A DNA stretch of 64,000 bases, taken from contig JAQICJ010000286.1 in NCBI GenBank assembly GCA_027858615.1, positions 1,926 to 65,925 on the forward strand, written 5' to 3'. The stretch comes from Deltaproteobacteria bacterium (GTDB taxonomy: Bacteria; Myxococcota_A; Polyangia; HGW-17). Positions 1 through 64,000 of the stretch are shown one piece after another (within the stretch, counting starts at the first letter, position 1; each line of letters begins with the position of its first letter). A model generated the notes under the pieces. The model did not search any database. It saw only the letters and a program-made list of their open reading frames with translations, and had not been told where the DNA came from. The position numbers were made by a program, and so were the translations under genes.

Positions 1-2379
1 ACCTGTCTTTACAGCGTTGAAATTGGAGCTGGGCGTAAAAGAAAATCTTTCCGTGAATGTAAATTGGCTCTGTCCAAACTTTATTCAAGTGAAAATGAAA
101 ATGGACAAATAAATCCTGTGGGTATTCTCTCTCTAGTAGCAGAAGGGGATCCAGCCAGACATCCCCTTGCTTATCAAGGCAAAGAAAAACGAAAAGTTGT
201 AGACAAATGGTATGTATATAAAGATGGGGACAATTATGTTCAATATGGTAAAGACAAAAACCAGTCCTCCAACCGTTCCAAAAGTCAAAAACTGTGCCTG
301 GAAAATTTCAAAAAATACAGAAATAGTGAATATTTCAAATTTGTTACCTATCGCCGTTACAAATATCTGAGAAAAATACAGGGTTCAGATAAAATTGGAT
401 CCTTTGCTGACCATCTCGAAAAAGCCAAGATCGAACATAAGAAAAGAGTTGGTAATTACGGAGACGGTGCCTGCAAGATCTTTGTACTCAATGAAAAGGG
501 CGGCTGGGACAAACAAGACTCGGCTGTTGTTGAAAGAACAGCTCTTGAAGCTTTGCGCGGAATGGGAGCTGGAGATGATATAAAAAGAATCTTCCTCGAA
601 AATTACAGTTCTTATGCCATGGAAGCCTATTGGGATTTCACAGCCGAACAGTCCTGGGAAGCAGCCAAAGTAAGCTGTGAAAAAGAAGGCATGATGAGGA
701 TGTACATCAAAAAATTCTGTGTTCCTAAATATAACGATAAAATTGATGGTATCAAATCCCAGTGGAACAAACTCAAAGATTACAACTGGTTAGTGGATGC
801 TTCCAAAGAAGCTATGTACGGTTCCGGTTGGTACACAACTTCCACAAATGATGATTTAAGCAGAAGAATCAGAGACGAACTGGAAAAAAGACTTAAATGG
901 CTGCACGATCCAAGATCAACTGTTTTTGCCGCCAAATCTCTGGCCATGGTTCCTTACAAGAAAGATAGCTTTAAAAATATTCTCGATGTAGTTGTCGATC
1001 TGGAACATGATCCCGAAAACAAAGACGAAAAGGCTGTGTCTTTGGAACCTTGGCACATTGCAACCGAACTGCTCTGGGAACAATACCGACAACAAACTAT
1101 TCAAAATCTGCAAAAGGGTAATTTCGAAAAGAGATGTGCCACTTTAGGTGGAGAATTAAAAGACAAATGTCAGAAGAAATTTGGCAAAGCCTTCCAGAAA
1201 GTAATGGAAGTTTTCCAGATGTGGAGTTTCAACAGAGACAGATGGTTGCGTTCAAGATACATGTGGCTATTACCACTGCAGGATTATTTCGGTTATTGGC
1301 CCATTGATCCAAAAACAAAAAAACCTGTTCAGATGGATGCCAAAACACTTTATAAAGAATATGTAAAGTGGACCAAAAAATGTGAAGAAAAACGAAAAGC
1401 TTTCAGTAAAACCACTGAAGCTAAAAAGAAACCTAAAAATGAACCCATCTGTGATGGTTATGATAAATCTAAAGATTGGGGTTGGAACATCAAGGCTTCT
1501 CAAGCAGCCAAGGGTATGAGCAAAGCCGGTATTTCAGCCAAAGAGGCAGAAAAACGACTTGTTCTCACTGGTTACGAAAGAGTTAGACTTGATATTCTCA
1601 AGTCAGCCTTTGATTATGCTTCTATTGAAGATTTCAAAACTCTCATGAGCATAAAACCAGAGCATATCATGATCGATCCAGGTCTCCATCCTCTAGACAA
1701 GGTTGATCGTGACAAATTGTCCGAAGCAGCAAAAGTTGATTACGAACTCATGGTGCAAAGGCCATGGGACAAAAAAATGGAAAAATATAGACAAATAGTT
1801 GCCAAAAAAGTTATCAAGTCAGAATTGGATAAATTGCTTGAACCAATCCATGACTTGAAATCTTTTTCCAAAGCTTATCTTGGCAGTGAAGCTCCCATTA
1901 ACAATATTTCAGCTCTGAGAACCATTATTCAGACCGTATCAATTCAAAAGCCATGTCCCGAAAAGGATAAAGATGGTAAAGTTCCCTCTTGTGCAGTTTT
2001 TGAAGATAAATACAACGAAAAAACTGAAGAATGGACGCAAATCCGCAAACCTTCAAGACAGACAATTGTTACTCCCTGGAGAGCCCGTCACAAGGCACTT
2101 ATGTTGATTAATGCCTGGGATAAAAACATCAACGAAGGTGACCGTAAAAATCTCGTTCAGACTTTGGCCACAACCTACGAAAAATCCGAAGTTCCTGTAA
2201 GAGAAGCAATTTTGCTGGTTCTCGACCGCTGGAGTAACTCCTCAGATTATAAAGACGTAGCTGAACCAATTAAAAAAGTTGTTAAATTTGAAACTGATAA
2301 CCATCGTAGAGGTGGTTATTTCTGGATGAATCAAAGAGCTCTCTCCTTCCTCGGAAGACTCAAAGGTAAACAAAAATAA
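1..2379 (+). CDS. large lysine-rich hypothetical protein, 5'-partial (reading frame open to window start; track start at 64 is only the first TTG)
   Basis: Frame 1 has no stop from nt 1 to 2379. No recognisable motif was found by eye. Composition is K/E/D-rich. Confidence 0.55.
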   Translation, partial: TCLYSVEIGAGRKRKSFRECKLALSKLYSSENENGQINPVGILSLVAEGDPARHPLAYQGKEKRKVVDKWYVYKDGDNYVQYGKDKNQSSNRSKSQKLCLENFKKYRNSEYFKFVTYRRYKYLRKIQGSDKIGSFADHLEKAKIEHKKRVGNYGDGACKIFVLNEKGGWDKQDSAVVERTALEALRGMGAGDDIKRIFLENYSSYAMEAYWDFTAEQSWEAAKVSCEKEGMMRMYIKKFCVPKYNDKIDGIKSQWNKLKDYNWLVDASKEAMYGSGWYTTSTNDDLSRRIRDELEKRLKWLHDPRSTVFAAKSLAMVPYKKDSFKNILDVVVDLEHDPENKDEKAVSLEPWHIATELLWEQYRQQTIQNLQKGNFEKRCATLGGELKDKCQKKFGKAFQKVMEVFQMWSFNRDRWLRSRYMWLLPLQDYFGYWPIDPKTKKPVQMDAKTLYKEYVKWTKKCEEKRKAFSKTTEAKKKPKNEPICDGYDKSKDWGWNIKASQAAKGMSKAGISAKEAEKRLVLTGYERVRLDILKSAFDYASIEDFKTLMSIKPEHIMIDPGLHPLDKVDRDKLSEAAKVDYELMVQRPWDKKMEKYRQIVAKKVIKSELDKLLEPIHDLKSFSKAYLGSEAPINNISALRTIIQTVSIQKPCPEKDKDGKVPSCAVFEDKYNEKTEEWTQIRKPSRQTIVTPWRARHKALMLINAWDKNINEGDRKNLVQTLATTYEKSEVPVREAILLVLDRWSNSSDYKDVAEPIKKVVKFETDNHRRGGYFWMNQRALSFLGRLKGKQK

Positions 2380-2613
2380 TTTAAATCCAGGAGTTTTACT
2401 GAAGTATCGACATTATTTGCCCTTAGATTCACTTGAGTCAAGTACTGTTCTAATTCAAAAATGGGTTAAGTTACAGTTCAGGCAGCAATATTGTCGTAAG
2501 GTGATGTAAATATTCTGGTCACAACCTCGGATGGCTTTTCAAGCAGTCTGTATTTGTAAAGAACACAAAATATCTATATTGAAAAGCACTCGAAGGGGAA
2601 TGTTCTGGATAAT

Positions 2614-4536
2614 ATGATCAAGTTCCAAATAATCGAGGGCGAACAAAGTGGTGAATGTTTTGAGAGCGATGAAGCTGTATTTACTATAGGTAGAATTGAC
2701 AATAATGATTTTTCATTAAGTGATTATCACATCAGTAGTGAACATGCTCAGGTATTTTGGGAAGACAATCAATACATCTTTAAAGATTTGAGATCCACAA
2801 ACGGTTCGGTGATAAAAAGGGGAGAGGATCTGTTTACTGTGAATGGAGCCCATCATTGGGAACTACCTTTGCAGCAAGGAGACAGACTGCTGTTGGGAGC
2901 ACCTCATTCTCCAGTAATTATAGAATGCAAAAAAGTTGCCAGCCCTTCTTTTGTTGATGAATCCGATAAAAAAACAAAAGTGGTTCTGGCACGAGATAAA
3001 AGCCAATTGGAGACCTTCCAGGAAAAAGCACTGGATGACCATAATCTTGCTAGAATCATGTACAGAATGGTACAGACAATTGGTAAAAGTGGACTCAGGT
3101 TGTCAGATGTTCTGGACAATGTTGCCAAAGCTGTTTTTGAATTGATCAAATTATCTACCAATGTTTCCATTTATTTAAAAAACAGATCAAATCGATTCAA
3201 ATTAAAATATTCCTGTTCCAGGCAGGGCAAAGAACAGTCCAATGGGTCAAGATCTGTTATCAGACTTGTATTAAAGCGTAAACAAGCCGTTGTTGTAGCT
3301 GATGCTCCAGAAGTTCTTTCCGATTCAGAATCAATTCTGGCGGCTGATATCAAGTCGGTTATCGCTGTTCCTTTCTGGCACAAAGGAAAAATCAGCGGGA
3401 TTTTGCAATGTGATAACCGGGGTAGTAATGGAATTTTTTCCGAAAAAGAGCTGGAGTATCTTACTCTGCTCAGTTATCAGGCGAATCTTGCAATTCAAAA
3501 TGCCCGTTATTTTGGACAGTTGGAACAAAAAGAAAAACAAGTAGAATCAGAGAATTACTACCTCAAAAAAAACCGGAATATTTTCACTTTCAACGATATC
3601 ATCGGTGAATCAGATGAAATGCATAAAATATTCGAACAATTGAAGAAAGTTCTGGACACCAGAGTTTCCATCCACATCTGGGGAGAAACAGGGACCGGAA
3701 AAGAATTGATTGCCTCTTCCATTCATTATCAGAGCAAGAGAAAAGACAAAATGTTCGTAGCTCAGAATTGTGCTGCTTTACCGGAAAATTTGCTGGAAAG
3801 CGAATTATTTGGTCATGAAAAAGGCTCTTTTACCGGAGCTGACCGTAAAAAGAAGGGATTGTTCGAAATTTCAGATGGAGGAACCCTGTTCCTTGATGAA
3901 ATAGCTGATATGTCACCCTCATTACAGGTTAAGCTTTTGAGAGTGCTTCAGGAGGGTGAAATAAGACCTGTTGGTTCCACTCAAGTAAAATATGTTGATG
4001 TTCGTATTATTTCAGCTACCCATAAAAATCTGGAAAAAGAAGTGGAAAATAATAATTTTAGAGAAGATCTTTTTTACAGGCTTCATGTTTTCCCCATTAA
4101 ATTACCGCCTTTAAGAGACAGGCAGGGAGATATAGAAATTCTGACCCGGCATTTTCTGGAAAAATTCAATCGAGAATTGAAAAAAGATGTTTCCATCTCA
4201 AAATGTGCTCTGGAAGAAATGAAGGGTTATAAATGGAAAGGAAATATCCGAGAGTTGGAAAATGAAGTCCAGCGTCTGGTTATATTGGCTGATTCCGAAG
4301 ATACTATCAAAACTGATAATCTCAGAGCTCATCAACGCAAGCAGACTTCGGTAATGGGTCGGAAGATGTATGATAAATCAAAAACCCTCAAGGAGTTGGT
4401 TGGGGAAGTTGAAAAAATAATTATCAGGCAAGCCATCAAAGACTCTGGTGGTAATAAAACAAACGCCGCCAAAAATCTGGGAATTACCAGAGAAGGATTA
4501 TACAAGAAGATCTCACGCTTCAACATGGAGTTATAG
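2614..4536 (+). CDS. sigma-54-dependent transcriptional activator with N-terminal FHA domain, central GAF-like domain, AAA+ sigma54-interaction domain and C-terminal Fis-type HTH
   Basis: FHA-like N-terminus (FTIGR..NDFSLSDYHISSEHAQVF...STNGS). Walker A GETGTGKE, ESELFGHEKGSFTGA (GAFTGA-type) motif, and C-terminal NAAKNLGITREGLYKKI helix-turn-helix. Confidence 0.85.
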   Translation: MIKFQIIEGEQSGECFESDEAVFTIGRIDNNDFSLSDYHISSEHAQVFWEDNQYIFKDLRSTNGSVIKRGEDLFTVNGAHHWELPLQQGDRLLLGAPHSPVIIECKKVASPSFVDESDKKTKVVLARDKSQLETFQEKALDDHNLARIMYRMVQTIGKSGLRLSDVLDNVAKAVFELIKLSTNVSIYLKNRSNRFKLKYSCSRQGKEQSNGSRSVIRLVLKRKQAVVVADAPEVLSDSESILAADIKSVIAVPFWHKGKISGILQCDNRGSNGIFSEKELEYLTLLSYQANLAIQNARYFGQLEQKEKQVESENYYLKKNRNIFTFNDIIGESDEMHKIFEQLKKVLDTRVSIHIWGETGTGKELIASSIHYQSKRKDKMFVAQNCAALPENLLESELFGHEKGSFTGADRKKKGLFEISDGGTLFLDEIADMSPSLQVKLLRVLQEGEIRPVGSTQVKYVDVRIISATHKNLEKEVENNNFREDLFYRLHVFPIKLPPLRDRQGDIEILTRHFLEKFNRELKKDVSISKCALEEMKGYKWKGNIRELENEVQRLVILADSEDTIKTDNLRAHQRKQTSVMGRKMYDKSKTLKELVGEVEKIIIRQAIKDSGGNKTNAAKNLGITREGLYKKISRFNMEL

Positions 4537-5553
4537 ATTTTTGAAAATTCCTGGGATTTTTGTCTGACAGAAGTTGCATCTGCCCTGATCGTCAATATTC
4601 AATTCGGGAACTGCATAACCGTTACGTTCAATTATAGTTTTATGACAGGAGGGACAAAGAGTGTTTTCGCTGTTTTCAAGCTTGATATTACCCGTATAGA
4701 CAAAGTTAAGACCTTGTTCTCTGGCAATATTGACTGCTTCAATCATTTTTTCAACAGGAGTGGCAGGGCGATGATATTTGTAAACAGGAAAATATCTGCT
4801 GAAATGGATGGGAATATTGGGAGAGAGAGAAGCAACAAAGGAACTAAGATCTTTTAATTGGGCAGAGTCATCGTTGATACCGGGAACAATGAGAGTGGTA
4901 ATTTCGACCCAGACTCCGTTATTATGCAGAAGCTCAATGGTTCTGGCTGCATGTTTATAACTCAAGCCGGTGTATTTAGAGGTTAATTTGCTGTCAAAAC
5001 CTTTGAGATCGATATTGGCTGCATCGAGAAAAGGAATAAGTTCCTGCAGTGGTTCAGGGTTGATAGCACCATTGCTCACCCAGATGTTCATTATCTCGTT
5101 TTTTTTGGCTAATTTTGCAATCGCAAGGCTATACTCGTAAAAAACAGTGGGTTCGGTATAGGTGGCTGCAATCATTGGCAGGGAGTTTTTACGAGCTTTT
5201 GCGACTATTGCAGCAGGTTCCGCGCTGGCACCCGGAAGAGGTCTGATTGAATGCTGTCGGGGCCATTGAGCGATATCTGAATTTTGACACCAGTGGCAGC
5301 TAAGATTGCAGCCGCTGGTGGCAAAAGAAAGAATGCTCTGTCCGGGCAGGACGTGGTAAAGGGGCTTTTTTTCTATGGGATCAGAGCCCATAGAAAGGAG
5401 GCGACCCCATGTTTGGGTGTATAATTTGCCCATAATGTTTTTGCGTACTTTGCACAGACCGTATTCATCTGGTTTGATAATACAATTGAAGGGACAAAGT
5501 TCGCATTTTACTATGTTTTTATTGAGTTCAGAAAAGTATTTTGCCAGTTTCAT
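4531..5553 (-). CDS. radical SAM enzyme, AmmeMemoRadiSam-system type (PflA-like activase superfamily), paralog 1
   Basis: N-terminal Cys cluster CELCPFNC...GLC, then DPIEKKPLYHVLPGQS and GCNLSCHWCQN (CxxxCxxC) radical SAM motif. The start overlaps the plsB stop by 26 nt. Confidence 0.75.
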   Translation of the reverse strand: MKLAKYFSELNKNIVKCELCPFNCIIKPDEYGLCKVRKNIMGKLYTQTWGRLLSMGSDPIEKKPLYHVLPGQSILSFATSGCNLSCHWCQNSDIAQWPRQHSIRPLPGASAEPAAIVAKARKNSLPMIAATYTEPTVFYEYSLAIAKLAKKNEIMNIWVSNGAINPEPLQELIPFLDAANIDLKGFDSKLTSKYTGLSYKHAARTIELLHNNGVWVEITTLIVPGINDDSAQLKDLSSFVASLSPNIPIHFSRYFPVYKYHRPATPVEKMIEAVNIAREQGLNFVYTGNIKLENSENTLCPSCHKTIIERNGYAVPELNIDDQGRCNFCQTKIPGIFKNL

Positions 5554-8047
5554 TTTTTTTGATCATTTTATGTTGTAGATGGTAGTTATGGAGAAATTTC
5601 TCCCTGTTCCTGATAAAATCATCAATTTCATCAGCAAAATTGAGGGTAGTTATTTTTTTAGCGGAAGATATTTTCAATAAATCGTTGTCGATCATGAGAT
5701 TAATGGTTTCGATAAAAATGGATTTATTAAAGGATTCAAAGCGGAAATGACGATTTTCAAGGATGTTGAAAGCATTTTTCTGGATGGCTTTAACCAGTTC
5801 CTTTTTTGCTGCTTCCTTGTTTTTATTGAAATACTTTCTGAGACAGAAAGCAGTAAGCAGTTGTCCTTCCAGAAATTCCAGGATCAAACTGGAAAGATTA
5901 GCCAACTCAAACTTGGAAAATTGGGTAAGAAAATTAAATTCTTCTGGAAAAGATGCATAATCTCCATCTGTCAGATAAGGAAATTCTCTTCTCAAGCATG
6001 TGCGCAGTAATTGATAATCGCTTTCCAGATTTTCATTTTCTGCGATAATTGCTGCTGCAGCTATTGCAGGTTTGATAACTGTTTGCAAAAAACCGTTCTT
6101 GTAATATGAAAGTTTAACCCTTTTATCTGACTCAACCTGGATTCTGTCTCCATCTTTTTTGATGATATTATTGAAACCCTTGAGGGAACGTCTGAATCTG
6201 CGCAGAAGTTGATTTTGATTTTTGATGGTTTTAGCCAAAATCAGGTTTCTGGCGGCAGCAATTTTATGAAAAGATTGGTAAATGGAAAAAATATCATAGG
6301 AATTGAAGGTATTTGAACTGGAAGACAAAAGAGCTGCACCGGTAAGCATACTGCTGGTGATGGTGGTATTTTGCACAATATTATGAGTAATTTTCAAAGA
6401 GAGTTGATGGATTTTTTCTTTGAATTCAGAGGAAGCTGGATCTATATTGCCGAGATAGTTTTTCATATCAAAGGGCTGTGCTACCCTGATGTGAACTCTG
6501 CCGTATCTGTTTAACAAAACACTGGCTGATTTCAATACCTGAAAAAAATCTTCACTCTTTTTTTCCTTGCCAAAATTTTCAATTTGATAACTGTCTTCTT
6601 CAATTACTTTTTCATAGCCTATGGTGATGGGAACAATCTGGGGAGAAGGCAGAGGCCTTTGCAGTAAAAGTTTGCCAATCATAGACAGAAGTCCGAATTT
6701 GGGATAAACAGCTTTTCCGGTTCTGGATCTGGTTCCTTCAATGAAAAATTCAATATTGACTCCCAATTTTAACAACTCGGTTATGTATTCAAGCAGAACT
6801 TGTTTGTAAAGTTTTTTGCCTTTGAAGGAACGTCTGATGAAAAAAGCTCCTCCCATCCTGAAGATTGCGCCCATAGGGAAGAAGGAAAGATTCTGTCCCG
6901 CAGCTATGTGGGGAATGGGCAGATGGTATTTATCCATCAACCAGGAAATCAACAGATAATCCACATGACTGCGGTGGCAGGGAATAAGAATAAGGGGACC
7001 TCTGGTGGAATATTCCCGCATTTTTTCAAAACCTTTATCATCAAGTTCAAAACCTTTGAAAATACGGTGCCAGATAAACGTAAGGGCGTATTTGTAAAAA
7101 GCCAGAGTAGTTTTGGTGGGAGCAGCCGGGATTTCACGGATGGCACTTTGTATCTCTTTGAGAGCTTTTTCGGGATCTGTACCTTCGTCAATGGTTTGGA
7201 AATATAATTTGGTTATATTTTCATTTTTATTGAGATTATGCTGAATTTTGCCTAGAGAAGGCAATTTGGGACCCAGGGTCAATTTCCATTCTTTTTCGAT
7301 AGCCTCAACCAGAAGATCGTAGAGATGATCAGCTTTGTCAGCAAAATTTTGATTGGTGTTTCCCAAAATGAAACTGCTGATATTTAAAGGAGGGGCAATT
7401 CTGATCATGGGTTGGAAAAGGGAAGAAAAAACCTGCAAGACTCCTCTGATATTTGTAGGTTTTTCCTGCTGACCAATATATTTATCCACGAATTCTTTGA
7501 AAGCATTGCTGTTTCGGGTTCCACTACGATCCCACACCGGAATGACCGGCAGGGCGACGATTTCTTTTTGTGGGGCATTTTTGTTGAGGCTGGAGATAAG
7601 GTTGAGTAAAACTTCATCTCCAGTTTTTTTCTGTTCGGGTTCAAAGATGTTTTTAATGGTGTAAAGACTTATCAGCGCAGGTTTTCCAGCAAGCAGATCA
7701 TCGCTGATCAATTTTAATTGATGTTCCTTATCGAATTTAAAAAGATGCTTGCCCAGGAACGCCCCCATTTTTTTTAAAGGATTAAGAAAGAACGGGTTTT
7801 CCGGGAAAATATGATCAGGCAGTGGTAGTTTTTCGTTCACCAGGATCTGTCTGAAAAGAGAATAATCCACCAGATTTTTAGTTCCAAAAACATAAAGAAC
7901 AGTGAAATTATCATTAATTTCTTTGAGTTTTTTAAGATCTTTATCTTTAAGATCAACTCGTTCATAGAGGGGAGAAAGAATAGTTTTTTGAATTTCTCTA
8001 TTGCTTTTTGCAAAATTTTTTAAAAATGAATTTAGTAATTTTTCCAT
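5528..8047 (-). CDS. plsB: glycerol-3-phosphate acyltransferase PlsB
   Basis: About 840 aa with the HxxxxD acyltransferase block CHRSHVDYLLISW, GGAFFIRRSFKG and FIEGTRSRTGK, as in E. coli PlsB. Confidence 0.85.
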   Translation of the reverse strand: MEKLLNSFLKNFAKSNREIQKTILSPLYERVDLKDKDLKKLKEINDNFTVLYVFGTKNLVDYSLFRQILVNEKLPLPDHIFPENPFFLNPLKKMGAFLGKHLFKFDKEHQLKLISDDLLAGKPALISLYTIKNIFEPEQKKTGDEVLLNLISSLNKNAPQKEIVALPVIPVWDRSGTRNSNAFKEFVDKYIGQQEKPTNIRGVLQVFSSLFQPMIRIAPPLNISSFILGNTNQNFADKADHLYDLLVEAIEKEWKLTLGPKLPSLGKIQHNLNKNENITKLYFQTIDEGTDPEKALKEIQSAIREIPAAPTKTTLAFYKYALTFIWHRIFKGFELDDKGFEKMREYSTRGPLILIPCHRSHVDYLLISWLMDKYHLPIPHIAAGQNLSFFPMGAIFRMGGAFFIRRSFKGKKLYKQVLLEYITELLKLGVNIEFFIEGTRSRTGKAVYPKFGLLSMIGKLLLQRPLPSPQIVPITIGYEKVIEEDSYQIENFGKEKKSEDFFQVLKSASVLLNRYGRVHIRVAQPFDMKNYLGNIDPASSEFKEKIHQLSLKITHNIVQNTTITSSMLTGAALLSSSSNTFNSYDIFSIYQSFHKIAAARNLILAKTIKNQNQLLRRFRRSLKGFNNIIKKDGDRIQVESDKRVKLSYYKNGFLQTVIKPAIAAAAIIAENENLESDYQLLRTCLRREFPYLTDGDYASFPEEFNFLTQFSKFELANLSSLILEFLEGQLLTAFCLRKYFNKNKEAAKKELVKAIQKNAFNILENRHFRFESFNKSIFIETINLMIDNDLLKISSAKKITTLNFADEIDDFIRNREKFLHNYHLQHKMIKKNETGKILF

Positions 8048-8291
8048 TTGAAATCAGTCTATTCATGCCGTAACGGTATTGGTTAGTGAGTAGGTTAAGG
8101 TAGAACCCTTGATAAAAACATAAAGTAAATACAATACACCTGCTATAAAATACTAAAAGTAGCAGATCTCAAATATTAGTCAAAAGAGTATTTTCTGACG
8201 ATTGCCAGTTCAAACAGATATTCAAGCTCTGAAATGGGGTTGAACCGGATTCCCTCTGATTAATCAATTCGTTTGTGGATAGAAAAGTGGG

Positions 8292-10400
8292 TTAAACAGC
8301 TCTGGTGATTTCGTCTTCACTTGCATCGAAAGCTTGTTTGCGGGAAAGTCGGATTCGACCTCTTTTGTCAATATCTACTACTTTAATGATGACTCGATCA
8401 TTGATATTGACAACATCGGTGATGTTGTCGATGTGACGGTCTTCAATTTCGCTGATATGAATAAGTCCGTCGGTGTTGGGAAGGAATTGGACAATAGCAC
8501 CAAAATTTTCGAGAATCTTTTTGACATAGCCTTCGTAATATTTGTCAATTTCAGGTTCCATGACAATGTTTTTAATCATTTGTCTGGCTCTGAGAGCTCC
8601 TTCATTGGTATCGGCAGCAATCAAAACTTTGCCGGAATCTTCAATATCAATTTTTGCTCCGGTTTCTTCCTGAATTCCTTTGATTGTTTTTCCTCCGGCT
8701 CCAATGATGGCACCGATTTTACTGGGCTTGATTGTGATTGATTTAACACTGGGAGCATGATCGGGAAGTTCTTCCCTGGGCTCTTCAATAGTTTCTTTCA
8801 TGATACCAAGAATGTGAAGACGACCTTCTCGAGCCTGATACAGAGCTTTTTTCATGGTTTCCTGATCGAGTCCTTCAATTTTGATATCCATCTGGATGGC
8901 TGTGATACCTTCTTCGGTTCCTGCTACTTTGAAGTCCATATCACCCATATGGTCTTCATCACCGAGAATGTCAGAAAGAATAGCCACATTGTCATCTTCT
9001 TTAATGAGTCCCATGGCGATTCCGGCTACTGGAGCCTTTGTGGGAACACCGCAGGCCATCAGGGAGAGAGAAGCTCCGCAGATAGTTGCCATGGAAGAAG
9101 AACCGTTGGATTCGGTTATTTCGGAAACTACTCTGATAACTGAGGGGAAATCATCTTCGGAAGGAAGTATTTTGCCTACTGCTCTATGAGCCAAGTGGCC
9201 GTGTCCAATTTCACGGCGAGATGGTCCTCGCAGAAATTTTGCTTCTCCAACTGAATAGGGTGGAAAATCATAATGAAGCATGAATTTGCGAAATTCTTCC
9301 CCGGTGATCAGATCCAGTTTTTGATTGTCCATACCGAAACCAAGGGTTGTAGTGACTATAGCCTGGGTTTCACCTCTGGTGAAAAGAGCACTTCCATGGG
9401 CTCTGGGAAGGATATCAATTTCGCAGGTGATGGGACGTATTTCATCACGTTCACGATTGTCAATGCGGTGATTGTCGTTGAGAATCCAGTTGCGAACGAT
9501 TTGGGATTTCAATTCTCCCATTGCTTCCATGACTTCGTTTTTACGTTCTTCGTAATCGGGACCGAGGTTTTCCATTGCCAGATCTTTTACTCGATCTATA
9601 GCTGCATAACGTTCAAGTTTGTCGGAAATATTGAGAGCGGCTTCAAGGGGTTCTCTGACAGCTTCAGATACCAGTTTAGCCAGCTCTTCATCTTTTTCTA
9701 CAACTGGAGCAGGGCGTTTTTTCTTACCTACGGTGTCAGCCAGTTTTTTTTGCATTTCCAAAATAGGTTGGACTTTCTGGAAACCGAAATCAAGAGCATC
9801 AAGCAGGATGTCTTCATCAAGGTTGTCAAGTTCGCCTTCAACCATAACGATGGCATTGTCTGAAGCTACAATATTGAGATCTAGATCAGATTCTTCGAGT
9901 TCCTGGAGGGTTGGGAATTGAATGAATTCGCCGTCAATGCGGGCAATCTGAATACCTGCTATTGGTCCGTTCCAGGGAATATCGCTGATGCAAAGTGCAA
10001 CGCTGGCTCCAATTTGTGCCAGAGGAGGTGTGGGATTGGTTTTGTCGTGGGAAAGCACTGTTGTGATAACCTGGGTGTTAAAACTCCAGCCTTCAGGGAA
10101 AAGGGGTCTTATAGGTCGATCAATCAAACGGGAAGCAAGGATTTCTTTTTCTCCAAGTCTTCCTTCGCGGCGAAAAAAGTTGCCGGGAATTTTGCCCGCT
10201 GCGTAATCTTTTTCTACATAATCCACAGTTAAAGGAAGGAAAGTTGCATTTTCCTTGGGTTTTTTTGAGGCCACAACTGTGCATAGAAGCAAAGAATCGC
10301 CGTATTTAATGGTAACAGAACCGTCAGCCTGTTTGGCAATTTTTCCAGTTTCGATAGTTAATTTTTTGTCGTTGATAATTATTGATTCTTTAATGTGCAT
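8292..10400 (-). CDS. pnp: polynucleotide phosphorylase/polyadenylase
   Basis: Two RNase PH-like domains with KH and S1 C-terminal domains. The 702 aa length and N-terminus are typical for PNPase. Confidence 0.95.
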   Translation of the reverse strand: MHIKESIIINDKKLTIETGKIAKQADGSVTIKYGDSLLLCTVVASKKPKENATFLPLTVDYVEKDYAAGKIPGNFFRREGRLGEKEILASRLIDRPIRPLFPEGWSFNTQVITTVLSHDKTNPTPPLAQIGASVALCISDIPWNGPIAGIQIARIDGEFIQFPTLQELEESDLDLNIVASDNAIVMVEGELDNLDEDILLDALDFGFQKVQPILEMQKKLADTVGKKKRPAPVVEKDEELAKLVSEAVREPLEAALNISDKLERYAAIDRVKDLAMENLGPDYEERKNEVMEAMGELKSQIVRNWILNDNHRIDNRERDEIRPITCEIDILPRAHGSALFTRGETQAIVTTTLGFGMDNQKLDLITGEEFRKFMLHYDFPPYSVGEAKFLRGPSRREIGHGHLAHRAVGKILPSEDDFPSVIRVVSEITESNGSSSMATICGASLSLMACGVPTKAPVAGIAMGLIKEDDNVAILSDILGDEDHMGDMDFKVAGTEEGITAIQMDIKIEGLDQETMKKALYQAREGRLHILGIMKETIEEPREELPDHAPSVKSITIKPSKIGAIIGAGGKTIKGIQEETGAKIDIEDSGKVLIAADTNEGALRARQMIKNIVMEPEIDKYYEGYVKKILENFGAIVQFLPNTDGLIHISEIEDRHIDNITDVVNINDRVIIKVVDIDKRGRIRLSRKQAFDASEDEITRAV

Positions 10401-10812
10401 TTTTTCTCCAATTGCGCAGGGGTTGTTTGATAACTGAATTGCTAAAAGGCTTCAGTGATCTCCCCCGGTGTTAGCAGTTAATTTAAAACATTTTCTTTTA
10501 AACATTTTCTGGATTGGTGTTTTTTGATTGCAAAGATAATAACATGTATTTCTATTGTATATTGCCAGGGTCGTTTATTCTCAAATTCGTCTGCGAAGGA
10601 ACCGGGACTAAATACTTGTTCTGTGAATACAAGCAGTTTAAAAAACCGATTCTTTGGAAAGGCAAAAAACCTCCTCAATGAAACAGCAAAATTTTAAAAT
10701 TATTCCTTAATATAATTTTGTATAGGTTTCAGTAAAATTATCAAGGATTTTCTTGGATGATAACAAAATTCTATTTCATAATGAAAATTTTCAACCTGAA
10801 GCAAAAAATTGA
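10401..10812 (-). promoter_or_regulatory. rpsO-pnp intergenic leader (probable pnp 5' UTR with autoregulatory/RNase III-type processing structure)
   Basis: A 410-bp noncoding gap lies between rpsO and pnp, the conserved location of the pnp leader. The structure was not folded by hand. Confidence 0.35.
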
Positions 10813-11082
10813 TTAACGACGTAGACCAAGGGATTTTCTGATCTTGAGATATCTTTCAAAATCTTTTTTCTTGAGATAGTCCAGCAATCTTCTTCTTTTA
10901 CCAACAAGAATCAGAAGACCTCTTCTGCTGTGGTAATCTTTTTTATGAGTTTTAAAATGTTCAGTAAGATGAAGGATGCGGTCAGTAAGCAGAGCAATCT
11001 GGACCTCTGGTGAACCGGTGTCTTTTTCGTGAATTTTGAATTTTTCGATAATTTCTTTTTTTCTGGAAGCTGACATTCCCAT
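10813..11082 (-). CDS. rpsO: 30S ribosomal protein S15
   Basis: 89 aa with ...[19 protein letters not shown]...LDYL..KD..RY..., typical of S15. Confidence 0.95.
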
Positions 11083-11102
11083 AGTTTGACTCCTGTCTTG
11101 GG

Positions 11103-12014
11103 CTAATTTTTGTTAATATAATTTTTAACGTTGGTAATAAAAAGTTTTTTTGGATAAAAAACTCCATCGGCGTAATTTGCAAAACCGAGGAGATTTTGAT
11201 TATAATCAATGAGGTAAACAAGTTGTTTAGATAAAAATAGATTTTTGTCAAGGCGAAATTTTCGACCGTGAAAAATTTCCAAGGCTTGTTTTCGATTGAC
11301 GGTAATTCCTTTGAGATCTTTGAGACCACTGACCGGATTGAGTAATTTTGACAAAAATGTTGTTTTATTCATTTCTTTTAGTTCTTCAATAGTTACTGCC
11401 TGTTCCAGGTTGAAATTGCCACAGGAAGTTCTGCGTAGAGCCTTTACATGGGCTCCTGTTTTGAGGATTCTGCCCAAATCAGAAGCCAATTGTCTGATGT
11501 AGGTTCCCTTGGAACAATGAACTTTCAATTTTAAAGCCGGGGCCTCATAATTGATTATTTCCAGGGAGTAAATATTAATCTGTCTTGGCTTCCTTTGGAT
11601 ATTTTTTCCTTCTCGTGCCAGCTTGTACAGTGGAACTCCCTTATGTTTGAGAGCGCTGTACATGGGTGGAGTCTGAGTGATCTCACCTCTGAGTTGCTCT
11701 AACTGCTGATCGAGTTGATTAATTTGGATATCAGGCACCGGATTACGGGTAATAATTTTACCTTCACTGTCCAGAGTATCGGTTTCAATACCCAGAATAA
11801 TCGTAGTTTCATATTTTTTATCTGCCAAGATCAGATGTTGACTGATTCGGGTGCTTTCTCCCGTAAGCAGAACCAGAAGACCGCTGGCAAGGGGATCAAG
11901 AGTTCCCGTGTGTCCAACTTTGCAGTCAATTCTTTTTTTTACCATGCTTACAACCTGATTGGAACTAGGTCCAATTGGTTTGTCCATCAGTAGAATGCCC
12001 GAAGAATTATTCAT
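11103..12014 (-). CDS. truB: tRNA pseudouridine(55) synthase TruB
   Basis: N-terminal [11 protein letters not shown], catalytic [15 protein letters not shown], and a PUA-like C-terminus. Confidence 0.9.
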
Positions 12015-12990
12015 TTTTCAGAAATTCAGTGATAGTTGAAAAAAGCATTTTTCGAGCTTCGGCAATTGGTTTTTCAATTTTGCAGCCGGCAGCGTTTTTA
12101 TGGCCTCCTCCTCCAAATTTGCGGGCAATGATATCAACTGGATATCTTCCACTGGAACGAAAGGAGACTTTGGAATGGAGTTTATTATCAAGATCTGGTT
12201 TTACAAAAAAAGCAATTTCAACCTTGAAAATACTCCTGGCAAAATTGACGAAACTTGATGCCATATGGATTGAAGCACCGGTTTCTTCAAGCATTTGGGT
12301 GGTGACGTGCATCCCGGCGGTAATGCCGTCATTTCTGATTTCAAGGTTATCCAGGGCTTTTCCCAGCAGCTTCATGCGCTGGAAAGGATTTGATTCAAAA
12401 AGGTTCTGAGTGGCTTCCCAGGGATCGGCTCCAGCTTCGAGCATGCGAGAACCACACTCCAAGGTGCGGGCGTCTGTGCTTGAATACTTAAACCCGCCGG
12501 TATCTGTATAGATTGCACACCATATGGCTTGGGCAATTTGAGCATCGGGTTTTATATTTGAAGTGTTCAACAATTCTTCAATCAACAATCCGGTAGCTGA
12601 GGCATTTTTATCAACAATTTCCAGATCTCCGAAAGGGTTTCGGGTCTTGTGATGGTCGATGACAATGATTTTACCAAAGCGCTTGGAGTTGAGATCTATA
12701 TCTTTGCCCAGAAGATTGGTTGTTCCCAAATCAAGAGCAAAAACGGCGTCATATTCTTTTTTGGGATCGATTGAATCAACAATGGAATCAATTCCATTGA
12801 GGTATTTGAATTCGTGTCCTAATTGATCCTGAAAATATACCGTGGGGTTGCCTCCTACAATTTTACAGATATGCATGAGGGCAAGGGATGAACCGATTGC
12901 ATCTCCATCTGGATTGCGATGGGAGGTGATAAGTATATTTTTTTGAAGATAATCCAGGCATTTTTTATATTCAGGAATTCTCATCTTCAT
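12007..12990 (-). CDS. nrnA: DHH/DHHA1 family phosphoesterase (NrnA-like oligoribonuclease/pAp phosphatase)
   Basis: HRNPDGDAIGSSLAL and VIDHHK DHH motifs, with a GGGH DHHA1 C-terminus. Sits in the conserved rbfA-DHH-truB position. Confidence 0.8.
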   Translation of the reverse strand: MKMRIPEYKKCLDYLQKNILITSHRNPDGDAIGSSLALMHICKIVGGNPTVYFQDQLGHEFKYLNGIDSIVDSIDPKKEYDAVFALDLGTTNLLGKDIDLNSKRFGKIIVIDHHKTRNPFGDLEIVDKNASATGLLIEELLNTSNIKPDAQIAQAIWCAIYTDTGGFKYSSTDARTLECGSRMLEAGADPWEATQNLFESNPFQRMKLLGKALDNLEIRNDGITAGMHVTTQMLEETGASIHMASSFVNFARSIFKVEIAFFVKPDLDNKLHSKVSFRSSGRYPVDIIARKFGGGGHKNAAGCKIEKPIAEARKMLFSTITEFLKNE

Positions 12991-13399
12991 TTTTATTATC
13001 CTTTTTTAATTCATCAAAGATTTTTTCCAGTTTGTAGGCTTTTTTCAGGGTTTTATCTTCATAAAAAGCAAGATCAGGTGTTTTGCGCATATCAAGACTG
13101 GAGGCAAGTTTTTTCTTAAGGAAACCACCAGCACTTTTGAGGCCTTTGAGACTTTTCTGGATTTCTCCTTCGCCGGCGGCCATTGAGATAAATACTTTTG
13201 CCAGGGAAAAATCGGCGGAAATTTCTACGTGGGTAATGGTAATGGGACCTATCCTCGGATCTTTGAGAGATTTAAGAATAAACATGCTGAGTATCTGCTG
13301 AATTTGGGAAGCCACCATCTTTTGTCTGCGAGACTGCTTGTGAGGAACGGCATCTCCGAAAGTATTCAATTGTTTTCCACGTTTCTTTGAATCAGTCAC
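12971..13399 (-). CDS. rbfA: ribosome-binding factor A
   Basis: RbfA-like core (RQKMVASQIQQILS..ILKSLKDPRIG.ITITHVEISADFSLAKVFIS) with an acidic C-terminal tail. Confidence 0.85.
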   Translation of the reverse strand: MTDSKKRGKQLNTFGDAVPHKQSRRQKMVASQIQQILSMFILKSLKDPRIGPITITHVEISADFSLAKVFISMAAGEGEIQKSLKGLKSAGGFLKKKLASSLDMRKTPDLAFYEDKTLKKAYKLEKIFDELKKDNKNEDENS

Positions 13400-13847
13400 G
13401 GTTGCCCTCCTTGTTGAGTTGAGAGATTAGTTGATTGCTTGTTTTCGAGGTGGAGTTTTTGACTTTTTCCCAGTCGATCATTTGTTCATCCTTTTCTATT
13501 GTCCAGAAAGGATCCTCAAGTTGTCCCAGATTGATTATTTCTCTTTCCCAGTATTCAAGGGGAGCCAGGTACAATTTTTCGATAAAGGAGATGATTTTGT
13601 CGATCATGCTCAGTGCGTGGCGTGCATCATTGCTTACCAGACTGATCCCCAGAACCATTATTGACAGGTTATCGTTTTGTTCAATTTCAGCTATGGAAAC
13701 CTGAAATCGGTTTGTAACTTTTTTGATGAGACTTTGTTTTACGGATCTTTTTTCTTTGAGTGAGGTTGCAAAAGAAGTGTCGAACCCCAGTCTGGCAACA
13801 GCGACGACAAACATAATACCTCTCGGAGGATTGTTTAGCAGAGCCAT
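13392..13847 (-). CDS. DUF503 (YlxP-like) protein
   Basis: Size and position immediately upstream of rbfA match the ylxP slot of infB-ylxP-rbfA operons. infB itself is not adjacent here. Confidence 0.6.
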   Translation of the reverse strand: MALLNNPPRGIMFVVAVARLGFDTSFATSLKEKRSVKQSLIKKVTNRFQVSIAEIEQNDNLSIMVLGISLVSNDARHALSMIDKIISFIEKLYLAPLEYWEREIINLGQLEDPFWTIEKDEQMIDWEKVKNSTSKTSNQLISQLNKEGNRD

Positions 13848-14100
13848 GTAACTTGGACTGGTCTCTGAAATTAGAGCAAAACAACCAGTGTCAGGAATTA
13901 TTCTGTCGCGAGATAACCCTCAAGGTTGTTTTTTGCGAAAATAAAGATAGGTATATCAATTATTTCGCGGTTGTTCCAGCAGGAGCAACCAGCTTGAGAC
14001 TTGCCACAAATTATTGACAATGCTCAAAGCCAAAGCCTGTATACCACTTTAATTGATAAGATCAACCTAAATTTGAAAGGTGGGGTTTAAAGAAATGGAA

Positions 14101-14916
14101 CTATTTATCTTTTTTCTTTTTTTTGAACTTTTCGGCTTTACTGCCGGAAGTAACAGTTTTGACGATTGGATTAACCTGCAAGGTTGTAGCGTTGGCCAAT
14201 TTAACACCGCGGTTTTTGCGGGATTTAACAACTTTATTTTTGAGAGTGGAATCGATGAGGATAAAAACAAAATTACCGTAAACATCGGTTTTATCCATGG
14301 CCCAAAGCTCGGCATTTTCCTTACCTTGCCAGAAGATATGATGAAGCATTGTGTCTCCAGCAATACCTTTTTTGAAAACTTCTTTGGCTTTTCCATAGGC
14401 TTGTTCCATGGTCATCTGGAATTTGGCAAAATTAAATCCTCGGAACTGGTTTCTGCTCAAAGAGATAAAAATTTTGTAAAGTTTGTTTTTATAGAAGAAA
14501 AAGAATTTCTGTGTATTTTTATCGATATAGGCAATAACTGATTCATAGTTTTTGTGGGCAAATTGATCATCAATAATGGATGTATTCCATGATTTATTTT
14601 TACCATCAAATTTGAGTACATTTTTCTTGAGCTTTTTGATTACATGGTTTCTTTTTCTTCTGATCTCATCTTTTTTGGTTGCTCTGTTGGCTTTGAGTAT
14701 CTTTTTGCGATATTTGGCGTTGATTTCCTTGATGATGAGTTTGAGCACTTTCTTTTTGGACATGCGGAATTTAAAGGGTTCCTGCAGTGCTTTTATAGCT
14801 TGGGAAGTTTTGGCCTTGCTGCTTTTTTTGGCTGAAACAAAGTTGCTGGACAAAACCAAAGCCAGGAAGATTGTGCTGGTTGCCAGATATTTGGTATAAT
14901 TCATTTTTTCCTCCAA
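14101..14916 (-). CDS. secreted lysine-rich hypothetical protein
   Basis: N-terminal signal peptide (TIFLALVLSSNFVSA) and a K-rich body. A GGAGG RBS lies upstream of the ATG. Confidence 0.5.
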   Translation of the reverse strand: MEEKMNYTKYLATSTIFLALVLSSNFVSAKKSSKAKTSQAIKALQEPFKFRMSKKKVLKLIIKEINAKYRKKILKANRATKKDEIRRKRNHVIKKLKKNVLKFDGKNKSWNTSIIDDQFAHKNYESVIAYIDKNTQKFFFFYKNKLYKIFISLSRNQFRGFNFAKFQMTMEQAYGKAKEVFKKGIAGDTMLHHIFWQGKENAELWAMDKTDVYGNFVFILIDSTLKNKVVKSRKNRGVKLANATTLQVNPIVKTVTSGSKAEKFKKKKKDK

Positions 14917-15607
14917 AAAACCATTTTGTTACAATGGTTTTGAACTAAAGTAAAATTGTTTATTAAGGTGGCTGCAAATTTGAAGACGTAAACCTGAATA
15001 GAATATTCAATTCAAATTCCAGTTTGAGATAGAAATGGTTCAAACTGTTCAGTTTTGATAATACGTTGGATTATAATTAACAGGTGATTAAGAGCAAGTC
15101 AAAGTTTTGTAAAAATGACTTGTGGATTCAAAAAGGTGATATATTTTGCAAAAGCCTGCAGTTTTTTAATTGATTTGGTTGTAAAAAGGATTCAATTTCG
15201 TTATATTTCATTTGTTATGTTTTCACCAGCGTTTTAGCCCTTGAAGTTTCTAATTCCATTATCTCGGCTTGAAGGTGCCCACAGCAATAAAGATCGATTA
15301 TCTCAAACAAATCTTTTATTGTCAGCATTCAACTTTTTGTTTTATTATAATTGAATCTGAGTTTATTCCCTTTATCCTGTTTGATCGGTGGGCATACTCA
15401 TTTTTGATTAATTTTCATGAACAAATTGGTTTATCAGGGTTGCAACCCTTTATTTCCAAGTATCATATCCATCGCATCGGCCAAAATAACAGGCGGCAGC
15501 AATTTTTCTAATTTCCCTTACACCAAAATCAGGTGTTGGCAAGTTTAACTTCAGATTGAAATAACTTCAGATGTAAAAAATCCGATCTTTCTGTTTACAA
15601 TTGCTTT

Positions 15608-18367
15608 TTGAGCAGTTTCAGTATTTATTCCTGTACAGGGTGCAAGCCCGAATATCCAGTATTGTTTGAGGTCAAAATAATGAGTACAATCCTTGAAAAC
15701 AAAAGGAAAATCCAGCTTGAGTCAAGAGAGGCCAAAGGCAATCTCTATGAATTTCCAATTGAAAATCTAAAGGACGAACATCCTTTTTTCTCTTTGTTTA
15801 AAATCAAGAGCAACACCTATCTTTCCTATTTTGTCGAAATTAATTCCCTGCTCAAAGACAATAATAATTTTTGTACCTGCAAGGATTATAAATACAATCA
15901 TCTCGGCACCTGCAAACATATAGAAGCTGTACTCAACCAACTTGAAACCAACTCTACTCAGGCTTTCAACTGGACCCGACAGAAACAGCCCCGGGTTAAG
16001 GACCGTTTGTATGTTGTCTGGATTGAAGGACAGGAAAAATTACGTCTTTCCCTTGAACCTGAAAAATCAACTCCCCTCATGGAAGATCTTTTTGTCGATG
16101 GTTGTCTTCGGGATTTAGAACTTCTTAATGATGAAAAGATGGAGTTGTTTCTGAAACAATGTGAGCAAAATAATATTACCATTTCTTGGGCAGCAAAACT
16201 TGCCATGGAAAGATGGAAGAGAAGGCGTCGTTCCAGAAGGATTCTGCAGCAATATATTTCCATCCATCTCAATCAGGGAATGTTGAAGAAAAAAATCAAA
16301 GAACATCAAGTAGCAGCAGTAAAACACCTGCTTTCTCATGATGTTTCTCTTTTAAGTGGAGATTACGGAACCGGAAAAAGAGTGTCTGTGATTGGTGCCA
16401 TCTATCTTTTGCAGAAATTAAACAAGAAAAATAAAACTGTTATAATTACTGATAAGGCGTTTTTCTCTCATTGGAAAAGATTGTTCAAATTGTTTTTTCC
16501 TCAATTGATCCATATATTTGGAGAAAAAAGAACTCGCAATTCTCTTGATCCTTTCAAGGTCAAGAGTGTTTTTCTGGCAGATTATGAAAATCTTCTCAGG
16601 GATGGACAAAATATTCAGAAACTCAATCCCGATCTGATAGTCTATGATGAAATCCAGGACATCAAGAATTGGACCGGAATGATGGGCAAGTTGATTAAAT
16701 CCCTTGAGTCTGATTTCCAATTTATCCTTTCTTCAATTTCAAGCCGGGATTTTCATCCGCAACTGCTGGTTAATCTGGCTCAATTCATCAACTCCGTGGG
16801 GTTTGGTCCCATGTGGCTATATCTTCAGAAAAAATGTAAAAGGGACAGATGGGGCAAGGTGGTTGAATATGGAGAGCTCGATAAATTGCAGCAGATGATC
16901 AAGCCCTTTAATATTGATGAATCTGGTTCAGATACTCTGCCGGGCAAGTCAAAAATCAGAGTTATTTTTCCCATGACCAAGGTTCAGCAGGATTATATGA
17001 ATGAAAAGCTCACAAAATTTGCAGCCCTGGTGGGAGGAAGATTCAATTGGAAGGAAAGCGATGTCGAGAAGACGCGTTCTGCCATCAGAAAAGTTCGTTT
17101 GGGGCTTGGGGATGTCAAGCAGATAGTTCCAGAGTCCGATTCAACTCCCAAGCAGGTTCAATTGAAAAAGATTCTCAAAAATCTTGGCAAAAACAACAAA
17201 AAAACCATTATTTTTACAGCCTGGGAGCAATTTGATGAACCTCTGGATCAGATTATCAATGATCTTGGTTTGAAAACCAAGGTTCTTATTACTGATCACC
17301 AGGCCAGACAATGGTCTGAGGAAGATTCCAATCTTGTGGGTATTATTCACGATAAGAATTTTGATTTCAGAATAAATAATGTTGATGCTGTAATCAATTA
17401 TGACATGCCCTGGAACAAAAAACTCATTCAGAATCGGAGAAAGCTGCTCACCAAAGGCAAAGATAGATTGATAGATTTTATCTTTGTTGTTGCTGATTCC
17501 ATTGAAGAAAGAGCCATGGTGGTATTGAGTACCCTGCCCAACTTGATTGATGAATGGTTTGACGAAGAACAGCCGCTGGAGGCTTTGCCGGAGCCTGAAA
17601 AGTTCAGAAATATGGTTCGCAAGCTCAGTGCCAGAAGGGACAGCAGGATTTCCTCAAGCAAAGTGATTTCAGGAAGCAGAAGAAAACGAAGAAGCTCAAA
17701 AATTGTTGGTCTCGCCAACAAGAAATCCAAGGTCAAGTTTCTTGATTCAAATATTCGTTCCAAGGTTTTCAAAACAAATTCAATTGTTTACAAACCCCAG
17801 TACGATTTTCCCGATGTCAAAAACAAAATTGTTTTTATCGATCTCAAGACAGTTATGATTTCCGATGAACGAATTCCTGTTTTTGCAGCTATCAACAACA
17901 CCGAAGATGAAAAGTTCTGGGGTTTCACTGCCGGCTATTTTGATCTGCTTGGTCAAGAACTCAGGGAAGCTGAATTGGTTGTCAGTCTCAACAGCAGAGG
18001 AAACGAACCGGATTTGTTTTTTCCGGGTTCCTCGGAGATAAAAATTCTCGATCTGGGAAAAATACTTAGAGAAAAAACATCAGAACCTGAAGTAAAAGTA
18101 AAATCGATCATCGATTCAACTCTTTCCACCAGATATGGTTGGGAACAAAAAGAGATCACCAGATTGTTCAAAGCCTCCAGATATAATGATCTTATCGAAC
18201 TGGCACAATCGGATCTAAAGACTTTGTGGCGATTTCTTTCCTATATGGTCAGAGAAGATCGTTTTTTCTATCGGCTCCGGGATGAACGTCAATCAAGTCG
18301 CTTTGATATCAAAAAAGTGCTGCCTGAAGAGGTAATCTCCCTTCTCCAGACTAGACGCGAACTCTAG
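15608..18367 (+). CDS. SNF2-family helicase with N-terminal SWIM zinc finger (true start probably the ATG near 15680)
   Basis: SWIM-like CTCKDYKYNHLGTCKHIEAVL. Helicase motif I LLSGDYGTGKR, DExx box YDEIQDIKNW and a C-terminal helicase domain. Confidence 0.8.
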   Translation: MSSFSIYSCTGCKPEYPVLFEVKIMSTILENKRKIQLESREAKGNLYEFPIENLKDEHPFFSLFKIKSNTYLSYFVEINSLLKDNNNFCTCKDYKYNHLGTCKHIEAVLNQLETNSTQAFNWTRQKQPRVKDRLYVVWIEGQEKLRLSLEPEKSTPLMEDLFVDGCLRDLELLNDEKMELFLKQCEQNNITISWAAKLAMERWKRRRRSRRILQQYISIHLNQGMLKKKIKEHQVAAVKHLLSHDVSLLSGDYGTGKRVSVIGAIYLLQKLNKKNKTVIITDKAFFSHWKRLFKLFFPQLIHIFGEKRTRNSLDPFKVKSVFLADYENLLRDGQNIQKLNPDLIVYDEIQDIKNWTGMMGKLIKSLESDFQFILSSISSRDFHPQLLVNLAQFINSVGFGPMWLYLQKKCKRDRWGKVVEYGELDKLQQMIKPFNIDESGSDTLPGKSKIRVIFPMTKVQQDYMNEKLTKFAALVGGRFNWKESDVEKTRSAIRKVRLGLGDVKQIVPESDSTPKQVQLKKILKNLGKNNKKTIIFTAWEQFDEPLDQIINDLGLKTKVLITDHQARQWSEEDSNLVGIIHDKNFDFRINNVDAVINYDMPWNKKLIQNRRKLLTKGKDRLIDFIFVVADSIEERAMVVLSTLPNLIDEWFDEEQPLEALPEPEKFRNMVRKLSARRDSRISSSKVISGSRRKRRSSKIVGLANKKSKVKFLDSNIRSKVFKTNSIVYKPQYDFPDVKNKIVFIDLKTVMISDERIPVFAAINNTEDEKFWGFTAGYFDLLGQELREAELVVSLNSRGNEPDLFFPGSSEIKILDLGKILREKTSEPEVKVKSIIDSTLSTRYGWEQKEITRLFKASRYNDLIELAQSDLKTLWRFLSYMVREDRFFYRLRDERQSSRFDIKKVLPEEVISLLQTRREL

Positions 18368-18450
18368 TTTTTTCCCTTCAATTAACTTTGAAAATAATTC
18401 CCCAATATAAAATTTGAAAATCCAGATATTTCTCTTGTAAAATGGTGAGA

Positions 18451-18525
18451 CTGAAAAGAGACGGAAACTAGTTAGTTCCCATACCAGAATGGGGGTTTTT
18501 GGCTGAAAAGAGACGGGAACTATTT
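18451..18525. repeat. short copy of the dispersed TIR element (TTAGTTCCC..CCAGAATGGG / GACGGGAACTAtTT), flanked by a 23-bp direct repeat CTGAAAAGAGACGG(G)AACTAgTT
   Basis: Read directly from the sequence. The TAG stop of the DsbA-like gene 18520..19584 lies inside the element. Confidence 0.7.
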
Positions 18526-19584
18526 AGCAGTTTTTTCTTTCATTATGGTTTCTACACAGTTGGTAAACTGATCACAGGTGATATCTTTTTTTGAACATTG
18601 CAACATAATATCAAAAACAAGGGGTTTTTGTTGAAGACTGCACTTTTTAATGAACACCTCCTTGATTTTTTTAATTTCCTTGTTCAGTATTCTTTTATCA
18701 AGGGGTTTTTCGTAAACCAATTTTCCGTGATCAACTAGCTTTTCATAAATATTTTCAGGTTTGATTCCTTTACTGGCCAATTTTTTGGATTCTGTCAGGC
18801 TCATTGCAATCAACTGAACAATATTTTGATTTCTTTCCAGTTTTTTTCCGTTGATAAATAGGGTTGGAGTGGCATTAACTTTGATCTGGTTGCCAAATTT
18901 TACCTCTTTTTCGATTATGGGATAATTTTTGTTGGCCTCAAGGTTTTTGCGATATTTCTTGATGTTGATACCCAGTTTTTTCAGGACAGGCTTCAAAGAT
19001 TTTACTTCCAGGCTTTTATTTGGATCAAATTTGTTTTTCCCTTTGGTTTTAGCCATCAGAAAATCCTCAGAAAATTGCTCTTGATTGTGAAAGAGAACAT
19101 CATGCATGGTCCAATATGCATCATTGCCTTTTTGGCGATTAACTTCGAGAGCAGCCTGAGCCGCCAGATTAGCAAAAACATGATAATTCAGGGGGAAATT
19201 CTTTAAAACAAGTTTGATTTTACCTTTGTATTTCTTAAGCAGTTTTGGAAGGATATTCAAACTCCAGTAACGGCAGGCGGGACATTGGTAATCGGTAAAT
19301 TCAACAATGGTGACCGGGGCGTTTTTATTGCCTTTCCAGGGGGAATTGCCAACTTTTACATTATAAATATCGGTAGTGGTTTTAATAAAGCAGTCATGAT
19401 GCCTTTTAAAAAGCTGTTTACAGGTTGTTTTATCTTTTTTGTTTTCGACCTGTTTTTTATTTTCTTTATTCAGTAAATTCTTTCCCAAATCTTTATCTTC
19501 TTTATCTTCTTTGTCTGGAATTGTTTTTTGACTGTTACAGGAACTTAGAATAAAAAATAAAAAAATCAAATACTTAAAACGCAT
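18520..19584 (-). CDS. DsbA/thioredoxin-fold thiol:disulfide oxidoreductase lipoprotein (paralog 1) with Cys-rich C-terminal extension
   Basis: Lipobox FILSSC, CxxC active site YQCPACRY in a DsbA-like context, and C-terminal C..C..C..C tail. Confidence 0.75.
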   Translation of the reverse strand: MRFKYLIFLFFILSSCNSQKTIPDKEDKEDKDLGKNLLNKENKKQVENKKDKTTCKQLFKRHHDCFIKTTTDIYNVKVGNSPWKGNKNAPVTIVEFTDYQCPACRYWSLNILPKLLKKYKGKIKLVLKNFPLNYHVFANLAAQAALEVNRQKGNDAYWTMHDVLFHNQEQFSEDFLMAKTKGKNKFDPNKSLEVKSLKPVLKKLGINIKKYRKNLEANKNYPIIEKEVKFGNQIKVNATPTLFINGKKLERNQNIVQLIAMSLTESKKLASKGIKPENIYEKLVDHGKLVYEKPLDKRILNKEIKKIKEVFIKKCSLQQKPLVFDIMLQCSKKDITCDQFTNCVETIMKEKTAK

Positions 19585-19630
19585 TATTGTCTCCGTAATT
19601 GGATTTGTTCCTGCTTTAATATGGAAGTAA

Positions 19631-19651
19631 ACGGGAACTAGTTAGTTAGGG
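19631..19651. repeat. solo terminal-repeat fragment of the TIR element (ACGGGAACTAGTT AGTTAGGG)
   Basis: Matches the right end of the long copies. It supplies the TAG stop of gene 19638..20603. Confidence 0.55.
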
Positions 19652-20603
19652 TGTCCTTGATACAATTTTTGATGTCTGTACATTTATTACTTTTTTGGGC
19701 GCATTGGTGCAGAATGTAATAATAGTTGCCTTGGCTCATATTTTCGGAATTCGCTTTGCAATTCTCCAAGAATTTACTTTTGAATTGAGCCAGCTCTTTC
19801 TCAACAGTTTCTTTATCAAGTTTGCGCTTGAAAAAAGTCTTTTTGTGGTTGGTTATATAGTTGTAAATTTTATTTCTTGGAGTTCCTGCTTTGACCAGAT
19901 TGCCTGCGTATTCAATTTGAGCTTCAATCAATTTTTCCAACCCCTGATTTTCGAGTTTTATTCCATTGACGAAAATCCAGGGAGTTCCTTCCACTTTTAC
20001 CTTTTTTCCAAGATTGATATCACTTTTGACTAATTTGTCAGGAAGGTTTTCATCCAGTTTATTTTTTAATAGTTTGGGATTGATTCCCTGTTGTATTGCT
20101 GTTTTCAAAATAAAATTTTCATCCAGTTTGGTGCCGTTGGCAAAGATGATGTCGTGGTATTTCCAGAAAGCACCATTGCCTTTTTCCTTTTTGAGCACCA
20201 TTCCTACTTTGGAAGCAAAGAGGGCTTCGGCATGGTAGGAAAGGGGATAATTTTTAAATACTACTCGCAAATCTCCTGAATATTTATTTTCCAATATATT
20301 GAATTTGATCGCCATTTTGGAACAATAGGGACATTGAAAATCGGTAAATTCAACAATAGTGACCAGAGCATTGTTGCTGCCTTTAACCGGTGAATGATCC
20401 ACCGGAAGATTATAAATTTTCTGGGTCTGGCTGACAAAACATTTGCCATGTTCTGCAAAAAGAGATTTGCAGTTCAATTTATCCAGAACCGGTTTTGGCT
20501 GCGATTTCGAATTTTGTTCAGATCCTAGTTTGACGACTTCTTCATCTTCTTTACACGAAAGGAACAGATTTGATATTAGCAGCACCAAAAGCAGTTTTTT
20601 CAT
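19638..20603 (-). CDS. DsbA/thioredoxin-fold lipoprotein (paralog 2) with Cys-rich C-terminal extension
   Basis: Lipobox LFLSC, CxxC FQCPYCSK, and a Cys-rich C-terminal tail similar to paralog 1. Confidence 0.75.
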   Translation of the reverse strand: MKKLLLVLLISNLFLSCKEDEEVVKLGSEQNSKSQPKPVLDKLNCKSLFAEHGKCFVSQTQKIYNLPVDHSPVKGSNNALVTIVEFTDFQCPYCSKMAIKFNILENKYSGDLRVVFKNYPLSYHAEALFASKVGMVLKKEKGNGAFWKYHDIIFANGTKLDENFILKTAIQQGINPKLLKNKLDENLPDKLVKSDINLGKKVKVEGTPWIFVNGIKLENQGLEKLIEAQIEYAGNLVKAGTPRNKIYNYITNHKKTFFKRKLDKETVEKELAQFKSKFLENCKANSENMSQGNYYYILHQCAQKSNKCTDIKNCIKDTLTN

Positions 20604-21442
20604 TTTGACTTATCCTTGTTTTTATTTAAGGAAAAATTTATCCAGTGCTTATACTGGGGATATTTGGCAGGTCCTTCGAGGATATGACCGGAAACTGAAA
20701 ACAATGGAAGTTCAGGAAAAAAATCAAGCTTCCGGATTAGGTTACTGACTTTGTTGAGTCTTTTTATATCTGAATTTTTCGCTGTTGGCAACCCGGGTTG
20801 TTTTTCCAATATATTTTTCCTGATTTTTTCGGCAAAAACACCTTGGACAAAATCATGGAAAGCCTTATTGCCGTTATTCCAGAAAACAAGCAAGCTTTTA
20901 CGGTTGATTTCCGGTCCGAGGGAAATCCAGGGAATGATTAAAATTTTTATTTGTTTGAATTGTTCTGACAACTTTTTCAGGTGCTGATAAAAAACCCTGG
21001 TTGCTGAAGAGGTGAAGTCGGCAAAAATGATGACAGTCAATTGGGGATCATCATTGTTGCCGAGCCAGGGCAATTTTACCCGGGGATTCAAGGTGATGAT
21101 TTTTGCTTCCTGATAGTTTTTTTTGTAGATTTCACTGGCAATACAGGAGCGAAGTTGAGGGCAATTCTGATTGGAATTTCTAAGGCAACCTCTGATGATT
21201 TGCATCCTTGTCTGCCAATCTTTTTTGGTGCTGCATAAATGGGTAAACTCTAGAATTTGTTGTTTTTTATGTTGAGGATCGGCATCAAGTCGAGGTTTGG
21301 TGCAATGAAGATAGCGCTGAGACAAAGTGATACAATCAATTTTTTCAGGGGACAAAGTATCGGTTTTAACAGATTTTTTTTCTTTTTTGCAGGAAATGTT
21401 CAAGGTCAGGGTCAGAATCTGAATCAGGAGGATTTTATACAT
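20600..21442 (-). CDS. DsbA-like lipoprotein paralog 3 with degenerate active site (CxxC replaced by SSAT), Cys-rich N-terminal region
   Basis: Lipobox LNISC. It aligns to paralogs 1 and 2 around IIFADFTSSATRVFYQ, where the CxxC is lost. Its stop/start overlaps paralog 2 by 4 nt. Confidence 0.55.
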   Translation of the reverse strand: MYKILLIQILTLTLNISCKKEKKSVKTDTLSPEKIDCITLSQRYLHCTKPRLDADPQHKKQQILEFTHLCSTKKDWQTRMQIIRGCLRNSNQNCPQLRSCIASEIYKKNYQEAKIITLNPRVKLPWLGNNDDPQLTVIIFADFTSSATRVFYQHLKKLSEQFKQIKILIIPWISLGPEINRKSLLVFWNNGNKAFHDFVQGVFAEKIRKNILEKQPGLPTAKNSDIKRLNKVSNLIRKLDFFPELPLFSVSGHILEGPAKYPQYKHWINFSLNKNKDKSK

Positions 21443-22253
21443 CTATGTTTATTCTCTTTAACTTGAGGCAATTTCCAGTTTCGGGATCAAGACAGGCAAA
21501 AATGCCTTGAAATTGAATATCTTTGCCTGAAGGGACAAATTTTGAAGGCAAATGGTGTATATTGTAATGCAAAATACCTTCGGGTTTCATGCCTAAAATG
21601 CTGGAAGAGCTTCCACATATTCCCAAGTCAGTGATTGTTCCTGTTCCTTTGGGTAGAATGCGAGCATCGGCTGTTTGGACATGGGTATGGGTGCCGACTG
21701 CCAGAGAAACTTGGCCGTCAAGGTGGTGGGCAAGGCTGATTTTTTCTCCTGTGGCTTCGGCATGGAAATCCACAAGATAATAGCGAGCGGGATTTTGCTG
21801 TAACAGAGTGTCAACTGTATTGAAGGGATTATCTGCGTTTTCCATATACACTTGACCAGCAAGATTGATAACACAAATATCCCCTTTGGGGTGGGGGATG
21901 GTGATCACTCCACTTCCGGGGGTTTTGGTGGAACCTAGATTATGGGGGCGTAAAATTTGTGGATTTTCATCGAGGGCTTTGTGGATGGAAAAAGCTTTCA
22001 GAGTATGATTGCCTCCGGTGACAACATCAACTTCGCTGTTGAGAAGAGTCTGAGCTGAATTGGCGTTCATTCCGAAGCCGTCTGCATTTTCTCCGTTGAC
22101 CACAATGAAGTCAATTTTCCACTCTTTTTTTATTTGAGGAAGATATTTTTTTATTCTCAAAACACTGGTGGGGCCTACTACATCGCCAAGAAAGAGGGTA
22201 CTCAAACAGTGAGCACATTCAAAAGGAGGAGGAGCAAACCGCTTATTTGGCAT
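21435..22253 (-). CDS. ymdB: YmdB-family metallophosphoesterase (2',3'-cyclic-nucleotide phosphodiesterase-like)
   Basis: LFLGDVVG, VVNGENADGFG and GGNHTL metallophosphatase motifs. The start overlaps the rny stop, in a conserved rny-ymdB pairing. Confidence 0.85.
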   Translation of the reverse strand: MPNKRFAPPPFECAHCLSTLFLGDVVGPTSVLRIKKYLPQIKKEWKIDFIVVNGENADGFGMNANSAQTLLNSEVDVVTGGNHTLKAFSIHKALDENPQILRPHNLGSTKTPGSGVITIPHPKGDICVINLAGQVYMENADNPFNTVDTLLQQNPARYYLVDFHAEATGEKISLAHHLDGQVSLAVGTHTHVQTADARILPKGTGTITDLGICGSSSSILGMKPEGILHYNIHHLPSKFVPSGKDIQFQGIFACLDPETGNCLKLKRINIDV

Positions 22254-23814
22254 AGTCTACAGCCCTTGTTTCTCTGATTACATTGACTTTGATCTGCCCG
22301 GGATAGGCCAGATGATTTTCGATTTTAGCGGCAATATCCTTGGCCAGAACCAAAACGCCCTTGTCATTGACATTGCGGTTTTCCACCATAACTCTGATCT
22401 CTCTGCCCGATTGAATGGCATAAGCTTTTTTGACCTGTTTGAAGGATTTGCAAAGATCTTCAAGATCTTCAAGTCGCTGAATATAGGAGGCGAAATCTTC
22501 TTTGCGAGCTCCGGGACGTTGTGCAGAAATCTGGTTGGCAATCTGGACAATATGATCGAGAAGAGATTGAGGTTCGACTTCGTTGTGATGGCTGCCAATT
22601 GCTTGAATAATCAGAGGAGATTCTCCGTATTTTTTTGCCAAAATAGCTCCCACGGCTGCATGGGAACCTTCTTTTTTGTGGTTTACTGTTTTGCCGATAT
22701 CGTGAAGAAGACCGGCTCTGCGGGCGTTTTTTGTGCCAATGTTTAATTCTGATGCAATTACACCTGCAATATATCCTGTTTCGATTGAGTGTTTCAACAG
22801 GTTTTGACCATAGGAAGAACGATATTTCAAGGTTCCTATGTGGTATAAAAGTCCCGGGTGGATTTTTTGCAATCCCATGTCGAAAACGATCTGTTCACCT
22901 TCTTTTTTACATTTGGCATTGAGATCATTTTCACATTTTTCCACAATGTTTTCGATGCGGGTGGGATGGATACGACCGTCGGCAATAAGTCTTTCCAGAG
23001 CCATTTTAGCGATTTCTCTTCTTACTGGATTGAATGAACTGAGAACAACCGCTTCAGGGGTATCATCTATGATGACATCAACTCCGGTTACAGCTTCGAA
23101 AACCCTGATGTTTCTGCCTTCACGTCCGATGATTCTGCCTTTCATGTCATCTTTGGGCAGGGGGATAACACTTACGGTTCGTTCGGAAATATAGTCACTG
23201 GCATATCTCTGGATTGAGGTGATAATAATGTTTTTAACCAGGCGATCAATCTTCTCGTTTGTTTCTTCTTCAATTTTTTCGATATCCTGAGCAGCACAGT
23301 TGCGAGCTTCAGAGATAACCTTGTCTTCAAGAGCTTTCAAAGCTTCCTGCTTGTTCATCCCTGTAATATTTTCAAGTTCGCTTTTGACCTTCTTCAATTT
23401 TTGTTCAGATTCATCGAGTTGCTGGTTTACCTGTTTTTCCTTGTCACTGATAGACTGTTCTTTTGATTTCAGTTTTCGTTTACGATTTTCCAGATTGTTT
23501 TCCAGCTTTTCCAGCTTTTTTTCTCTCCTGGTAATTCGTTTTTCTTTTTCTCTGAGTGTTTTTTGAGTCTTTTTATTATCTTTTTCAACTTTGGTTTTGG
23601 CTTTGAGAATAAGCTCATTTTTTTCAATAGCAGCTTTCTGCAAAGTTGATTCAGCTTCTTTTTTGGCATCTTCAACCAGTGATTTTGCATCCTCTCCAGC
23701 TTTTTGTATGTTTTTTCTGTTTTTTCTTCTGGACAGGAAGGTACCCAGAAAAATTCCTGCACCTGTGCCTGCCAGGCCTGCAATAATGATAATGATGATG
23801 CTTAATACATCCAC
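22243..23814 (-). CDS. rny: ribonuclease Y
   Basis: N-terminal TM helix, coiled coil, KH domain (GRIIGREGRNIR) and HD domain (LLHDIGK...GSHH). Confidence 0.95.
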   Translation of the reverse strand: MDVLSIIIIIIAGLAGTGAGIFLGTFLSRRKNRKNIQKAGEDAKSLVEDAKKEAESTLQKAAIEKNELILKAKTKVEKDNKKTQKTLREKEKRITRREKKLEKLENNLENRKRKLKSKEQSISDKEKQVNQQLDESEQKLKKVKSELENITGMNKQEALKALEDKVISEARNCAAQDIEKIEEETNEKIDRLVKNIIITSIQRYASDYISERTVSVIPLPKDDMKGRIIGREGRNIRVFEAVTGVDVIIDDTPEAVVLSSFNPVRREIAKMALERLIADGRIHPTRIENIVEKCENDLNAKCKKEGEQIVFDMGLQKIHPGLLYHIGTLKYRSSYGQNLLKHSIETGYIAGVIASELNIGTKNARRAGLLHDIGKTVNHKKEGSHAAVGAILAKKYGESPLIIQAIGSHHNEVEPQSLLDHIVQIANQISAQRPGARKEDFASYIQRLEDLEDLCKSFKQVKKAYAIQSGREIRVMVENRNVNDKGVLVLAKDIAAKIENHLAYPGQIKVNVIRETRAVDYAK

Positions 23815-24582
23815 AATTCACCTCCTTGGTTTGATCGTGAGATCTTCCAATTTGGTGAATAGATTCATTTATATGTATAATTTGATACCGGGACTGGAAC
23901 CGCAATATATCCTGGTTTACTGAATTTAATTCAACGGGTTCCCTGCAATACCGGTTATTGAAAAATTTACGGATTGCAGAAGGTTTCAAATTCAGGATCT
24001 CTATAATCCTTATAATCCTTGATAAAAACCGGATTTAAGCTGTTTCAACCAGTTGATTTATAAAGATGATCAGGTTCAACTGGTCAACAGTCAGTATGAT
24101 TTGATAACTGAGAAAAATTCTACTGGGATTAATCGTCAAAGAATACAAACTACAGGTAATTGCATTTGAAATTTTGTAGACAAAGGCAAAAGAATTGGTA
24201 CCCAGGAAAATTTGTATTCAAAAAAGATTGAACCAGGAATTATATACATAGCTCAAATCCAGGGAGTAAACCGGAATCTGTTCTGAAAGTGAAAACAGAT
24301 TGAAATCATGTTTCCAAAAACGGGATATTGCATTGTCCGGAGCAAAATCAATTGCCGGAGGATTGTTGCATATCTCGATAAAAGCTGACACAACAAGGTA
24401 AATTGCTATGGGTTGAATAAGTTGCTTGTAATTCAGGCAGATTCAGGATTATTTGAATCTATTCAACAAGTTTTTATTATAAACGCCTCACTAGCGGTAA
24501 AAAAGTTATGAAATTTAAGTTTAAATCTGTTTACAGCTCAGAACCAGACCGTTCAACCGATGAGGGAACGGTTTCAGAATTG

Positions 24583-24897
24583 TTATTCGTTTTGGTTATC
24601 TGAAATGGAAACCAGATAGTTTTGAATTTTTGAGTTTTTATGATCAATCTGAGAGAGTACTTCTTGGAAGATTTCTCTTTCCTGGGCAAGTTCTTCAGCC
24701 AGATTGATAATAACCAGAATTGCAGCTCTCAGATTGAAGTCTTTTGTCCCTTCGGTGACTTGCAGGATTTTTTCGTTGATTCCGGCTGCCAACTTGAGAA
24801 GTTTGTCTGAGTTTTCTGTTTTAAGATTAATACTTTGTCCACCGATATCAATTTTAACAGTTTCTAAACTCATTTTTACCTCATTAGTTCTCATCAA
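24583..24897 (-). CDS. zapA: ZapA-like cell division protein
   Basis: 104 aa with an N-terminal beta segment (VKIDIGGQSINLKT) followed by a long helix/coiled coil, as in ZapA. Sequence similarity is weak. Confidence 0.45.
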   Translation of the reverse strand: MMRTNEVKMSLETVKIDIGGQSINLKTENSDKLLKLAAGINEKILQVTEGTKDFNLRAAILVIINLAEELAQEREIFQEVLSQIDHKNSKIQNYLVSISDNQNE

Positions 24898-25193
24898 ACT
24901 GAAATCTTCTGGAAAATTACAGTTTTTGTAATAACTGCCCTCGGGAACCAGAGATGAAGGGGTTTGGCTTAATAACCATTTGATTATGAAGTCAAAAGAT
25001 CACGATTCTTGGAATTCTTTTATATAAACATAATCTTTATTGTCAAGCTGAACTGTTTGTAAAAACATCCATATTCTGGTATTGCCAGAAGGGTAAAGGA
25101 TATGGTTTTTTTTGTAAGTATTTTTTTTTGGAATCAGTCCTGTTTTTTCTTGCCATTGATTTAATCTTACTGCATAACATTGCCTGAATTCAG

Positions 25194-25231
25194 AATTGAA
25201 GTTGAAATCTGTCTTTTATTCAACTTCAATT
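25194..25231. promoter_or_regulatory. perfect 13-bp-stem hairpin (AATTGAAGTTGAA-12 nt-TTCAACTTCAATT) upstream of the tRNA pair
   Basis: Seen directly in the sequence. A second 6-bp hairpin GCGGTT-ATTTGCCA-AACCGC follows at about 25247-25266. Confidence 0.4.
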
Positions 25232-25324
25232 AACATCGGGGTTTTGCGGTTATTTGCCAAACCGCACCTAATATTGATGTTTGCAATATTCCTGAGTTAT
25301 ATTATATTCAGGTCTGTTGTATCT

Positions 25325-25401
25325 GGCTCTGTGGCCCAATTGGTAGAGGCGCTCGACTCAAAATCGAGAGGTTCTGGGTTCGACTCCCAGCAGAGCCACC
25401 A
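25325..25401 (+). tRNA. class-I tRNA with anticodon CAA (reads UUG); identity uncertain; encodes CCA
   Basis: Acceptor GGCTCTG/CAGAGCC, U8, D-loop with G18G19 and A21. Anticodon arm CTCGA-CTCAAAA-TCGAG, 5-nt variable loop AGGTT, T-arm CTGGG-TTCGACT-CCCAG, A73, CCA. Confidence 0.65.
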
Positions 25402-25409
25402 CATCTTTT

Positions 25410-25495
25410 GCCCGGATGGCGGAATAGGTAGACGCAGCGGACTTAAAATCCGCCGGGATTCATCTCCTGTACCGGTTCGATTCCGGTTCTGGGCA
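25410..25495 (+). tRNA. tRNA-Leu(UAA), class II with long variable arm
   Basis: GCCCGGA acceptor, GGTAGACGCA D region typical of Leu, anticodon arm GCGGA-CTTAAAA-TCCGC, long variable arm, T-arm CCGG-TTCGATT-CCGG. Confidence 0.9.
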
Positions 25496-25497
25496 CA

Positions 25498-26292
25498 ATG
25501 AAACTACAAAAACCCCCTGCACTTCTTCTTGATCTTGATGGAACTCTCTATGTTGGTTCTCGTATGCTGGATTCAACAGCCGAGTTTCTGGAATTTTTGA
25601 GAACTCAAAAAATTCCCCATCTTTTTCTGACCAATAATTCTTCACGCAGTGCCAGAGAATATTATGAAAAATTAAGAAACAAGGGTATTGTTCTTGAAGA
25701 ATCCCAAGTTCTTACCAGTGGTGATGCCACAATTTCCTATCTGCAGAAACATACGGATTACCAAAAAATCTATCTTATGGGTACTCCTTCTCTGGAGGAT
25801 GATTTTCAAAGAGCCGGGTTTAAACTCACAGCAGATGATCCCCAGTGTCTGGTTCTTGGTTATGATACCCAGATTACCTATCAAAAACTTGAGACAGCTT
25901 CTCGTTTTCTATATGCTGGTTTGCCATATATGGCAACTCATCCAGATCTAACCTGCATTACAGAAACTGGTCTTATTCCTGATACTGGTTTTTTCATAGC
26001 AGGATTCAGATTGATGACAGGCAGAACCCCGTTGATTCTGGGAAAACCATCCTCAAATATGCTTGAAGCTGCTTTGGAACGAATGCAGATAGAGTTTTCT
26101 TCCAAAATTCTCATGGTTGGAGATCAACTTGATACTGATATCAAATTGGGGGTGGACAATGGAATTACTTCAGCTCTGATGCTTTCAGGGGAAACCTCAC
26201 TAGCTCAGGTGGAAGAATATCCCCTCTCTCCCCATTTTATCCATGAACATAATGGCAAATTATTGGAAGATCTACAGAAGTTATATTCCTGA
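25498..26292 (+). CDS. HAD superfamily hydrolase, subfamily IIA (NagD/CECR5-like sugar-phosphatase family)
   Basis: LLLDLDGTLY nucleophile motif, LTNNSS, GDQLDTDI. Starts 3 nt after tRNA-Leu. Confidence 0.8.
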   Translation: MKLQKPPALLLDLDGTLYVGSRMLDSTAEFLEFLRTQKIPHLFLTNNSSRSAREYYEKLRNKGIVLEESQVLTSGDATISYLQKHTDYQKIYLMGTPSLEDDFQRAGFKLTADDPQCLVLGYDTQITYQKLETASRFLYAGLPYMATHPDLTCITETGLIPDTGFFIAGFRLMTGRTPLILGKPSSNMLEAALERMQIEFSSKILMVGDQLDTDIKLGVDNGITSALMLSGETSLAQVEEYPLSPHFIHEHNGKLLEDLQKLYS

Positions 26293-26572
26293 GGGAACTT
26301 TAAAACTACAAAACATCTCAGGTTGCAACAAAAGAGTGTTTCAAGATATCAGTCCAAGGGGAAATAATAATTTATTTTGCTATTTTTTCAAAACAATCTA
26401 TTATATCCTTTTGATATATCAAATAACGATATTAGCTCCGAAAATTATTGGCTGTATTAATAAATTTAATACTCAAGAAATCTCATAATCTTAAAAATTA
26501 TCTTTAAAAAATTATGATTCTTGCAGATATTTGTTATTTTTGTTAAAAATTTCCATATAAATGAGGAAATAA

Positions 26573-27862
26573 ATGAACAAAATTCTACTTGTAGCTGACG
26601 ACAGTAAGACAATAAAAAAAGCATTTGAGTTGAGTTTCACTGGCAAGGATATCGATCTAATTTTTGCAAATGATGGTCAATCGGCTCTGATGAAAGCAAA
26701 AAAACAAAAACCGGGAGTTGTCATTGCCGATCATAAATTACCGGGGTTGAATGGTTATGATCTTCTTTCAGAAATGAAAAGAGAAGCAGGGCTGGGTAAA
26801 ATTCCCTTCATAATAATGCACAGTCATTACCAGGAATTTGACGAAGTAAAAGGAGTCGGGGCTGAAGATCACATTGCCAAACCATTTTTGACCAAAGAGA
26901 TCCATGAAGTTGTGGACAAGGCTTTTGAAGTGGTGCAATCAGGAGTTTCAGAAGAAGTAGAGCAGGAAATTATCATAGATGCAGAATTTCCTGACGAAGA
27001 AGAAGCCCCTGATGAACTTGAACTTCAATTTGAAAATCTTGGTTTGAAAAAGAAATCAAATGGTATGTCTTCGGCATCCAAGCCAGCCCGTCCGGTAGTA
27101 CCTCGCTCGTCCAAGCCAGCAGCTCCGCAAAGGCCAGCCCGTCCGGCAGTACCTCGCTCGTCCAAGCCAGCAGCTCCGCAAAGGCCAGCCCGTCCGGCAG
27201 TACCTCGTTCGTCCAAGCCAGCGGTTCCACAAAAGCCAGCCCGTCCGGCAGTACCTCGTTCGTCCAAGCCAGTGGTTCCACAAAAGCCAGCTCGTCCTTC
27301 GGTACCTCGCTCGTCCAAGCCAGCAGCTCCGCAAAGGCCAGCCCGTCCGGCAGTACCAGGAGCAAACAAAGAAGAAAAGGCTCAATCCACTTTTGCACCG
27401 CCACCTTCCCGTCCTGTCAAACCAGAAGCTCCCAAGGCCACGAAACCGGGTGTTCCGGAGAAACAAAAACAGGAAAAATCAGGCAAGCCTTTTGTTTCTT
27501 CTGACAAATTTAAAAAATCAAGCAAAACTGCTACTGCAGGAACAAAAAAATCCGGTGGCGGACAGACAGTATTCATGTCCTCTTTTGCTCCAACTCCAGC
27601 TCAGGAGACTCCAACTTCCGAAAAAAGTTCCCAAACTGCAGAAAATGAACAGATTAAAGAAAAAGTCGTTCAGGATACCCAAAAGCAAGTCAAAGGAATT
27701 GTCGATAAGAAAGTCAGGGAAATATCGGCTCAAGGTGAAGAATTCAAAGCAATAGCCAATTTGAGCAGAGACATCATCGAAAAAATAGCTTGGGAAGTAG
27801 TACCCCAGTTAGCCGAGGTAATTATAAAAGAAATTGCAGTTAAGGACAAGCATCTCAAATAA
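26573..27862 (+). CDS. response regulator with N-terminal receiver domain, proline-rich repeat linker and conserved helical C-terminal domain (RomR-like architecture)
   Basis: Receiver domain (LLVADDSKTIKK...IADHKLPGLNGYDLL...KPF). About 5.7 tandem copies of a 17-aa P/A/R-rich unit, and an acidic/helical C-terminus. Confidence 0.7.
   Translation: MNKILLVADDSKTIKKAFELSFTGKDIDLIFANDGQSALMKAKKQKPGVVIADHKLPGLNGYDLLSEMKREAGLGKIPFIIMHSHYQEFDEVKGVGAEDHIAKPFLTKEIHEVVDKAFEVVQSGVSEEVEQEIIIDAEFPDEEEAPDELELQFENLGLKKKSNGMSSASKPARPVVPRSSKPAAPQRPARPAVPRSSKPAAPQRPARPAVPRSSKPAVPQKPARPAVPRSSKPVVPQKPARPSVPRSSKPAAPQRPARPAVPGANKEEKAQSTFAPPPSRPVKPEAPKATKPGVPEKQKQEKSGKPFVSSDKFKKSSKTATAGTKKSGGGQTVFMSSFAPTPAQETPTSEKSSQTAENEQIKEKVVQDTQKQVKGIVDKKVREISAQGEEFKAIANLSRDIIEKIAWEVVPQLAEVIIKEIAVKDKHLK
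27076..27366 (+). repeat. 51-bp tandem repeat (about 5.7 copies; unit CCAGCCCGTCCGGCAGTACCTCGCTCGTCCAAGCCAGCAGCTCCGCAAAGG) inside the response-regulator gene
   Basis: Near-identical units read directly. They encode PARPAVPRSSKPAAPQR repeats. Confidence 0.9.
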
Positions 27863-27975
27863 AACAGGATCTTATTCAGTGTCAGCAGAGATTTTGAATA
27901 ATCAATATCACAAAATATTGCCAAACAGATCTGAACCCGTAAAAATTGAAAACACAAATGTAAAAGGAGAAATTA

Positions 27976-28767
27976 ATGCCCATAGCACCAGGGAGTATTG
28001 AATGGAAACAGATGTTGGAATTTGCCAGAAAAATAGCAAGAGAAGGTGGAGAAATTGCCATGCAACACTATGGCCACTCCGATCCAAAACTTAAATATGA
28101 TATGTCTCTTGTTACTCAGGCAGATCTTGAAGTACAAGGTCATCTCAAAAAAAGAATTCTGGAAAGATATCCAGATCATAAATTTTTTGGTGAAGAACAG
28201 GATAGTCATCATTTCAGTGGCATGAACAACTTGTGGGTTGTAGATCCTGTGGATGGAACAGCTGCCTTCTCTTCTCAATTACCTATCTGGGGTATTTCTA
28301 TTTCTCATTATGATGATGGAGATCTTCAATTTGGCGTTTTTTACATGCCCGCCACCGATGAGATGTTCTCCGGAATGGGGAAAAAAGCATACAGAGACGG
28401 AGTCAGAATTCATGCCAGAATAGACGACAGGGTTGACAACGAAGCGGTTTTATTGACTTATTCTCGTTTTCACCAGGATTTTAATACTAGTTTTCCCGGC
28501 AAGGTGAGATCCCTTGGTTCTTCTGTGGCTCACATCGCTTATGTGGCTTCAGGTGCTGCCTGGGGTGCTCTGTTGGGTCGAGTACATATCTGGGATATTG
28601 CTCCCGGTCTTGCAATTTTAAGAGCAGCCGGAGGAGAAATAAGAGATCTCGAAGGCAATCTTTTTGATTCAGCCGCTTATCTTGACGGCAAGCAGGTAGA
28701 CAAAATCTATCTGGCTTCCGCCAAAGGACAACATGATCAACTGGCCAGTTTTCTAATCAGAAAATAG
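27976..28767 (+). CDS. inositol monophosphatase family protein (SuhB/CysQ-like)
   Basis: FFGEE, WVVDPVDGT and WDIAPG motifs of the IMPase/FIG superfamily. Confidence 0.85.
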   Translation: MPIAPGSIEWKQMLEFARKIAREGGEIAMQHYGHSDPKLKYDMSLVTQADLEVQGHLKKRILERYPDHKFFGEEQDSHHFSGMNNLWVVDPVDGTAAFSSQLPIWGISISHYDDGDLQFGVFYMPATDEMFSGMGKKAYRDGVRIHARIDDRVDNEAVLLTYSRFHQDFNTSFPGKVRSLGSSVAHIAYVASGAAWGALLGRVHIWDIAPGLAILRAAGGEIRDLEGNLFDSAAYLDGKQVDKIYLASAKGQHDQLASFLIRK

Positions 28768-28967
28768 GTCATTAGTCTTATTATTCACATATCATTACAA
28801 GTATTTGCAATGTCTAAAACAGAATATCGGGGAATAAATCATAAATCTATCTGTTAACTGCTTTGATTTTTTTGCCCAAGATCCGGTTGAGACTTGATAA
28901 ATTATTATTTATGATTAATACAGTAATACTGTTATCTTTTTAGAGATAACCCAGATTTAAACTAACT

Positions 28968-30086
28968 TTGCAGGAATTACAGATGAATTTTACCAAAATA
29001 CTTTTTGCCGGGATCGGTACATTTTTGACGCCCTGTGTTTATCCACTTATTCCAATCTATTTATCTTCTCTGCTGGGAGCCGATATTTCAAATATTTCCA
29101 TGCTCAAAAGGGGGCAGTTGTTTATCAGAGCAGTCTCTTTCAGCATTGGTTTTATAATGGTTTTCTCCCTGATGGGACTCGGAGCTGCAGGAATTGGCGG
29201 ATTACTGCAGGAATACAGGCAGGTTTTCCAACTGGCCGGGGGGATCCTGATTCTGCTTTTTGCATTAAAATTCCTGGGCCTTATTACCATTCCCTTTATG
29301 GACAAAACAGTGCGCAAAGACGATTCAACCCTTACCAGGAAGGTAAATCTGCTCACTGCATTTTTAATGGGGATATTTTTTGCTGCAGGCTGGTCTCCCT
29401 GTATTGGACCGATTTTAGGTTCTATTCTTACCTATACAGCCTCTGAGACTTCCGAACCGATGATGGGATTTTTGTATCTTACTGTTTACGGGCTTGGTTT
29501 TTCAATTCCTCTGCTAATCACCGCATTTTTTGCTGAATCAGCTGTTAAATTTATCGGAAAAACTTCAAAATATCTCCCCAAAATAGAAAAAGTAATTGGG
29601 GTGGTACTTTTGTTTACTTCCTTTTATTTTTTCAGTGGCATGTTTGGAGGAAGTGATATTTACCAGGAATGTGCCTATGATCCGGTGAGACCTGATGATA
29701 AACCACTGATGGTTGAATTTTACTCCAAAGGTTGTTCTGTCTGTAAAAAAATGGAACCTTTGATAAAGAAAATAGGAAAAACCTGCAGAGGAAAAAATAT
29801 TGAGGTAAGACAGATTGATATTTCCCAAAGTGAAAATAAGAAATTCGTTAAAAAATATAATTTGGTAGGTGTACCCACCTTTGTTTTTATCAACCAGGAG
29901 GGGAAAGAGGTTTCCAGATTAATCGGCAAGCAGAGCAAGCAGAATCTTCTGCAAGCGATCTCGGCTTTGATGGGAGAATTATGTCCTGGAGTTGGCTCAA
30001 TTGATAAACATAAATTACCCAAAACAGAAGAAAAAGGAGCAGGACCTGCTTGTGGCACTGGAGAAGAAGCACTTTGTACGGAGTAG
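28968..30086 (+). CDS. DsbD/CcdA-type transmembrane disulfide-transfer protein fused to a C-terminal thioredoxin domain
   Basis: Multi-TM region with paired Cys (CVYPLIP and GWSPCIGP) as in DsbD/CcdA. C-terminal thioredoxin-like YSKGCSVCKKM with the GVPTFVF motif. Confidence 0.8.
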   Translation: MQELQMNFTKILFAGIGTFLTPCVYPLIPIYLSSLLGADISNISMLKRGQLFIRAVSFSIGFIMVFSLMGLGAAGIGGLLQEYRQVFQLAGGILILLFALKFLGLITIPFMDKTVRKDDSTLTRKVNLLTAFLMGIFFAAGWSPCIGPILGSILTYTASETSEPMMGFLYLTVYGLGFSIPLLITAFFAESAVKFIGKTSKYLPKIEKVIGVVLLFTSFYFFSGMFGGSDIYQECAYDPVRPDDKPLMVEFYSKGCSVCKKMEPLIKKIGKTCRGKNIEVRQIDISQSENKKFVKKYNLVGVPTFVFINQEGKEVSRLIGKQSKQNLLQAISALMGELCPGVGSIDKHKLPKTEEKGAGPACGTGEEALCTE

Positions 30087-30335
30087 AGGATAGCAAGTTA
30101 CAAGTGTATGTAATGATTGTGTAATGATTGTTGTAAAACCAATGGTGACTTTTTGTGGACAGGCGGGCAATAACTGTCTCTTTTTGTGTACAGGGGTTGC
30201 GTCATTGGGTTTGACACCAGATTTAACAATATTAAATATGTAGATAAAACATGTAGTTAAAGTGTTTTTAAATTAAGTTTTCGAGGTGGGCACAGATATT
30301 GCTTTTAACGCAGTGTGTCATCAAAGGAGACTGCA

Positions 30336-31274
30336 ATGAAATACTTTATATTTGTAAACATCAAATCAGTACTATTAATTGTTCTTTTTTTCGGTGGATT
30401 GATTTCAGGTTGTGATCAAAATATTTCTGAAAACAATTTTCCCGAGGATTCCCTGCGCTTGCTCTATCAAACAAAAGTTCCCGCAGGTTATGAAAATCTT
30501 ACCATTATAAATGCTGGTTCTAATTCCGGAAGAGTTTATCTGGAAACCGGAAACAATAAAATTTCAGTAATAGAAAAAAATGGGGATTACCAGATTATGG
30601 ATCCAGATTGTAAACTGGTAAGAATCAATCAACAACTTGCTCTTTGTGAAAGTGGTATTCTCTCTCTTGATAGTTATGATTTTAAAAGCTTCCCGAGAGA
30701 TATGGAAAAGTTTAACTTTACCAACGGAGCCATCGGACCAATGGGTAGATTGGTTTATCTTTATGATAAAACAGGAAAATTAAGTTTGACAGATTCCGGT
30801 TGGACCCATGAAGCCAGTGACGACAGCAATCTATTGCTTTGGAAAAAAGGGCGTGAAACCCTGGAAATTATAGCGGGTCATGGCAAGATTCATCTTGGAA
30901 CTGTGAAATTGGCAGGAAAATTGATCGATCTTGAAATCTCAGGGGAAAATATCTTTGTTCTTTATTTGTCAGAAGAAAGAGAAACCTGGGGAATAGAAAC
31001 AATCTCAATAGATAATTACAAAAGATCGGGTGATTTGATTGAGGAAAAAATTACCGCAGGAGTAGCTCCGGTAGATTTTGCTGTTTCCCCCCAACAAAAA
31101 TCAATGGTTATCTTTACTCGAGACAACACAGTTTATTATCTGGATTTGATTACCATTGAATATGAAAAAATAACTCTGCCTTGGCAGGTTGACTATGTCA
31201 TCAATCTCCAAAATAAATTTTTTGCCTGGTCCAGTCAGAACTACGAACTCCACAAGTTGACTAATTGTAACTGA
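30336..31274 (+). CDS. hypothetical lipoprotein
   Basis: GGAG RBS 7 nt upstream of the ATG at 30336. Signal peptide plus lipobox LISGC. No recognisable domain. Confidence 0.5.
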   Translation: MKYFIFVNIKSVLLIVLFFGGLISGCDQNISENNFPEDSLRLLYQTKVPAGYENLTIINAGSNSGRVYLETGNNKISVIEKNGDYQIMDPDCKLVRINQQLALCESGILSLDSYDFKSFPRDMEKFNFTNGAIGPMGRLVYLYDKTGKLSLTDSGWTHEASDDSNLLLWKKGRETLEIIAGHGKIHLGTVKLAGKLIDLEISGENIFVLYLSEERETWGIETISIDNYKRSGDLIEEKITAGVAPVDFAVSPQQKSMVIFTRDNTVYYLDLITIEYEKITLPWQVDYVINLQNKFFAWSSQNYELHKLTNCN

Positions 31275-31380
31275 AATTTTCTGCAGGGCTTTTCCCATTG
31301 TTCAAAAGCTCTTTTTATTGTTTTTTCTTTTAAAACCATCCAATAAATTGTACAAACAGGGCTTAAAATAACTTTAGTAT

Positions 31381-31491
31381 TTAGTTCCCGTTTCAAAAAG
31401 CCAGGTATTCGTCTGAACACGAAAATTTACCTCATCTGCTTTGTCGTAGCTTTTTGAAATAGTGTCAACTATGTCTGAATCGGAAACTATT
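31381..31491. mobile_element. long-type copy A of dispersed TIR element (internally deleted, about 111 bp)
   Basis: Starts TTAGTTCCCG. Shares the conserved core ATTTTACCTCATCTGCTTTGTCGTA...GTGTCAACTATGTCTG with copies B and C. Right end is a degenerate CGGAAACTATTT. Confidence 0.7.
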
Positions 31492-31563
31492 TATCTGTTT
31501 TATCACTTGGATTCTGACCCTTAAATTTATTAATTCAGGATCAGTCAAAGAGAAATAGAGTAT

Positions 31564-33726
31564 ATGTATTCAAATTCAATAAAATATTCCTTTTTCATTC
31601 CTTTTTTTCTTTTCTCATTTTTTTCATGCAGTTCAAACAAGGTGGACAAAACTTCCGTCATCAAAATAAAAATGCCGGAGCAGCCTCTTTTTAAAAAGAA
31701 CAATGCCATTGAAAACCAAAAATTGCCGCTTATTATTGCCTCAGCTCGTTATCATGGCAATAAATGGGGAGTTGATAACTGGAAGCAACTGGAAAAATGG
31801 ATTGAACGCAAAGTTGATAATTATCTGAAATATGAACAGAACGGGAAAGCTTATGAGTTAATGATTCCTTACATGAACATGATGGGCCCGGCTTTTGATA
31901 TTGATCACCAGGTACCTGCTTCCATTGTAAAACAGGCGGAAAGTATCATGGTCAGATTGGAGGCGGCAGGGGACATCAGAAGAACCATGCATTTGTGTTT
32001 GTTTATTAACAAAATCGATGGTGAAAGATGCTCAGAAAAAATGGATCTTCTGGTCAAATGGCTGATTGAATTTGATCGCCTCAAATTTACCCACTGCCTT
32101 GAAGAACAGGACCTCAAAAAGCGTTGTTATGCTACCAGAATGGGTGATGATGTTCTTTTACCCTTAATTTCAAATTGGCCCGGTCGCAAAATGAACAAAA
32201 TCTACTGGCAGTATTATGCGGCTATTATCAATCACAAGGAACTGGTGGATGATATTTCGAATTGGTCCAGTATTATTGATAAATTACCCAAACATGAACA
32301 GGGCAGGTTTTTTGATCGGATTTTATGGCGCCAATTAATTGAAAATGAAGATTTGAGTTTTTTGAAACAAATTTTCAGTAATAGTAAAAACAGAGAAAGA
32401 AATTCTTATCTGGCCAAACTAACCGATCAGATCAAAGATAATAAAAATTCGGTTTTGGCTTTTCACAAATTAGTTGAATATTTTGCCGTCAAATTCAAAT
32501 CAGCTTATAAAATGCAGATATGTAACCTGGTTCCAGAAGAGATTGAAAAATCGGGAATAAAAGAAATGTGCAAGGCTCTGAACATTTTTTCAATTTATGA
32601 CAGCTTGCAGGCTCGTGCCTATCTGCTGGATATCATAAACATCAATCCTTCCTGGGAAGGAGCTTGGGATAAATTGTTCAAGCTCACTCTGATGAGATTC
32701 TACAAATTTATCGAAAATGAAGATTTGGATAATGCTCGCAAGGAGGTGGAATTTTTTCAAAAGATCTTTCAAAGGATGAATCAGATCTGGCCCGACGAAG
32801 ATAATCACAAATATCAGGCAGAGATAGCAATTTCATTGAGTAACCTGTATCAGACCAGGGGCAATCCTGATCGTGCCCGAAAAATTCTGAAAAAAGCTTT
32901 TGCCCGTTCCAAAAATTTCGGACTTTTGGATGAGTTGATAAAACTTGAATATTGGGATGGCAATTATCAAAAAGCCCTGGATTATTTTGAAGAATACAAC
33001 AAAATATCCGAAAATCGGAATTATGCGATGATCCGTTATATGCTTATGGGCAGTTATCTGGGCAGGATCCTGGATAGGATGGGCAAAGACCAGCGAGCTA
33101 AATATACAAGGATGAAAATAATTCGTTACCTCGGTAAGATAGTCAAAGCGGTCAAACACAATCAGGCCAAAAACAAAATCATGTATGTGGCAGGTAATCT
33201 CTACCTGGAATTGGGCAGACCCAAGATGGCGGTTCAAATATATCAATATATAATAGAACGGCAGGGCAGTTGCAGTAATTTGATGCCCATACTGCGCAAT
33301 TTAAGCCAGCGAGGTTATTTCAACGATTCCCTTGATATTTATTACTCTATTCTGGGTTCAAAAATGTGTTCGGAAAACAGAAAGGTTTATGCATCCTTTC
33401 TCATTTATCTTCAGGGATTGCAAAAGAAAGCAGAGAGTTCCAAATTGGAAATAGCGGTAAATTACATCAATAGTTACAGAGGAAGTAAATGGCTCGAAGA
33501 AATAGCTAATTATATCAGTGGAAAGACAAGTTTTGCCGCTTTGCTGAGTAATGCCGATTCTCCCGGTAGAAAGACTGAAGCCTGGTTTTATGGTGCCTTG
33601 AAGGTTTGGGGTGAAAAAGGCTGGAAAGAAGCAAAAAAAAGGCTGGCTAAAGCAACTTCCCAAAAAGTATATATCTTCATAGAGCATTTCTATGCAGATT
33701 TTTTACTTTCCCGGAAACAGGACTAG
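31564..33726 (+). CDS. hypothetical lipoprotein, 720 aa, helical-repeat (TPR-like) rich
   Basis: Signal peptide with lipobox FFSCSS, and W/Y-rich helical repeats. No catalytic motif recognised. Confidence 0.5.
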   Translation: MYSNSIKYSFFIPFFLFSFFSCSSNKVDKTSVIKIKMPEQPLFKKNNAIENQKLPLIIASARYHGNKWGVDNWKQLEKWIERKVDNYLKYEQNGKAYELMIPYMNMMGPAFDIDHQVPASIVKQAESIMVRLEAAGDIRRTMHLCLFINKIDGERCSEKMDLLVKWLIEFDRLKFTHCLEEQDLKKRCYATRMGDDVLLPLISNWPGRKMNKIYWQYYAAIINHKELVDDISNWSSIIDKLPKHEQGRFFDRILWRQLIENEDLSFLKQIFSNSKNRERNSYLAKLTDQIKDNKNSVLAFHKLVEYFAVKFKSAYKMQICNLVPEEIEKSGIKEMCKALNIFSIYDSLQARAYLLDIININPSWEGAWDKLFKLTLMRFYKFIENEDLDNARKEVEFFQKIFQRMNQIWPDEDNHKYQAEIAISLSNLYQTRGNPDRARKILKKAFARSKNFGLLDELIKLEYWDGNYQKALDYFEEYNKISENRNYAMIRYMLMGSYLGRILDRMGKDQRAKYTRMKIIRYLGKIVKAVKHNQAKNKIMYVAGNLYLELGRPKMAVQIYQYIIERQGSCSNLMPILRNLSQRGYFNDSLDIYYSILGSKMCSENRKVYASFLIYLQGLQKKAESSKLEIAVNYINSYRGSKWLEEIANYISGKTSFAALLSNADSPGRKTEAWFYGALKVWGEKGWKEAKKRLAKATSQKVYIFIEHFYADFLLSRKQD

Positions 33727-33829
33727 TACTAACGATTTTACGGATGAGATTGCAATACTGCTTGGTTGTAGAGGGTGTTTTCCTTAAAATCGATAGTTCC
33801 CCTTTACTTTTCTTTGTGGAAATAAAATT

Positions 33830-35167
33830 TTAGAAATAGGGTTTGAGCAGGGTGGTTCCAGGATATCTTGAGGAGCTTCCCAATTCTTCTTCAATTCTGA
33901 TCAATTGATTGTATTTGGCTGTGCGATCGGAACGTGAAGTTGAACCGGTTTTGATCATTCCGGTGCCCATGGCTACCACAAAGTCAGCTATGAAATAATC
34001 TTCAGTTTCGCCGCTGCGATGAGAAACTACAGAAGTATAGCCGTTTTCTTTGGCCTGACTGATTGTATTGATGGTTTCAGTTACAGTGCCGATTTGATTG
34101 AGTTTGATCAGTATGGAATTGGCAATATTTTCTGAGATGCCCTTTCCCAGTCTTTTAGTATTGGTTACAAAAAGATCATCGCCCACTATCTGAGTTTTGT
34201 GACCGATAAGCTCGGTAAGTTGTTTCCAGCCATCCCAGTCGTCTTCGGCCATGGGATCTTCAAGGTTGAAAATCATGGGATATTTATTGATAAGATCGTC
34301 CCAGAAATGAACCATTTCCTCAATAGTAAGAATTTCTCCCGAGGATTTCCAGAATTTGTATCCTTTTTTATTATCTTTTTCAGCCTGGATCCACATTTCT
34401 GAAGCAGCCGCGTCAATGGAAATAACTATCTGGGGATTATCTTTCAAGTTACCGGTGGTATATCCTGCCTGATTAATTGATTCAAGAATAAGATCAAGGG
34501 CTTCATTGGGTGATCTTAAAGAAGGAGCATAACCGCCTTCGTCTCCTACACTGGTGTTGTAGTTGTTTTTTTTCAGAACTTTTTTCAATTGGTGGAAGAT
34601 TTCGCTGACCCAACGAATTCCTTCGGTAAAATTGGAGGCTCCAACAGGCATTACCATAAATTCTTGAATATCAACTGTGCCATCAGCATGTCCGCCACCG
34701 TTCAGGATGTTAGCCATGGGTACAGGCAGGGTTCTGGCATCAATACCGCCAAGATATCTGTAAAGAGGGATCTTGAGAAAGTTAGCAGCTGCTCTGGCTA
34801 CGGCCATAGAAACTGCTAAAATGCCGTTGGCCCCAAGTCTTTCTTTATTTTCTGTTCCATCAGCTTCAATGAGAGCCTGGTCGATAGCAGCTTGATCGAG
34901 AGCATTTAAATCCTGGATTGCATCAAAAAGCTGTCTTTCTACATGATCAACTGCATTCTGGACACCTTTGCCGCCGTATCTGTCTTTATTTTTGTCTCTT
35001 AATTCGTGGGCTTCGTGAATTCCGGTTGAAGCACCGGAGGGAGTGGCTGCTCTTCCCATGGAACCGTTTTTAAGATAAACATCAACCTCAACAGTGGGGT
35101 TCCCACGAGAATCGAGAATTTCTCTGGCTTTTACTGTATCTATACTGCTTGGGCAAAAATTTAACAT
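33830..35167 (-). CDS. eno: enolase (phosphopyruvate hydratase)
   Basis: [25 protein letters not shown] and C-terminal SHRSGETED motifs. Confidence 0.95.
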
Positions 35168-35203
35168 ATGAATCTCCTTGTTGATTGGGATACAATCAAT
35201 TGA

Positions 35204-35374
35204 TAGTCAGTTCCCATTTCAAAATGGATGTCATCGTCTGGCGACGGAATTTTACCTCATCTGCTTTGTCGTAACTTCTTGATATAGTGTCAACTATGTC
35301 TGCGAAGTTACTCCTCGCATCTGAGGCAAACTTCTTCACCATCCAAAAACACCACTTCTGGGACGGGAACTAGT
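35204..35374. mobile_element. long-type copy B of dispersed TIR element (about 171 bp) in the divergent eno / uvrA-like promoter region
   Basis: Left end AGTTCCCATTTCAAAA, conserved core, right end CCACTTCTGGGACGGGAACTAGT. Confidence 0.75.
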
Positions 35375-35562
35375 AAGTCACTTTGGCCTTGATAATAACC
35401 GTAAAGTAGTAAAACACTAATTTGTGCCTGTTTCAGACAAATAATGTCTGAATTCAGACCTGCGGCTTATTGTTAATTAACTTATTTGTAAAAATATGTA
35501 AATATAATTGTAGAAAATTACTATTTTGCAACCAAAAAATCAAAAAACCAAGAAAGCAGATA

Positions 35563-37977
35563 ATGAAAGCAAAAGAGCTGGCCCTTTACAACGTTACCAC
35601 CCATAATCTCAAAGGAATAGATATTAAGATTCCCCATAACCAACTTGTTTTGATTACCGGAGTTTCCGGTTCGGGAAAATCGTCTCTGGTTTTTGATACT
35701 GTTCATGCCGAAGGGAGATTTCGCTATCTTGAAACTTTGAGTGATGATTTGGGAGCTTTTATCAAAAGAAGAGAAAGACCCAATCTCAATAATTGCACCG
35801 GGTTGACTCCTACAGTTATTTTAGAGCAAAAAAAACAAAGATATCGCTCCAGAACCACGGTGGGCGGAATAACCGAAATATTCAATTTCATAAAACTTCT
35901 CTATACAAATTTTTCCATTCCTTTTTGTCCCCAATGTAATCTTGAACTTACCCCCCATGATGTGGAAGATGTTGTTTCAAAAATCATCCAAAAACCAAAG
36001 GGTAGCAAAATCATTATCACAGCTCCCCTTTCCCGGAGTATTGATGAGAAGACTCTTGAGCTTCTGCGCAGAAAAGGCTTTGCCAGAATATACAGTGGGG
36101 GTGAATACCATGATATTTACGAAGATTTTGAATTGGCAGGGGAACAGGATCTGGAAGTTGTAATTGACAGGTTGATTCTCAAACCAAAATCTGCCCAGAG
36201 ACTATCAGGAAGCATTGAACAGGCCTATCGTCTTTCCGATGGTCGGGTTCGTTTGCGGCTGGAAGAAGAAGTGTTGGATTTTTTGGCCAGAAGGGAATGT
36301 CCCCATTGCGGAATAGTATTACCAGAAGCAGATCTTCGTCTTTTTTCACGATTTGTGGAACCGGGTCTTTGCTCCGTTTGCGAAGGAAGGGGACTGGTGG
36401 AAGCAGAAGTTTGTGAATCATGTCAGGGCAGTGGATATGATAAGAATGTACTGGCTTACAGGTTTGGAGGCATAGATATCTTTCAACTGGGACAACTTCC
36501 TTTGCATCAACTTGAAGATTTTCTCACCAAAAATTGTTCTGAGGATTCTCGTATTCCAGATTCCTTGCTGATGCCAATCTTTGACCGTCTTCAACTTCTG
36601 ACCAGACTGGATTTGGATTATCTCAAACTTGATCGCAGAGCCAATACTCTTTCTGATGGAGAATTGCAACTGCTCCAGATTGCCTCTTTCATGCATTCAT
36701 CCCTCACTTTTGTCACCTATATTCTGGATGAACCCACCCAGGGACTTACCCCCAAAGAATTGCCCAAACTTTTGTGGTTGCTGGAACAACTTAAAAACAA
36801 CGGCAATTCCGTTTTGATAGTTGAGCACAATCCGTTTTTTTTGAATTTTGTCGATTATATCATAGAGCTTGGTCCCGGTGCTGGAGAAAAAGGAGGGACA
36901 GTGATCCATTCCGGTTCCCTGGAAAAACTTCTCCAGAATCCAGATTCCACAACAGCTGTCTGGTTGCAGAAATTTCGGGATTTTAGTGCCCAGAGTTCAA
37001 ACTCAAGCGAGAATTCACCACCTGGAAAAAATCTGAACCAACTTGAATTTGGTTTTTCCAAGTTGAATTACAGAATTTTCAAAAATTTCCGATTGAAATT
37101 ACCCTTCAACCAATGGACAGTTGTAACAGGTCCGGTAGGCAGTGGTAAAACAACGTTACTTCAGGAAATTCTGGCTCCCCTGTTCAGCGGGGATTTCCAA
37201 GTTAAGGCTCCTGTTTGCCAACAGGTGTTTGGCAGGGAATATTTTCCCGGTGGTATGAGTTGTGTAGACTTCAAAAGCACTACTTCCCATCCCCATTCCC
37301 ATATTGCCAGTTATCTCGGAGTATGGAAATATTTGAGGGATCTCTTCGCTTCAGTTTCCCTTGCAAAAATCAGGGGTTATAAAAGCAGCAGGTTTTCAGT
37401 CAGCAAAAAGGGAGGCCGCTGCGAAAAATGCAAAGGGACCGGAGTCAATATTATTGAATTGGGTTTGCTGTCCGAGGTAGAATTGCCTTGCGAAAAATGC
37501 AAAGGGACCGGTTACAACAGCGAAACCAGAGAAATAATGTACCGGGGTTACAGCATTGACAGAGTTTTGAACTTCAGTGTGGACAGAGCCGCCGAATTTT
37601 TCAGTTTTTCCCGCAAGATCTCCCGCAAACTGGCGCTGCTTCAGCAAACAGGACTGGGGTATCTTCGGTTGGGACAGAAAATTAAAACCCTTTCAGGAGG
37701 AGAAGTACAACGACTTAAGCTTTGCCGGGATCTGGCCAAAGTCAGGAAGAACTCCAGCCTTTATCTGCTTGATGAACCGGCCCGCGGTCTTCATCTCAAA
37801 GATATTTTTCATCTGGCTCAATTGTTCAAACGCCTGGTCATGGAGGGTCATACGGTAATTACCACCGATCATAGCGAATTATTGCTTCCCTGGTGTGATC
37901 ATCGAGTTCAACTCAAGGGAACACCGGAGGAAAGATACAAAAAGAAAGAAGAAACTGCTTCTTTATCCTGTCGGTAA
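35563..37977 (+). CDS. UvrA-family ABC ATPase, short form (about 805 aa; class-II-like UvrA paralog apparently lacking the UvrB-binding domain)
   Basis: UvrA signature N-terminus (HNLKGIDIKIPHNQLVLITGVSGSGKSSLVFDTVHAEGRFRYLETLS). Second Walker A GPVGSGKTT, Zn-finger Cys pairs (CEKCKGTG x2), LSGGE signatures. About 135 aa shorter than canonical UvrA. Confidence 0.8.
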   Translation: MKAKELALYNVTTHNLKGIDIKIPHNQLVLITGVSGSGKSSLVFDTVHAEGRFRYLETLSDDLGAFIKRRERPNLNNCTGLTPTVILEQKKQRYRSRTTVGGITEIFNFIKLLYTNFSIPFCPQCNLELTPHDVEDVVSKIIQKPKGSKIIITAPLSRSIDEKTLELLRRKGFARIYSGGEYHDIYEDFELAGEQDLEVVIDRLILKPKSAQRLSGSIEQAYRLSDGRVRLRLEEEVLDFLARRECPHCGIVLPEADLRLFSRFVEPGLCSVCEGRGLVEAEVCESCQGSGYDKNVLAYRFGGIDIFQLGQLPLHQLEDFLTKNCSEDSRIPDSLLMPIFDRLQLLTRLDLDYLKLDRRANTLSDGELQLLQIASFMHSSLTFVTYILDEPTQGLTPKELPKLLWLLEQLKNNGNSVLIVEHNPFFLNFVDYIIELGPGAGEKGGTVIHSGSLEKLLQNPDSTTAVWLQKFRDFSAQSSNSSENSPPGKNLNQLEFGFSKLNYRIFKNFRLKLPFNQWTVVTGPVGSGKTTLLQEILAPLFSGDFQVKAPVCQQVFGREYFPGGMSCVDFKSTTSHPHSHIASYLGVWKYLRDLFASVSLAKIRGYKSSRFSVSKKGGRCEKCKGTGVNIIELGLLSEVELPCEKCKGTGYNSETREIMYRGYSIDRVLNFSVDRAAEFFSFSRKISRKLALLQQTGLGYLRLGQKIKTLSGGEVQRLKLCRDLAKVRKNSSLYLLDEPARGLHLKDIFHLAQLFKRLVMEGHTVITTDHSELLLPWCDHRVQLKGTPEERYKKKEETASLSCR

Positions 37978-38010
37978 TTTGCAGTTATTTTCTGTTTTAG
38001 AATTGAAAAA

Positions 38011-38550
38011 GTGAGAGAAAAAGATATGGACAAGCTACAGATTATATTTTTGATAGCAGCCTTTGGGTTGGGGATTCTTATCTACCGGGTTTTAGCTGTA
38101 TATTTTAAAAAACTCAGGGGTAAAAAATATTATAAACGGGGACAAAAGGGCGAGGTCAAAGCGGAAAAGCTACTGAAAAAAGCAGGTTGGCATATTATTA
38201 AAAGACAGCCAAAAAAAAAGGGAAAACTGGTTTTAGACGGCCAAGAGTTAGAATATAAGGTTCAAGCGGATTTTTTAGTGGAGAAAGGCAAGATCAGAGC
38301 CATAGTGGAAGTGAAAACAGGAAAATCAGCCCTGAAGCCTGCCACCGGAAAAGTTCGTCGCCAGCTTTTTGAATATTACCATCTTTACCAGGAGGACAAG
38401 CTTATTTTTGTGGATGCACCGGCCGGCAAGCTGGTGGAAGTTGCTTTTCCTGAAGCCGGTACAATCAATAAATTCCATCGGATCTTCTGGTTTATTGCAG
38501 GTAATCTTACGGCTCTGGCGAGTATTTATCTTCTGATTGAAGTTCTTTAA
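38011..38550 (+). CDS. membrane-anchored NERD/PD-(D/E)xK nuclease-fold protein (hypothetical)
   Basis: N- and C-terminal hydrophobic helices. Core GEVKAEKLLKKAGWHII...ADFLVEKGKIRAIVEVKTGK resembles the D...E-x-K restriction-endonuclease-like fold. Confidence 0.45.
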   Translation: MREKDMDKLQIIFLIAAFGLGILIYRVLAVYFKKLRGKKYYKRGQKGEVKAEKLLKKAGWHIIKRQPKKKGKLVLDGQELEYKVQADFLVEKGKIRAIVEVKTGKSALKPATGKVRRQLFEYYHLYQEDKLIFVDAPAGKLVEVAFPEAGTINKFHRIFWFIAGNLTALASIYLLIEVL

Positions 38551-38660
38551 AATCAAAAAAAGAAGTCAGCTTTTCAGAAGAAGGACTTTTTGCTATGGTT
38601 CATTTATTAGTTTTGACAATTTTTTTACCTGTCGCAAGTTAGAATTCAATCAACTTGTGG

Positions 38661-38714
38661 TTAGTTAGTTCCCGTCACCAGTCAAAAACCCCCATTCTGG
38701 GAAGGGAACTAGTT
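38661..38714. repeat. short-type (about 54 bp) copy of TIR element: TTAGTTCCCGTCACCAG-TCAAAAA-CCCCCATTCTGGGAAGGGAACTAGTT
   Basis: Both terminal repeats are present with the internal core deleted. Predicted hairpin. Confidence 0.7.
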
Positions 38715-38728
38715 ACAAAGGAGACAAA

Positions 38729-40567
38729 ATGCAGACAAAATATTTATTTAACCTGTTGTTGGCTGGTTTTCTTCTGATAATGGGATGCAAATCCGGACAA
38801 GACAAAGAAGCAACGGGCAATAAGCCTGAAAAAGCGGACAAAAAAACAGTCGGTGCTAAAACCAAAATAAATAACAAACAGATTGAGAAAAAAGCAATGA
38901 TCAAAGAAGTCCAAAAATTCATGGCTGCATACAACCAGGAATTTGCTAACTTTGAACTGGTTGAAACCACAACTTATTGGGCAGCTGCAAACTCAGGCAA
39001 AAAAGAAGATTGGGATAAAAATGCCCAGGCTAAAATCAAACTTAAGCAGTTTCACAGTGATAAGAAAAAATACGAACAAATTCAGAAGTATCTCCAGCAG
39101 AAAAAGATCTTTCCCCCTCTTTTGCAAAGATCCCTGAAAATTGCTAAGTTGGCTTTCAGTGAAAATCAACTGCCTGAAAAAGAACTGAAGCAAATGGTCA
39201 AGGCCGAAAAGGAAATTGAAAGGGCTTTTTCTGCTTTCAGGGGCAAGATTGGGGAAAAGGAATTTTCCAACAATGAGCTTTTGCAAATGCTCAAAAAAGA
39301 AAAAGACAGTAAAAAACGCAAAGAAATCTGGAATGCCCTCAAGAGTACCGGCGAAAAAGTTGGTGACATGTTGATCCAACTGGCCAAAAAAAGAAATAAA
39401 GCAGCCAAAACCCTTGGTTTTAAAAACTATTGGGAGATGAAGATCAAACTGCAGGAACACGACCCGGATCAAGTTCTCAAATTGTTTACAGAACTTGACA
39501 AACTGACTGTTGCACCATTCAAACAGGTAAAGGCTGAAATTGACAAAGAGATAGCGAAAAAACTCAATCTCAAAGGGGCTGAACAGGTTCAGGCCTGGCA
39601 TTACAATAATCCCTTTTTCCAGGAAGCCCCCCCTTCAAAAGAAGTAGATCCCGACATTTTTTACAAGGACAAGAAGAAAGAAGAAATCGTCCAGATAGCC
39701 AGCAAATTCTTCGAAGATATTGCTCTTCCCATCGATGATATTGTTTCAAGAAGCGATCTTTATGAAAGAAAGGGCAAGGACCAGCACGCTTTTTGTATTA
39801 CCATCAATCGCTCAGAAGATGTCAGAACCCTGCTCAATATCAAAGCTTCAGCCAAGTGGATGGACACTATGCTGCACGAAGCCGGGCATGCGGTTTACTA
39901 TAAATTTATCAAAAGGGAATTGCCCCACAATTTAAAAGAAGCTGCCCATATTTTAACCACCGAAGGAATAGCTATGATGTTCGGGGCTTTGGCCAAAAAC
40001 CAGCATTTTCTCAAGAAGTATGTTGAGGCTAAAGATGTAGACAAATACAAAGATGCACTGCTTGAACAAAGACGGCGGGAACAGCTCATTTTCACCAGAT
40101 GGGTTCTGGTGATGTTTAATTTTGAAAGGCAATTTTATCTGAATCCTGATCAGAATTTGAATTCTCTGTGGTGGAAACTGGTAAACAAATATCAACTCAT
40201 TCCCGTTCCCGAAAACAGAAACAAAGCTGATTGGGCTTCAAAACCCCATTTTACAATAGCTCCGGTTTATTATCACAATTATCTCATGGGTGAGCTTTTT
40301 GCCGCTCAATTGCGGAAAAAACTATCAGCACTCGACGGTTACAAAGGTAATCCCGCAGCTCTTAATTTTAATGGCAAGAAAAAATTCGGTGCATTTTTGA
40401 AGAAGGAACTTTTTGCCCCCGGTGCCAGTAAAGAGTGGAATCAACTGGTTAAAGAGGTAACTGGTTCAGAACTTTCAGCTCGAGCTTTTGCCAACGAAGT
40501 AAATTGGAAAAAAGAAGCGACTCCGGCCAAGAAAACCAAAAAAGTCAAAAAAACCAAAAATCCCTGA
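38729..40567 (+). CDS. zinc metallopeptidase lipoprotein (HExxH; M2/M3-like oligopeptidase or dipeptidyl carboxypeptidase family)
   Basis: Lipobox IMGC. A single HEAGH zinc-binding motif in MDTMLHEAGHAVYYKF, and a long helical body typical of M2/M3 peptidases. Confidence 0.65.
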   Translation: MQTKYLFNLLLAGFLLIMGCKSGQDKEATGNKPEKADKKTVGAKTKINNKQIEKKAMIKEVQKFMAAYNQEFANFELVETTTYWAAANSGKKEDWDKNAQAKIKLKQFHSDKKKYEQIQKYLQQKKIFPPLLQRSLKIAKLAFSENQLPEKELKQMVKAEKEIERAFSAFRGKIGEKEFSNNELLQMLKKEKDSKKRKEIWNALKSTGEKVGDMLIQLAKKRNKAAKTLGFKNYWEMKIKLQEHDPDQVLKLFTELDKLTVAPFKQVKAEIDKEIAKKLNLKGAEQVQAWHYNNPFFQEAPPSKEVDPDIFYKDKKKEEIVQIASKFFEDIALPIDDIVSRSDLYERKGKDQHAFCITINRSEDVRTLLNIKASAKWMDTMLHEAGHAVYYKFIKRELPHNLKEAAHILTTEGIAMMFGALAKNQHFLKKYVEAKDVDKYKDALLEQRRREQLIFTRWVLVMFNFERQFYLNPDQNLNSLWWKLVNKYQLIPVPENRNKADWASKPHFTIAPVYYHNYLMGELFAAQLRKKLSALDGYKGNPAALNFNGKKKFGAFLKKELFAPGASKEWNQLVKEVTGSELSARAFANEVNWKKEATPAKKTKKVKKTKNP

Positions 40568-40603
40568 ATCCAAAATTCAATATTAAAAAACAAAGATCAG
40601 GGG

Positions 40604-42037
40604 TCATAAAGCGAATTCTTTAATTTTGTTCTGCAAACCTTTGCGGCTGATTTTGAGTAGTTTGGCGGCTTTACTGACATTGCCCCCGGTTTTTTTGAGT
40701 GTTTTGGCAATTATTTCTTTTTCAATTCTGTTTTTTTCCTGCTTTACAACTTCTTTCAGACCACCCTTGTCCAGAGAATTTTTAGCAGGCAGGTTGGTTT
40801 TGCTGGTATTGTGACTGGAGACGATGATTTCCCCGGGTAAATCCTCGACGGTTATCTGGTTGCCCTCTGAGAGAAGAAGAATTCTCTGGGTCAGATTTTC
40901 CAACTCCCGGATATTACCGGGCCAGGAATAATTTTCCATCATGGTAACAGCCCCTTGGGTGAAATGAGGCAACTGGGGATTGAGATCTGCATATTTGTGA
41001 CAGAAAAAATCGATGAGTGGTTTGATATCTTCTTTACGTTCTCTCAAGGGAGCTAGATTCACAGGAACTACATTGAGGCGGTAGTAAAGATCTTCTCTGA
41101 ACTTTTTTTGTTCCACAAGTTGTTTGAGATTGTGGTTGGTGCAGGCGATAATACGGACATCGATTCTGATGGTTTCTATTCCTCCCACCCTTTCAAATTC
41201 GTTTTCCTGGAGAACTCGCAATAATTTTGCCTGCATGAATAGAGGAATTTCGCTGATTTCGTCGAGGAGGAGGGTTCCTTTGTGAGCCAGTTCGAATTTG
41301 CCGGGTTTTGCACTGACTGCTCCGGTAAAAGCTCCTTTCTCATAACCGAAAAACTCACTTTCCGTGAGATTTTCAGGGATGGCGGCACAATTGACTCTGA
41401 CAAAAGGTTTGTTTTTACGGGGAGACAGATTGTGAATGGCTTGGGCGACGAGTTCTTTGCCGGTTCCGCTTTCCCCGGTAATCAAAACGGTAGAAGCCGA
41501 GGGACTGATCTTTTCGATGAGGGTGAAAACCTGGTTTATTTTGCTGCTGACTCCCACCATGTTGAATTTAGAAGGAATACTATGATCAGAAGGTACGGTT
41601 TGTTTGCGGTATATTTGCTTGTGACTTTTTACAGCTTTGTTGACAGTAGCCAGGAGATGATCCTTTTCAAAGGGTTTTTCGATATAATCGAAAGCTCCGG
41701 CTTTAACTGCAGCAACGGCATTATTGATGGAACCATGGGCAGTAAGAATAATTACAGGTAGATTTTCAGAAATTTCCTTGATTTTGCCCAGAAGTTCCAC
41801 CCCGTCCATTCGAGGCATTTTGAGATCGGTAAGGACTACATCTATTTCAGGATTCTCCTGAAAAATTTTCATTGCTTCTTTGCCGTCAGAAGCTCTGAGG
41901 CAGGAAAATCCATCCCGGGAAAGATGGGTGGAAATTACTTTGCGCAGATTTTTTTCATCATCAACACTTAAAATTGCCGGTTTGGTTTTCAATATTGCCA
42001 TGATCTGAATTTTTATTTCTATTGGGTAAAATGGCAA
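40604..42037 (-). CDS. sigma-54-dependent response regulator (NtrC family): receiver + AAA+ + HTH (probable start at internal Met, 42001)
   Basis: Receiver domain (ILSVDDE...LTDLKMPRMDG), Walker A GESGTGKE, ESEFFGYEKGAFTGA, and C-terminal AAKLLKISRKGL HTH. Confidence 0.85.
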   Translation of the reverse strand: MPFYPIEIKIQIMAILKTKPAILSVDDEKNLRKVISTHLSRDGFSCLRASDGKEAMKIFQENPEIDVVLTDLKMPRMDGVELLGKIKEISENLPVIILTAHGSINNAVAAVKAGAFDYIEKPFEKDHLLATVNKAVKSHKQIYRKQTVPSDHSIPSKFNMVGVSSKINQVFTLIEKISPSASTVLITGESGTGKELVAQAIHNLSPRKNKPFVRVNCAAIPENLTESEFFGYEKGAFTGAVSAKPGKFELAHKGTLLLDEISEIPLFMQAKLLRVLQENEFERVGGIETIRIDVRIIACTNHNLKQLVEQKKFREDLYYRLNVVPVNLAPLRERKEDIKPLIDFFCHKYADLNPQLPHFTQGAVTMMENYSWPGNIRELENLTQRILLLSEGNQITVEDLPGEIIVSSHNTSKTNLPAKNSLDKGGLKEVVKQEKNRIEKEIIAKTLKKTGGNVSKAAKLLKISRKGLQNKIKEFAL

Positions 42038-42144
42038 CAGAAAAATAAAAAAAGAAGATTTTTTTTAAAAAAATTCGATAATAAAGACAGGGTTTCAAAA
42101 AAAATAGAAAAATTTTAGTAGATTTATAAATTCAAAGATGGAGT

Positions 42145-42549
42145 TTGAAGATGGAAACTGAAAATACCAGAATTAGAGGAAAAAAAGCCGAAGAATTTGT
42201 CAAAAAGTATCTGTTGCGTCGAGGATATGAAATTATCGAAGAAAATTTTGAAGTTCATAATTTAGGAGAGATAGATCTTATTGCCAGAAAAAAGGGAATG
42301 GTAGTAATAGTGGAAGTGCGTTCCAGAAAAAAGGTAGTTTTACAGATAAACCCCCTCGAAACGGTAAAAAGACCCAAAAGAAGCAGAATCATCAAGACTA
42401 CAGCGGTATTCTTAAGTAAAAACAAAGAAGTAGTGAAAACAATGAGAGAGTTGAGATTTGACATCGCTTCAATAATTGTTACAGATAAAGGAAAATACAG
42501 ATTAAGGTATCTTGAAGAAGCCTTCCAGGCCAAAGACAGTTGGCTTTAA
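42145..42549 (+). CDS. YraN-family (UPF0102) putative endonuclease
   Basis: GKKAEEFVKKYLLRRGYEIIEENF...GEIDLIARKKGMVVIVEVRSR, the hallmark YraN motif. Confidence 0.8.
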   Translation: MKMETENTRIRGKKAEEFVKKYLLRRGYEIIEENFEVHNLGEIDLIARKKGMVVIVEVRSRKKVVLQINPLETVKRPKRSRIIKTTAVFLSKNKEVVKTMRELRFDIASIIVTDKGKYRLRYLEEAFQAKDSWL

Positions 42550-42802
42550 TGCAATTGATTGTTTTATCTGTTTAATTGTGAACAAAATAACCATTAAAAA
42601 TATTGACAAAATTTTTGAACTGTTGCATTTATGTGCCATAGTAATTAAATGTTAACTGGTTTATACCATTAATTAATTAATTCTGTTTTATTAACCCTTG
42701 CTTTTATTAACTTACTTTAATCTAAATCCGGTTTATTCACCTTAAACCATTTTGCTGGTTTTTGGAAAATAACGGATTTCTACAAATTTTCAGGAGATTA
42801 TC

Positions 42803-43591
42803 ATGAAAACCAAATTACTTTCTATTCTCGCAATTTCAATATTTTTTGTTTTTGCTGGCTGCGATGACGATGAAGACAGCAACAACACCAACAACGTCAA
42901 TAATACCAACAACGTCAATAACACCAATAATGTCAATTGTGGCAATGATATAGTTGAAACCGATGAAGTATGTGACGGCACTGCTCTTGACGGTGAAGAT
43001 TGCACAACAATCGGCGATTATACCGGTGGTGAGCTTAATTGTGCAGCCGATTGCCTTTCCTTTGACGAATCAGCCTGTACTGCCAACACCAATAATGTTA
43101 ATTGTGGCAATGGTATAGTTGAAAGCGGTGAAGTATGTGACGGCACTGCTCTTGACGGTGAAGATTGCACAACAGTCGGCGATTATATCGGTGGCGAGCT
43201 TGACTGTGCAGACGATTGCCTTTCTTTTGACGAAGCAGCTTGTACTGCTGATGCTACTCCGACTCCCGACGGATTTGTCGGATCAAGTTGTACCGATGTG
43301 GCTGATTGTACAGAAGTTGCAGATGCTACAGGTCTTACTGCTGAATGTGTTGAACAATTATCCATGATCACTTTGCCGGACGGTTATTGCTCTTCAACAT
43401 GTGATGTAGCTGCCGATCCCGATCCATGCGGTGATGCTGGTGGTGAATGCGTAGATATCATGGGTATGTTCATCTATTGTTTGCAGCCATGTGTTGAGGG
43501 AAATGGCGAATGTCGTACAGGTTATCAGTGCGCTGCTTTATCCGAAGAAGCTGGTGCTCCCACCTATTGTCTCCCTCCCTTAGGTGTGTAA
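42803..43591 (+). CDS. secreted cysteine-rich repeat lipoprotein (Myxococcus-type CGNG..E.CDG Cys-rich repeats)
   Basis: Lipobox FAGC, NTNNVN x3 low-complexity spacer, two near-identical repeats CGNGIVE.GEVCDGTALDGEDCTT.GDY.GGEL.CA.DCLSFDE..C, and a Cys-rich C-terminus. Locally more G+C-rich than its neighbours. Confidence 0.7.
   Translation: MKTKLLSILAISIFFVFAGCDDDEDSNNTNNVNNTNNVNNTNNVNCGNDIVETDEVCDGTALDGEDCTTIGDYTGGELNCAADCLSFDESACTANTNNVNCGNGIVESGEVCDGTALDGEDCTTVGDYIGGELDCADDCLSFDEAACTADATPTPDGFVGSSCTDVADCTEVADATGLTAECVEQLSMITLPDGYCSSTCDVAADPDPCGDAGGECVDIMGMFIYCLQPCVEGNGECRTGYQCAALSEEAGAPTYCLPPLGV
42935..43250 (+). repeat. two tandem direct repeats of about 165 bp (over 90% identical) inside the Cys-rich lipoprotein gene, preceded by three copies of an 18-bp unit (42893-42946)
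   Basis: Direct sequence comparison of 42935-43099 with 43100-43250. Confidence 0.85.
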
Positions 43592-43735
43592 TAATTTCGG
43601 TTTTCAGTTTATCCCCAGCGGGATAAACCAAATCTGAACTACTTCCATCTTTTTTACTTTTCAATTTACTGCTTATCAGTTCAAATCTCAGGGGTTTTTC
43701 AGCCAATCAGGCTTAATGCGGTTCCAGACCCAGGA

Positions 43736-44743
43736 TCAACTTCCGTCTGTTTCAGCCCAGATTCCGGGAATTTTGTGGTTGCAACCCGGGCATCTGCCTT
43801 TGGCAATCCGGTTGCTTTGTACCTTGTAGCCGTATCTTTCAATCAATATAGTTTGACATTGGGGACAGATGGTATTTTGATAACCTTGTCCCCGCAAATT
43901 TCCCAAATATACAAATTGAATCCCGTTGGATTTAGCGATGGTTCGGGCTTTAAGCAGAGTAGACACCGGAGTGGCGGGTAGATTGCGCAATTTATGGTGG
44001 GGAAAAAATCGGGATATATGCAAAGGTACTTCGGGACCTAATTCTTTGGTTATCCAACGGGTAAGCTGGTTAATTTTCTCTTCGCTGTCATTTTTACCGG
44101 GAATTATCAGAAAGGTGAGTTCGAGCCAAATACCCCTTTGTTTAAAAAGTTTTGCGGTTTCCAAAACCGGTTTTAACGTAGCCGAACAGATGTCCCGGTA
44201 GAATTTATCGCTGAAAGCTTTTAGATCAAGGTTGACAGCATCTATTGAAGGAATCGCTTTGAGCAGGGGCTGGCGATTGATGTAACCTGCTGTAATCCAG
44301 TAGTTCAACAGTCCGCGGCTTTTGGCCTTTTGGCCGATATCAAGGGCGTATTCGTAAAAAACCACGGGATCGGTATAGGTGAGAGCGATTCCCTGGCAGG
44401 ATTTTTTGAGAGCGGTGGTAACAACTTTCTCAGGGGAGATTTTATAAGCTTTTCTTTGCAGGGGAGAAACCTGGGAAAGACCGGCATTTTGGCAGTTGAG
44501 ACAATGAAGGTTGCAGCCGGTGGTGGCAATGGAGAAAGCTTTGGAGCCGGGCAGGACATGAAAAAGAGGCTTTTTTTCCACGGGATCGATGTGAACAGCG
44601 GCGGGTCGGCCATAGGTGAGAGCCAGCAATTTGCCGTTGTGGTTGTAACGGATACGGCAATCACCGGTTTCTCCCGGGGAAATTTTGCATAATTTGGGAC
44701 AAAGGTTGCAGGTAAGTTGTTTATTCATTGACATTTTTTTCAT
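43736..44743 (-). CDS. radical SAM enzyme, AmmeMemoRadiSam-system type, paralog 2 (ORF open to 44773; start probably one of the Met at 44743/44734/44728)
   Basis: CNLCPKLC...GDC N-terminal cluster, DPVEKKPLFHVLPGSK, GCNLHCLNCQN. It aligns along its length with paralog 1. Confidence 0.75.
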   Translation of the reverse strand: MKKMSMNKQLTCNLCPKLCKISPGETGDCRIRYNHNGKLLALTYGRPAAVHIDPVEKKPLFHVLPGSKAFSIATTGCNLHCLNCQNAGLSQVSPLQRKAYKISPEKVVTTALKKSCQGIALTYTDPVVFYEYALDIGQKAKSRGLLNYWITAGYINRQPLLKAIPSIDAVNLDLKAFSDKFYRDICSATLKPVLETAKLFKQRGIWLELTFLIIPGKNDSEEKINQLTRWITKELGPEVPLHISRFFPHHKLRNLPATPVSTLLKARTIAKSNGIQFVYLGNLRGQGYQNTICPQCQTILIERYGYKVQSNRIAKGRCPGCNHKIPGIWAETDGS

Positions 44744-44840
44744 AAAAAAGAGCTTCGTGTCCTGAAAGAACACCGCTTTTGACTGCTTTAATCAATTTGT
44801 TATCCTGTTTGGGGGTATTTTTATCGGTTGCTTTATTCAT
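44721..44840 (-). CDS. small ORF (about 39 aa, MNKATDKNTPKQDNKLIKAVKSGVLSGHEALFYEKNVNE) overlapping the rSAM start; possible coupled small protein. A longer 109-aa frame with a hydrophobic helix extends to 45050
   Basis: Its reading frame ends with TAA 8 nt inside the rSAM ATG region (ATGAATAA overlap). No homology recognised. Confidence 0.25.
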   Translation of the reverse strand: MNKATDKNTPKQDNKLIKAVKSGVLSGHEALFYEKNVNE

Positions 44841-45190
44841 GTTTGCTTTAACAGACCCGGTGCCATTGCGAGAAAAGATAGTCAGATTGGAATAATTGCA
44901 AAAAATGAGAATGAGATAGAGAACAACAAAAACCACCGAGATGCCAATTTGAAATTTATGCAAAGAAAAGGATTTTTGTGAATACATGCCAAAAATATAG
45001 CAAAAAAAAAAACAATTGAAAGTTCTTTGCTTTTTAGTTGTACTAATCAACTAATGTGAAAAAATTAGCAAAAAACTTTGCAAGTTTTGGTTCAGCTTGT
45101 TTTAGATCAATATTTATGGCAAGTTCAAGAATATTAGTTTGAAAGAGAACCAACTGCCAAAAATTAATCGAGTACAAGGAGAAAATAATC

Positions 45191-46606
45191 ATGATGAAAT
45201 TTCAATCCATGGATCAGGTAACCAATTTTGTGGAACAGGAAAAAATTGCATGGCTCGATATCAAATTCTGCGATTTTACCGGAAGATTAAGACATATCAC
45301 CTTGCCAGCCAGTGCTCATTCCCTTGATGTTCTGCGAAACAACGGCCTTGGTTTTGATGCGTCCAGTCTCAATCTCCAGACTCTGGAAAATGCTGATATG
45401 GTATTGAAACCCTGTTTGGATGCTGCTTTTATTGATCCTTTTTTCCCGGAAAAAACTCTTTCTTTTCTGGCATCAGCGGTTGATGCCGTGTCCGGTGTCT
45501 ATTCAGAGCTCGATCCAAGAAATATAGCGAAAAAAGCTCGTGATTATGCCCTGAAAGAGAAAATTTGCACCGAAGCATTGTTTGCCCCTGAATATGAATT
45601 CTATCTGTTTAAAAAACTCGAATACAATCAAGGTGTACTTGCCGATGGTTACCGGATTGAGCCCTTAGGACACAATGAAGTTTCTGCAGAACTCAATTTT
45701 GGTATCCATGAAGGTTATCACAGTGCTCCTCCCGAAGATAAATCTCTTGAATTCAGATTGGAAACTGCCAGAATCCTGGGAGAACTGGGAGTTGAAATTC
45801 ATTATCACCATCATGAAGTAGGTGGTTTTGGCCAGGGAGAATTTGAAGTTGGTCTTACACCCATGGTAAGAGCAGCGGATGAAGCTGTTCTGATCAAGTA
45901 TGTAGCCCGTCAGTTGGCGGCAAAGATGGGGTTTTCCATTACCTTCATGCCTAAACCCCTGGCCGGACACCCCGGCAACGGTATGCACTGTCACCAGACT
46001 CTGATGAACAAAGATGAAAATCTTTTTTACGATCAAGATGGTTATTGCGGTCTCAGTCAGATGGCAACAGATTATATCTGCGGTATTCTCTATAATGGAC
46101 CGGCTTTGTTGGCGTTGACCAACCCTTCAACCAACAGTTACCGTCGTTTGATTCCGGGGTTTGAAGCTCCTACCAGGCTCTTTTTCAGCGGAGGTAACCG
46201 CAGTGCGGCCATCAGAATTCCCATGTACGCCAAAAATACAGGAGAACAACGCATTGAATTCCGCTCCCCCGATGCCACAGCTAATCCTTACTTTTTACTC
46301 GCAGGCCAACTTATGGCAGGAATTGACGGAATAAAAAACAAATACGATCCCCAAACAAACAACTTCGGTCCTGTTGAAGATAATATTTTCAACTGGCCTC
46401 TCGAAAAGCGACAGACTCTTAAAGCATTACCTGAAACTTTGGACCAGGCTCTCTCAGCTTTACAGGAAAACAGCAGTTTTCTGGAAAAAGGCTCGACTTT
46501 TACCCCTCAATTTATTAATAAGTGGATTAAAGTAAAGAAAACTGAATTAAAAGAATTCAGAGGTGTTCCCCATCCTCTTGAATTAAAAAAATATTACGGA
46601 GTATAG
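45191..46606 (+). CDS. glnA: glutamine synthetase, type I family
   Basis: 471 aa. N-terminal beta-grasp (WLDIKFCDFTGRLRHITLP), GNGMHCHQ and SYRRLIPGFEAPTRL motifs. AGGAG RBS upstream. Confidence 0.8.
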   Translation: MMKFQSMDQVTNFVEQEKIAWLDIKFCDFTGRLRHITLPASAHSLDVLRNNGLGFDASSLNLQTLENADMVLKPCLDAAFIDPFFPEKTLSFLASAVDAVSGVYSELDPRNIAKKARDYALKEKICTEALFAPEYEFYLFKKLEYNQGVLADGYRIEPLGHNEVSAELNFGIHEGYHSAPPEDKSLEFRLETARILGELGVEIHYHHHEVGGFGQGEFEVGLTPMVRAADEAVLIKYVARQLAAKMGFSITFMPKPLAGHPGNGMHCHQTLMNKDENLFYDQDGYCGLSQMATDYICGILYNGPALLALTNPSTNSYRRLIPGFEAPTRLFFSGGNRSAAIRIPMYAKNTGEQRIEFRSPDATANPYFLLAGQLMAGIDGIKNKYDPQTNNFGPVEDNIFNWPLEKRQTLKALPETLDQALSALQENSSFLEKGSTFTPQFINKWIKVKKTELKEFRGVPHPLELKKYYGV

Positions 46607-46608
46607 TA

Positions 46609-49600
46609 ATGACCGCAAAGACAACAAGTTCCAAAAAGGATAACTTTTTTTCCGATACGATCGATAGTACCAAATCAATTCTGATTGATTTCAAAAATTT
46701 TGCCTTTTCCGGTTTCAGTCCCACCCAAATTGTTCGCAACTTAATGGGGTTGACAATTTTGATCGTTTTTTTCAGCATAGTGCTGGGATATTCTTTCGAT
46801 CACAAAAGTGAACTCACCTCTTTTTTCTATTCTTTTTTTAAAACAATTTATTATTTTTCCGGTTTTATAGTTGTGTTCAAAATTATCCAATTGGCTTTCG
46901 GGAGAAAATTGAATTTTTCCAAAGAAAGTGTAGCGATACTTAACCTGCTGACTCTGGTGCTGGTTTTTCTGAGTTTCCTGGGAATAGGACTCTCTTTTTA
47001 CCAGACGGTACGATATTACCGCCTCTTTGTTGTTCCCAAGATTATTCTTCTCTACCCCGGTGCTTCTATTTTATTGGGGCTGACAGCAATAACCCTGATT
47101 TTTGAAAAAAAGATCAGAAAAAGTGTTTATAAAACTCCGTTGTTCATAATAATTGGTCTTTATGCCCTCTGGCTGCTGGTCAACATTTTTGTTTCCACCA
47201 TGCCTCTGGTTACTTTATTCGGTTCGGTGGTTCGTCAGATGGGAGTTATTTCCATCTGGTCAATGCTGATCATGGCTGTGGCCACTGCTCTTTGGTTGCG
47301 TGGTGATAAAAAGCGCTTCAAAATTATCTTCCACTTTGTCCTTTTTGTCGGCTTGCTCCTGTCTTTGCGTGCGTTTTACGAAATGACCAGAGTGGATGTC
47401 AGATCTTATCGTCCTTCAGGTTTTGCCGGTAATCCCGATTATTATGCCAATAACCTTGTTTTTACGGTTATTTTTTCCCTTTTTGCTTTTCTTCAGTCCC
47501 GTCGTAATAAACTGGAATCAATTTTCACCGGCCTGGTTTTCATGGCCGGTTTTTATGCTCTGGTTCTCAGCAGAACCAGAGGAGCCTGGCTGGGGCTCGG
47601 ATTTGCCAGTACTATCGGCATGTTTGCTTTCAATCCTGCAAAATTTCTCACCCTCAGGGAAATTCGCTGGAAACTTGCTGCTATTTTGGCAATGATTGTT
47701 GCCGGTTTTCTTTTGTATTACTTTTATATTGGCTCGGTTCTACCTCCCGACGGAGCTAAAGCTTCTTTGATAAAACAAGCTCAGCAGGTCATGGCCAGAC
47801 GGGTCAGCAATTCTATTTTCGTTTTTCTAACCATAGTTCCCATTTTGGCTCGACTGCTCTGGAACTCCTTTGCCAAAATCAAGTTGCGTCTTTCGATTTT
47901 CGGTAGTCTGATGCTGGTTTTTTCCCTTTTCCTGGTAATTCCCCAAACCAGAAAACCAATTTTCGGTCTGGTGGACAAGGCTTTGAGTGTTCGCCGCATT
48001 CTCGATCCCAAACATGGTGAACCTAGATTGAAGTTATGGGAAGATACCCTGCCCATGATAGCTGATCACTGGTTTTTGGGAGTAGGTCGCGAAACGTACA
48101 GAGTCAATTTTCTCCAGTACAAAACCTTCGATCTGGCCTACAGGGATCCGGGAGTAAATTACCGATCCTCCCATAATATGTTCGTCGATCAGGTTGTTAT
48201 GGAGGGTTTCCCCGGAATTATCTTCTTTCTTTTAATTATGGGAATGGGAATCTGGCTCATTTTTGTGCGCAATCGCAAGGACAAAGAAGATTCTCAGACA
48301 GGACTGCTTCTCACGGGAGTAGGGTTGGCCGTCTTTGGTTATCTTGGTCATTCCCTTACCATTTATGATGTTTTGCCTTCTTCAGCCTATATTTATCTAA
48401 GTCTGGGCATGGCTCTGGGTATGGCAGCTCCACGGCTGGTCAAGGCCGGCAGAAAAAACCGTAAAAAATCCCAAATTCCCAAAAGGTGGAATCTTAAATA
48501 TCTGTACAAGGCAGTGGCGATTGGAACGGTCATTGCAATTATAACAATTCCCGCTGTTTATTATGTAAGCCGGCATCACTATGCAGATAAATATCTTTCT
48601 CAATTATCCTATGCATCCGGTGCCCTCAAGCAATTTCGCAGTTCACTGGGAAATAAATACAAAGTGGATAAAAATATGAAAAGTGCCAGGGCTTCCAGCA
48701 CTATTCTGCTCAAATCCAATCCCTCCGAACGCCATCTCAACCAGATTGCCAAAAATTACAAAATTCCCCGTAAAAATCTTAACAACCCCAAATTGCGTCG
48801 CCGCTACGCCATCTCCATCAGCAACAGAATCAAAAAACAACAACATCTTGTGGACAATGTAATTATCCCCAATATCAAAAAAGTTTTGAAATATGCAAAG
48901 AAGGTCAAAGAGTACGATCCCGGTCTTGGTTATCATCCATATATGATCGGGCATTTGGGACAGGTGCTCATGCAGTACCAGAGTTACGGAATAGGAATGA
49001 CCGGAGATAAACTCCATGAATTTCTTCTGAATTCTTCTCGCAGGGGAGTGCACAACAACACCAATCCTGAAAGTGCTTATTCCCGACTGGCCAGTGGTTA
49101 TTATGCTGTTGCCACTTATCATTTCAATAAGCGAAATTACCAAAAGGCTTGGGAAAATTATCAAAAAGCGCTGGAGGCGGTACAAGGCTCCATCAATCAT
49201 GATCGCCTTTATTACGACACCCATCGTATCAAATCCATTTTTCTTTTGCGTAAATTCTGTGAAATTGAAAAGGCCGAGGAAGAACTGAACAAAGCCAAGA
49301 ATGTTCTGATTAACTCCATTATGGGTCGTTATCATAAGGTTCTGCAAACCTATTCTCCCATGTATTTCAAAATAGCTCTTGCCTATTTTGAGCGAGCCCA
49401 ATCCGGCCCAAACCAAAAAAAGGTAGCTGATTTTATAAATGTAGTTCGAGTTCTGGGCACAATTTCTCAGGTTGAACAATTTCTCAATCAGAAAAAAATT
49501 GATAAAAACCGGAAAAAAATTGAAAAAATACAAAAACCTCTCAACAGGATAGAAACCAGATTGAAAGCTTTAAAAACCAGAGTTGATGGTAAAAATCTCG

Positions 49601-49914
49601 CTAATTATCTTAGCCAGATCAACCGGTTGGAAAGCAAAGGAAAAGATCTGCAAAAGGAATTAGTCGAAAAGTCCAAAAAAGATGAAGCTTTGTTAAGAAG
49701 AATGGGAGTAATTAAAAAAACTGCTACCGGAACAGATAAAATAAAAACAGAGCTCAAAGCACTTGCCAAAGACCAGAATCCGGATAACCGGGTTTTGGCC
49801 ACCTATAAAAAGAAGATAGAAAAACTTTTTCGAGTTTTCCCGGGCCAGAGATCTTCCAAACTATATTCCACCTGCCGGAGAAACCTTGAACTTATGAAAG
49901 GAGCAGCCAAGTGA
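46609..49914 (+). CDS. O-antigen ligase (Wzy_C/WaaL-like) multi-pass membrane domain fused to a roughly 500-aa C-terminal TPR-like domain
   Basis: About 10 TM helices with SRTRGAWLG and HNMFVDQVVMEGFPG motifs (WaaL/PglL-like H-N-x-x motif). C-terminal helical-repeat region. Start is 2 nt after the glnA stop, and the stop overlaps the purA start. Confidence 0.6.
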   Translation: MTAKTTSSKKDNFFSDTIDSTKSILIDFKNFAFSGFSPTQIVRNLMGLTILIVFFSIVLGYSFDHKSELTSFFYSFFKTIYYFSGFIVVFKIIQLAFGRKLNFSKESVAILNLLTLVLVFLSFLGIGLSFYQTVRYYRLFVVPKIILLYPGASILLGLTAITLIFEKKIRKSVYKTPLFIIIGLYALWLLVNIFVSTMPLVTLFGSVVRQMGVISIWSMLIMAVATALWLRGDKKRFKIIFHFVLFVGLLLSLRAFYEMTRVDVRSYRPSGFAGNPDYYANNLVFTVIFSLFAFLQSRRNKLESIFTGLVFMAGFYALVLSRTRGAWLGLGFASTIGMFAFNPAKFLTLREIRWKLAAILAMIVAGFLLYYFYIGSVLPPDGAKASLIKQAQQVMARRVSNSIFVFLTIVPILARLLWNSFAKIKLRLSIFGSLMLVFSLFLVIPQTRKPIFGLVDKALSVRRILDPKHGEPRLKLWEDTLPMIADHWFLGVGRETYRVNFLQYKTFDLAYRDPGVNYRSSHNMFVDQVVMEGFPGIIFFLLIMGMGIWLIFVRNRKDKEDSQTGLLLTGVGLAVFGYLGHSLTIYDVLPSSAYIYLSLGMALGMAAPRLVKAGRKNRKKSQIPKRWNLKYLYKAVAIGTVIAIITIPAVYYVSRHHYADKYLSQLSYASGALKQFRSSLGNKYKVDKNMKSARASSTILLKSNPSERHLNQIAKNYKIPRKNLNNPKLRRRYAISISNRIKKQQHLVDNVIIPNIKKVLKYAKKVKEYDPGLGYHPYMIGHLGQVLMQYQSYGIGMTGDKLHEFLLNSSRRGVHNNTNPESAYSRLASGYYAVATYHFNKRNYQKAWENYQKALEAVQGSINHDRLYYDTHRIKSIFLLRKFCEIEKAEEELNKAKNVLINSIMGRYHKVLQTYSPMYFKIALAYFERAQSGPNQKKVADFINVVRVLGTISQVEQFLNQKKIDKNRKKIEKIQKPLNRIETRLKALKTRVDGKNLANYLSQINRLESKGKDLQKELVEKSKKDEALLRRMGVIKKTATGTDKIKTELKALAKDQNPDNRVLATYKKKIEKLFRVFPGQRSSKLYSTCRRNLELMKGAAK

Positions 49915-51182
49915 CGGTAACTATTGCGTTGGGCTTACAGTGGGGCGACGAAGGCAAGGGAAAAATGGTCGATTATCTTTCTGAAACAGCTGATTTGGTT
50001 ATAAGGGCAGCTGGGGGAGCTAATGCCGGCCATACTATTGTTAATAATGATAAAAAATATATTCTCCATCATCTTCCTTCGGGGCTTATTCATGCTCACG
50101 CCCGAGCTTATCTTGCCTCCGGCATGGTTATCGATCCTTTCTCTCTGCTCAAAGAAATTAAAGGCATAGAACAACAGGGTCTGAGCGATCTGCGCAACCG
50201 AATTCAGATTTCGCCGGCTGCTCATCTGATTTTACCCTGGCACCGGGACCTGGAAAAGATCAGGGAAAAAAGCCCCGGCGCCATTGGAACAACTCTCAAG
50301 GGAATCGGACCCGCCTACGAAAGCAGAGCTTCCCGCAAGGGATTGCCCCTGGCTCTGCTGAAATACCCCGATCTCCTCAAGCAAAAGCTCAGTTCAATAT
50401 TTCAAGAATTTGCTCCATTTTTCGAAAAATTCGAAGTTTCAGTGGATTCGGTGGATGAAGTCCATGCTCAACTTCTACAGGTAGCCCGGGAAATTGTCCC
50501 TCTCCTTGGAGATTTGCAACCCCTGCTGGATAAATATATCCAACCAGACGACAACAATGAAATTATCCTGGAAGGTGCTCAGGGTGCTTTGCTTGACATT
50601 AATCACGGCACCTATCCCTATGTTACCTCTTCCTCCACTATTTCCGGGGGTTTGCTCTCCGGAACCGGAATAGGCCCTTTAAAGATAGATAAAGCTGTGG
50701 GGATAATGAAAGCTTATACCACTAGAGTCGGCAATGGACCTTTCCCTACTGAAATTCAAGGAAAAGCCGGTGAAAAAATGGGAAAAATCGGGGGTGAATT
50801 TGGTGCCACCACCGGAAGACCTCGTCGCTGTGGTTGGCTTGATCTTGTTGCATTAAAGTATGCAGTTAATTTGACAGGAGTGAAGGATCTGGTCATAACC
50901 AAAATTGATGTACTTTCAGATTTCGAGAAGGTAAAAGTTTGTACTGCCTATAAACTTCCTGATGGAACAAGCAGCAGTTTTTTTCCCGAGGATCCCTGGA
51001 TTCTGGAGAAATGCAGACCAGTATATAAAACTTTTCCTTCATGGAATATTTCAGGAAGTCTCACCGTTGATAATATAGATCCGGCTCTACAAGCTTTTAT
51101 TGACATGATAGAAAAATACACTGGAGCCCGAGTTTCCTTTTTATCCTGGGGACCCCAGCGCCATAAAACACTCAGGGTTTAA
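49911..51182 (+). CDS. purA: adenylosuccinate synthetase
   Basis: GTG start. QWGDEGKGK P-loop, GHT, GTTGRGIGP-like TLKGIGPAYE, and ATTGRPRRCGWLD motifs. Confidence 0.95.
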   Translation: MTVTIALGLQWGDEGKGKMVDYLSETADLVIRAAGGANAGHTIVNNDKKYILHHLPSGLIHAHARAYLASGMVIDPFSLLKEIKGIEQQGLSDLRNRIQISPAAHLILPWHRDLEKIREKSPGAIGTTLKGIGPAYESRASRKGLPLALLKYPDLLKQKLSSIFQEFAPFFEKFEVSVDSVDEVHAQLLQVAREIVPLLGDLQPLLDKYIQPDDNNEIILEGAQGALLDINHGTYPYVTSSSTISGGLLSGTGIGPLKIDKAVGIMKAYTTRVGNGPFPTEIQGKAGEKMGKIGGEFGATTGRPRRCGWLDLVALKYAVNLTGVKDLVITKIDVLSDFEKVKVCTAYKLPDGTSSSFFPEDPWILEKCRPVYKTFPSWNISGSLTVDNIDPALQAFIDMIEKYTGARVSFLSWGPQRHKTLRV

Positions 51183-51199
51183 AGGTGGGAGGATTTGTC

Positions 51200-51397
51200 A
51201 TGACCAGAAAAAGAAGTGACCAAAAAGACCGTAAAAAAAAATCCGGTGGTGCCATGAGAAGTTTAAGAGGTGGTTTCAAAAATACTGCCAGGAGTTTGAC
51301 AGGTAAATCAAAAAAGAGTAGATCTGTTGACTGGTTGATCAACCTGCTGATTCTGGCCATGGTTATTTATCTGGTTTACAGGTATTTTATTCAATAA
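51200..51397 (+). CDS. small basic protein with C-terminal transmembrane helix (hypothetical)
   Basis: GGAGG RBS 8 nt upstream of the ATG at 51200. K/R-rich N-terminus and a single hydrophobic helix LINLLILAMVIYLVY. Confidence 0.35.
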   Translation: MTRKRSDQKDRKKKSGGAMRSLRGGFKNTARSLTGKSKKSRSVDWLINLLILAMVIYLVYRYFIQ

Positions 51398-51520
51398 ATT
51401 CTTAAATTTATAGTACTCAAGTACAGGCCTGGCAGCTGTTTTAATTCTTCAAATCCATTTTATCCCCTGTTATCTTTTCAGTATTTTATCCTAAAATCAA
51501 AAGCTGCTGGTTGATTATAT

Positions 51521-52411
51521 TTGTCATGGCAACCACAGGGTTACAATCAGAAATATCTTTTTATGTTCAAAATTTTTTGCGGAAATTTGACAATTTTTTT
51601 GCTTCTTAGTTTTTTCATGATCAGGGATGTTCAGAGCAGGAAAAAAAAGAAGGCCAAAAAGAATGTCTGGAATAAAACTCCTCAGATGATGAAATTTATC
51701 AAGAAAATCAAGGTTCCCCAAAAGGGAATGGATAGTCAATGTGTGGCCCGTTTGCGGGCTAAAGGTATTCGCTTTCAATTGTTATCCAAGGTAAAACATG
51801 TTAATACCCCTATCAGAATAAAACAAAAATCTCTGGGTGGTGTTTTGTATCGAAGAGCTTGGAATAACAAGACAGCTCCCTTCATTTTGAATTGCAAAAT
51901 GGTTGAAAATCTTATTCTTGCTGGCCCCTATCTCAGACGTTACGGAATTGCCAGTGCATATTGGACTTCCGCCTGGAGATATTCTTTTATTCACGGGAAA
52001 AAAAAATTAAGTAATCATGTTTACGGGAATGCAATTGATATTACGGCTATTGATGGCGGTTTCGGATATGCTTCTTTGTCAGGACACTGGGAGAGGGGCT
52101 GCGGAGGTTGCGGTCGCAATTGCAAAACAAAAAAAGGAAGAGTTCTGCGAGCCTTTTCATGTGCCACCCGGGGTCGAAAATTGTTTAAAGCGGTTTTAAA
52201 TCCTGATTATGATGCTTTGCACTCTGATCATTTCCATCTGGGTAATCCTGCAGCCAATAAAAAGCTCAAGGTCAAGATTAAGGCAAAACATCTGGCAGAG
52301 ACAAAATCATCTCCAAAATCAAATGGGAGTGTTGTATCCAGAAATCACTGGGTAAAAGGTGAAGTGAAAAGAGATTGGGAACCACCCCGATCCAGACCAC
52401 CTCATTATTAG
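51521..52411 (+). CDS. extensin-like C-terminal domain protein (PF06904-like), secreted/membrane-anchored; start uncertain (alternative Met at 51563)
   Basis: GNAIDI and HSDHFHLG motifs characteristic of the extensin-like family. N-terminal hydrophobic segment. Confidence 0.6.
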   Translation: MSWQPQGYNQKYLFMFKIFCGNLTIFLLLSFFMIRDVQSRKKKKAKKNVWNKTPQMMKFIKKIKVPQKGMDSQCVARLRAKGIRFQLLSKVKHVNTPIRIKQKSLGGVLYRRAWNNKTAPFILNCKMVENLILAGPYLRRYGIASAYWTSAWRYSFIHGKKKLSNHVYGNAIDITAIDGGFGYASLSGHWERGCGGCGRNCKTKKGRVLRAFSCATRGRKLFKAVLNPDYDALHSDHFHLGNPAANKKLKVKIKAKHLAETKSSPKSNGSVVSRNHWVKGEVKRDWEPPRSRPPHY

Positions 52412-52419
52412 TAAATATC

Positions 52420-52443
52420 CCCCATTCTGGGACGGGAACTAGT
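52420..52443. repeat. solo terminal repeat of the TIR element (CCCATTCTGGGACGGGAACTAGTT), 8 nt after the stop of the extensin-like gene
   Basis: Exact match to the right terminus of the long copies. Confidence 0.7.
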
Positions 52444-52663
52444 TCAAAACATGATTTTATTGTCTGAGAAATAAACATAAAATTTGTTTTGGAAAAATTT
52501 CCTGGTTCCAGGCAAAGATTGACACAGATGAATATTCTCAGATTTTTATTTCTTGTTTTGAAATTCTATAAAGAAGAAGAGTATAATATTTTTTAAATTT
52601 TAATTTGGAATTTTTCTCAGTTTATTTTCTGAGTTTAATTCCTGAGATTAGGGAGTTTATTCT

Positions 52664-53500
52664 ATGAACATAAACAAAATAAAGCTCAGACAAATAAAGT
52701 TTTTTCCTCTTTTTTTCCTCTTTTCTACTTTGCTGGCATTGCAGTGGGGCTGTGAAAAGAAAAAAACCTGTCCTTATGGACAGAAAAAAGTTGGAGAGGA
52801 ATGCCGGTGTAAATTTAATTCCAATTGCCCTAAGGACCAGGTTTGCAAAAATGGCAAGTGTGTGGTCAAAGTCAAAAAAGACACCTGTCCCGAGGTGCCC
52901 TGCACCCAGGGAAAAGTTTGCAAAAACAGCAAGTGTGTCAATTGTGAGAATGATCAGGAATGTGGTGATGGAAAACATTGCAGTGACGGTCTTTGCAAGA
53001 AAAATGGCAATGAATGCAGTCCCGATAAAGATTGTCCTCTGGGGCAAAAGTGTGAACATGGGTATTGTGTTGAGCACAAGGGGGTTGGACCAACTTGTAC
53101 AGGAGCTAATTGTATTAAGGCACCATGCAATTTGAAGCCGGTGTTTTTCAATTATAATGAAGCCAGTATTCCCACCTTTTCCCAACAAGCTCTCAAACAC
53201 AATATCGCTTGTCTCAAAAAGGCCTATGCCAAGGATATCAAAAAAATTCACCTGATTGGTATGTGTGATCCCCGCGGACCCACAACTTTCAATGATGACC
53301 TGGCCAGTTTGAGAATTAAGTCAGTAATTGACAGAATGACTCTGCAGGCACCTTCTTTAATGAAAAAATTTGAGACTTCCACTGAGCCCCTCGGTGAAAC
53401 CTGCGCCAAAGGTACAGGCCCCTCAGGTTGGAGGAAAGACAGAAGAGTTCAGATTGTCTGGTATCGCAGTGATAAGGTTTGCCCAGTTATTAAAGAATAA
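52664..53500 (+). CDS. OmpA-family (peptidoglycan-binding) protein with N-terminal Cys-rich repeats
   Basis: Signal peptide, about 8 C-x-x-x-C-type Cys repeats. C-terminal OmpA-like block (IHLIGMCDPRGPTTFNDDLASLRIKSVIDRM). GGGAG RBS. Confidence 0.7.
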   Translation: MNINKIKLRQIKFFPLFFLFSTLLALQWGCEKKKTCPYGQKKVGEECRCKFNSNCPKDQVCKNGKCVVKVKKDTCPEVPCTQGKVCKNSKCVNCENDQECGDGKHCSDGLCKKNGNECSPDKDCPLGQKCEHGYCVEHKGVGPTCTGANCIKAPCNLKPVFFNYNEASIPTFSQQALKHNIACLKKAYAKDIKKIHLIGMCDPRGPTTFNDDLASLRIKSVIDRMTLQAPSLMKKFETSTEPLGETCAKGTGPSGWRKDRRVQIVWYRSDKVCPVIKE

Positions 53501-53511
53501 TCAGGTTTCCA

Positions 53512-54009
53512 ATGAAAACATCAATCTTTGTTTGCAACAAAAAATTTGACTTGGTCAAAAAACTTTTTGTTTTTGCCCTTTTGTTTTTATCACTGGTGGC
53601 TGTGGCAGGTTGTACCAAATATTTTGCTTCCCGCAGCCAATTTGACAAAATTGACAGAGAAGCTGCTTTGGTGGAAGAGGAACTGGCGGATGCCGATCTG
53701 TCCGCACAGAAAAGGTACAAAGTTCTCAGTTCCCAATTAAAGGAAATCAAATCCATAAAAGACGAACGCCAATTGTTTCAAGGAGCCATGAACCGAATGT
53801 CAACAGCTCTTTTTCAGGATATTAAAGAACTGACTCGAGCTGTGGCTGATCTGACCACCAGGATGGACAAACTGGAAAAAAAAGCCGAAGCTTTATTGGA
53901 GAAGAGATCTCGGCAAAAACAAATCGTAGAAAAAAAATGGGATGAAAAGATTAAGAATCTGGAACAGAAAGCCTGCAAAAAATGGCCAGGTCTTGAAGGG
54001 TGCAGATAA
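53512..54009 (+). CDS. coiled-coil lipoprotein (hypothetical)
   Basis: Lipobox VAVAGC, then heptad-rich helical sequence. Confidence 0.45.
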   Translation: MKTSIFVCNKKFDLVKKLFVFALLFLSLVAVAGCTKYFASRSQFDKIDREAALVEEELADADLSAQKRYKVLSSQLKEIKSIKDERQLFQGAMNRMSTALFQDIKELTRAVADLTTRMDKLEKKAEALLEKRSRQKQIVEKKWDEKIKNLEQKACKKWPGLEGCR

Positions 54010-54029
54010 TAATTGGAAAATGAGGAATT

Positions 54030-54884
54030 ATGGTGAAAATTAAAATCTGGTTTTTTACAGGATTGGTGTTTTCTTTTCTCTTGTCGGGTTGCAGTTGGTT
54101 TGTAACCAGGAAAGAAGCCGATCAGATGAAAATTAGAGTTGAAAAAATTTCCGAAGAATTGAAACAAAGAAGAAAAGAAGAAAAAGTTTTTGGTGAGGCC
54201 ATAGTTAATGCAAAAAAAGAATTGAGCAAGGTATCTGAAGCCAGAGAACGCTATCGCAAGGAACAAACGGCTTTTATCAGGAAGGTTCATCTCCTGCTTT
54301 CAAAACTCAATGTAAACATCAGAACTTTTGAAGTAAATCTGGCATCTTTAAAAAAGAAGGTGGACAAAACCCTCAAAAAAGAAGTGGAAGAAATTGAAAC
54401 TATCTTCAAGGAAAGGGCTGCTGAGCTTCAGGAACTGGGAAAAAAATTCAATTTGCTCATTGCCAATTATATCAAGGATTCTCCCCAAAAATTTCTCAAG
54501 TATTACAAGGCTTTTGCTGTAGCTAAAGAGTGGAAATCCCTCAATCGGCATCTGGCCCTGATGAAGTTGAAATATCCTTCTTCAAATGAAATGGAAGAAG
54601 GGTTGATTTTTGCCCTGAAAAAACTGAATGAAGCCAAAGAATACGGTAAAGTAATCATTTATTGCGGGCTCTATCGCCGACTTTTTTCCCAAGGGCCACA
54701 TTATCCCCTTAGCTTGCTGATGGAAGCCGAGGCAAAATATGCCATTATGAATTGCAGTGATGCCATTAAACTGCTTGAAGAATTCAGCAAAAAATTTCCC
54801 AACCACAAACAGTTTTCCAAAGTCAAAAAATTGCAGCAGGATATTTCATCCAAACTTCACTCCAAGATGTATTGTGCCAAGTAA
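54030..54884 (+). CDS. coiled-coil plus TPR-like lipoprotein (CpoB/YbgF-like architecture, hypothetical)
   Basis: Lipobox LLSGC, N-terminal coiled coil, C-terminal helical repeats. Confidence 0.4.
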   Translation: MVKIKIWFFTGLVFSFLLSGCSWFVTRKEADQMKIRVEKISEELKQRRKEEKVFGEAIVNAKKELSKVSEARERYRKEQTAFIRKVHLLLSKLNVNIRTFEVNLASLKKKVDKTLKKEVEEIETIFKERAAELQELGKKFNLLIANYIKDSPQKFLKYYKAFAVAKEWKSLNRHLALMKLKYPSSNEMEEGLIFALKKLNEAKEYGKVIIYCGLYRRLFSQGPHYPLSLLMEAEAKYAIMNCSDAIKLLEEFSKKFPNHKQFSKVKKLQQDISSKLHSKMYCAK

Positions 54885-54953
54885 GGGAATAGTTCCAACC
54901 AATCCAATTCGGTCTAAACATTGATTTTTAGATAAAATTTGCAAAGAATAGCA

Positions 54954-56936
54954 ATGAGTATATTTAAACTTGCCGGTGATCTTGTTCCAGCTGGCGATCA
55001 GAAAAATGCAATCAAAACTATCGTCAAGGGAATAGAAGAAGGAGAGAGGGATCAGATTCTGCTTGGAATAACCGGAAGTGGTAAAACTTTTACCATGGCA
55101 AAAGTTATTGAAGCCACCAGCAAGCCCACTTTAATTCTTGCTCATAACAAGACTCTGGCCGGTCAGTTGTATTCAGAATTCAAGAATTTATTTCCCCATA
55201 ACAGCATAAATTACTTTGTTTCTTACTATGATTATTATCAGCCAGAAGCTTATATTCCAGTAACTGATGCTTATATTGAAAAGGATGCCCAGATCAATGA
55301 AGAAATTGACAGATTGAGGCATGCTGCCACCAATGCTCTATTGTCCCGCCGGGATGTAATTATAATCGCCAGTGTTTCCTGCATTTACGGGATAGGTTCT
55401 CCTGAATTTTATCAGGAATTAGCGATTGAGGTGAAGGTGGGAGACTATATAGACCGCGATGAATTTTTGAGAAAACTGGTTGATATTCAATATACTCGGA
55501 ATGATTACGATTTTTTCAGGGGAAATTTCAGAGTCAGGGGAGATGTGGTGGAAGTTTTTCCGGCTGATGAAGATCGCTGGGCCATCAGAATTGAATGGTT
55601 CGATGATGAGATTGAAAATATCATGGCAGTTGATCCTTTTTTAGGTGAAGTTGGACGCAGATTTCAGCAGTTCAGTATTTTTCCTGGAAGTCATTATGTA
55701 GTTCCCAAAAGGGATTTGAGTCGGGCGATTGACAAGATCAGAGTAGAACTTCAGAAAAGGATTGCCTGGTACAATCGTAATGGCAGAATGCTCGAAGCCC
55801 AGAGGATAGAATTCAGGACAAGTTCAGACTTGGAAATGCTGGAAGTAACAAATTATTGCAAGGGAATTGAGAATTATTCCCGTCATCTGTCAGATCGGAA
55901 AGAAGGTGAACCGCCGGCTACTCTGCTTGATTATTTCCCTGATGATTTTTTGCTTTTTGTGGATGAAAGTCATCAGACCCTCCCTCAGGTCAAAGCTATG
56001 TACAAAGGAGACAAAAGTAGAAAATCCAATCTGATTGAATTTGGTTTCAGACTCCCCAGTGCTTTTGACAACCGTCCCCTCAAATATGATGAATTTCAGG
56101 AAAGGATCAATCAGGCGGTATATGTAAGTGCAACTCCCGCCGATACGGAGTTTGCCTTGACCCAAGGGGTTTTTGTGGAACAGATTATCAGACCCACCGG
56201 TCTCTTGGATCCGGAGATTGAGGTGAGGGGAGTTGATAATCAACTGGATAATCTGCTTGAAGAAATTAAAATCAGAACAGAAAAAAATGAAAAGATTCTG
56301 GCTTTGACTCTTACCAAGCGCATGGCTGAGCAGTTGACCCAGTATTATCTTGATCTTGATGTCAAGGTTCAATATCTTCACAGTGAAATTGACACTCTGG
56401 AGAGGATGCAGATTCTGAAAAGTTTGCGTCTGGGAGAGTTTGATGTGCTGGTAGGAATTAATCTGTTGCGGGAAGGGCTAGATTTGCCCGAGGTCTCTCT
56501 GGTTGCTATTTTGGATGCCGATGTTCAGGGGTTTTTACGATCCGAAACTTCTCTTTTTCAGATTTGTGGTAGAGCAGCGCGTCATGTAGAGGGTAAGGTC
56601 ATTATGTATGCTGATAAGATTACTCCTGCCATGCAAAGTGTAATCCAGGAGACCGAAAGAAGAAAAATAATCCAGCATGAATACAATCAAAAGCATGGAA
56701 TAACTCCTCAGACTATCAGAAAGAAGGTAGATGATCTTTTTGGAATGATAGGAAAAAAACCGGTTCAGGAAGAATATGATCAGGATGTGGATCTCCAAAA
56801 TGAAGTTGAACTGGAAAAAGTTCTGAAAAAGCTGCGCAAGCAGATGCACAAGTATTCAAGAAATCTTGAATTTGAAAAAGCCGCCGCTGCCAGAGACAGG
56901 ATCAAGGAATTGGAAAGCAGATATCTTCTGCAGTAA
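54954..56936 (+). CDS. uvrB: excinuclease ABC subunit B
   Basis: FKL..D..PAGDQ N-terminus, GITGSGKTF Walker A, DESH box, and C-terminal UvrB/UvrC interaction helix ([15 protein letters not shown]). ORF open from 54939; UvrB-like start at MSIFKL. Confidence 0.95.
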
Positions 56937-57110
56937 TTAGTTCCCACCTCAAAAAGGAAGGTCATCGCCTGAACAGTTCATTTTGCCTCATTTGCTTTGT
57001 CATAACTTCTTGATATAGTATCAACTATGTCGGCGAGGTTATTGGGCGCATCTGAGGCAAACTTCTTATTCAGTCAAAAAATCCCATTCTGGGTTGGAAA
57101 CAAATTAGTT
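56937..57110. mobile_element. long-type copy C of dispersed TIR element (about 174 bp), starting immediately after the uvrB TAA
   Basis: Left end TTAGTTCCCACC, conserved core CCTCATTTGCTTTGTCATAACTTCTTGATATAGTATCAACTATGTC..GCATCTGAGGCAAACTTCTT, right end CCCATTCTGGGTTGGAAACAAATTAGTT. Confidence 0.75.
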
Positions 57111-57342
57111 CTGACTACAGAAATCGGGTAATTTTTTTGTAAAAATTCCAGGCTTATTTCTCCTTTTGGTTGATCATGAATTCTTTTTCTTGTAAATGTC
57201 ACTTGTTATATTTTTTTTTTTACTTCTTCTAGCTGAAGTTCAGCCCGGATCTGTTGCCAGTCAGAATTGATTTTCAGATGGCCAAGGCATCTGAAACGGG
57301 AAACTTGCTGATTGCCGTTTTGTAATGGCATACAGACAATTA

Positions 57343-57416
57343 AGGGCCTATAGCTCAGTTGGTCAGAGCCACCGGCTCATAACCGGTCGGTCCCTGGTTC
57401 GAGTCCAGGTAGGCCC
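57343..57416 (+). tRNA. tRNA with anticodon CAT (elongator tRNA-Met or tRNA-Ile2/lysidine type); CCA not encoded
   Basis: GGGCCTA/TAGGCCC acceptor, D-arm GCTC-AGTTGGTCA-GAGC, anticodon arm ACCGG-CTCATAA-CCGGT, T-arm CCTGG-TTCGAGT-CCAGG, A73. Paired 1:72 and no GGG/CCC anticodon stem, so not an initiator. Confidence 0.85.
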
Positions 57417-57522
57417 ACCCTTACTGTATGGAAAATACTATATTTTCAATTACTTCAATAAAAGCAAATTCATATCCAATATTATTTCTCAAAAAATTCA
57501 CTCAGGGGTTCGGAGGTAGACA

Positions 57523-58236
57523 TTGAAAGAAAATCTGCATAAATTGCTGGTATTGCAAGAACACGATGTTGAAATAAATAAACTTGATCAAGAAAAACAA
57601 GATATGCCTCAGGAACTGGAATCTCTTAAAAGTGATGTTTCTGAACTGGAGGCAATTCTTAAAAAGGAGATGGACAGTCTGGAGGAGGTTCAAACCTGGA
57701 AAAAAAACAGGGAGGAGAGTCTTACCGGAACCGAAGAGAGAATAAAAAAACGAATCAAGGATCTAGATAAGGTCACCACCGGGAAAGATTATTTTGGTCT
57801 CCAGAAAGAATTGGAAATTCATCGAAAAAAAGCCAGAGAACATGAAGATGAAATTCTCAAGTTGATGGAAGTTGTGGAAGAGAGGCAGAAGGTTGTTAAA
57901 GATAGAAAAAAACAACTGGATCGCTTTTGGAAAGCAGTTGAGAAAAAAGAAAAAGGCTTTACCGAAAGAATGGCCAAAATTGATAAACAGTTGGAACAAC
58001 TAAATAAGGAAAGAAAAGAACTTTCCAGTGGTATTCCCAAGAATCTGATGCGTAAATATAATTTTCTCACCAGCAAAAGGTTTCCGGCAATGGTGGAAGC
58101 CAAAGAAGAAAGATGTCTTGGTTGCAATATGGGAATACCTGCTCAGAAATTCAATTCACTCTATGAAGTTTCAGATATAGTTGAATGTCCTTTTTGTTCA
58201 AGGATACTTTATATCAAGGAAGCTCTTGAAGGTTAA
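57523..58236 (+). CDS. coiled-coil protein with C-terminal C4 zinc ribbon (COG1579/zf-RING_7-like)
   Basis: TTG start with GGAGG RBS. Long heptad coiled coil, and C-terminal C-x-x-C ... C-x-x-C (CLGCN...CPFCS). Confidence 0.65.
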   Translation: MKENLHKLLVLQEHDVEINKLDQEKQDMPQELESLKSDVSELEAILKKEMDSLEEVQTWKKNREESLTGTEERIKKRIKDLDKVTTGKDYFGLQKELEIHRKKAREHEDEILKLMEVVEERQKVVKDRKKQLDRFWKAVEKKEKGFTERMAKIDKQLEQLNKERKELSSGIPKNLMRKYNFLTSKRFPAMVEAKEERCLGCNMGIPAQKFNSLYEVSDIVECPFCSRILYIKEALEG

Positions 58237-58291
58237 ATTTATAAATATCCTTGCAAAACTGTTCCCCCACCAATAAGTTTTATTTTTTAGA

Positions 58292-59020
58292 TCAACGGCA
58301 TAATTGTCTTTTTTTCCAGGGGAGGGTTCCCTTCCAGCAACTGTAAACTTTTTTTATTTTGTCCTGCTTATCTTCATCATCTTTATCATCTTTGTTTTCC
58401 CCGTTATCAGTTTTATTTTGCTCACCTTCGGGTGATTCAGGAAGAAGAGCAGTTTCTTCAGTTATGTCTGTTTTTTGCCCGGAAGCATCTTTGGTGGGTT
58501 TGGGTTCAGGTTCGATTATTTCTGAACGACATTCATTCCAGGCCCATTTTTCAGGCTGACCGCAGGACGGTATTTTTTGAGAGGCTGAAATATCCCAGCC
58601 CGAAGCCAGTTTGCAGCCTTTATTATCTTCTTGTAAGTGGCAATAAGCTCTGGTGGAAAGACGGATTGTTTCTTTGTCATCACAGTCAAAATCAAAACTG
58701 CCATTTTTTCTGGGTATCGAAAAATAACTCTTTTGCTGGGGATGAACTCTAGAATCGTTGTCGTCACAATCTCCACTTTTTTTAATGTAGTTTTCAGTTT
58801 GCCCACAGGACATTTTTGAAATTTTGGAATTTCCCCAACCATCACCATCTTTGTCCAGATAAAATTTTTCCTTGTGTTTACATCGATGGGAATCTTCGGG
58901 TTTTCTGTTTTTGAATTTTGTTAGTAGGTGTTTGTCTTTTCTTTGAAGGCTTGAAGGAGAGCTTTCACAACTTGACCAGATTGCTATTGTAAAAAAGACA
59001 AATAAAGTGGAACGCGGCAT
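58292..59020 (-). CDS. secreted protein with MopE-like putative metal-binding motif (DKDGDGWG...C...DCDDND..VHP)
   Basis: Signal peptide, DGDGWG and DCDDND motif pair, acidic C-terminus. Confidence 0.5.
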   Translation of the reverse strand: MPRSTLFVFFTIAIWSSCESSPSSLQRKDKHLLTKFKNRKPEDSHRCKHKEKFYLDKDGDGWGNSKISKMSCGQTENYIKKSGDCDDNDSRVHPQQKSYFSIPRKNGSFDFDCDDKETIRLSTRAYCHLQEDNKGCKLASGWDISASQKIPSCGQPEKWAWNECRSEIIEPEPKPTKDASGQKTDITEETALLPESPEGEQNKTDNGENKDDKDDEDKQDKIKKVYSCWKGTLPWKKRQLCR

Positions 59021-59021
59021 G

Positions 59022-60149
59022 TCAGGTTATTTTGAACAGATAGATACTGCCGTTGTTGAGCAGAGCGGCAATTAAATTATTGAAAATAGCAAAATTGGAA
59101 GAGATTCCATCTCCGGGATCAAAGCGTTGATAGAAAAAGCCGTTGTCCGGGTTCAGGGCAATGATTCCACCCTGGTCAAAGGGAATGATCATTCTTTTGC
59201 CCTTGACAACAATTTTACCAGGGGTGCCCAGATCGATATTTTGTCTCCAGATAAGTTTTCCTGAAGTATTAAGGCAGTGAATCCCCTTGCTGGGAGAAAC
59301 AAAATATATTTTATCCTTATGGAGGGTAATGGAGGTAATTCCATAAGCTCGATAATTCCAGATCAATTCTCCGGTATTTTTATCGAGAACACAAAGACCC
59401 TTGTTGTAGGAAGCGGTATATAATTTGTCACCCTTGATCACAGCATCAGCATCAGCATCAATATAGTTTTCTTCGTTGGGATCCTCGAGAGCTTTCTTCC
59501 AGAGGGTCTGTCCCCTTTTTTGCAGATCAACAGCCAGAATTTGTCCGTCTGAAAGCCCCATAAAAAGATGATTGCCATCGATCACAGGGGAAGAATGCCC
59601 CCTTACTGTGTAACCATCTACCGTTTCATTGCGTTTGCTCCAGTGCAGGGAACCATCGTCAACTGCTATGGCATAGAGCATATTTCTGGTTGTGGTTATA
59701 TAGACAACTCCATTTTTATAGACGGGTTTACCGAGAAAGGAACCATATCCCTGGAATTTCCATTTCTTTTTCCCACTGTCTGCATCAACTCCATATAATT
59801 TTCCGCCAATGGTTCCCGCAATAATCAGATTGAATTGTTTGAGATGCAAAGGGGCAGAATTAATGGAAGTTTTCAGATTGGTCGTCCAGAGAGTCTGGCC
59901 TTTGAGATTGAAACAGATTAATTTTCCTTCAGAAGTACCCACAATAATCCGTTTCCCTGTTTTATCAAAAACAGGAGTGGAGAATTCTTCATTTTTTTGA
60001 CTGAAACGCTGATGTTTGACCAGTTTTTTACTCCAGAGAGGAACAATGACCTTTCTGGGACTTACTTCGCCGTTTCTCACCTGGTGCATGGTGGGCGAAA
60101 CACAGGAGTTTAATATAATCAGAGTTAGGAAGGCAATTAGATATTTCAT
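59022..60149 (-). CDS. bamB: PQQ-like beta-propeller lipoprotein (BamB-like)
   Basis: Lipobox LNSC. Repeated G.L(Y/I).(V/L)D...G...W units (KLYGVDADSGKKKWKF, QILAVDLQKRGQTLWK, LCVLDKNTGELIWNY). Confidence 0.65.
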   Translation of the reverse strand: MKYLIAFLTLIILNSCVSPTMHQVRNGEVSPRKVIVPLWSKKLVKHQRFSQKNEEFSTPVFDKTGKRIIVGTSEGKLICFNLKGQTLWTTNLKTSINSAPLHLKQFNLIIAGTIGGKLYGVDADSGKKKWKFQGYGSFLGKPVYKNGVVYITTTRNMLYAIAVDDGSLHWSKRNETVDGYTVRGHSSPVIDGNHLFMGLSDGQILAVDLQKRGQTLWKKALEDPNEENYIDADADAVIKGDKLYTASYNKGLCVLDKNTGELIWNYRAYGITSITLHKDKIYFVSPSKGIHCLNTSGKLIWRQNIDLGTPGKIVVKGKRMIIPFDQGGIIALNPDNGFFYQRFDPGDGISSNFAIFNNLIAALLNNGSIYLFKIT

Positions 60150-60181
60150 GAAAGAACAGTTTACCTTTTTTGGATGTGAAA

Positions 60182-61216
60182 TTATTTGTTTTTATCCTGT
60201 GGTTCAGGAATGGGTTGCTTATTTCCTGAATCTATTTCAGCCATATTGGCCTGGGATTTGTAATCAAGACCCAGTTCAAGAAACTGGAGTCGTTTTGAAG
60301 CATAATGACCGGGATCGGTGATAGCTGCACTGCTTTTCAGAGCTCTCAACTGGCTTTGATATCTATACAGATTCATTTGCAGTGATTGAATAAGTTTGGG
60401 ATTCTTTTTGAATTCAGGGCTGAGGGTCAAGGACTGCATCTGGTTGATCATGGTTTGAAGTTCAGCTTCTTTGGCCGCCAGTCTGCCGGTAGATTTTTGT
60501 TTGACTACATGTTTATACATCTCAATAGCTTCTTTGGTTTTTCCCTGTAATTCAAGAACTCTGGCCTTATGCAACATAGATTGTCCGAAATAAAGATCGT
60601 TGTAACTGGTTCCGAATTTATGGAAGGCTGCTTTGGCCTGTTCGTATTTTCCTGATTCTTCATAGGCAATACCCAGGTTTTCATAGGCTACAGCCTTGAC
60701 AAAACCTTTCACGTTATTGCTGGCAACCTGGAAATCACCAATGGCAGCCTGAAGATAGATGTCGGCCTTTTCCTTTTCGAGGTTGGAAAGTTTTAAACTT
60801 GTTTTTCCCCTGAGCAAATAAATAAGATTGCAGACGCTGCTGGAAGAACATTTATCCAGAGCTTTGGAAAAAGCCTGAAATGATTTTTTATATAATTCAA
60901 GGCTGCTTTTGACAGGTTTTCTTTTGCCCTTTTCAATTTTTTCGGATTTATCTTCCTTGTTTTCGGAAGGATCGCGAACGGGGCGAAGCAGGGTGTCAAT
61001 TCCTTTGGTAAAAGCTCTGGATGCTTTTTCGTCTTTCGTATGCTTCAGATAGATGTAGACACTTATTGAAATAGCGATAATTGCAATTATACCAGCGCCA
61101 ATAGTAAGCACTTTCCAGTATTTTTTAACAAATTCCCAGATGTTCATAAAAAATCTGGTGATAGCATCTGGTTTACGCAGTTCTTCTTTTGACATTACAT
61201 GTTTTTTTTGAGCCAC
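60182..61216 (-). CDS. YfgM-like membrane-anchored TPR protein
   Basis: Cytoplasmic N-terminus, single TM (VLTIGAGIIAIIAISISVYIYL) and TPR-like periplasmic domain. Lies directly upstream of the bamB-like gene, as yfgM-bamB does in other bacteria. Confidence 0.55.
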   Translation of the reverse strand: MAQKKHVMSKEELRKPDAITRFFMNIWEFVKKYWKVLTIGAGIIAIIAISISVYIYLKHTKDEKASRAFTKGIDTLLRPVRDPSENKEDKSEKIEKGKRKPVKSSLELYKKSFQAFSKALDKCSSSSVCNLIYLLRGKTSLKLSNLEKEKADIYLQAAIGDFQVASNNVKGFVKAVAYENLGIAYEESGKYEQAKAAFHKFGTSYNDLYFGQSMLHKARVLELQGKTKEAIEMYKHVVKQKSTGRLAAKEAELQTMINQMQSLTLSPEFKKNPKLIQSLQMNLYRYQSQLRALKSSAAITDPGHYASKRLQFLELGLDYKSQANMAEIDSGNKQPIPEPQDKNK

Positions 61217-61351
61217 TTTTATAACTCCGGTTGGTATTCAGGATTAATCTGGAAAACAAACAGTCCCTGGTTTGGATGCTAAATCGCAACCTTATAAGGA
61301 CAAGAACTCTATTTATAATTGATTCAGAGAAAATAACAAGATTTTCATCAG

Positions 61352-61395
61352 CCTGTTTACAACATCCATTAAGATTGTGGATGTAAACAGGCTTC
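61352..61395. promoter_or_regulatory. near-perfect 18-bp-stem hairpin (GCCTGTTTACAACATCCA-TTAAGAT-TGTGGATGTAAACAGGC) in the divergent intergenic region
   Basis: Read directly from the sequence. Confidence 0.4.
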
Positions 61396-61757
61396 GTCAC
61401 TGACTCCCACTCTGAAAAGGGTAAAGCACAGGATAAAATTGAACTATCTGCTTCTAACAGAAAATAAACAAAATTCAACATAAATAGCTTCCGTTTTTAC
61501 AACAGGATAAACCTTTCCGGATATTTGCCGAAGGCAGGATATGTCAAAATTTGATTCAGAGAGTAATTATTTCCACTTTCAGATAAAGCTTATGATTTCC
61601 AAACCAGGTATTTAAAAATTATTTACTGTAATCTTTCGAATTATTTACTTGAATAATTTAAGGTAAGATCTTGATATTGATGTTTTGTAAGGTTGCTTGA
61701 AACCTCGGCTCAAAGGTAGTTGTTTTTTCTGAGGATAAGGGGTAAACTGGACGAGTA

Positions 61758-64000
61758 ATGGCTAAACGAAATCTCCTCAAACTGGTTTCTCGAAAACCCG
61801 AGAATTCAGTTGAACGAAAATTTGTCAAAACCCCTAAAAAGAGAAAATTTGAATATAATAAATTTTATATTTTTTTCTTTATTTTGTTTTCGGGGGCTGC
61901 AACTTTCATAGTTGTTGGTCACGGAGACCTTTTCAAAAAAAAACTCCAACGGGAAGATCTCGGCAAAACCATCCAGCAAAATGTCAAAGCAACCAGGAGC
62001 TACAGTTTTTATCCCGACCAGGAAATTATCCAACTTGAAACTGAAAGAGCGGCCAAAAATGTTTTATCCGTATACAGTACTACCCGCAATGCCTGGTTGG
62101 ATCTCTGGCGAAAACAAATAAAATACGGTTTTCGAGCCCTCGAAGATCCCATTTATAAAAACAAGACTGCAGCATCCCGCAAAAGATTCAATTCCCTTAC
62201 TGGAATTGAATTGAAAAAAGATGAATTCTGGACAATTACCAATTCTATAGGCCTCAGAAGAACTCGTAACATTCTGAGACATCTCTTTTCCAAAATTCTG
62301 AAAGACAAAATTCTGACAGAAGATATCGGTAAATTGCAGCAACAGCATCCCCGAGGCATAAAAATACTGGTCTATCCCAGATCAGGAAACAAATTATCCA
62401 AACCCACTTCCATCAAAACAGGTCCCAATTACGAAAAAATCTACGATTTTCGTAAAATCAGAACCCAAATAAGTTCGGAAATTGAATCTCGTTACGGTCT
62501 TGGGGGTAAAAATTCTCTTGAAAGTAATGAACGCAATGCAATTCAAGCTCTGATCATGGGTCTCATCAAAAGCTATCTGGGTAACAGCAAAAAAGAATTC
62601 ACCCTGGGGTTGATTCCCCGCCCTGCCATTACCAGTAAAGACAAAAGAATGATCAGGGAAAAGGTCAGGATTGAAGAGAAAAAAATTGAAAGGGGAGATG
62701 TAATCCTCAAAAAGGGAGAAACCCTTACTCTTTACAAAATCAAACTTTACAACAGTATGATTCCCAGTTTCTGGATCAGGTTGCTGTGGCTCTTTGGATA
62801 TTTTGCTTTGATCTCCTCTTTCTTTTTGATCATTGGCTGGTTTTCCACTTTAAAATTTGGTGGTCGCCGAGGCACCGACAAAGACTTTTTTGTTTCGGGA
62901 CTTCTATTTCTCCTTTTACTGGCTCTTATCCGAGGCTCTCTTTTTATCATCAACGGATTGATTGAAAATCCATCCCCTGAAATTTATCCGGCCATCTTCC
63001 CTGCTGCCGGCTCCGCCCTTTTGATCAAAATTCTCATGGGCACCAGACTTTCAGTGTTTTATTCAATAGGTTTGAGTTTTCTTGGAACCTGGGCTCTAAA
63101 ATTACCGGTTCAATTTTCCCTCTTTTATTTTATCACAGGTTTGGCTGCAGCCGGTACCCTGGATAGGATCGAACATCGGTATGCTATCTGGAAAAGTGGT
63201 TTGATGCTCACGGTGGCCAGTATTTTTCTGGTGGCGGTATTCAGATTGGCCAATGGTGAATTATTGATGATGGAAACCCTCTGGTATTGTTTGTCCGGAG
63301 CAGCGGGAGGAATTATTCTCAGCATTATTATTTCGGCTTTGTTGCCAGTGGTAGAATTTATCGGAGATTATATCACCGATATTAAATTACTGGAACTTAC
63401 CAATACTGATAATCCTCTTTTGCAAAAATTATCGGAAAATGCTCCTGGAACTTATCAGCATTCTCAACAAGTTGCCCAGATTGCTTATGCTGGCGCTAAA
63501 AAAGTTGGAGCCAATGCCATGCTGGTTAAAGTGGCTGCTTTATATCACGATGTTGGCAAAATGAGACAACCTAAATATTTCATTGAAAATCAGGCTGGCG
63601 AAAATCCCCACGATAAATTAAAACCATCCATGAGTGCTCTGGTTATAAGGAATCACATAACCGGAACCAGAGAAATTCTTGATGAATTCGGAATCCCCAA
63701 CGCTGTCATAAATGTTGCTTCATCCCATCATGGCAAAACTTTATTGCAATATTTTTATGCCAAAGCTATAGAAACCACCGGTCCCGAGGAGTCTGTCAGT
63801 GAAGAGGATTATCGTTATCCTGGTCCTTCTCCCCAAACCAGGGAAGCGGGCATTCTGATGTTAGCTGATAGTGTTGAGGCTGCGGTAAGAAGCAAAATAA
63901 AAGGTTCTATTAAAAGCAAACAGCTCAAAATAAAACAATTTGATGTCAATACAATTATTGAAACTGTACAGTTTATCATCAATCAAAAATTTACAGACGG
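61758..64000 (+). CDS. 7TM receptor with intracellular HD/HDIG phosphohydrolase domain (PgpH-like cyclic-di-AMP phosphodiesterase family), 3'-partial; absent from the supplied ORF track
   Basis: Manual translation of the frame from ATG 61758 is open to the window end (over 740 codons). N-terminal extracellular region, about 7 hydrophobic helices, then LYHDVGKMRQP HDIG motif and SSHHGKT. Confidence 0.8.
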   Translation, partial: MAKRNLLKLVSRKPENSVERKFVKTPKKRKFEYNKFYIFFFILFSGAATFIVVGHGDLFKKKLQREDLGKTIQQNVKATRSYSFYPDQEIIQLETERAAKNVLSVYSTTRNAWLDLWRKQIKYGFRALEDPIYKNKTAASRKRFNSLTGIELKKDEFWTITNSIGLRRTRNILRHLFSKILKDKILTEDIGKLQQQHPRGIKILVYPRSGNKLSKPTSIKTGPNYEKIYDFRKIRTQISSEIESRYGLGGKNSLESNERNAIQALIMGLIKSYLGNSKKEFTLGLIPRPAITSKDKRMIREKVRIEEKKIERGDVILKKGETLTLYKIKLYNSMIPSFWIRLLWLFGYFALISSFFLIIGWFSTLKFGGRRGTDKDFFVSGLLFLLLLALIRGSLFIINGLIENPSPEIYPAIFPAAGSALLIKILMGTRLSVFYSIGLSFLGTWALKLPVQFSLFYFITGLAAAGTLDRIEHRYAIWKSGLMLTVASIFLVAVFRLANGELLMMETLWYCLSGAAGGIILSIIISALLPVVEFIGDYITDIKLLELTNTDNPLLQKLSENAPGTYQHSQQVAQIAYAGAKKVGANAMLVKVAALYHDVGKMRQPKYFIENQAGENPHDKLKPSMSALVIRNHITGTREILDEFGIPNAVINVASSHHGKTLLQYFYAKAIETTGPEESVSEEDYRYPGPSPQTREAGILMLADSVEAAVRSKIKGSIKSKQLKIKQFDVNTIIETVQFIINQKFTD

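What the first reader, a model, noticed from the sequence alone, without database searches (positions are those of the whole stretch)
4531..5553. AmmeMemoRadiSam-type radical SAM enzyme translationally coupled to plsB, with no AMMECR1/MEMO1 partners
The rSAM (CxLCPxxC N-terminal cluster plus GCNLSCHWCQN) normally occurs in a three-gene cassette with AMMECR1- and MEMO1-like genes. Here its ATG lies 26 nt inside the 3' end of plsB on the same strand, and it converges on an FHA-sigma54 regulator. A second paralog sits 38 kb away (see next finding). Coupling a PflA-like activase-family rSAM to the membrane glycerol-3-phosphate acyltransferase is unusual. It may indicate a lipid- or membrane-protein-directed modification.
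Basis: partly seen in the sequence, partly recalled or inferred. Interest (0 to 1): 0.55.

Follow-up and report, generated by a model that had tools for sequence, protein, structure and literature searches.

The report
Radical SAM gene fused to plsB operon
This is an intact but ordinary member of a widespread radical-SAM enzyme family of unknown function; it sits in a gene block (pnp-plsB-rSAM) conserved across an uncultured Myxococcota-like clade, which is a modest lead to the family's function, not proof of a lipid role.

Summary
ORF 4531-5553 (minus strand, 340 aa) scores 326 bits on TIGR04337 (cutoff 220). It has every family-invariant cysteine and a confident PflA-like model. Its ATG lies 26 nt inside the PlsB-like gene. 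Its 3' end overlaps a convergent FHA-GAF-sigma54 regulator by 6 nt. A 42%-identical paralog lies 38 kb away.

The claim that absent AMMECR1/Memo neighbours are abnormal is overstated. Of 80 family loci from other genomes, only 14 had either gene within 10 kb. Whether the genome encodes them elsewhere cannot be tested from one metagenomic contig.

The new result is that plsB-rSAM linkage is conserved. Three deep lineages keep pnp-plsB-rSAM with -26 to +50 nt spacing, although PlsB identity between them is only 32-39%, GC ranges from 38% to 67%, and one lineage has different flanks. None of the 80 background loci has it.

The evidence is ambiguous:
- pnp is equally tightly linked.
- A fourth lineage keeps pnp-plsB without the rSAM.
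- Two sequences sharing the clade's motif signature sit in other contexts.
- Monophyly of the linked rSAMs is unresolved.

A lipid or membrane role is my leading guess (about 0.35). An RNA-modification role with partners encoded elsewhere is nearly as likely.

The parts
4531..5553 (-). rSAM-1: 340-aa AmmeMemoRadiSam-family (TIGR04337) radical SAM enzyme, the target of the finding
   Evidence: TIGR04337 at 326 bits against cutoff 220. PF04055. AlphaFold model pLDDT 94.9, pTM 0.93. Best solved-structure match is PflA 3C8F, target-normalised TM 0.79.
5287..5310 (-). CX3CX2C radical SAM cluster motif (C82, C86, C89) within GCNLSCHWCQN. W88 is one half of the clade signature.
   Evidence: Read from the sequence. 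C82, C86 and C89 are invariant in 47 family members. W at this position combined with A130 is found in all plsB-linked copies.
5452..5505 (-). N-terminal four-cysteine motif C17, C20, C24, C34 (probable auxiliary metal or cluster site)
   Evidence: Invariant across the 47-sequence family alignment. The metal-binding role is an inference.
4567..4656 (-). C-terminal CxxC...CxxC (C300, C303, C326, C329), a zinc-ribbon-like module absent from PflA
   Evidence: C300, C326 and C329 are invariant and C303 is present in at least 90% of the family alignment. The model shows beta strands at 306-318. The PflA alignment covers about 257 columns of the 340-residue model.
5528..5553 (-). 26-nt overlap between the end of the PlsB-like ORF and the rSAM start, with no Shine-Dalgarno sequence (A-rich leader)
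   Evidence: The identical overlap occurs in the 88% ortholog (L002/L003). Spacing in the other lineages is -8, +3, +10, +12, +13 and +50 nt.
5528..8047 (-). PlsB-type glycerol-3-phosphate acyltransferase homolog (839 aa), the upstream operon partner
   Evidence: PF01553 + PF19277. PlsB equivalog models score 338 bits, below the 610 cutoff. The HRSHVDY (HX4D) motif is present in the translation.
8292..10400 (-). Polynucleotide phosphorylase (pnp), the third member of the conserved pnp-plsB-rSAM block
   Evidence: ORF. Pfam domains are listed for the same gene in L001. pnp directly precedes plsB in all related loci, with a 4-nt overlap in L005, L007, L009 and L011.
2614..4536 (+). Convergent FHA-GAF-sigma54 enhancer-binding protein whose 3' end overlaps the rSAM by 6 nt. 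This is context only, not part of the conserved core.
   Evidence: The arrangement is conserved in lineage A (L002/L003) and lineage B (L006), but not in lineage C.
43736..44773 (-). rSAM-2: the second TIGR04337 paralog (345 aa as the longest ORF; the true start is probably an internal ATG)
   Evidence: 371 bits. 42% identical to rSAM-1. Belongs to a separate clade with 99% NJ bootstrap support. Relatives start 3-8 aa before the CxLCP motif.

Best explanation
Shown:
- rSAM-1 is an intact AmmeMemoRadiSam-family (TIGR04337) radical SAM enzyme with a PflA-like core, an N-terminal four-cysteine module and a C-terminal four-cysteine module.
- It is one of two paralogs in this genome.
- It is the last gene of a pnp-plsB-rSAM block retained in three deeply diverged lineages of an uncultured Myxococcota-labelled clade.
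- In this genome its start codon lies inside the end of plsB and has no ribosome-binding site of its own.

Inferred:
- It is co-transcribed with plsB, and its translation depends on ribosomes finishing plsB, which ties its expression to that of the acyltransferase.
- Chemically, the CX3CX2C [4Fe-4S] cluster cleaves SAM reductively to a 5'-deoxyadenosyl radical, which abstracts a hydrogen atom from a substrate.

My commitment, with low confidence: this paralog acts at the membrane on a lipid-type substrate made by or downstream of the PlsB-type acyltransferase. I favour that over action on PlsB itself or on a glycyl-radical enzyme. AMMECR1 and Memo partners, if they exist, are encoded elsewhere.
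For: - Family and integrity.
- Conserved linkage: the same block occurs in L002/L003, L005, L006, L007, L009/L010, L011 and L096.
- Depth of divergence: these fall into three lineages whose PlsBs are only 32-39% identical to each other. GC ranges from 38% to 67%.
- Flanks: in lineage C the flanking genes differ on both sides.
- Spacing: plsB stop to rSAM start is always -26 to +50 nt.
- Specificity: 0 of 80 background family loci carry a PlsB-like or PNPase gene.
- Signature: all linked rSAMs share CxWCQN + ATYTEP. This pair is absent from 78 background rSAMs and from the other top-120 homologs, except P0006 and P0028.
- Other envelope or lipid contexts for the signature: L109 lies next to a convergent PlsC-type PF01553 acyltransferase, a HAD hydrolase and an EEP phosphatase. 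P0006 and P0028 follow two OMP beta-barrel-like genes.
- Membrane-anchored fusions exist in the family: DsbD_2-FMN_bind-Fer4_5-rSAM.
- No SD sequence precedes the rSAM ATG, whereas eno, glnA, purA, rny and rpsO in the window have AGGAG-type sites.
Against: - pnp is linked to plsB at least as tightly (4-nt overlaps) with no known functional relation. Conserved adjacency in this clade therefore does not prove shared function.
- A fourth lineage (L004) keeps rbfA-truB-rpsO-pnp-plsB but has no rSAM downstream.
- My prediction that signature-bearing P0006 and P0028 would be plsB-linked failed.
- NJ bootstrap gives only 21% support for monophyly of signature-bearing rSAMs. The window's copy does not group with the other linked ones.
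- No residue distinguishes rSAM-linked PlsBs from the unlinked one.
- Lineages A and B share extended synteny on both sides, so only lineage C gives independent evidence.
- The only published functional prediction I could read for the system is RNA base modification (PMC2034487).
- There is no expression or biochemical data.
Confidence: 0.35

Rival explanations
1. Split canonical system, with adjacency as a synteny relic. rSAM-1 does whatever the AmmeMemoRadiSam system does, for example the RNA base modification predicted by Balaji and Aravind. AMMECR1 and Memo are encoded elsewhere in the genome. The gene merely sits at the tail of the rbfA-truB-rpsO-pnp RNA-metabolism supraoperon, into which plsB is also embedded.
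For: - The block contains pnp. In lineages A, B and L004 it continues upstream into DUF503-rbfA-DHH-truB-rpsO.
- In 66 of 80 background loci the rSAM is not next to its partners, so split systems are the norm.
- RNA-related neighbours recur in the background: RtcB in 6 loci, an RsmE-type methyltransferase in 4, a MiaB-like enzyme in 5.
- PMC2034487 predicts RNA base modification for the AMMECR1 + rSAM + dioxygenase trio.
- Triple fusions of rSAM, Memo and AMMECR1 show that the three proteins work together in at least some organisms.
Against: - In lineage C the upstream RNA genes are replaced by EamA/PALP or prfB/FtsX, yet plsB-rSAM stays adjacent.
- The rSAM is always next to plsB, never next to pnp.
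- Other signature-bearing copies lie in envelope or lipid contexts, not RNA contexts.
- The genome has a second, more canonical paralog (371 bits against 326) that could serve the canonical system.
Confidence: 0.3
2. PlsB itself, or another membrane protein, is the substrate. On this view the PflA-like enzyme installs a radical or a post-translational modification on the acyltransferase it is co-translated with.
For: - The fold is closest to PflA, a protein-directed activase.
- Tight translational coupling favours 1:1 co-production.
Against: - No clade-specific Gly or Cys, or any other residue, is invariant in rSAM-linked PlsBs yet different in the unlinked L004 PlsB. L004 shares almost all clade-specific residues.
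- GRE-activase HMMs score far below their cutoffs.
- No glycyl-radical domain was found in any Pfam-scanned ORF of the window.
Confidence: 0.05
3. It is a bona fide glycyl-radical-enzyme activase (PflA, NrdG or YjjW type) that the TIGR04337 model has captured wrongly.
For: Weak partial hits to activase models (47-61 bits). PflA is the best structural match.
Against: - TIGR04337 matches end to end at 326 bits, above its cutoff, while every activase model is 70-190 bits or more below its own cutoff.
- The extra N- and C-terminal cysteine modules are family-invariant and absent from PflA.
- No GRE gene is nearby.
Confidence: 0.03

Closest known systems
AmmeMemoRadiSam system radical SAM enzyme (NCBIfam TIGR04337)
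   Same: - Full-length HMM match above the curated cutoff.
- All family-invariant residues are present, including 11 cysteines.
- Length and domain layout match the family.
- NCBI already gives this name to the 88% ortholog P0001.
   Different: - It carries the CxWCQN + ATYTEP signature.
- It scores lower than its in-genome paralog (326 against 371 bits).
- It lies in a lineage-conserved pnp-plsB-rSAM block seen in 0 of 80 other family loci.
- No AMMECR1 or Memo occurs within 64 kb, though that is also true within 10 kb for about 80% of family loci sampled.
Pyruvate formate-lyase activating enzyme PflA (PDB 3C8F/3CB8) and other glycyl-radical activases
   Same: Partial TIM-barrel radical SAM core. 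Foldseek E 1e-14, target-normalised TM 0.79, rmsd 3.0 A. CX3CX2C near the N-terminus of the core.
   Different: - 18-19% identity.
- About 60 extra N-terminal residues with four Cys, and about 40 extra C-terminal residues with four Cys.
- Activase HMMs score below their cutoffs.
- No glycyl-radical enzyme gene is nearby.
Triple-fusion and membrane-anchored forms of the same family (rSAM-Memo-AMMECR1; DsbD_2-FMN_bind-Fer4_5-rSAM; rSAM-diflavin reductase)
   Same: The rSAM module is homologous, scoring 300-400 bits to a profile built from rSAM-1, P0001, P0006 and P0028.
   Different: Those proteins carry their partners or electron donors in cis. rSAM-1 is a stand-alone 340-aa protein whose only fixed neighbour is a lipid acyltransferase gene.
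Lipid-modifying radical SAM enzymes such as archaeal tetraether synthase Tes and GDGT-modifying enzymes (titles seen: PMC8941075, PMC11214058)
   Same: Only the concept: a radical SAM enzyme acting on membrane lipid chains. This is the kind of chemistry the lipid hypothesis would require.
   Different: No sequence relationship was tested or is claimed. Those enzymes are not PflA-like TIGR04337 members (my own knowledge, not tested here).
E. coli-type PlsB (TIGR03703 / NF003441), for the neighbouring gene
   Same: PF01553 acyltransferase + PF19277 GPAT_C domains, an HX4D motif, a length of about 830 aa, and a faint PlsB_N domain.
   Different: Scores 326-339 bits against equivalog cutoffs of 610-618. 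It belongs to a small divergent clade whose members are 34-43% identical to it. Everything else is at most 36% identical (at most 34% over half or more of the query) and scores less than half the bits.

Membership tests
AmmeMemoRadiSam rSAM (TIGR04337) | Full-length HMM score above the curated cutoff | tested here: met
   326 bits against 220. Residues 4-339 align to profile positions 1-335 of 349.
AmmeMemoRadiSam rSAM (TIGR04337) | Radical SAM CX3CX2C motif plus the family-invariant N-terminal (C17, C20, C24, C34) and C-terminal (C300, C303, C326, C329) cysteines | tested here: met
   All are present in the translation. They are invariant or at least 90% conserved in a 47-member alignment.
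AmmeMemoRadiSam rSAM (TIGR04337) | PflA-like radical SAM fold | tested here: met
   pLDDT 94.9. Top PDB hits are PflA 3C8F, 3CB8 and 8FO0.
AmmeMemoRadiSam system (three components) | AMMECR1-family (PF01871) and Memo-family (PF01875) genes in the same genome | not testable with these tools
   Only 64 kb of a metagenomic genome is available, and there are none in it. The MAG assemblies named could not be searched as whole genomes.
AmmeMemoRadiSam system (three components) | Partners adjacent or fused to the rSAM | tested here: not met
   None in the window or in any related locus L001-L015, L096, L116. This feature is met in only 14 of 80 background loci, so it does not define membership.
Glycyl-radical enzyme activases (PflA TIGR02493, PFLE_PFLC TIGR02494, NrdG TIGR02495, YjjW TIGR04041) | HMM score above the curated cutoff | tested here: not met
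   47.1 against 231.75; 50.1 against 174.35; 45.4 against 131.15; 60.6 against 250.2.
Glycyl-radical enzyme activases | A cognate glycyl-radical enzyme gene nearby | tested here: not met
   No PFL-like or Gly_radical domain in any Pfam-scanned ORF of the window.
PlsB glycerol-3-phosphate 1-O-acyltransferase (neighbouring gene) | Equivalog HMM cutoff; acyltransferase HX4D motif and GPAT_C domain | tested here: inconclusive
   The equivalog cutoffs are not reached (338.6 against 610; 325.5 against 618.5). PF01553 (80 bits) and PF19277 (117 bits) are above their cutoffs, and HRSHVD is present.

The most novel reading that the evidence does not exclude
The CxWCQN/ATYTEP-type paralog has separated from AMMECR1 and Memo and become a dedicated lipid-modifying radical enzyme that works with a divergent PlsB-type acyltransferase. 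For example, it could introduce a C-H functionalisation, cross-link or ether-type change on glycerolipid chains in uncultured Myxococcota-like bacteria that are presumably anaerobic. If so, this would be the first substrate class assigned to any member of the AmmeMemoRadiSam family, and a clue to the unresolved function of AMMECR1 and MEMO1.
Probability: 0.15. Interest if true: 0.7.

Novelty: new member of a known kind. Interest (0 to 1): 0.33.

Why it matters
AMMECR1, Memo and their radical SAM partner form one of the most widely conserved enzyme trios without a known reaction, and two of the three have human homologs linked to disease. Any reproducible genomic association is therefore a usable lead.

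Here a family member is tied, across three deep lineages, to a PlsB-type acyltransferase gene. That gives a concrete and inexpensive experiment: co-express plsB with and without the rSAM, then compare lipids and RNA nucleosides.

On present evidence, however, this is a lineage-restricted operon arrangement of an already annotated family member. It is not a new system.

Tried and rejected
1. I predicted that the two other top homologs carrying the CxWCQN + ATYTEP signature (P0006, P0028) would be plsB-linked. This was wrong. They follow two OMP beta-barrel-like genes.
2. I tested whether the 274-284 aa and 206 aa genes upstream of those rSAMs were cryptic Memo and AMMECR1. They are not.
3. NJ trees with bootstrap, meant to show monophyly of the plsB-linked rSAMs, were unresolved. 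Support was 21% for all W+A copies, and the window's copy was placed elsewhere. A GC range of 38-67% among the linked lineages (31-67% over all loci compared) probably distorts the distances.
4. ATYTEP alone is not a valid clade marker. Sixteen of the 19 rSAMs recovered from the 20 metagenome loci carrying it lack the W.
5. I searched for PlsB residues specific to rSAM-linked copies, such as a target Gly or Cys. There are none.
6. Sigma-70 promoter, terminator and sigma-54 promoter scans around the operon found nothing above shuffled expectation.
I used those loci as a background sample instead.
8. Literature: no functional study of the system was found. Burroughs et al. 2019 (PMC6664185) is not held. 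From memory, its abstract links Memo contexts to nucleotide-base and aliphatic isoprenoid modification, but I could not verify this.
9. One paper search was wasted because 'memo' matched 'memory'.
Full report
**1. What is in the sequence**

The minus-strand ORF 4531..5553 encodes 340 aa. It starts at the first ATG after an in-frame TGA. It matches NCBIfam TIGR04337 (AmmeMemoRadiSam system radical SAM enzyme) end to end at 326 bits, above the curated cutoff of 220. Every glycyl-radical activase model scores 45-61 bits against cutoffs of 131-250. Pfam finds PF04055.

In a 47-member family alignment the invariant or near-invariant cysteines are C17, C20, C24, C34, C82, C86, C89, C300, C303, C326 and C329. 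rSAM-1 has all of them.

An AlphaFold model is confident (pLDDT 94.9, pTM 0.93). Its closest solved structure is PflA (3C8F, Foldseek E 1e-14, target-normalised TM 0.79, 19% identity). The first roughly 60 and last roughly 40 residues have no counterpart in PflA. By sequence, PflA is the only PDB relative, at E about 1e-4.

The gene is therefore real, intact and correctly assigned. NCBI already names its 88% ortholog this way.

**2. Neighbours in the window**

- Upstream on the same strand is an 839-aa PlsB-type acyltransferase (5528..8047). It has PF01553 + PF19277 and an HRSHVDY motif. It scores 338 bits against a PlsB equivalog cutoff of 610, so it is a divergent PlsB-type enzyme.
- Its stop codon (5530-5528) lies 26 nt downstream of the rSAM ATG.
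- The leader before that ATG is A-rich with no Shine-Dalgarno sequence. Highly expressed genes in the window do have AGGAG-type sites. This fits translational coupling but does not prove it.
- pnp (8292..10400), rpsO, truB, a DHH phosphoesterase, rbfA and DUF503 continue upstream on the same strand.
- An FHA-GAF-sigma54 activator (2614..4536, +) converges on the rSAM and overlaps it by 6 nt.
- A second TIGR04337 gene lies at 43736..44773 (-). It scores 371 bits and is 42% identical.
- No AMMECR1 or Memo gene is detectable anywhere in the 64 kb.
- The window is ordinary chromosomal sequence from a metagenome-assembled organism that NCBI labels Deltaproteobacteria or Myxococcota.

**3. Is the lack of partners unusual?**

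No. A genome-collection scan returned 80 family loci from other species. I built Memo and AMMECR1 HMMs from the Memo-AMMECR1 fusion proteins found beside some of them; Pfam confirmed the identity of one representative.

Only 14 of the 80 loci have either gene within 10 kb. Among the 39 loci with at least 5 kb on both sides, 8 do. A lone rSAM gene is the common state in this sample.

Fusion proteins combining rSAM, Memo and AMMECR1 do exist, so the three do work together in some organisms. Whether this genome encodes the partners elsewhere cannot be tested with one contig.

**4. Is the plsB linkage more than a local accident?**

Yes, it is conserved. The PlsB-type protein has a 100% copy and an 88% ortholog. 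Next comes a small clade at 34-43% identity. Everything else is at most 36% identical (at most 34% over half or more of the query) and scores less than half the bits. Contexts retrieved for that clade were:

| Locus | Context |
|---|---|
| L002/L003 (88% orthologs) | Identical arrangement, including the 26-nt overlap |
| L006 | rbfA-DHH-truB-rpsO-pnp-plsB-rSAM, then the convergent sigma54 regulator |
| L005, L007, L009/L010, L011 | pnp-plsB-rSAM with unrelated genes on both sides |
| L096 (from a motif scan of metagenomes) | pnp-plsB-rSAM |

PlsB pairwise identities group these into three deep lineages:
- A: the window and L002.
- B: L006.
- C: L005, L007, L009, L011 and L096, which are 61-85% identical among themselves.

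Between lineages PlsB identity is 32-39%. PNPase identity is about 60%. GC ranges from 38% to 67%. The distance from the plsB stop to the rSAM start is -26, -26, -8, +3, +10, +12, +13 and +50 nt. None of the 80 background loci has a PlsB-like or PNPase gene in its flanks.

**5. Limits of that signal**

- pnp and plsB are themselves tightly joined, by 4-nt overlaps in lineage C. No functional relation between them is known. Conserved adjacency in this clade is thus demonstrably not always functional.
- A fourth deep lineage (L004) keeps rbfA...pnp-plsB, but a small ORF and recA follow instead of the rSAM.
- Lineages A and B share synteny over at least 11 genes. Only lineage C is strong independent evidence.
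- All linked rSAMs share a signature: W in CxWCQN together with A in ATYTEP. It is absent from 78 background rSAMs and from all other top-120 homologs, except P0006 and P0028. I predicted those two would be plsB-linked, and they are not. They follow two OMP beta-barrel-like genes.
- Another signature-bearing copy (L109) lies after a HAD hydrolase and an EEP phosphatase. It faces a PlsC-type PF01553 acyltransferase and an M48 protease. This is suggestive of a lipid or envelope theme, but it is a single case.
- NJ bootstrap supports lineage C (100%) and the rSAM-2-type clade (99%). Support for monophyly of all signature-bearing copies is only 21%.
- Signature-bearing copies are divergent family members, scoring 232-326 bits on TIGR04337.
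- No residue separates rSAM-linked PlsBs from the unlinked one.

**6. Two paralogs**

rSAM-2 belongs to a well-supported clade of shorter proteins (323-333 aa). Members from many phyla are 50-60% identical to it.

Its 60% ortholog P0242 comes from the same two MAGs (GCA_018821745.1, GCA_018819465.1) that carry the signature-bearing P0028. The two-paralog state is therefore older than the window's genus. No Memo or AMMECR1 lies next to rSAM-2 or next to P0242.

**7. How it most likely works**

Shown:
- An intact radical SAM enzyme of the TIGR04337 family.
- A conserved operon position after plsB.
- A start codon embedded in plsB.

Inferred from the established chemistry of the superfamily: the CX3CX2C [4Fe-4S] cluster cleaves SAM reductively to a 5'-deoxyadenosyl radical, which abstracts a hydrogen atom from the substrate. 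The two extra four-cysteine modules probably bind additional metal centres.

The substrate is unknown for the whole family. I found no functional study. The one prediction I could read proposes an RNA base modification by AMMECR1 + rSAM + dioxygenase (PMC2034487).

My ranking:
- A lipid or membrane-directed role co-expressed with the PlsB-type enzyme, about 0.35.
- A canonical system function, possibly on RNA, with partners elsewhere and adjacency as a synteny relic, about 0.30.
- PlsB itself as the substrate, about 0.05.
- A mis-assigned glycyl-radical activase, about 0.03.
- The remainder is unassigned.

**8. Comparison with what is known, and verdict**

Every testable membership criterion for TIGR04337 is met. 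The system-level criterion, partners in the same genome, is not testable here. The gene is a new member of a known but uncharacterised family.

What is new is the lineage-conserved pnp-plsB-rSAM arrangement and the associated sequence signature. I did not find either described, but my literature access was limited.

Interest is modest. The result is a testable lead for a long-standing orphan enzyme system. The association is restricted to one uncultured clade, it is ambiguous between lipid and RNA readings, and one of my own predictions derived from it failed.

Noticed in passing
window 44721-45050 (-) and 43736-44773 (-); L116 8889-9179 and 9176-10153; L117 1448-1738: Relatives of the paralog rSAM-2 start only 3-8 aa before the CxLCP motif. 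They lack the N-terminal 'KEAxFYEKL'-type segment that other family members carry in frame. In the window, a 109-aa upstream ORF with a hydrophobic segment ends ...GHEALFYEKNVNE* in another frame and overlaps the rSAM-2 5' end by 53 nt. In two MAGs of another lineage, a 96-aa upstream ORF ends ...DHEALFYRRIQ...* and overlaps the rSAM start by 4 nt. This could be a split gene, a frameshift (programmed or an assembly error) or coincidence. The GTG start at 44773 is probably too far upstream.
   Followed up: partly
window 64-2379 (+); L001 13175-16492; L002 13177-16395; L006 11370-14445: A large lysine-rich protein with no Pfam or NCBIfam hit. It is 771 aa as the listed ORF in the window and 1072-1121 aa in relatives. 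It is conserved next to the FHA-GAF-sigma54 regulator in lineages A and B.
   Followed up: no
L005, L007, L009, L011: pnp 3887-6004 / plsB 6001-...: In lineage C, pnp and the PlsB-type gene overlap by 4 nt (ATGA-type junction). This is a tight coupling of an RNA-degradation gene to a lipid-synthesis gene with no obvious functional rationale. In the window the same pair is separated by 244 nt.
   Followed up: partly
P0366, P0374, P0378, P0441, P0005, P0017 (family members elsewhere): The family includes fusions of the rSAM to a membrane redox module (DsbD_2 + FMN_bind + Fer4_5, NosR/Rnf-like) and to a flavodoxin-FAD-NAD diflavin reductase. These look like built-in electron donors, some of them membrane-anchored. 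There are also rSAM-Memo-AMMECR1 triple fusions in several domain orders.
   Followed up: partly
L109 373-4470: A signature-bearing rSAM sits in a different putative operon: a HAD hydrolase (386 aa), an EEP-family phosphatase or nuclease (370 aa) and the rSAM, joined by 4-nt overlaps. It converges on a 212-aa PlsC-type acyltransferase and an M48 (CAAX-protease-like) peptidase.
   Followed up: partly
window 42803-43591 (+): A 262-aa secreted-looking protein has an internal tandem duplication of a Cys- and Asp-rich unit (NNVNCGNxIVExxEVCDGTALDGEDCTTxGDYxGGELxCAxDCLSFDExACTA). It has no family hit at the thresholds used. It lies convergent to rSAM-2.
   Followed up: no
window 30288-30303 (+): GGGCACAGATATTGCT is a one-mismatch match to the sigma-54 promoter consensus. 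It ends 12 nt before the start of ORF 30315-31274, which has no Pfam hit. The window encodes two sigma-54 activators. The overall number of such matches in the window is not above chance.
   Followed up: no
background loci L016-L095: Recurrent neighbours of family rSAMs other than Memo and AMMECR1 are a UbiE/type-11 SAM methyltransferase (9 loci, median 169 nt away), RtcB RNA ligase (6), DsbD_2 membrane protein (5), a MiaB-like rSAM (5) and an RsmE-type RNA methyltransferase (4).
   Followed up: partly

Follow-up and report, generated by a model that had tools for sequence, protein, structure and literature searches.

A type-I tRNA-Leu(CAA) gene conserved beside a class-II tRNA-Leu(UAA) gene in a lineage labelled Deltaproteobacteria and Myxococcota

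The closest described counterpart of the tRNA gene analysed here is found in Streptomyces coelicolor, where one type-I tRNA-Leu(CAA) exists alongside four type-II tRNA-Leu (Fan et al. 2019, Nucleic Acids Res, PMC6614811). The single S. coelicolor LeuRS charges both types, with kcat/Km values of 6.25 (CAA) and 14.2 (UAA) per s per µM, and the authors did not succeed in knocking out the CAA gene (PMC6614811). The leucine-specific domain of this enzyme (ScoLeuRS) confers the charging of the type-I tRNA, which is also charged by human mitochondrial LeuRS and cannot be charged by the LeuRS of E. coli or S. purpurogeneiscleroticus (PMC6614811). As the latter two enzymes fail, whether an armless tRNA-Leu is accepted depends on the enzyme and is not to be assumed. 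In this sole biochemical study, bacterial type-I tRNA-Leu is presented as rare and tied to the special LeuRS domain in Streptomyces (PMC6614811), and Streptomyces goes unmentioned in the tRNA identity review PMC9976931. Two further systems show partial likeness to the gene described below. Animal mitochondrial type-I tRNA-Leu shares the short variable loop and A73 and is charged by a LeuRS of the bacterial type, but is organellar and often degenerate, whereas the elbow and T-loop of the tRNA described here are fully canonical. The Streptomyces tRNA-ProX/ProRSx mistranslation system, in which a dedicated synthetase paralogue is combined with a tRNA body of another isotype, is similar only superficially, through a tRNA body that seems to be at odds with its anticodon; here both the body and the anticodon are of the leucine type, and there is no adjacent synthetase gene.

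We analysed a stretch of 64,000 nucleotides (the window) labelled Deltaproteobacteria, which has a GC content of 39% and a flat GC profile, and in which ARAGORN finds three tRNA genes. One of these, at 25325..25401 on the forward strand, is called as a tRNA-Leu(caa) of 77 nt, and Rfam model RF00005 matches 25325-25398 with 66.3 bits (E = 3.3e-12, gathering score 29) and is covered from position 1 to 71 of its 71 positions. Read directly, the gene gives GGCUCUG-UG-GCCC-AAUUGGUAG-AGGC-G-CUCGA-CUCAAAA-UCGAG for the 5' half and AGGUU-CUGGG-UUCGACU-CCCAG-CAGAGCC-A-CCA for the 3' half, i.e. a cloverleaf with a 7-bp acceptor stem, G18G19, a 5-bp anticodon stem, a canonical T-arm, A73 and an encoded CCA. 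The 7-nt anticodon loop (CUCAAAA) has U33, A37 and the anticodon CAA, and a 5-nt variable loop (AGGUU) stands where a long arm is expected. Every element of the cloverleaf listed in the original prediction was found by direct reading, with ARAGORN and Rfam in agreement, and its anticodon and loop boundaries were the same when read directly and when called by ARAGORN. The minimum-energy fold of the single sequence misses the D-arm (z = -2.0), which is usual for tRNAs and uninformative. The assignment of this gene as a class-I (type-I) tRNA-Leu with anticodon CAA draws on ARAGORN, Rfam, covariation and the syntenic copies in eight loci of relatives (L121-L128).

Located 8 nt downstream is a class-II tRNA-Leu with anticodon UAA and a long variable arm (25410..25496, forward strand), called by ARAGORN as an 87-nt tRNA-Leu(taa) and matched by Rfam with 58.3 bits and a long insertion at the variable arm, as the original prediction had proposed for the adjacent gene. 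The third tRNA of the window is a tRNA-Met(cat) at 57344-57419; ARAGORN finds no second CAA tRNA within the 64 kb, and a LeuRS gene is absent from the window. The likeness to S. coelicolor tRNA-Leu(CAA) extends to the anticodon, the 5-nt variable loop, U8-A14, G18G19 and A73, and in both organisms the type-I gene coexists with type-II tRNA-Leu, including UAA, and UUG is commonly used. The differences are that S. coelicolor belongs to the Actinobacteria, whereas the window is labelled Deltaproteobacteria, has two neighbours labelled Myxococcota and has a GC content of 39%; that Streptomyces-type sequences have A.C at pair 31-39, whereas the window tRNA has a normal A31-U39 pair and a fully paired anticodon stem; and that the class-I gene stands alone in the Streptomyces loci, whereas it is in tandem with tRNA-Leu(UAA) in the window. 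The Streptomyces tRNA is only 64% identical to that of the window, and an independent origin is possible; its leucylation has been demonstrated, whereas that of the window tRNA would follow by analogy.

A consensus scan places a weak, putative promoter (TTGCAA-16 nt-TATATT) at 25281..25308 on the forward strand, ending 16 nt upstream of the 5' end of the class-I tRNA, and this is a possible promoter for a transcript carrying both tRNAs; promoter-like sites in the region number five vs 4.3 in shuffled sequences, i.e. there is no excess. In the relatives a conserved TGCATAA motif is found upstream of the tRNA, at a distance similar to that of the promoter-like site in the window. The CAA and UAA genes probably share one transcript, in which case both UUR decoders would be supplied from one locus.

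Two observations concern the genes that follow. The ATG of the HAD-IIA hydrolase gene is at 25498, 2 nt past the 3' end of tRNA-Leu(UAA), and most of the relatives resemble the window at this junction (25496-25500; GGGCAC-aATG in the relatives, inspected in L122-L128); the HAD mRNA would be practically leaderless unless it is co-transcribed with the tRNA precursor and cut from it. The response-regulator ORF further downstream (26573-27862, forward strand, 429 aa) contains central proline-rich near-repeats of roughly PARPAVPRSSKPAAPQR in about six copies, and its complete counterparts in the relatives range from 437 to 561 aa.

Bacterial LeuRS leaves the anticodon unread and relies on the acceptor end and tertiary core of the tRNA, according to the elements defined for E. 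coli (PMC6614811), and the leucine elements independent of the long arm comprise U8-A14, A15-U48, G18G19 with U55C56, U54-A58 and A73 (PMC6614811). The class-I tRNA of the window carries U8, A14, A15, U48, G18G19, U54, U55, C56, A58 and A73. Its D-arm has the layout of tRNA-Leu, with a D-stem of three Watson-Crick pairs (G10-C25, C11-G24 and C12-G23), a C13.A22 mismatch and the extra D-loop base 20a, and D-arm length and register are the same in the class-I tRNA and its class-II neighbour (UGGCCCAAUUGGUAGAGGCG vs UGGCGGAAUAGGUAGACGCA).

The D-loop and anticodon loop had been likened in the original prediction to those of tRNA-Trp or tRNA-Phe, and one of the options given was a mistranslating tRNA, derived from either of these by a single anticodon change and inserting Phe or Trp at UUG. 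CUCAAAA is indeed one base away from both the typical Phe loop (CUGAAAA) and the typical Trp loop (CUCCAAA), and A73 and U20 fit E. coli tRNA-Phe, but we consider the likeness of the anticodon loop to be a one-base coincidence, as the D-arm, with its 3-bp stem and base 20a, is of the Leu type. The identity determinants also speak against a Trp or Phe origin. Bacterial tRNA-Trp is determined by G73 and the CCA anticodon (C34, C35), whereas the window tRNA has A73 and A35 and so lacks both G73 and C35. For tRNA-Phe, G34 is critical, being the strongest determinant in T. thermophilus, with U20 and U59 also contributing in E. coli; the window tRNA matches at A35, A36, A73 and U20 but has C34 and C59 as mismatches. 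When compared with about 700 tRNAs from the genome loci among the matches listed, the nearest relatives of the window tRNA are class-I tRNA-Leu (identity 0.76-0.80), including one Leu(tag) that was not selected by the search pattern, and the best Trp and Phe tRNAs reach 0.69 and 0.66 respectively, although identity to the window's own tRNA-Met is 68% and pairwise identity, at 64-81% overall, is a weak discriminator of isotypes. As pairwise identity separates isotypes poorly, our isotype call rests on architecture, identity elements and codon evidence rather than on resemblance to the Streptomyces tRNA.

In the long ORFs of the window, TTG accounts for 353 of 17,650 codons (20.0 per 1000), with TTA at 9.6 per 1000. 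Window genes were compared with orthologues from six distinct relatives, and the 211 TTG positions aligned in this way correspond to leucine codons in 51% of cases (CTG 52, CTC 22, CTT 17 and TTG 10), to Val in 12%, Met in 11% and Ile in 7%; the sixth class is at 3%, and the six commonest classes include neither Phe nor Trp. By the same measure TTA, CTT, CTG and CTC align with Leu in 56-67% of cases, TTT with Phe in 54% and TGG with Trp in 70%. The 16 TTG codons of UvrB, compared with two solved structures from other bacteria, correspond to Leu in 21 of 32 comparisons, with one position being Phe in both structures and none being Trp, a pattern like that of other leucine codons, while the seven TTG codons of the HAD gene alone, a small sample, gave fractions of 0.30 for both Leu and Ala against 97 homologues. 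On this codon evidence UUG is leucine in this organism. TTG thus aligns with leucine codons and residues without enrichment of Phe or Trp, and at 20 TTG per 1000 codons a systematic mis-insertion would be very costly; together with the missing G34, G73 and C35, this makes the option of a mistranslating tRNA very improbable. What remains of the proposed non-canonical UUG decoder is an intact class-I tRNA which would read UUG and has an odd shape for a bacterial tRNA-Leu; its non-canonical character does not hold, with a Leu-type D-arm and UUG as ordinary leucine. The codon analysis addresses the meaning of UUG and not the tRNA which delivers the leucine, because tRNA-Leu(UAA) with a modified U34 could read UUG as well.

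In our homologue search the HAD hydrolase of the window has a 100% identical counterpart in a MAG labelled Deltaproteobacteria bacterium, and homologues that are 52-63% identical, two of the nearest (52-62%) being labelled Myxococcota bacterium, lead to the eight syntenic loci L121-L128. Two of these are duplicates, leaving six further distinct sequences, and more distant HAD homologues (L129-L131), where synteny is lost, were left out. The order RNase Y, YmdB, ZapA, class-I tRNA-Leu(caa), class-II tRNA-Leu(taa) and HAD hydrolase is found in 8/8 loci, with an extra gene between ZapA and the tRNAs in three of them, and a response regulator and an inositol monophosphatase come after the HAD gene in the loci where the contig reaches that far. 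No integrase or phage gene is present among the Pfam labels of the neighbouring genes in the relatives. Scanning metagenomes for the specific D-arm pattern of the window tRNA added 22 contigs with a GC content of 53-68% (vs 39% in the window), several of them with a class-II Leu(taa) partner, which follows the class-I gene in L256, L265, L269 and L273. The fetched loci span a GC range that is very wide for a single syntenic group, from 39% in the window to 65-68% in several of L125-L128, L263 and L273.

Across the syntenic loci the class-I tRNA is almost invariant, while its intergenic flanks cannot be aligned by eye. The changes that do occur in its stems are largely compensatory, with G-C to A-U at pair 7-66 in L121, C-G to A-U at pair 49-65 in L122 and U-A to C-G at pair 6-67 in several metagenome contigs, and the sole stem mismatch in the close set, i.e. 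the sequences with the anticodon stem and T-arm of the window tRNA, is a G.G at 7-66 in L261. An alignment of 15 distinct sequences of this clade has 99.7% of its cells paired and changes on both sides in 14 of 20 pairs, which was reached in 0/500 shuffles; the pattern used for the metagenome search accounts for part of the D-stem invariance in this alignment. The CUCAAAA loop is likewise invariant in 15/15 sequences, being fixed by the search pattern for the metagenome-derived rows, and is identical in L121-L128, which were found by synteny and not by pattern.

The original prediction had also allowed for a recent pseudogene. The missing long arm could pass for a deletion in a bacterial tRNA-Leu, which would make the gene a non-functional tRNA relic, but its helices and conserved tertiary bases are intact, in line with the Rfam score of 66 bits. 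The near-invariance and the compensatory stem changes across relatives whose loci range from 39% GC (the window) to 65% (L265, from the same contig as L127), at 52-63% identity of the flanking protein and with wholly diverged intergenic DNA, exclude a pseudogene for practical purposes; with 99.7% of cells paired and the gene present at 8/8 syntenic loci, we regard this as the least probable of the readings considered.

The conserved neighbours, RNase Y, YmdB, ZapA and the HAD hydrolase, include neither a transferase nor a second synthetase, which bears on another reading, namely that the gene makes a conserved tRNA-like RNA serving mostly outside translation, either in regulation (an option in the original prediction) or as the donor used by a tRNA-dependent transferase. 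In that case UUG would be left to the adjacent UAA isoacceptor, which could read it if suitably modified, or to a class-II tRNA-Leu(CAA) encoded outside the window. Such a role is compatible with a view limited to 64 kb of the genome and with the existence of LeuRS enzymes that do not charge type-I tRNA-Leu, but it does not account well for the strict conservation of CUCAAAA in all members of the clade, as for a decoder, or for UUG being twice as frequent as UUA, and the Streptomyces precedent is translational, its gene having resisted knock-out (PMC6614811). With no partner gene conserved alongside and the loop strictly kept, the regulatory option found no support, and we consider a non-translational role improbable, although less so than mistranslation.

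We therefore favour a functional type-I tRNA-Leu(CAA), most likely the cognate decoder of UUG and leucylated by the ordinary LeuRS, and hold this reading with high confidence. The gene has an intact cloverleaf, it is under purifying selection with compensatory changes in a conserved chromosomal synteny, and UUG behaves as Leu. LeuRS would recognise the acceptor end and the tertiary core of the class-I tRNA, with the long arm replaced by the 5-nt loop, and leucylation by the housekeeping LeuRS of the organism, which we infer from the Streptomyces case, would lead to UUG being read as Leu, presumably with the class-I tRNA as the only CAA isoacceptor in the genome. We file the gene under bacterial type-I tRNA-Leu(CAA), and make no claim of common descent with the Streptomyces gene.

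The distribution of class-I tRNA-Leu was assessed with a scan of one genome per species, using a degenerate class-I pattern with a YTCAAAA loop, which gave at least 120 loci; all counts are lower bounds, and they are also biased by the pattern, which calls for a GGTA D-loop and a GGTTCRANTCC T-arm. ARAGORN calls a tRNA-Leu(caa) shorter than 80 nt in about 100 of 120 loci among the matches listed. Most of these listed genes are single genes in Actinobacteria, namely in Streptomyces (complete chromosomes among them), many Bifidobacterium species, Nanopelagicales, Actinomadura and Thermobifida. Others belong to large tRNA arrays of Acidobacteriota, cyanobacteria, a Myxococcota MAG and further sources; in the bacterial arrays among the matches listed, the Leu isoacceptors are mostly or entirely class I. 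The remaining matches listed are mostly Mycoplasma-type tRNA-Trp(UCA) genes matched out of register, and were rejected. The same pattern applied to viral contigs gave at least 113 class-I Leu(CAA), mostly in phage tRNA clusters (median of 12 tRNAs per locus among the matches listed). The original prediction took bacterial tRNA-Leu to be class II in every case, a premise contradicted by S. coelicolor (PMC6614811) and by class-I Leu(CAA) in at least about 100 genome loci and at least 113 viral contigs.

An alignment of 33 diverse class-I CAA tRNAs has 97.7% of its cells paired and changes on both sides in 18 of 20 pairs, a level reached in 0/500 shuffles, and slid controls for this alignment, which uses a cloverleaf with the Leu-type 3-bp D-stem, fall far below the observed values. 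U8, A14, G18 and G19 are invariant in these 33 tRNAs, and A15 and U48 nearly so. Pair 31-39 is a separate matter: it is non-Watson-Crick in many actinobacterial class-I Leu(CAA), with C.U in Bifidobacterium and A.C in Streptomyces (L009, L016 and others), and is unpaired in 11/33 of the class-I CAA tRNAs, which gives effectively a 9-nt loop.

The class-I Leu genes of phage clusters and bacterial arrays resemble the window tRNA in their short arm, and some of them also in the D-arm (GCCCAAUNGGYAGAGGC) and in a variable loop of AGGUU or AUGUU, with a best identity to the window tRNA of 0.77-0.81 among the matches listed. They differ in being clustered, with up to 34 tRNAs in the genome arrays among the matches listed, whereas the window gene is single; the viral loci contain both class-I and class-II Leu, whereas the window has one class-I gene beside one class-II gene in a conserved housekeeping neighbourhood. 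Among the matches listed, the AGGUU variable loop and the D-arm of the window tRNA are closer to class-I Leu of arrays and phages than to that of Streptomyces. A literature search on class-I tRNA-Leu in phages or tRNA arrays returned nothing specific.

The arrays contain further unusual tRNAs. Long-arm tRNAs of 90-96 nt with anticodon UAU, called as Ile, are present in arrays of Acidobacteriota MAGs (L001 1444-1533, L029 2528-2729 and L043 4214-4413) and in one viral contig (L145), and as all Leu tRNAs are short-armed there, the usual classes are reversed. Bacterial tRNA-Tyr is normally class II, whereas four metagenome arrays of roughly 14-28 tRNAs (L252, L259, L264 and L272) contain a 72-nt tRNA-Tyr(gta) of class-I size, and these arrays also hold class-I Leu(gag), Leu(cag) and Leu(caa). 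A Saccharibacteria MAG (L047) and a Paceibacterota MAG (L053) carry Trp-like class-I tRNAs with anticodon UCA, labelled SeC(tca) by ARAGORN; to our knowledge these lineages are not generally listed as UGA-recoded, and the tRNAs could be suppressors, signs of recoding or the result of mis-binned contigs.

Taken as a whole, we tentatively propose, at somewhat less than even confidence, that short-arm tRNA-Leu is widespread and largely unremarked, as single genes across the Actinobacteria and in the lineage of the window and as full class-I Leu sets in phage clusters and arrays, and that the CAA gene of the window could have been captured from a mobile cluster of this kind and then taken the place of an ancestral class-II gene. 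The capture scenario is suggested by the resemblance of the AGGUU variable loop and the D-arm to class-I Leu of arrays and phages. If this proposal is correct, the LeuRS of several phyla must accept an armless tRNA-Leu, which conflicts with the published view of Streptomyces LeuRS as the sole prokaryotic enzyme doing so.

Type-I tRNA-Leu has not been described before in this lineage, i.e. the Deltaproteobacteria of the window label and the Myxococcota of its neighbours. For the window, the suspected anomaly of genetic code or mistranslation is removed, with UUG as ordinary leucine and a tRNA that is merely odd in shape, and the interest of the finding lies in distribution and evolution rather than in a new mechanism. 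Class-I Leu tRNAs should not be treated as errors, either by annotation heuristics or by human readers. The locus adds a conserved chromosomal example outside the Actinobacteria, next to hundreds more in Actinobacteria, tRNA arrays and phages, and this suggests that the tolerance of LeuRS for armless tRNA-Leu is broader than has been stated.

What the first reader, a model, noticed from the sequence alone, without database searches (positions are those of the whole stretch)
26573..27862. RomR-like response regulator with a 51-bp tandem-repeat proline-rich linker
A receiver domain is followed by about 5.7 copies of a near-perfect 51-bp repeat (27076-27366) encoding P/A/R-rich 17-mers, then a conserved helical C-terminus. 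This matches the RomR architecture of polarity/motility regulators in Myxococcus and Bdellovibrio. The near-identical DNA repeats are prone to slippage, so the linker length is likely polymorphic between strains.
Basis: partly seen in the sequence, partly recalled or inferred. Interest (0 to 1): 0.5.

Follow-up and report, generated by a model that had tools for sequence, protein, structure and literature searches.

The report
RomR polarity regulator with repeat-built linker
This gene encodes a member of the known RomR family, the scaffold protein that marks the cell poles in gliding myxobacteria, from an uncultured low-GC myxobacterium. Its flexible middle part is built from about 5.6 copies of a 17-residue repeat, which turns out to be common in this family, so the finding is correct but fairly ordinary.

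Summary
ORF 26573-27862 (+, 429 aa) has a receiver domain (Pfam E=2e-17). An in-frame 51-bp array follows at 27077-27364: 5 full units plus an 11-residue partial unit (TRF: 5.4 copies, 90% match). The protein ends in a predicted helical C-terminus.

The RomR reading is supported. The C-terminus (LSRDIIEKIAWEVVPQLAE) belongs to the RomR-C family. It keeps all four residues reported for MglC binding in M. xanthus RomR (E390, K391, W394, E402). The phospho-acceptor D53 and the acid pocket are also conserved, and the protein aligns end to end with RomR orthologues of cultured Myxococcaceae.

Two syntenic orthologues carry arrays at the same place. One, from a genome about 85% identical in DNA, has 5.8 x 51 bp. 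A more distant one has 11.8 x 42 bp. Units are more alike within a genome (87-88%) than between genomes (77%), so the array turns over. Strain-level polymorphism could not be tested.

Repeat-built linkers are common in the family (27 of 66 genes). One twist is that the residue that bridges to RomX in M. xanthus (E108) is Leu in this subclade. No mglA or mglB lies in the window.

Verdict: a new member of a known kind, of modest interest.

The parts
26563..26567 (+). Shine-Dalgarno-like GAGGA, 5 nt upstream of the ATG
   Evidence: Read directly from the sequence. The N-terminus MNKILLVADDS aligns with family N-termini.
26573..27862 (+). romR-like gene, 429 aa including the stop codon
   Evidence: ORF list. 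It is identical to GenBank MDA3864696.1, 'MAG: response regulator [Deltaproteobacteria bacterium]'.
26573..26932 (+). Receiver (REC) domain, aa 1-120. The acid pocket is D9, D10, D53 (codon 26729-26731) and K103.
   Evidence: Pfam PF00072 aa 6-114, E=2.2e-17. AF2 pLDDT is above 90. D9, D10, D53, K103 and P104 are invariant or nearly so in 111 family REC domains.
26888..26890 (+). Codon of L106, the position equivalent to M. xanthus RomR E108 (the RomX salt-bridge residue)
   Evidence: The family column reads E69/D23/Q18/T1. The window, P0012, P0157 and P0003 have Leu there, and the L001 orthologue also reads KPFLT. The role of E108 is from bioRxiv 10.1101/2024.02.20.581209.
26933..27040 (+). 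Acidic block, aa 121-156 (net -14), containing the motif EQEIIIDAEFPDEEE...ELQFE
   Evidence: Charge count. Related E-I-x-I-[DE] motifs occur in P0012, P0157, L004, L028 and, near the C-terminus, in Myxococcaceae RomR.
27077..27364 (+). In-frame tandem array: one truncated unit plus five 51-bp (17-aa) units SKPAAPQRPARPAVPRS. Net charge +22, 29% Pro.
   Evidence: TRF, unit parsing and identity matrix, composition.
27365..27634 (+). Non-repetitive Lys/Ser/Pro-rich disordered segment, aa 265-354, including the short motif GQTVFMSSFAP
   Evidence: AF2 shows no secondary structure and pLDDT 36-68. Comparable T-x-hydrophobic motifs occur in other family members.
27635..27856 (+). C-terminal helical region, aa 355-428 (two predicted helices)
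   Evidence: AF2 helices 355-385 and 388-428.
27761..27832 (+). RomR-C core motif LSRDIIEKIAWEVVPQLAEVIIKE (aa 397-420). W407 (codon 27791-27793) corresponds to W394 of M. xanthus RomR.
   Evidence: HMMER family hits. Invariant columns E, W, E, P, L, E in alignment A1. Published residues that contact MglC.

Best explanation
The gene encodes the RomR orthologue of an uncultured, low-GC member of Myxococcota (NCBI label Polyangia/'Deltaproteobacteria'). By analogy with M. xanthus RomR, it is a cytoplasmic polar scaffold with three parts. First, a phosphorylatable receiver domain serves as a docking or input module. Second, a ~230-aa intrinsically disordered linker acts as spacer and as one pole-targeting or self-association determinant. 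[quoted passage not shown] In this lineage the disordered linker is built from an acidic block followed by a strongly basic Pro/Ala/Arg/Lys-rich tandem array. The array is maintained in frame and is homogenised and resized by unequal recombination or slippage, so the linker's sequence and length drift between species while REC and RomR-C stay fixed. Shown here: the domain architecture, family membership by sequence, conservation of the phospho-acceptor pocket and of the MglC-contact residues, orthology by synteny, and array turnover. Inferred: polar localisation, MglC/MglB/MglA partnership, and any functional effect of copy number.
For: REC domain. The RomR-C family is detected by an exhaustive HMMER scan (203 hits) and the motif sits at the C-terminus of the hits. 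112 of the 117 retrieved full-length-search hits carry the strict RomR-C motif; four others carry near variants and one is a partial protein cut at a contig end. Orthologues in cultured Myxococcaceae match the published RomR residue numbering, and the window protein conserves E, K, W and E of the MglC interface. D53 and the pocket residues are invariant. The end-to-end alignment is 26-31% identical to Myxococcaceae and other Myxococcota RomR orthologues. AF2 gives a folded REC, a disordered 125-354 and C-terminal helices, the same layout described for RomR in PMC12719032 and PMC3441718. The gene order HAD hydrolase - romR - inositol monophosphatase, with RNase Y, ZapA and DsbD nearby, is shared with L001 and L081. 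Arrays lie at the same position in both orthologues. Unit identity is 87-88% within a genome against 77% between genomes. The functional model comes from PMC10329633 and PMC3441718.
Against: No mglA, mglB, Roadblock or other recognisable polarity or motility gene was found among 45 ORFs of the 64-kb window scanned with Pfam. The rest of the genome could not be searched. The residue that forms the RomX salt bridge in M. xanthus (E108) is Leu, and V17 is Ala, in this subclade, so the REC-RomX link may be altered or absent. The linker is much more basic (net +21) and less Pro/Gly-rich than in Myxococcaceae, so linker-dependent behaviour may differ. A RomR-REC-specific HMM did not cleanly separate RomR REC domains from a stand-alone REC.
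Confidence: 0.7

Rival explanations
1. It is a RomR-derived protein that has been rewired. It keeps the RomR-C helix and polar-hub behaviour but no longer works through RomX/MglA-GTP. It would resemble Bdellovibrio RomR, which is a static polar hub whose receiver phosphorylation has lost importance.
For: The E108 equivalent is Leu and V17 is Ala in the window, L001, P0012, P0157 and P0003, whereas 110 of 111 other family members have E, D or Q there. E108 is the RomX salt-bridge residue. Lowry et al. 2019 document functional divergence of RomR in Bdellovibrio. No partner genes lie in the window.
Against: The phospho-acceptor pocket (D9, D10, D53, K103) is intact, unlike the truncated Bdellovibrio REC. 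A co-varying change in RomX could restore the interface. Partner genes are not normally linked to romR, so their absence from the window says little.
Confidence: 0.2
2. It is a generic orphan response regulator with a low-complexity tail. The likeness to RomR would be superficial: any REC domain plus any Pro-rich region.
For: Pfam and NCBIfam recognise only the receiver domain. Public annotations call it 'response regulator', 'CheY-like' or 'OmpR family'.
Against: The C-terminal 45 aa show specific homology to RomR-C with six invariant columns, including the functionally essential Trp. Of the 117 retrieved full-length hits, 112 carry the strict RomR-C motif and four carry near variants. No DNA-binding domain is present, so the OmpR label is wrong.
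Confidence: 0.03
3. The array, or its copy number, is an artefact of short-read metagenome assembly (collapse or expansion of a repeat).
For: The sequence comes from a MAG. Units 2 and 3 differ at 1 of 51 nt, so about 100 nt are nearly identical and copy number is hard to assemble exactly.
Against: An independently assembled related genome (L001) has the same array at the same place with a similar copy number and an intact frame. A third orthologue also has an array. Most units carry distinguishing substitutions.
Confidence: 0.07

Closest known systems
RomR of Myxococcus xanthus (MXAN_4461), the polar scaffold of the MglA/MglB/MglC/RomX polarity module
   Same: N-terminal receiver with D53. 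A long disordered Pro-rich linker. A C-terminal helix with the motif EKxxWEVVPxLAE that contains the MglC-contact residues. Similar total length (429 against 420 aa). The distance from REC to Trp is within the family's interquartile range.
   Different: Only about 28% identity overall. The linker is a clean 17-aa basic repeat (SKPAAPQRPARPAVPRS, net +22) instead of PGMPPGPG-type Pro/Gly repeats. The acidic E-I-x-I-[DE] block lies directly after REC instead of just before RomR-C. The E108 equivalent is Leu. The host genome is about 37% GC, whereas the Myxococcaceae romR genes retrieved here are visibly GC-rich (repeat units).
RomR of Bdellovibrio bacteriovorus (Bd2761)
   Same: By the published description it has the same three-part layout, with conserved REC and C-terminal regions and a non-conserved centre (PMC6428892).
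   Different: Not compared directly here, because no Bdellovibrio sequence was retrieved. Bdellovibrio RomR is translated without the first receiver residues and is phosphorylation-independent. The window protein has a complete acid pocket.
Syntenic orthologues in uncultured low-GC Myxococcota: L001 (Polyangia bacterium 20BLK6-1.bin.28, 442 aa) and P0012/L081 (Myxococcota bacterium GCA_018820545.1, 529 aa)
   Same: Same gene neighbourhood. Same REC peculiarities (KPFLT, A17). The same acidic block and a tandem array at the same position. Identical or near-identical RomR-C.
   Different: L001 has units SKPAAPKKPARPSVPRS and is 12 aa longer in the first unit. P0012 has about 12 units of 14-17 aa (PRPSIPVAPAAPAAPAA) that are much less basic.

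Membership tests
RomR family (Keilberg et al. 2012, PMC3441718) | N-terminal response-regulator receiver domain with a phospho-acceptor Asp (D53 in M. xanthus) | tested here: met
   Pfam PF00072 E=2.2e-17. D53, D9, D10 and K103 align with invariant family columns. D53 is taken from PMC6428892.
RomR family (Keilberg et al. 2012, PMC3441718) | [quoted passage not shown] | tested here: met
   HMMER found 203 family hits with the last 89 aa. The motif LSRDIIEKIAWEVVPQLAE matches the invariant columns E, W, E, P, L, E. It matches cultured Myxococcaceae orthologues. It is predicted helical.
RomR family (Keilberg et al. 2012, PMC3441718) | Unstructured, non-conserved, Pro-rich linker between REC and RomR-C | tested here: met
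   AF2 gives no secondary structure for aa 125-354, with pLDDT 36-68. The whole linker is 16% Pro and the array 29% Pro. The REC-to-Trp distance is 406 aa against a family interquartile range of 352-406.
RomR family (Keilberg et al. 2012, PMC3441718) | The receiver domain belongs to the RomR-specific REC subfamily | tested here: inconclusive
   A RomR-REC HMM scores 109 bits against 64 bits for the generic Pfam model. The window's NtrC-type REC scores only 66 bits on it, but an unrelated stand-alone REC (P0274) scores 99.7 bits. The REC-only database search was uninformative.
RomR family (Keilberg et al. 2012, PMC3441718) | Co-occurrence with mglA and mglB in the genome | not testable with these tools
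   Only 64 kb are available. No Ras-like GTPase or Roadblock hit appeared in the 45 ORFs scanned. These genes are not expected to be linked to romR.
RomR as MglC-binding scaffold (PMC12719032, PMC10329633) | MglC-contact residues E390, K391, W394 (essential) and E402 in the C-terminal helix | tested here: met
   The window has E403, K404, W407 and E415 in EKIAWEVVPQLAE, with the same spacing. Binding itself was not tested.
RomR as RomX partner (bioRxiv 10.1101/2024.02.20.581209) | Conserved acidic residue E108 (salt bridge to RomX R76) and V17 at the REC-RomX interface | tested here: not met
   The window has L106 and A17. The family column is E69/D23/Q18/T1, and V is present in 93 of 111. The same substitutions occur in the syntenic orthologues.

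The most novel reading that the evidence does not exclude
Tandem arrays may be the general way in which the RomR family builds and retunes its disordered pole-targeting linker. In-frame arrays occur in 27 of 66 genes, with different units in each lineage and concerted evolution. In this low-GC subclade three changes coincide: a very basic Pro/Arg/Lys array, an adjacent acidic block, and loss of the RomX-contact glutamate. Together these could mark a rewired RomR whose polar self-association is electrostatic, either by multivalent acidic-basic block interaction or by binding anionic polar lipids. Copy number would then set its valency or reach.
Probability: 0.15. Interest if true: 0.5.

Novelty: new member of a known kind. 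Interest (0 to 1): 0.25.

Why it matters
RomR sits at the base of the best-studied bacterial front-rear polarity switch. How its disordered linker targets the pole and feeds back on its own accumulation is still not understood. This protein and its two syntenic orthologues form a small natural series. REC and RomR-C are held constant while the linker is a clean repeat of different unit, charge and copy number (5.6, about 6.3 and about 12 units). That series could be used to test whether linker length, valency or charge matters. The finding also shows that RomR extends into low-GC uncultured Myxococcota. It shows that public annotation ('OmpR family DNA-binding regulator', 'CheY-like') misses the family, because no Pfam or NCBIfam model covers RomR-C. 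Beyond that it is an expected family member.

Tried and rejected
1. Exact look-up of the window protein in the contig collection found no record.
2. The word-indexed search with the C-terminal 89 aa gave only 2 hits. The exhaustive HMMER scan was needed.
3. The REC-only homology search gave 16 candidates and 1 hit, which was uninformative for subfamily assignment.
4. The home-made RomR-REC HMM was not discriminating enough.
5. Two scans of JGI metagenome contigs found no relative. One used conserved peptides of the window/L001 pair and one used a degenerate 60-nt pattern for IIEKIAWEVVPQLAEVIIKE. Strain-level copy-number variation therefore could not be examined. The protein is also a singleton at 90% identity among about 15 billion proteins.
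6. The PDB sequence search returned only generic receiver domains and no RomR entry.
7. Pfam scans of 45 window ORFs found no MglA, MglB or Roadblock protein.
8. The literature search for 'RomR' plus 'tandem repeat' found nothing relevant.
9. A phase-variation (frameshift) reading was considered and rejected. The unit is 51 bp, or 17 codons, so copy changes never shift the frame.
10. Antisense ORFs 26973-27404, 27025-27369 and 27056-27466 were rejected as genes. They exist only because the repeat lacks stop codons.

Full report
**Observation.** The ORF at 26573-27862 (+) encodes 429 aa. A GAGGA sequence precedes the ATG by 5 nt. Tandem Repeats Finder reports a single array at 27082-27357: period 51, 5.4 copies, 90% matches, no indels, score 440. 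Parsed by codon, the array spans aa 169-264, which is nt 27077-27364. It consists of a truncated first unit (SKPARPVVPRS) and five 17-residue units: SKPAAPQRPARPAVPRS twice, then SKPAVPQKPARPAVPRS, SKPVVPQKPARPSVPRS and SKPAAPQRPARPAVPGA. Unit-to-unit DNA identity is 73-98%. The array is 29% Pro and 19% Ala, with 22 basic and no acidic residues. The local GC rise to 64% in a ~37% GC region follows from Pro/Ala/Arg codons.

**Domains.** Pfam and NCBIfam recognise only the receiver domain (aa 6-114, E=2.2e-17). An AlphaFold2 model built on a 40-sequence family alignment has three parts:
- a confident REC fold (pLDDT above 90 for aa 1-120);
- no secondary structure for aa 125-354 (pLDDT 36-68);
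- two C-terminal helices, 355-385 and 388-428 (pLDDT about 70-77).

Between REC and the array lies an acidic block, aa 121-156, with net charge -14.

**Is the C-terminus RomR-C?**
- The word-indexed search found only two fragments.
- An exhaustive HMMER scan of 1.84 billion representatives with the last 89 aa found 203 proteins at E<=1e-3. Nearly all carry LSREIIE[KQ][IV][VA]WEVVPELAE at the C-terminus, many in proteins of ~350-460 aa and the rest mostly short fragments.
- A scan of GTDB species genomes with an alignment of this motif returned 399 confirmed loci. Almost all of the 80 kept are from Myxococcota, plus Geobacter-like and Acidobacteria genomes.
- Among the kept loci are cultured Archangium, Corallococcus, Pyxidicoccus and Myxococcus dinghuensis. 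Their proteins begin MPKNLLVADDSLTIRKVIGMIFATEDFQVT and end ...ASREVIEKIAWEVVPQLAETIIREELERLIKDRETQH.
- In that tail the Trp is the 27th residue from a C-terminal His. For a 420-aa protein this gives W394, E390, K391, E402 and H420.
- These are exactly the residues and numbering published for M. xanthus RomR. There the helix D371-H420 binds MglC with nanomolar affinity and W394A abolishes binding (PMC12719032).
- The window protein reads EKIAWEVVPQLAE (E403, K404, W407, E415), so all four positions are conserved.
- The receiver carries D53 at the same number as RomR D53 (PMC6428892). D9, D10, K103 and P104 are invariant or nearly so across 111 family receivers.
- The full-length protein aligns end to end with these and other Myxococcota orthologues at 26-31% identity.
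- In a full-length database search, 112 of the 117 retrieved hits carry the strict RomR-C motif, four carry near variants and one is a partial protein.

This meets the family definition of Keilberg et al. 2012: REC, plus an unstructured non-conserved linker, plus RomR-C.

**Origin and orthologues.** The protein is identical to GenBank MDA3864696.1 from a 'Deltaproteobacteria bacterium' MAG, and it is a singleton at 90% identity. Two syntenic orthologues were found.
- L001 (Polyangia bacterium MAG 20BLK6-1.bin.28) is the closest genome found. It is about 85% identical in DNA and collinear over 16 kb. Its orthologue is 442 aa and 87% identical, with a 51-bp array of 5.8 copies at 95% match.
- P0012/L081 (Myxococcota bacterium GCA_018820545.1, about 40% GC) is more distant. 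It shares the neighbourhood RNase Y - ZapA - HAD hydrolase - romR - inositol monophosphatase - DsbD. It has an array of 11.8 copies of a 42-bp unit (42-51 bp in places), giving a 529-aa protein.

**Array dynamics.** Between the window and L001, the only length differences in the whole protein are 1 aa and a 12-aa indel in the first unit. The 12-aa indel is explained by a deletion between two KPAR motifs. Units are more alike within a genome (mean 87-88%, adjacent units 96-100%) than between genomes (mean 77%, maximum 86%). Every unit reads PQ[RK] in the window and PKK in L001. This is concerted evolution, so the array has been homogenised or re-expanded since the two lineages split, while copy number stayed near 5-6. 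The third orthologue shows that copy number and unit can change substantially over longer distances. Variation between strains could not be examined. P0012's identical sequence in three MAG accessions is weak evidence for short-term stability.

**How unusual is a repeat-built linker?** It is not unusual. TRF on 66 full-length family genes finds an in-frame array (at least 2.5 copies, score at least 100) in 27 of them, and 16 score at least 200. Units are lineage-specific, for example PGMPPGPG-type in Myxococcaceae and PPPRAREMTPA in L004. The window and L001 arrays are simply among the cleanest. The REC-to-Trp distance of 406 aa lies at the upper quartile of the family (median 368, interquartile range 352-406). 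No paper in the searchable library mentions tandem repeats in RomR. Keilberg et al. noted only that linker length and composition are conserved within taxa.

**Points of divergence.**
1. The residue equivalent to RomR E108 forms the salt bridge to RomX R76 and is described as highly conserved. It is Leu in the window, L001, P0012, P0157 and P0003, whereas 110 of 111 other family receivers have E, D or Q. V17 is Ala. The REC-RomX interface is therefore either changed or compensated in this subclade.
2. The linker is far more basic (net +21 to +23) than in Myxococcaceae (+4 to +9). It has the opposite sign to Geobacter and Acidobacteria members (-34 to -49).
3. The acidic E-I-x-I-[DE] block lies just after REC rather than just before RomR-C.

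**Context.** Pfam scans of 45 window ORFs show housekeeping genes and two sigma-54 activators. The housekeeping genes include PNPase, TruB, RbfA, RNase Y, YmdB, ZapA, enolase, GlnA, PurA, UvrA and UvrB, DsbA and DsbD, and BamB. No Ras-like GTPase or Roadblock protein was found. Partner genes are not expected to be linked to romR, and the rest of the genome is out of reach.

**Mechanism (inferred from M. xanthus).** RomR localises to the poles on its own and reinforces its own accumulation. Through RomR-C it recruits MglC and then MglB/RomY. Through REC it recruits RomX/MglA-GTP. The linker and RomR-C are each sufficient for polar targeting (PMC3441718, PMC10329633). The window protein has what the RomR-C-MglC arm and a phosphorylatable receiver require. 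The RomX arm is uncertain. The array most plausibly provides a flexible polyproline-II-rich spacer and a multivalent basic surface. Its repeat structure makes length and valency evolvable.

**Verdict.** The polymorphism prediction is plausible but untested at strain level. This is a new member of a known family with a lineage-specific linker and an altered RomX-contact residue. Interest is modest (0.25).

Noticed in passing
window 26888-26890 (L106) and 26621-26623 (A17): The REC residue that forms the RomX salt bridge in M. xanthus RomR (E108) is Leu, and V17 is Ala. This holds in the window protein and in all its close syntenic relatives. 110 of 111 other RomR-family receivers have E, D or Q at the first position.
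   Followed up: partly
window 26933-27040; also L081, L004, L028 and Myxococcaceae loci L078/L080: A short acidic motif of the form E-I-x-I-[DE] followed by acidic residues recurs across the RomR family, but at different places. It lies right after REC in the window subclade and in L004/L028, and just before RomR-C in Myxococcaceae (ISIEESLPEPSGAEEISLED). It could be an undescribed short linear motif.
   Followed up: partly
window 27560-27592 (GQTVFMSSFAP, aa 330-340): A second short conserved patch in the otherwise variable linker. It reads T-V-F-M-S-S-F here, GHTVFLSSYAP in P0012, RTMIGLPA or RTMMGIPA in other Polyangia-like members, and RDPFGLGA in Myxococcaceae.
   Followed up: no
P0004, P0024, P0043, P0057, P0072, P0115, P0116: Some proteins carry two or three copies of the WEVVP helix motif, and some are much longer (up to 764 aa). 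The RomR-C helix therefore also occurs in architectures other than the canonical REC-linker-RomR-C.
   Followed up: no
whole window; L001; L081: The genome is about 37-40% GC, although it is labelled Polyangia/Myxococcota. The romR genes retrieved from other Myxococcota, including cultured Myxococcaceae, are visibly GC-rich, so this appears to be a low-GC lineage of the phylum.
   Followed up: no
family-wide: The net charge of the RomR linker differs in sign between lineages. It is strongly acidic in Geobacter-like and Acidobacteria members (-34 to -49), mildly basic in Myxococcaceae (+4 to +9) and strongly basic here (+21 to +23).
   Followed up: partly
window 26973-27404, 27025-27369, 27056-27466 (- strand) and 25196-25501 (+): Long ORFs run antisense to the repeat array, and one ORF overlaps the two tRNA-Leu genes (25325-25401, 25410-25496). 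These are almost certainly not genes.
   Followed up: yes
window 2614-4536 (+) and 40604-42037 (-): Two sigma-54 enhancer-binding proteins are present. One has FHA-GAF-AAA+-HTH architecture and the other is an NtrC-type response regulator.
   Followed up: no
window 64-2379 (+), 30315-31274 (+), 38011-38550 (+), 53512-54884 (+): Several sizeable ORFs (771, 319, 179, 165 and 284 aa) have no Pfam match. The 319-aa ORF downstream of DsbD is conserved in L001, L038 and L040.
   Followed up: no
public annotation of MDA3864696.1: IMG names this protein 'DNA-binding response OmpR family regulator', but it has no DNA-binding domain. No Pfam or NCBIfam model covers RomR-C, so the whole family is annotated only as 'response regulator' or 'CheY-like'.
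   Followed up: yes

Follow-up and report, generated by a model that had tools for sequence, protein, structure and literature searches.

What are the short, similar sequences that recur in the intergenic spaces of an uncultured low-GC myxobacterium, and why do several of them coincide with stop codons? The question is raised by one stretch of 64,000 nucleotides, referred to below as the window. A sequence-only reading had described these repeats as MITE-like and non-autonomous, occurring in long, short and solo forms, and the terminal inverted repeats (TIRs), target-site duplications, copy number in a related MAG, intergenic positions and one comparison of a filled with an unfilled site all fit that description. 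We consider, with a probability of about 0.8, that the family is a MITE: dispersed, non-autonomous and non-coding, with long, short and solo forms.

The existence of the repeat family in the window is confirmed. The terminus pattern given by the sequence-only reading has four matches at ≤3 mismatches, against none in 100 shuffled sequences, and an nhmmer profile built from 53 copies has exactly six matches in the window at E<10; chance is thus excluded as the source of the repeats. The inventory (Table 1) comprises two full copies (161–162 nt), one 104-nt internal-deletion copy, two short forms of 42–46 nt, one 27-nt solo end and small remnants, the profile matches to the weaker forms being 38675-38709, 18475-18508 and 52404-52439. 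In a repeat search of the window, families D2 and D4 contain the long copies and family D5 the right ends, and the two short forms are 91% complementary to each other (inverted-repeat family I3). Two of the seven loci listed earlier, 18451-18525 and 19631-19651, lie outside the range that had been given for the family.

Table 1. Copies, derivatives and remnants of the element in the 64-kb window
Feature	Position	Strand	Evidence	Flanking sequence
Full-length copy B, 161 nt	35210-35370	-	nhmmer E 1.6e-49, profile positions 1-162	TAGTCA (35204-35209), TAGTAA (35371-35376)
Full-length copy C, 162 nt	56940-57101	-	nhmmer E 4.6e-45	TAATTA (56934-56939), AAATTA (57102-57107)
Copy A, 104-nt internal-deletion derivative	31384-31487	-	nhmmer match 31384-31477, profile positions 69-162, E 5e-22	TATTTA (31378-31383), TATTTA (31488-31493)
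Short form, 46 nt	18475-18520	+	profile match and sequence	TAGTTA (18469-18474), TATTTA (18521-18526)
Remnant	18451-18468	+	copy of the 3' part of the short form (CTGAAAAGAGACGGAAAC); direct-repeat family D18	abuts the flanking TAGTTA of the next copy
Short form, 42 nt	38668-38709	-	profile match and sequence	TAGTTA (38662-38667), TAGTTA (38710-38715)
Solo 5' end, ~27 nt, GTTCCCGTCCCAGAATGGGGGATATTT	52413-52439	-	exact terminus-pattern match; nhmmer profile positions 1-36	
Tiny end remnant TAAACGGGAAC, then TAGTTA	19628-19638	.	sequence; direct-repeat family D18	
Site without full element, GGAAC TATTTA	14097-14107	.	comparison with MAG L054 46-246	

The unit is GTTCCCATCCCAGAA ... TTTTGGGATGGGAAC, 162 nt long, and the spacing of paired ends has a sharp peak at exactly this length (45 pairs). 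Its TIRs measure 15 nt (GTTCCCATCCCAGAA), with GTTCCCATCCCA(G/A)AA at either end in inverted orientation; a modal length of 162 nt, without coding capacity, lies within the size limit of MITEs (under ~300 bp). Of the termini quoted earlier, the 5' arm stands, and the opposite arm reads GTTCCCATCCCAAAAA. With the core bounded by GTTCCC...GGGAAC, the coordinates of all three long copies had to be revised to those of Table 1. The element most likely takes in the adjoining TA at either end as well, giving 166 nt, because departures from TA are rarer at the inner TA (7/220 positions) than at the outer TA (29/220; Fisher p 1.7e-4).

Copy B, which is 87.7% identical to the family consensus, lies between the start of the enolase gene (35167) and uvrA, and copy C directly follows uvrB. 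Copy A is more than a simple truncation: an internal-deletion derivative, it lacks most of the 5' arm, retains both tips and has the same hexamer on either side. In the 46-nt short form ~31 nt from the start of the 5' arm run directly into the final ~11 nt of the element, and the 42-nt form, with its perfect flanking repeat, ends 19 nt upstream of an ATG at 38729. Solo ends of ~27 nt like that at 52413-52439 recur at many loci of the related MAG. The short forms, the 104-nt form and the solo ends are all deletion products.

In the Polyangia bacterium MAG JAWLEA01, the profile has 119 matches in 371 kb of pattern-selected DNA, including 73 at full length, and elements make up 4.2% of these bases; since copies share descent, counts over copies, here and below, exceed the number of independent events. 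Matches to the right-end pattern occupy more than 50 blocks in this one MAG, a lower bound. Together with the six elements and remnants in the window, this establishes many dispersed copies. Two metagenome scans returned no further copies, so the host range as known is narrow.

Target site and position relative to genes

Direct repeats of the form TA-NN-TA flank the element. In 39 of 55 copies the two flanks have the same NN, where chance would give 13% (p 8e-23), and the whole hexamer is identical in 29 of the 55, with 10 different hexamers represented. Copies that are 98–99% identical to each other carry different NN, and it is therefore the target, not the element, that supplies the flanking repeat, as a duplication that varies from copy to copy. 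The target consensus has Y at -7 and R at +7. The target, Y-TA|NN|TA-R, is palindromic and rich in A and T, and integration there would involve a staggered cut that duplicates the central 2 bp (sometimes 3). Seen as a footprint, the same event leaves the observed 6–7-bp direct repeat, TA-NN-TA, on both sides of the 162-nt core. The element is thus probably 166 nt long with a 2–3-bp duplication at this target.

Neighbouring copies build arrays. The target looks like the junction that the element itself makes, and for this reason new copies often settle beside resident ends, producing head-to-tail arrays. One filled site is seen at MAG L054 46-246, which has, in this order, a solo end, TATTTA, the 162-nt element in full and TATTTA again, and the orthologous positions of the window read only GGAAC TATTTA. 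The MAG contig is syntenic with the window from 14 to 22 kb, and orthologous ORFs share 71–97% amino-acid identity. The comparison concerns one site with exact boundaries, and as the remnant end GGAAC adjoins it, the unfilled state could also have arisen by deletion between direct repeats.

All 55 full copies are found in intergenic DNA, in either orientation, and none of the 55 inside a gene. At the 3' ends of genes 21 copies are sense and 20 antisense, at the 5' ends 23 are sense and 30 antisense, and orientation shows no bias relative to GC skew (26/55). Every junction reads TA|G inward, and in 13 copies the stop codon of the neighbouring gene is the TA|G across the junction. The stop-codon coincidences pointed out from the window are real. 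The uvrB stop TAA is contained in the TAATTA flanking copy C; the last base of the 46-nt short form and the flanking TA make up the TAG (18520-18522) of a DsbA-like gene, 18520-19584 (-); and the last C of the tiny remnant and the following TA make up the TAG (19638-19640) of a second DsbA-like gene, 19638-20603 (-), a place where the MAG orthologues overlap without a spacer. The TAG of the extensin-like gene (52409-52411) stands one base before a solo end, whose inner, truncated side and not its tip faces the stop. Because each junction reads TA|G and the target is Y-TA-NN-TA-R, the insertion-site preference proposed by the sequence-only reading as one explanation of the coincidence is supported. 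The target resembles stop codons as well, and an insertion at the very end of a gene keeps or restores the stop and is hence tolerated.

The hairpin and its preservation

The full element folds into one imperfect, rod-like hairpin of ~63 bp, and what had been described as a conserved core with two internal hairpins is the middle of this single structure. Compensatory changes occur at 13 pairs. The proportion of paired cells is 95.8%, versus 33–50% when the partners are slid, and double-sided changes account for 152 cells, versus 55 ± 10 after shuffling (0 of 500 shuffles reach 152) and 6–24 in the slid controls. The fold is consistently better on one strand, by ~17 kcal/mol; for copy B the minus strand reaches an MFE of -70.6 kcal/mol (z -9.3) and the plus strand -52.4, and for copy C the MFE is -54.2 kcal/mol (z -5.5). 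G.U states exceed A.C states, at 76 versus 33 cells overall and 15 versus 6 positions among variants shared between copies. A DDE cut-and-paste mechanism would have no obvious need of a full-length, strand-biased hairpin, a point against the preferred explanation.

Mutations private to single copies behave differently from shared ones. Private changes are about as frequent per column in paired (0.53) as in unpaired (0.48) positions and disrupt base pairing in 45 of 57 cases, whereas variants common to several copies preserve it in 428 of 532. This contrast argues that the fold is selected during propagation and not at resident copies. Lineages that continued to produce new copies retained the fold through compensatory changes, with resident copies decaying neutrally. 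We infer that the folded single strand may help transposition, for example by bringing the ends together, and would perform no service for the host at individual loci. In a bolder version, which we regard as unlikely, the propagation of this element with TIRs and duplications would depend on a specific folded single strand, of DNA or RNA, the long hairpin being the substrate or a required cofactor of an enzyme possibly not yet linked to MITEs; the co-resident RAYT-like Y1 proteins would be the obvious suspects, and the behaviour a hybrid of REPIN and DDE modes.

That the host keeps the copies, locus by locus, as structured ncRNA genes or as cis-regulatory hairpins (terminators, stabilisers, RNase III sites) is, in our judgement, quite improbable. 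Such a role would agree with the very stable hairpin, its covariation and the G.U pairs conserved on one strand, with the several copies at gene ends, and with the 5'-terminal mini-hairpin and T-run of short and solo forms, which fit a loose terminator pattern. It is opposed by the random orientation to flanking genes described above. Resident copies, moreover, show no structural selection: private mutations fall in stems and loops alike, which speaks against the element acting as a terminator or sRNA. The long hairpin is followed by no T-tract, the short forms fold no better than shuffled sequences (z -0.45 for the 46-nt form), and terminator-like counts barely exceed the shuffled expectation. 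A Rho-independent terminator, with a GC-rich stem and a T-run in sense orientation 3' of genes, does not describe the element, of which only the weak 5' mini-hairpin fits the loose pattern; the terminator or REP-like role offered earlier as an alternative to site preference is accordingly not upheld. Across the whole window only tRNAs reach the Rfam gathering score, and E-value searches over the copies gave only chance-level matches far under the gathering scores. Thus neither of the outcomes that the sequence-only reading had named as speaking against a repeat family, an absence of further copies or a match to a known structured RNA, was encountered.

Search for a transposase and for coding capacity

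For the MITE we assume mobilisation in trans by a DDE-type transposase. A Pfam scan of the 27 ORFs of the window found no transposase domain, in agreement with the earlier statement that none lies there. No autonomous element or transposase with these TIRs was found in the window or in ~0.45 Mb of related DNA, nor any autonomous IS between TIR pairs in 56 loci or the window, a sample of ~10% of the MAG. Several accepted MITE families, including Correia, have no known transposase partner.

It is very unlikely that the copies are REPIN-like elements, in which single-stranded hairpins are cut and rejoined by a RAYT-like Y1 (HUH) tyrosine transposase. The one-strand fold advantage, the maintenance of the fold in propagating lineages and the excess of G.U over A.C among shared variants would suit this mechanism, and these genomes carry a multi-copy gene of 319–321 aa that matches the NCBIfam model 'REP-associated tyrosine transposase' at E 1e-12, under the curated cut-off. 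At three loci (L049, L053 and L060) no more than 120 nt separate this gene from a copy of the element, an adjacency biased by the fact that two of the three were fetched because they bear the element; contigs L061 and L062 carry homologues of the gene but no element. Single-strand Y1 transposition causes no target duplication, whereas the present copies do duplicate NN, with different dinucleotides even in near-identical copies, and element orientation is unbiased relative to GC skew. The RAYT-like genes have distinct flanking palindromes of their own (CCCAACCGGGTTGGG), with a ~29-nt array downstream at L049, which is the classical REP-RAYT arrangement. Members of the REP/REPIN class flank a RAYT gene, share its palindrome and lack duplications; the palindrome CCCAACCGGGTTGGG differs from the present element. 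PATEs derived from IS200/IS605 have neither TIRs nor duplications, insert 3' of a fixed tetra- or pentanucleotide and show a replication-strand bias, and the TIRs, duplications and GC-skew orientation (26/55) do not fit this class.

A multi-copy small-protein gene can be practically dismissed: the ORF at 35196-35342 (-) on the minus strand of copy B has an ATG and stays open for 48 codons, and related MAGs have comparable ORFs listed as hypothetical proteins, but the frame is interrupted by stops in copy C, only ~8 of 47 copies have the start codon in frame, an in-frame TGA closes the reading frame of the GATTG subfamily after 3 codons, no Pfam match appears at E<=0.1, database homologues are only element-derived ORFs of 41–79 aa with unrelated tails, and base pairing accounts for the sequence constraint. 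The 48-aa sequence bears a superficial resemblance to Phd/YefM antitoxins at their N-terminus. As a Phd/YefM-type antitoxin or small protein it was rejected, there being no conserved intact ORF with a start and no family profile match.

Significance and comparison with known elements

The family explains spurious calls of 41–79-aa 'hypothetical proteins' in Myxococcota MAGs, as well as repeat-rich intergenic regions and genes whose stop codon was donated by an inserted element. It also offers an unusually clean natural experiment, in which private mutations ignore the hairpin and inherited ones preserve it, so that the fold seems to matter for new copies and not for the host. Clues to the missing transposase come from the Y-TA|NN|TA-R target and from the tendency to land next to resident ends.

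The Correia/NEMIS elements of Neisseria are non-coding, 100–155 bp long, with TIRs, a terminal TA, hundreds of intergenic copies, long and internally deleted short forms and a transcript that forms a long stem-loop (PMC2229807). The present element resembles them in these respects. The sequences are unrelated; Correia elements duplicate TA only, in contrast to the TA-NN-TA footprint, and an IHF site and an outward promoter are known in them. The present host belongs to a low-GC Myxococcota lineage.

In the Bacillus cereus group, bcr1 is a mobile repeat of ~155 bp with short direct repeats at its flanks and a distribution that varies among related strains; compensatory base changes keep its double-stranded structure (PMC3184786). 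Size, flanking repeats and structure-preserving changes are shared with the present family. In place of the single rod-like hairpin and the TA-NN-TA footprint, bcr1 shows a cruciform-like structure of two independent stem-loops and a duplication of 5 bp. Transcription of bcr1 is known, whereas the present element is known from DNA sequence alone.

YPAL/RU-2 (168 bp) and ERIC/IRU of enterobacteria are imperfect palindromes of 127–168 bp with a contiguous non-gene ORF, and filled and empty sites have been compared between related species (PMC2229807). The imperfect palindrome with its non-gene ORF is a common trait; their TIRs are much shorter, 7 bp versus 15 nt, and a further point of difference is that none of the 55 full copies here lies within a gene. 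REPIN and REP-RAYT systems are similar in their dispersed hairpin repeats set in arrays and in the presence of a RAYT-like gene family in the same genomes, but REPs are palindromes of 20–40 nt that flank a RAYT gene and make no target duplications, whereas the present element has true ones. The sequence family is new and the kind of element already familiar; with comparable properties in Correia, bcr1, ERIC and YPAL elements, the general picture is unchanged.

Repeats in the window and copies in a related genome

The element is a non-coding core of about 162 nt with terminal inverted repeats (TIRs), and the repeat family proposed for the window by the sequence-only reading is real. The terminus pattern of that reading gives 4 matches at up to 3 mismatches in the window and none in 100 shuffles, and a repeat search of the window independently recovered the long copies and the common right ends. 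A profile HMM built from 53 copies agrees: it places 6 elements in the window, with no other match at E<10, and these comprise full, internally deleted, short and solo-end copies, bearing out the long, short and solo forms described earlier.

Coordinates of element copies in the window and of RAYT-like genes (resembling REP-associated tyrosine transposases) in loci of the related genome
Feature	Location	Method
Full copy B	window 35210-35370	profile HMM
Full copy C	window 56940-57101	profile HMM
Copy A, 104-nt internal deletion, both tips kept, TATTTA on each side	window 31384-31487	profile HMM
Short form	window 18475-18520	profile HMM
Short form	window 38668-38709	profile HMM
Solo end, 27 nt	window 52413-52439	profile HMM
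Tiny remnant	window 18451-18468	
Tiny remnant	window 19628-19638	
RAYT-like gene	L049 1253-2218	
RAYT-like gene	L053 52-1017	
RAYT-like gene	L060 15236-16195	
RAYT-like gene, partial	L046 3004-3546	

The window has a G+C content of 39.5%, one of its proteins is encoded by a JGI metagenome contig, and it derives from an uncultured Myxococcota organism of low GC content. When the right-end pattern was scanned across one genome per species, 51 of the 55 stretches among the matches listed came from a single MAG, 'Polyangia bacterium 20BLK6-1.bin.28' (JAWLEA01). The first contig of this MAG is syntenic with the window at 14-22 kb and its orthologous ORFs are 71-97% identical at the amino-acid level, so the MAG represents a related species. 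In 371 kb of MAG DNA, selected for carrying the pattern, the profile matches 119 elements (73 full length, 26 partial and 20 short), or 4.2% of bases, which answers the copy-number question raised by the first reading with further copies beyond the window. The spacing of paired ends has a sharp maximum at 162 nt. Mean pairwise identity of the copies is 83%, and some dispersed pairs are 98-99% identical, which suggests that the family was active fairly recently in the MAG lineage. Locus L066 belongs to the same population as the MAG (99.5% identity) and gives no polymorphism information.

ORFs derived from the element are annotated in other Myxococcota/'Deltaproteobacteria' MAGs and in sister JGI samples. 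Two patterns gave no match in a metagenome-contig collection, which apparently does not contain this lineage, and the 3 matches in viral contigs were all due to chance and had no element sequence. Literature searches on the terminal sequences and on MITEs in Myxococcota returned no relevant paper, and two look-ups of ORF proteins returned no record.

Solo 5′ ends (about 27 nt, GTTCCCATCCCAGAATGGGGGTTATT) recur with a near-identical break point and unrelated sequence beyond it, both in the window and at many MAG loci (e.g., L004 7942, L007 7047, L026 6851 and L054 46-72); the recurrence suggests that deletion or abortive transposition favours this position.

Other repeats and paralogues also occur in the window. 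A 51-nt (17-codon) unit is repeated six times in tandem at 27029-27408, inside a response-regulator gene (26573-27862). A 165-nt tandem duplication, 92% identical, occupies 42920-43248 inside an ORF (42803-43591) that has no Pfam match and is similar to repeat domains found in large FG-GAP/DUF4215 proteins of the MAG (L006, L007, L047). Two sigma-54 activators (2614-4536 and 40604-42037) are about 43% identical, and two radical-SAM proteins (4531-5553 and 43736-44773) about 42%, the genes of the latter having in common stretches of 26 and 41 nt with 81-85% nucleotide identity. The two kinds of gene are adjacent at 2614-5553 and have two other ORFs between them at 40604-44773.

Target site, duplication and stop codons

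In the minus-strand orientation of the window, the consensus starts with GTTCCCATCCCAGAATGGGGG and ends with CCTTTTTGGGATGGGAAC, and its TIRs are 15 nt long (TAGTTCCCATCCCAGAA at the element ends, in inverted orientation). TA-NN-TA, or in a few copies TA-NNN-TA, stands on both sides of the core. The flanking hexamer is the same on both sides in 29 of the 55 full copies, with 10 different hexamers represented, and the central NN is the same in 39 of 55, against a chance expectation of 13% (p 8e-23). Because NN differs between copies that are 98-99% identical, the flanking repeat originates in the target and is not carried by the element. Deviations from TA affect 7 of 220 positions next to the core and 29 of 220 in the outer TA (Fisher p 1.7e-4). 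On the simplest reading, TA-core-TA (166 nt) constitutes the element itself and duplicates 2 bp, sometimes 3; the duplicated bases would be the middle of a palindromic target, Y-TA/NN/TA-R (slashes enclosing the NN).

Only one pair of filled and unfilled sites was obtained. Window 14097-14110 reads GGAAC TATTTA TCT, and the orthologous MAG site reads GGGAAC TATTTA, the 162-nt element, then TATTTA TCT. A remnant end adjoins this site, and the unfilled window site might itself be the product of a deletion between direct repeats. Duplication of TA alone, as in the Tc1/IS630 type, was rejected at this one site, where a single TATTTA, not TATTTATTTA, stands without a full element.

About a quarter of the copies adjoin another element or a remnant end, and arrays of period 168 occur (e.g., L020 396-893, with three copies, two of them identical). 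From these abutting copies and arrays it follows that the element tends to insert beside its own ends and that local duplication also takes place. At L061 1739-1756, a perfect 18-nt palindrome (GGGAAC TAAATA GTTCCC) without any element body lies right after the stop of a RAYT-like gene; candidate explanations are a pair of abutting element tips, the footprint of an excision, and a natural occurrence of the favoured target. At L039 (about 4490-4572), a copy is truncated right at a tRNA-like sequence, judged by eye, with anticodon GCA (Cys).

All 55 full copies are intergenic. In 13 of them the stop codon of a neighbouring gene consists of the flank TA and the element's terminal G (or C), and for several others the flanking repeat itself contains the stop. 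The coincidence of elements with stop codons reported earlier is genuine: in the window, the uvrB TAA falls within the flanking repeat TAATTA, and the TAG of both DsbA-like genes spans the junction (18520-18522 and 19638-19640). Its cause is the target, since TA-NN-TA resembles stop codons and each junction reads TA/G inward on the relevant strand, so insertion-site preference is the one of the two explanations first offered that stands. Insertion does no harm at the extreme end of a gene, and insertions within genes have presumably been removed by selection.

The two tandem DsbA-like thioredoxin-fold genes (Pfam; window 18520-20603) both have stops set by element insertions. A similar-looking third ORF at 20600-21442 is a candidate DsbA-like gene, and a DsbD-like gene is located at 28968-30086.

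The hairpin and the level at which it is preserved

RNAalifold on 53 distinct copies yields a single long hairpin extending from the TIRs up to an apical stem, ATAG/CTAT, that does not vary in any of the 53. The consensus has 63 pairs, and copy B has an MFE of -70.6 kcal/mol (z -9.3). Standard pairs make up 95.8% of cells in the real structure, compared with a mean of 90.7% in shuffles and 33-50% with partners slid by 1-3 columns. Double-sided changes that keep the pair number 152 cells, versus 55 +/- 10 in shuffles (0 of 500 reach the observed value) and 6-24 in slid structures. At least one such change is seen at 13 pairs, with alternating pair types (e.g., CG 28 / AU 9 / UA 9; AU 21 / GC 21; GC 23 / AU 20).

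Private (singleton) changes fall on paired and unpaired columns at 0.53 and 0.48 per column and disrupt the pair in 45 of 57, whereas variants common to at least 2 copies keep it in 428 of 532. As private changes ignore pairing and common variants maintain it, resident copies decay neutrally and the hairpin is preserved only in lineages yielding new copies; the constraint thus acts on propagation of the element rather than on a role for the host at individual loci. A folded strand may assist this TIR-bearing, target-duplicating element by bringing its two ends together on single-stranded DNA.

The two strands differ in folding, with mean MFEs of -70.5 and -53.0 kcal/mol and the same strand better in 52 of 53 copies, which, being related by descent, amount to far fewer than 52 independent observations. 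Consensus G.U pairs number 7 on the stronger-folding strand and 2 on the other, and minor-state cells 76 for G.U against 33 for A.C. Singleton states are balanced (G.U at 8 and A.C at 10 positions), whereas common states are not (15 versus 6). These figures are suggestive, though not conclusive, of one particular strand being the folding one.

A terminator or REP-like role, the other explanation first offered for the stop codons, fared less well. Only the weak 5′ mini-hairpin and T-run of the short and solo forms fits a loose terminator pattern, and short forms fold no better than shuffles. Orientation relative to the neighbouring gene is random (3′ ends, 21 sense and 20 antisense; 5′ ends, 23 and 30), which speaks against a terminator or UTR role. 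It is mainly this randomness and the preservation of the fold at the level of propagation that disfavour the terminator, sRNA and REP-like readings. A known structured RNA was rejected, as the Rfam check proposed by the first reading gave nothing meaningful at the gathering score or at E<=10. An IS200/IS605-type element was rejected on the presence of TIRs and duplications and the absence of replication-strand bias among the copies. A small Phd-like protein or antitoxin was likewise dismissed: copy B contains a 48-aa ORF (35196-35342, minus strand) without a match in Pfam, its frame is interrupted in copy C, its start codon is missing in most copies, one subfamily has an in-frame TGA, and its database relatives are only element-derived ORFs of 41-79 aa.

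Transposase candidates and comparison with known elements

A Pfam scan of 27 ORFs of the window found no transposase, in line with the earlier statement that the window contains none. TIR-like ends were also paired across 56 fetched loci, and the ORFs between pairs 1-4.5 kb apart were all ordinary host genes, with no transposase among them. ORF clustering of the fetched loci produced one transposase-like multi-copy family, the RAYT-like gene (319-321 aa), which matches the NCBIfam model 'REP-associated tyrosine transposase' (REP_Tyr_transpos) at E 1e-12, below the curated cut-off, and has no match in a PDB sequence search. The family is diverged in the MAG (31-87% identity) and absent from the window.

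Although three RAYT-like gene copies lie within 120 nt of an element, a real link between the two is very unlikely. The genes are accompanied by conserved flanks of their own and by a palindrome different from that of the element, CCCAACCGGGTTGGG (L049 971-1030 and 2573-2735; L053 1241-1291), which at L049 forms a tandem array of about 29 nt downstream of the gene; by sequence, genes and palindrome look like a REP-RAYT system of classical layout. Two RAYT homologue contigs carry no element, the position and orientation of the element differ among the three adjacent loci, and two of the three loci were fetched for containing it. For these reasons, the adjacency is probably coincidental.

We consider the element to be a real, well-defined new MITE family, and its TIRs, target duplication and many copies in the related MAG support the MITE-like interpretation given to it at first. 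In duplicating 2-3 bp at an AT-rich palindromic site and in tending to target its own ends, the element recalls the behaviour of the IS30 family; ISL2 and IS427-type IS5 members also make 2-4-bp duplications. An autonomous IS that would be the partner of the element, one of the features that define a MITE, was sought in the window and fetched loci and none was found; accepted families such as Correia are likewise not known to have one. The data on selection of the fold during propagation are clean. The properties of the element match those listed for bacterial MITEs (PMC2229807): a length of 100-200 bp, TIRs with TA termini, duplication of the target, folding into a long stem-loop, contiguous pseudo-ORFs, and the occurrence of both long and short forms. 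Structure-preserving compensatory changes like those of the element have been described for bcr1 (PMC3184786). Novelty lies in the sequence, in the lineage of the host, in the TA-NN-TA footprint and in the folding into a single rod; the kind of element is already known.
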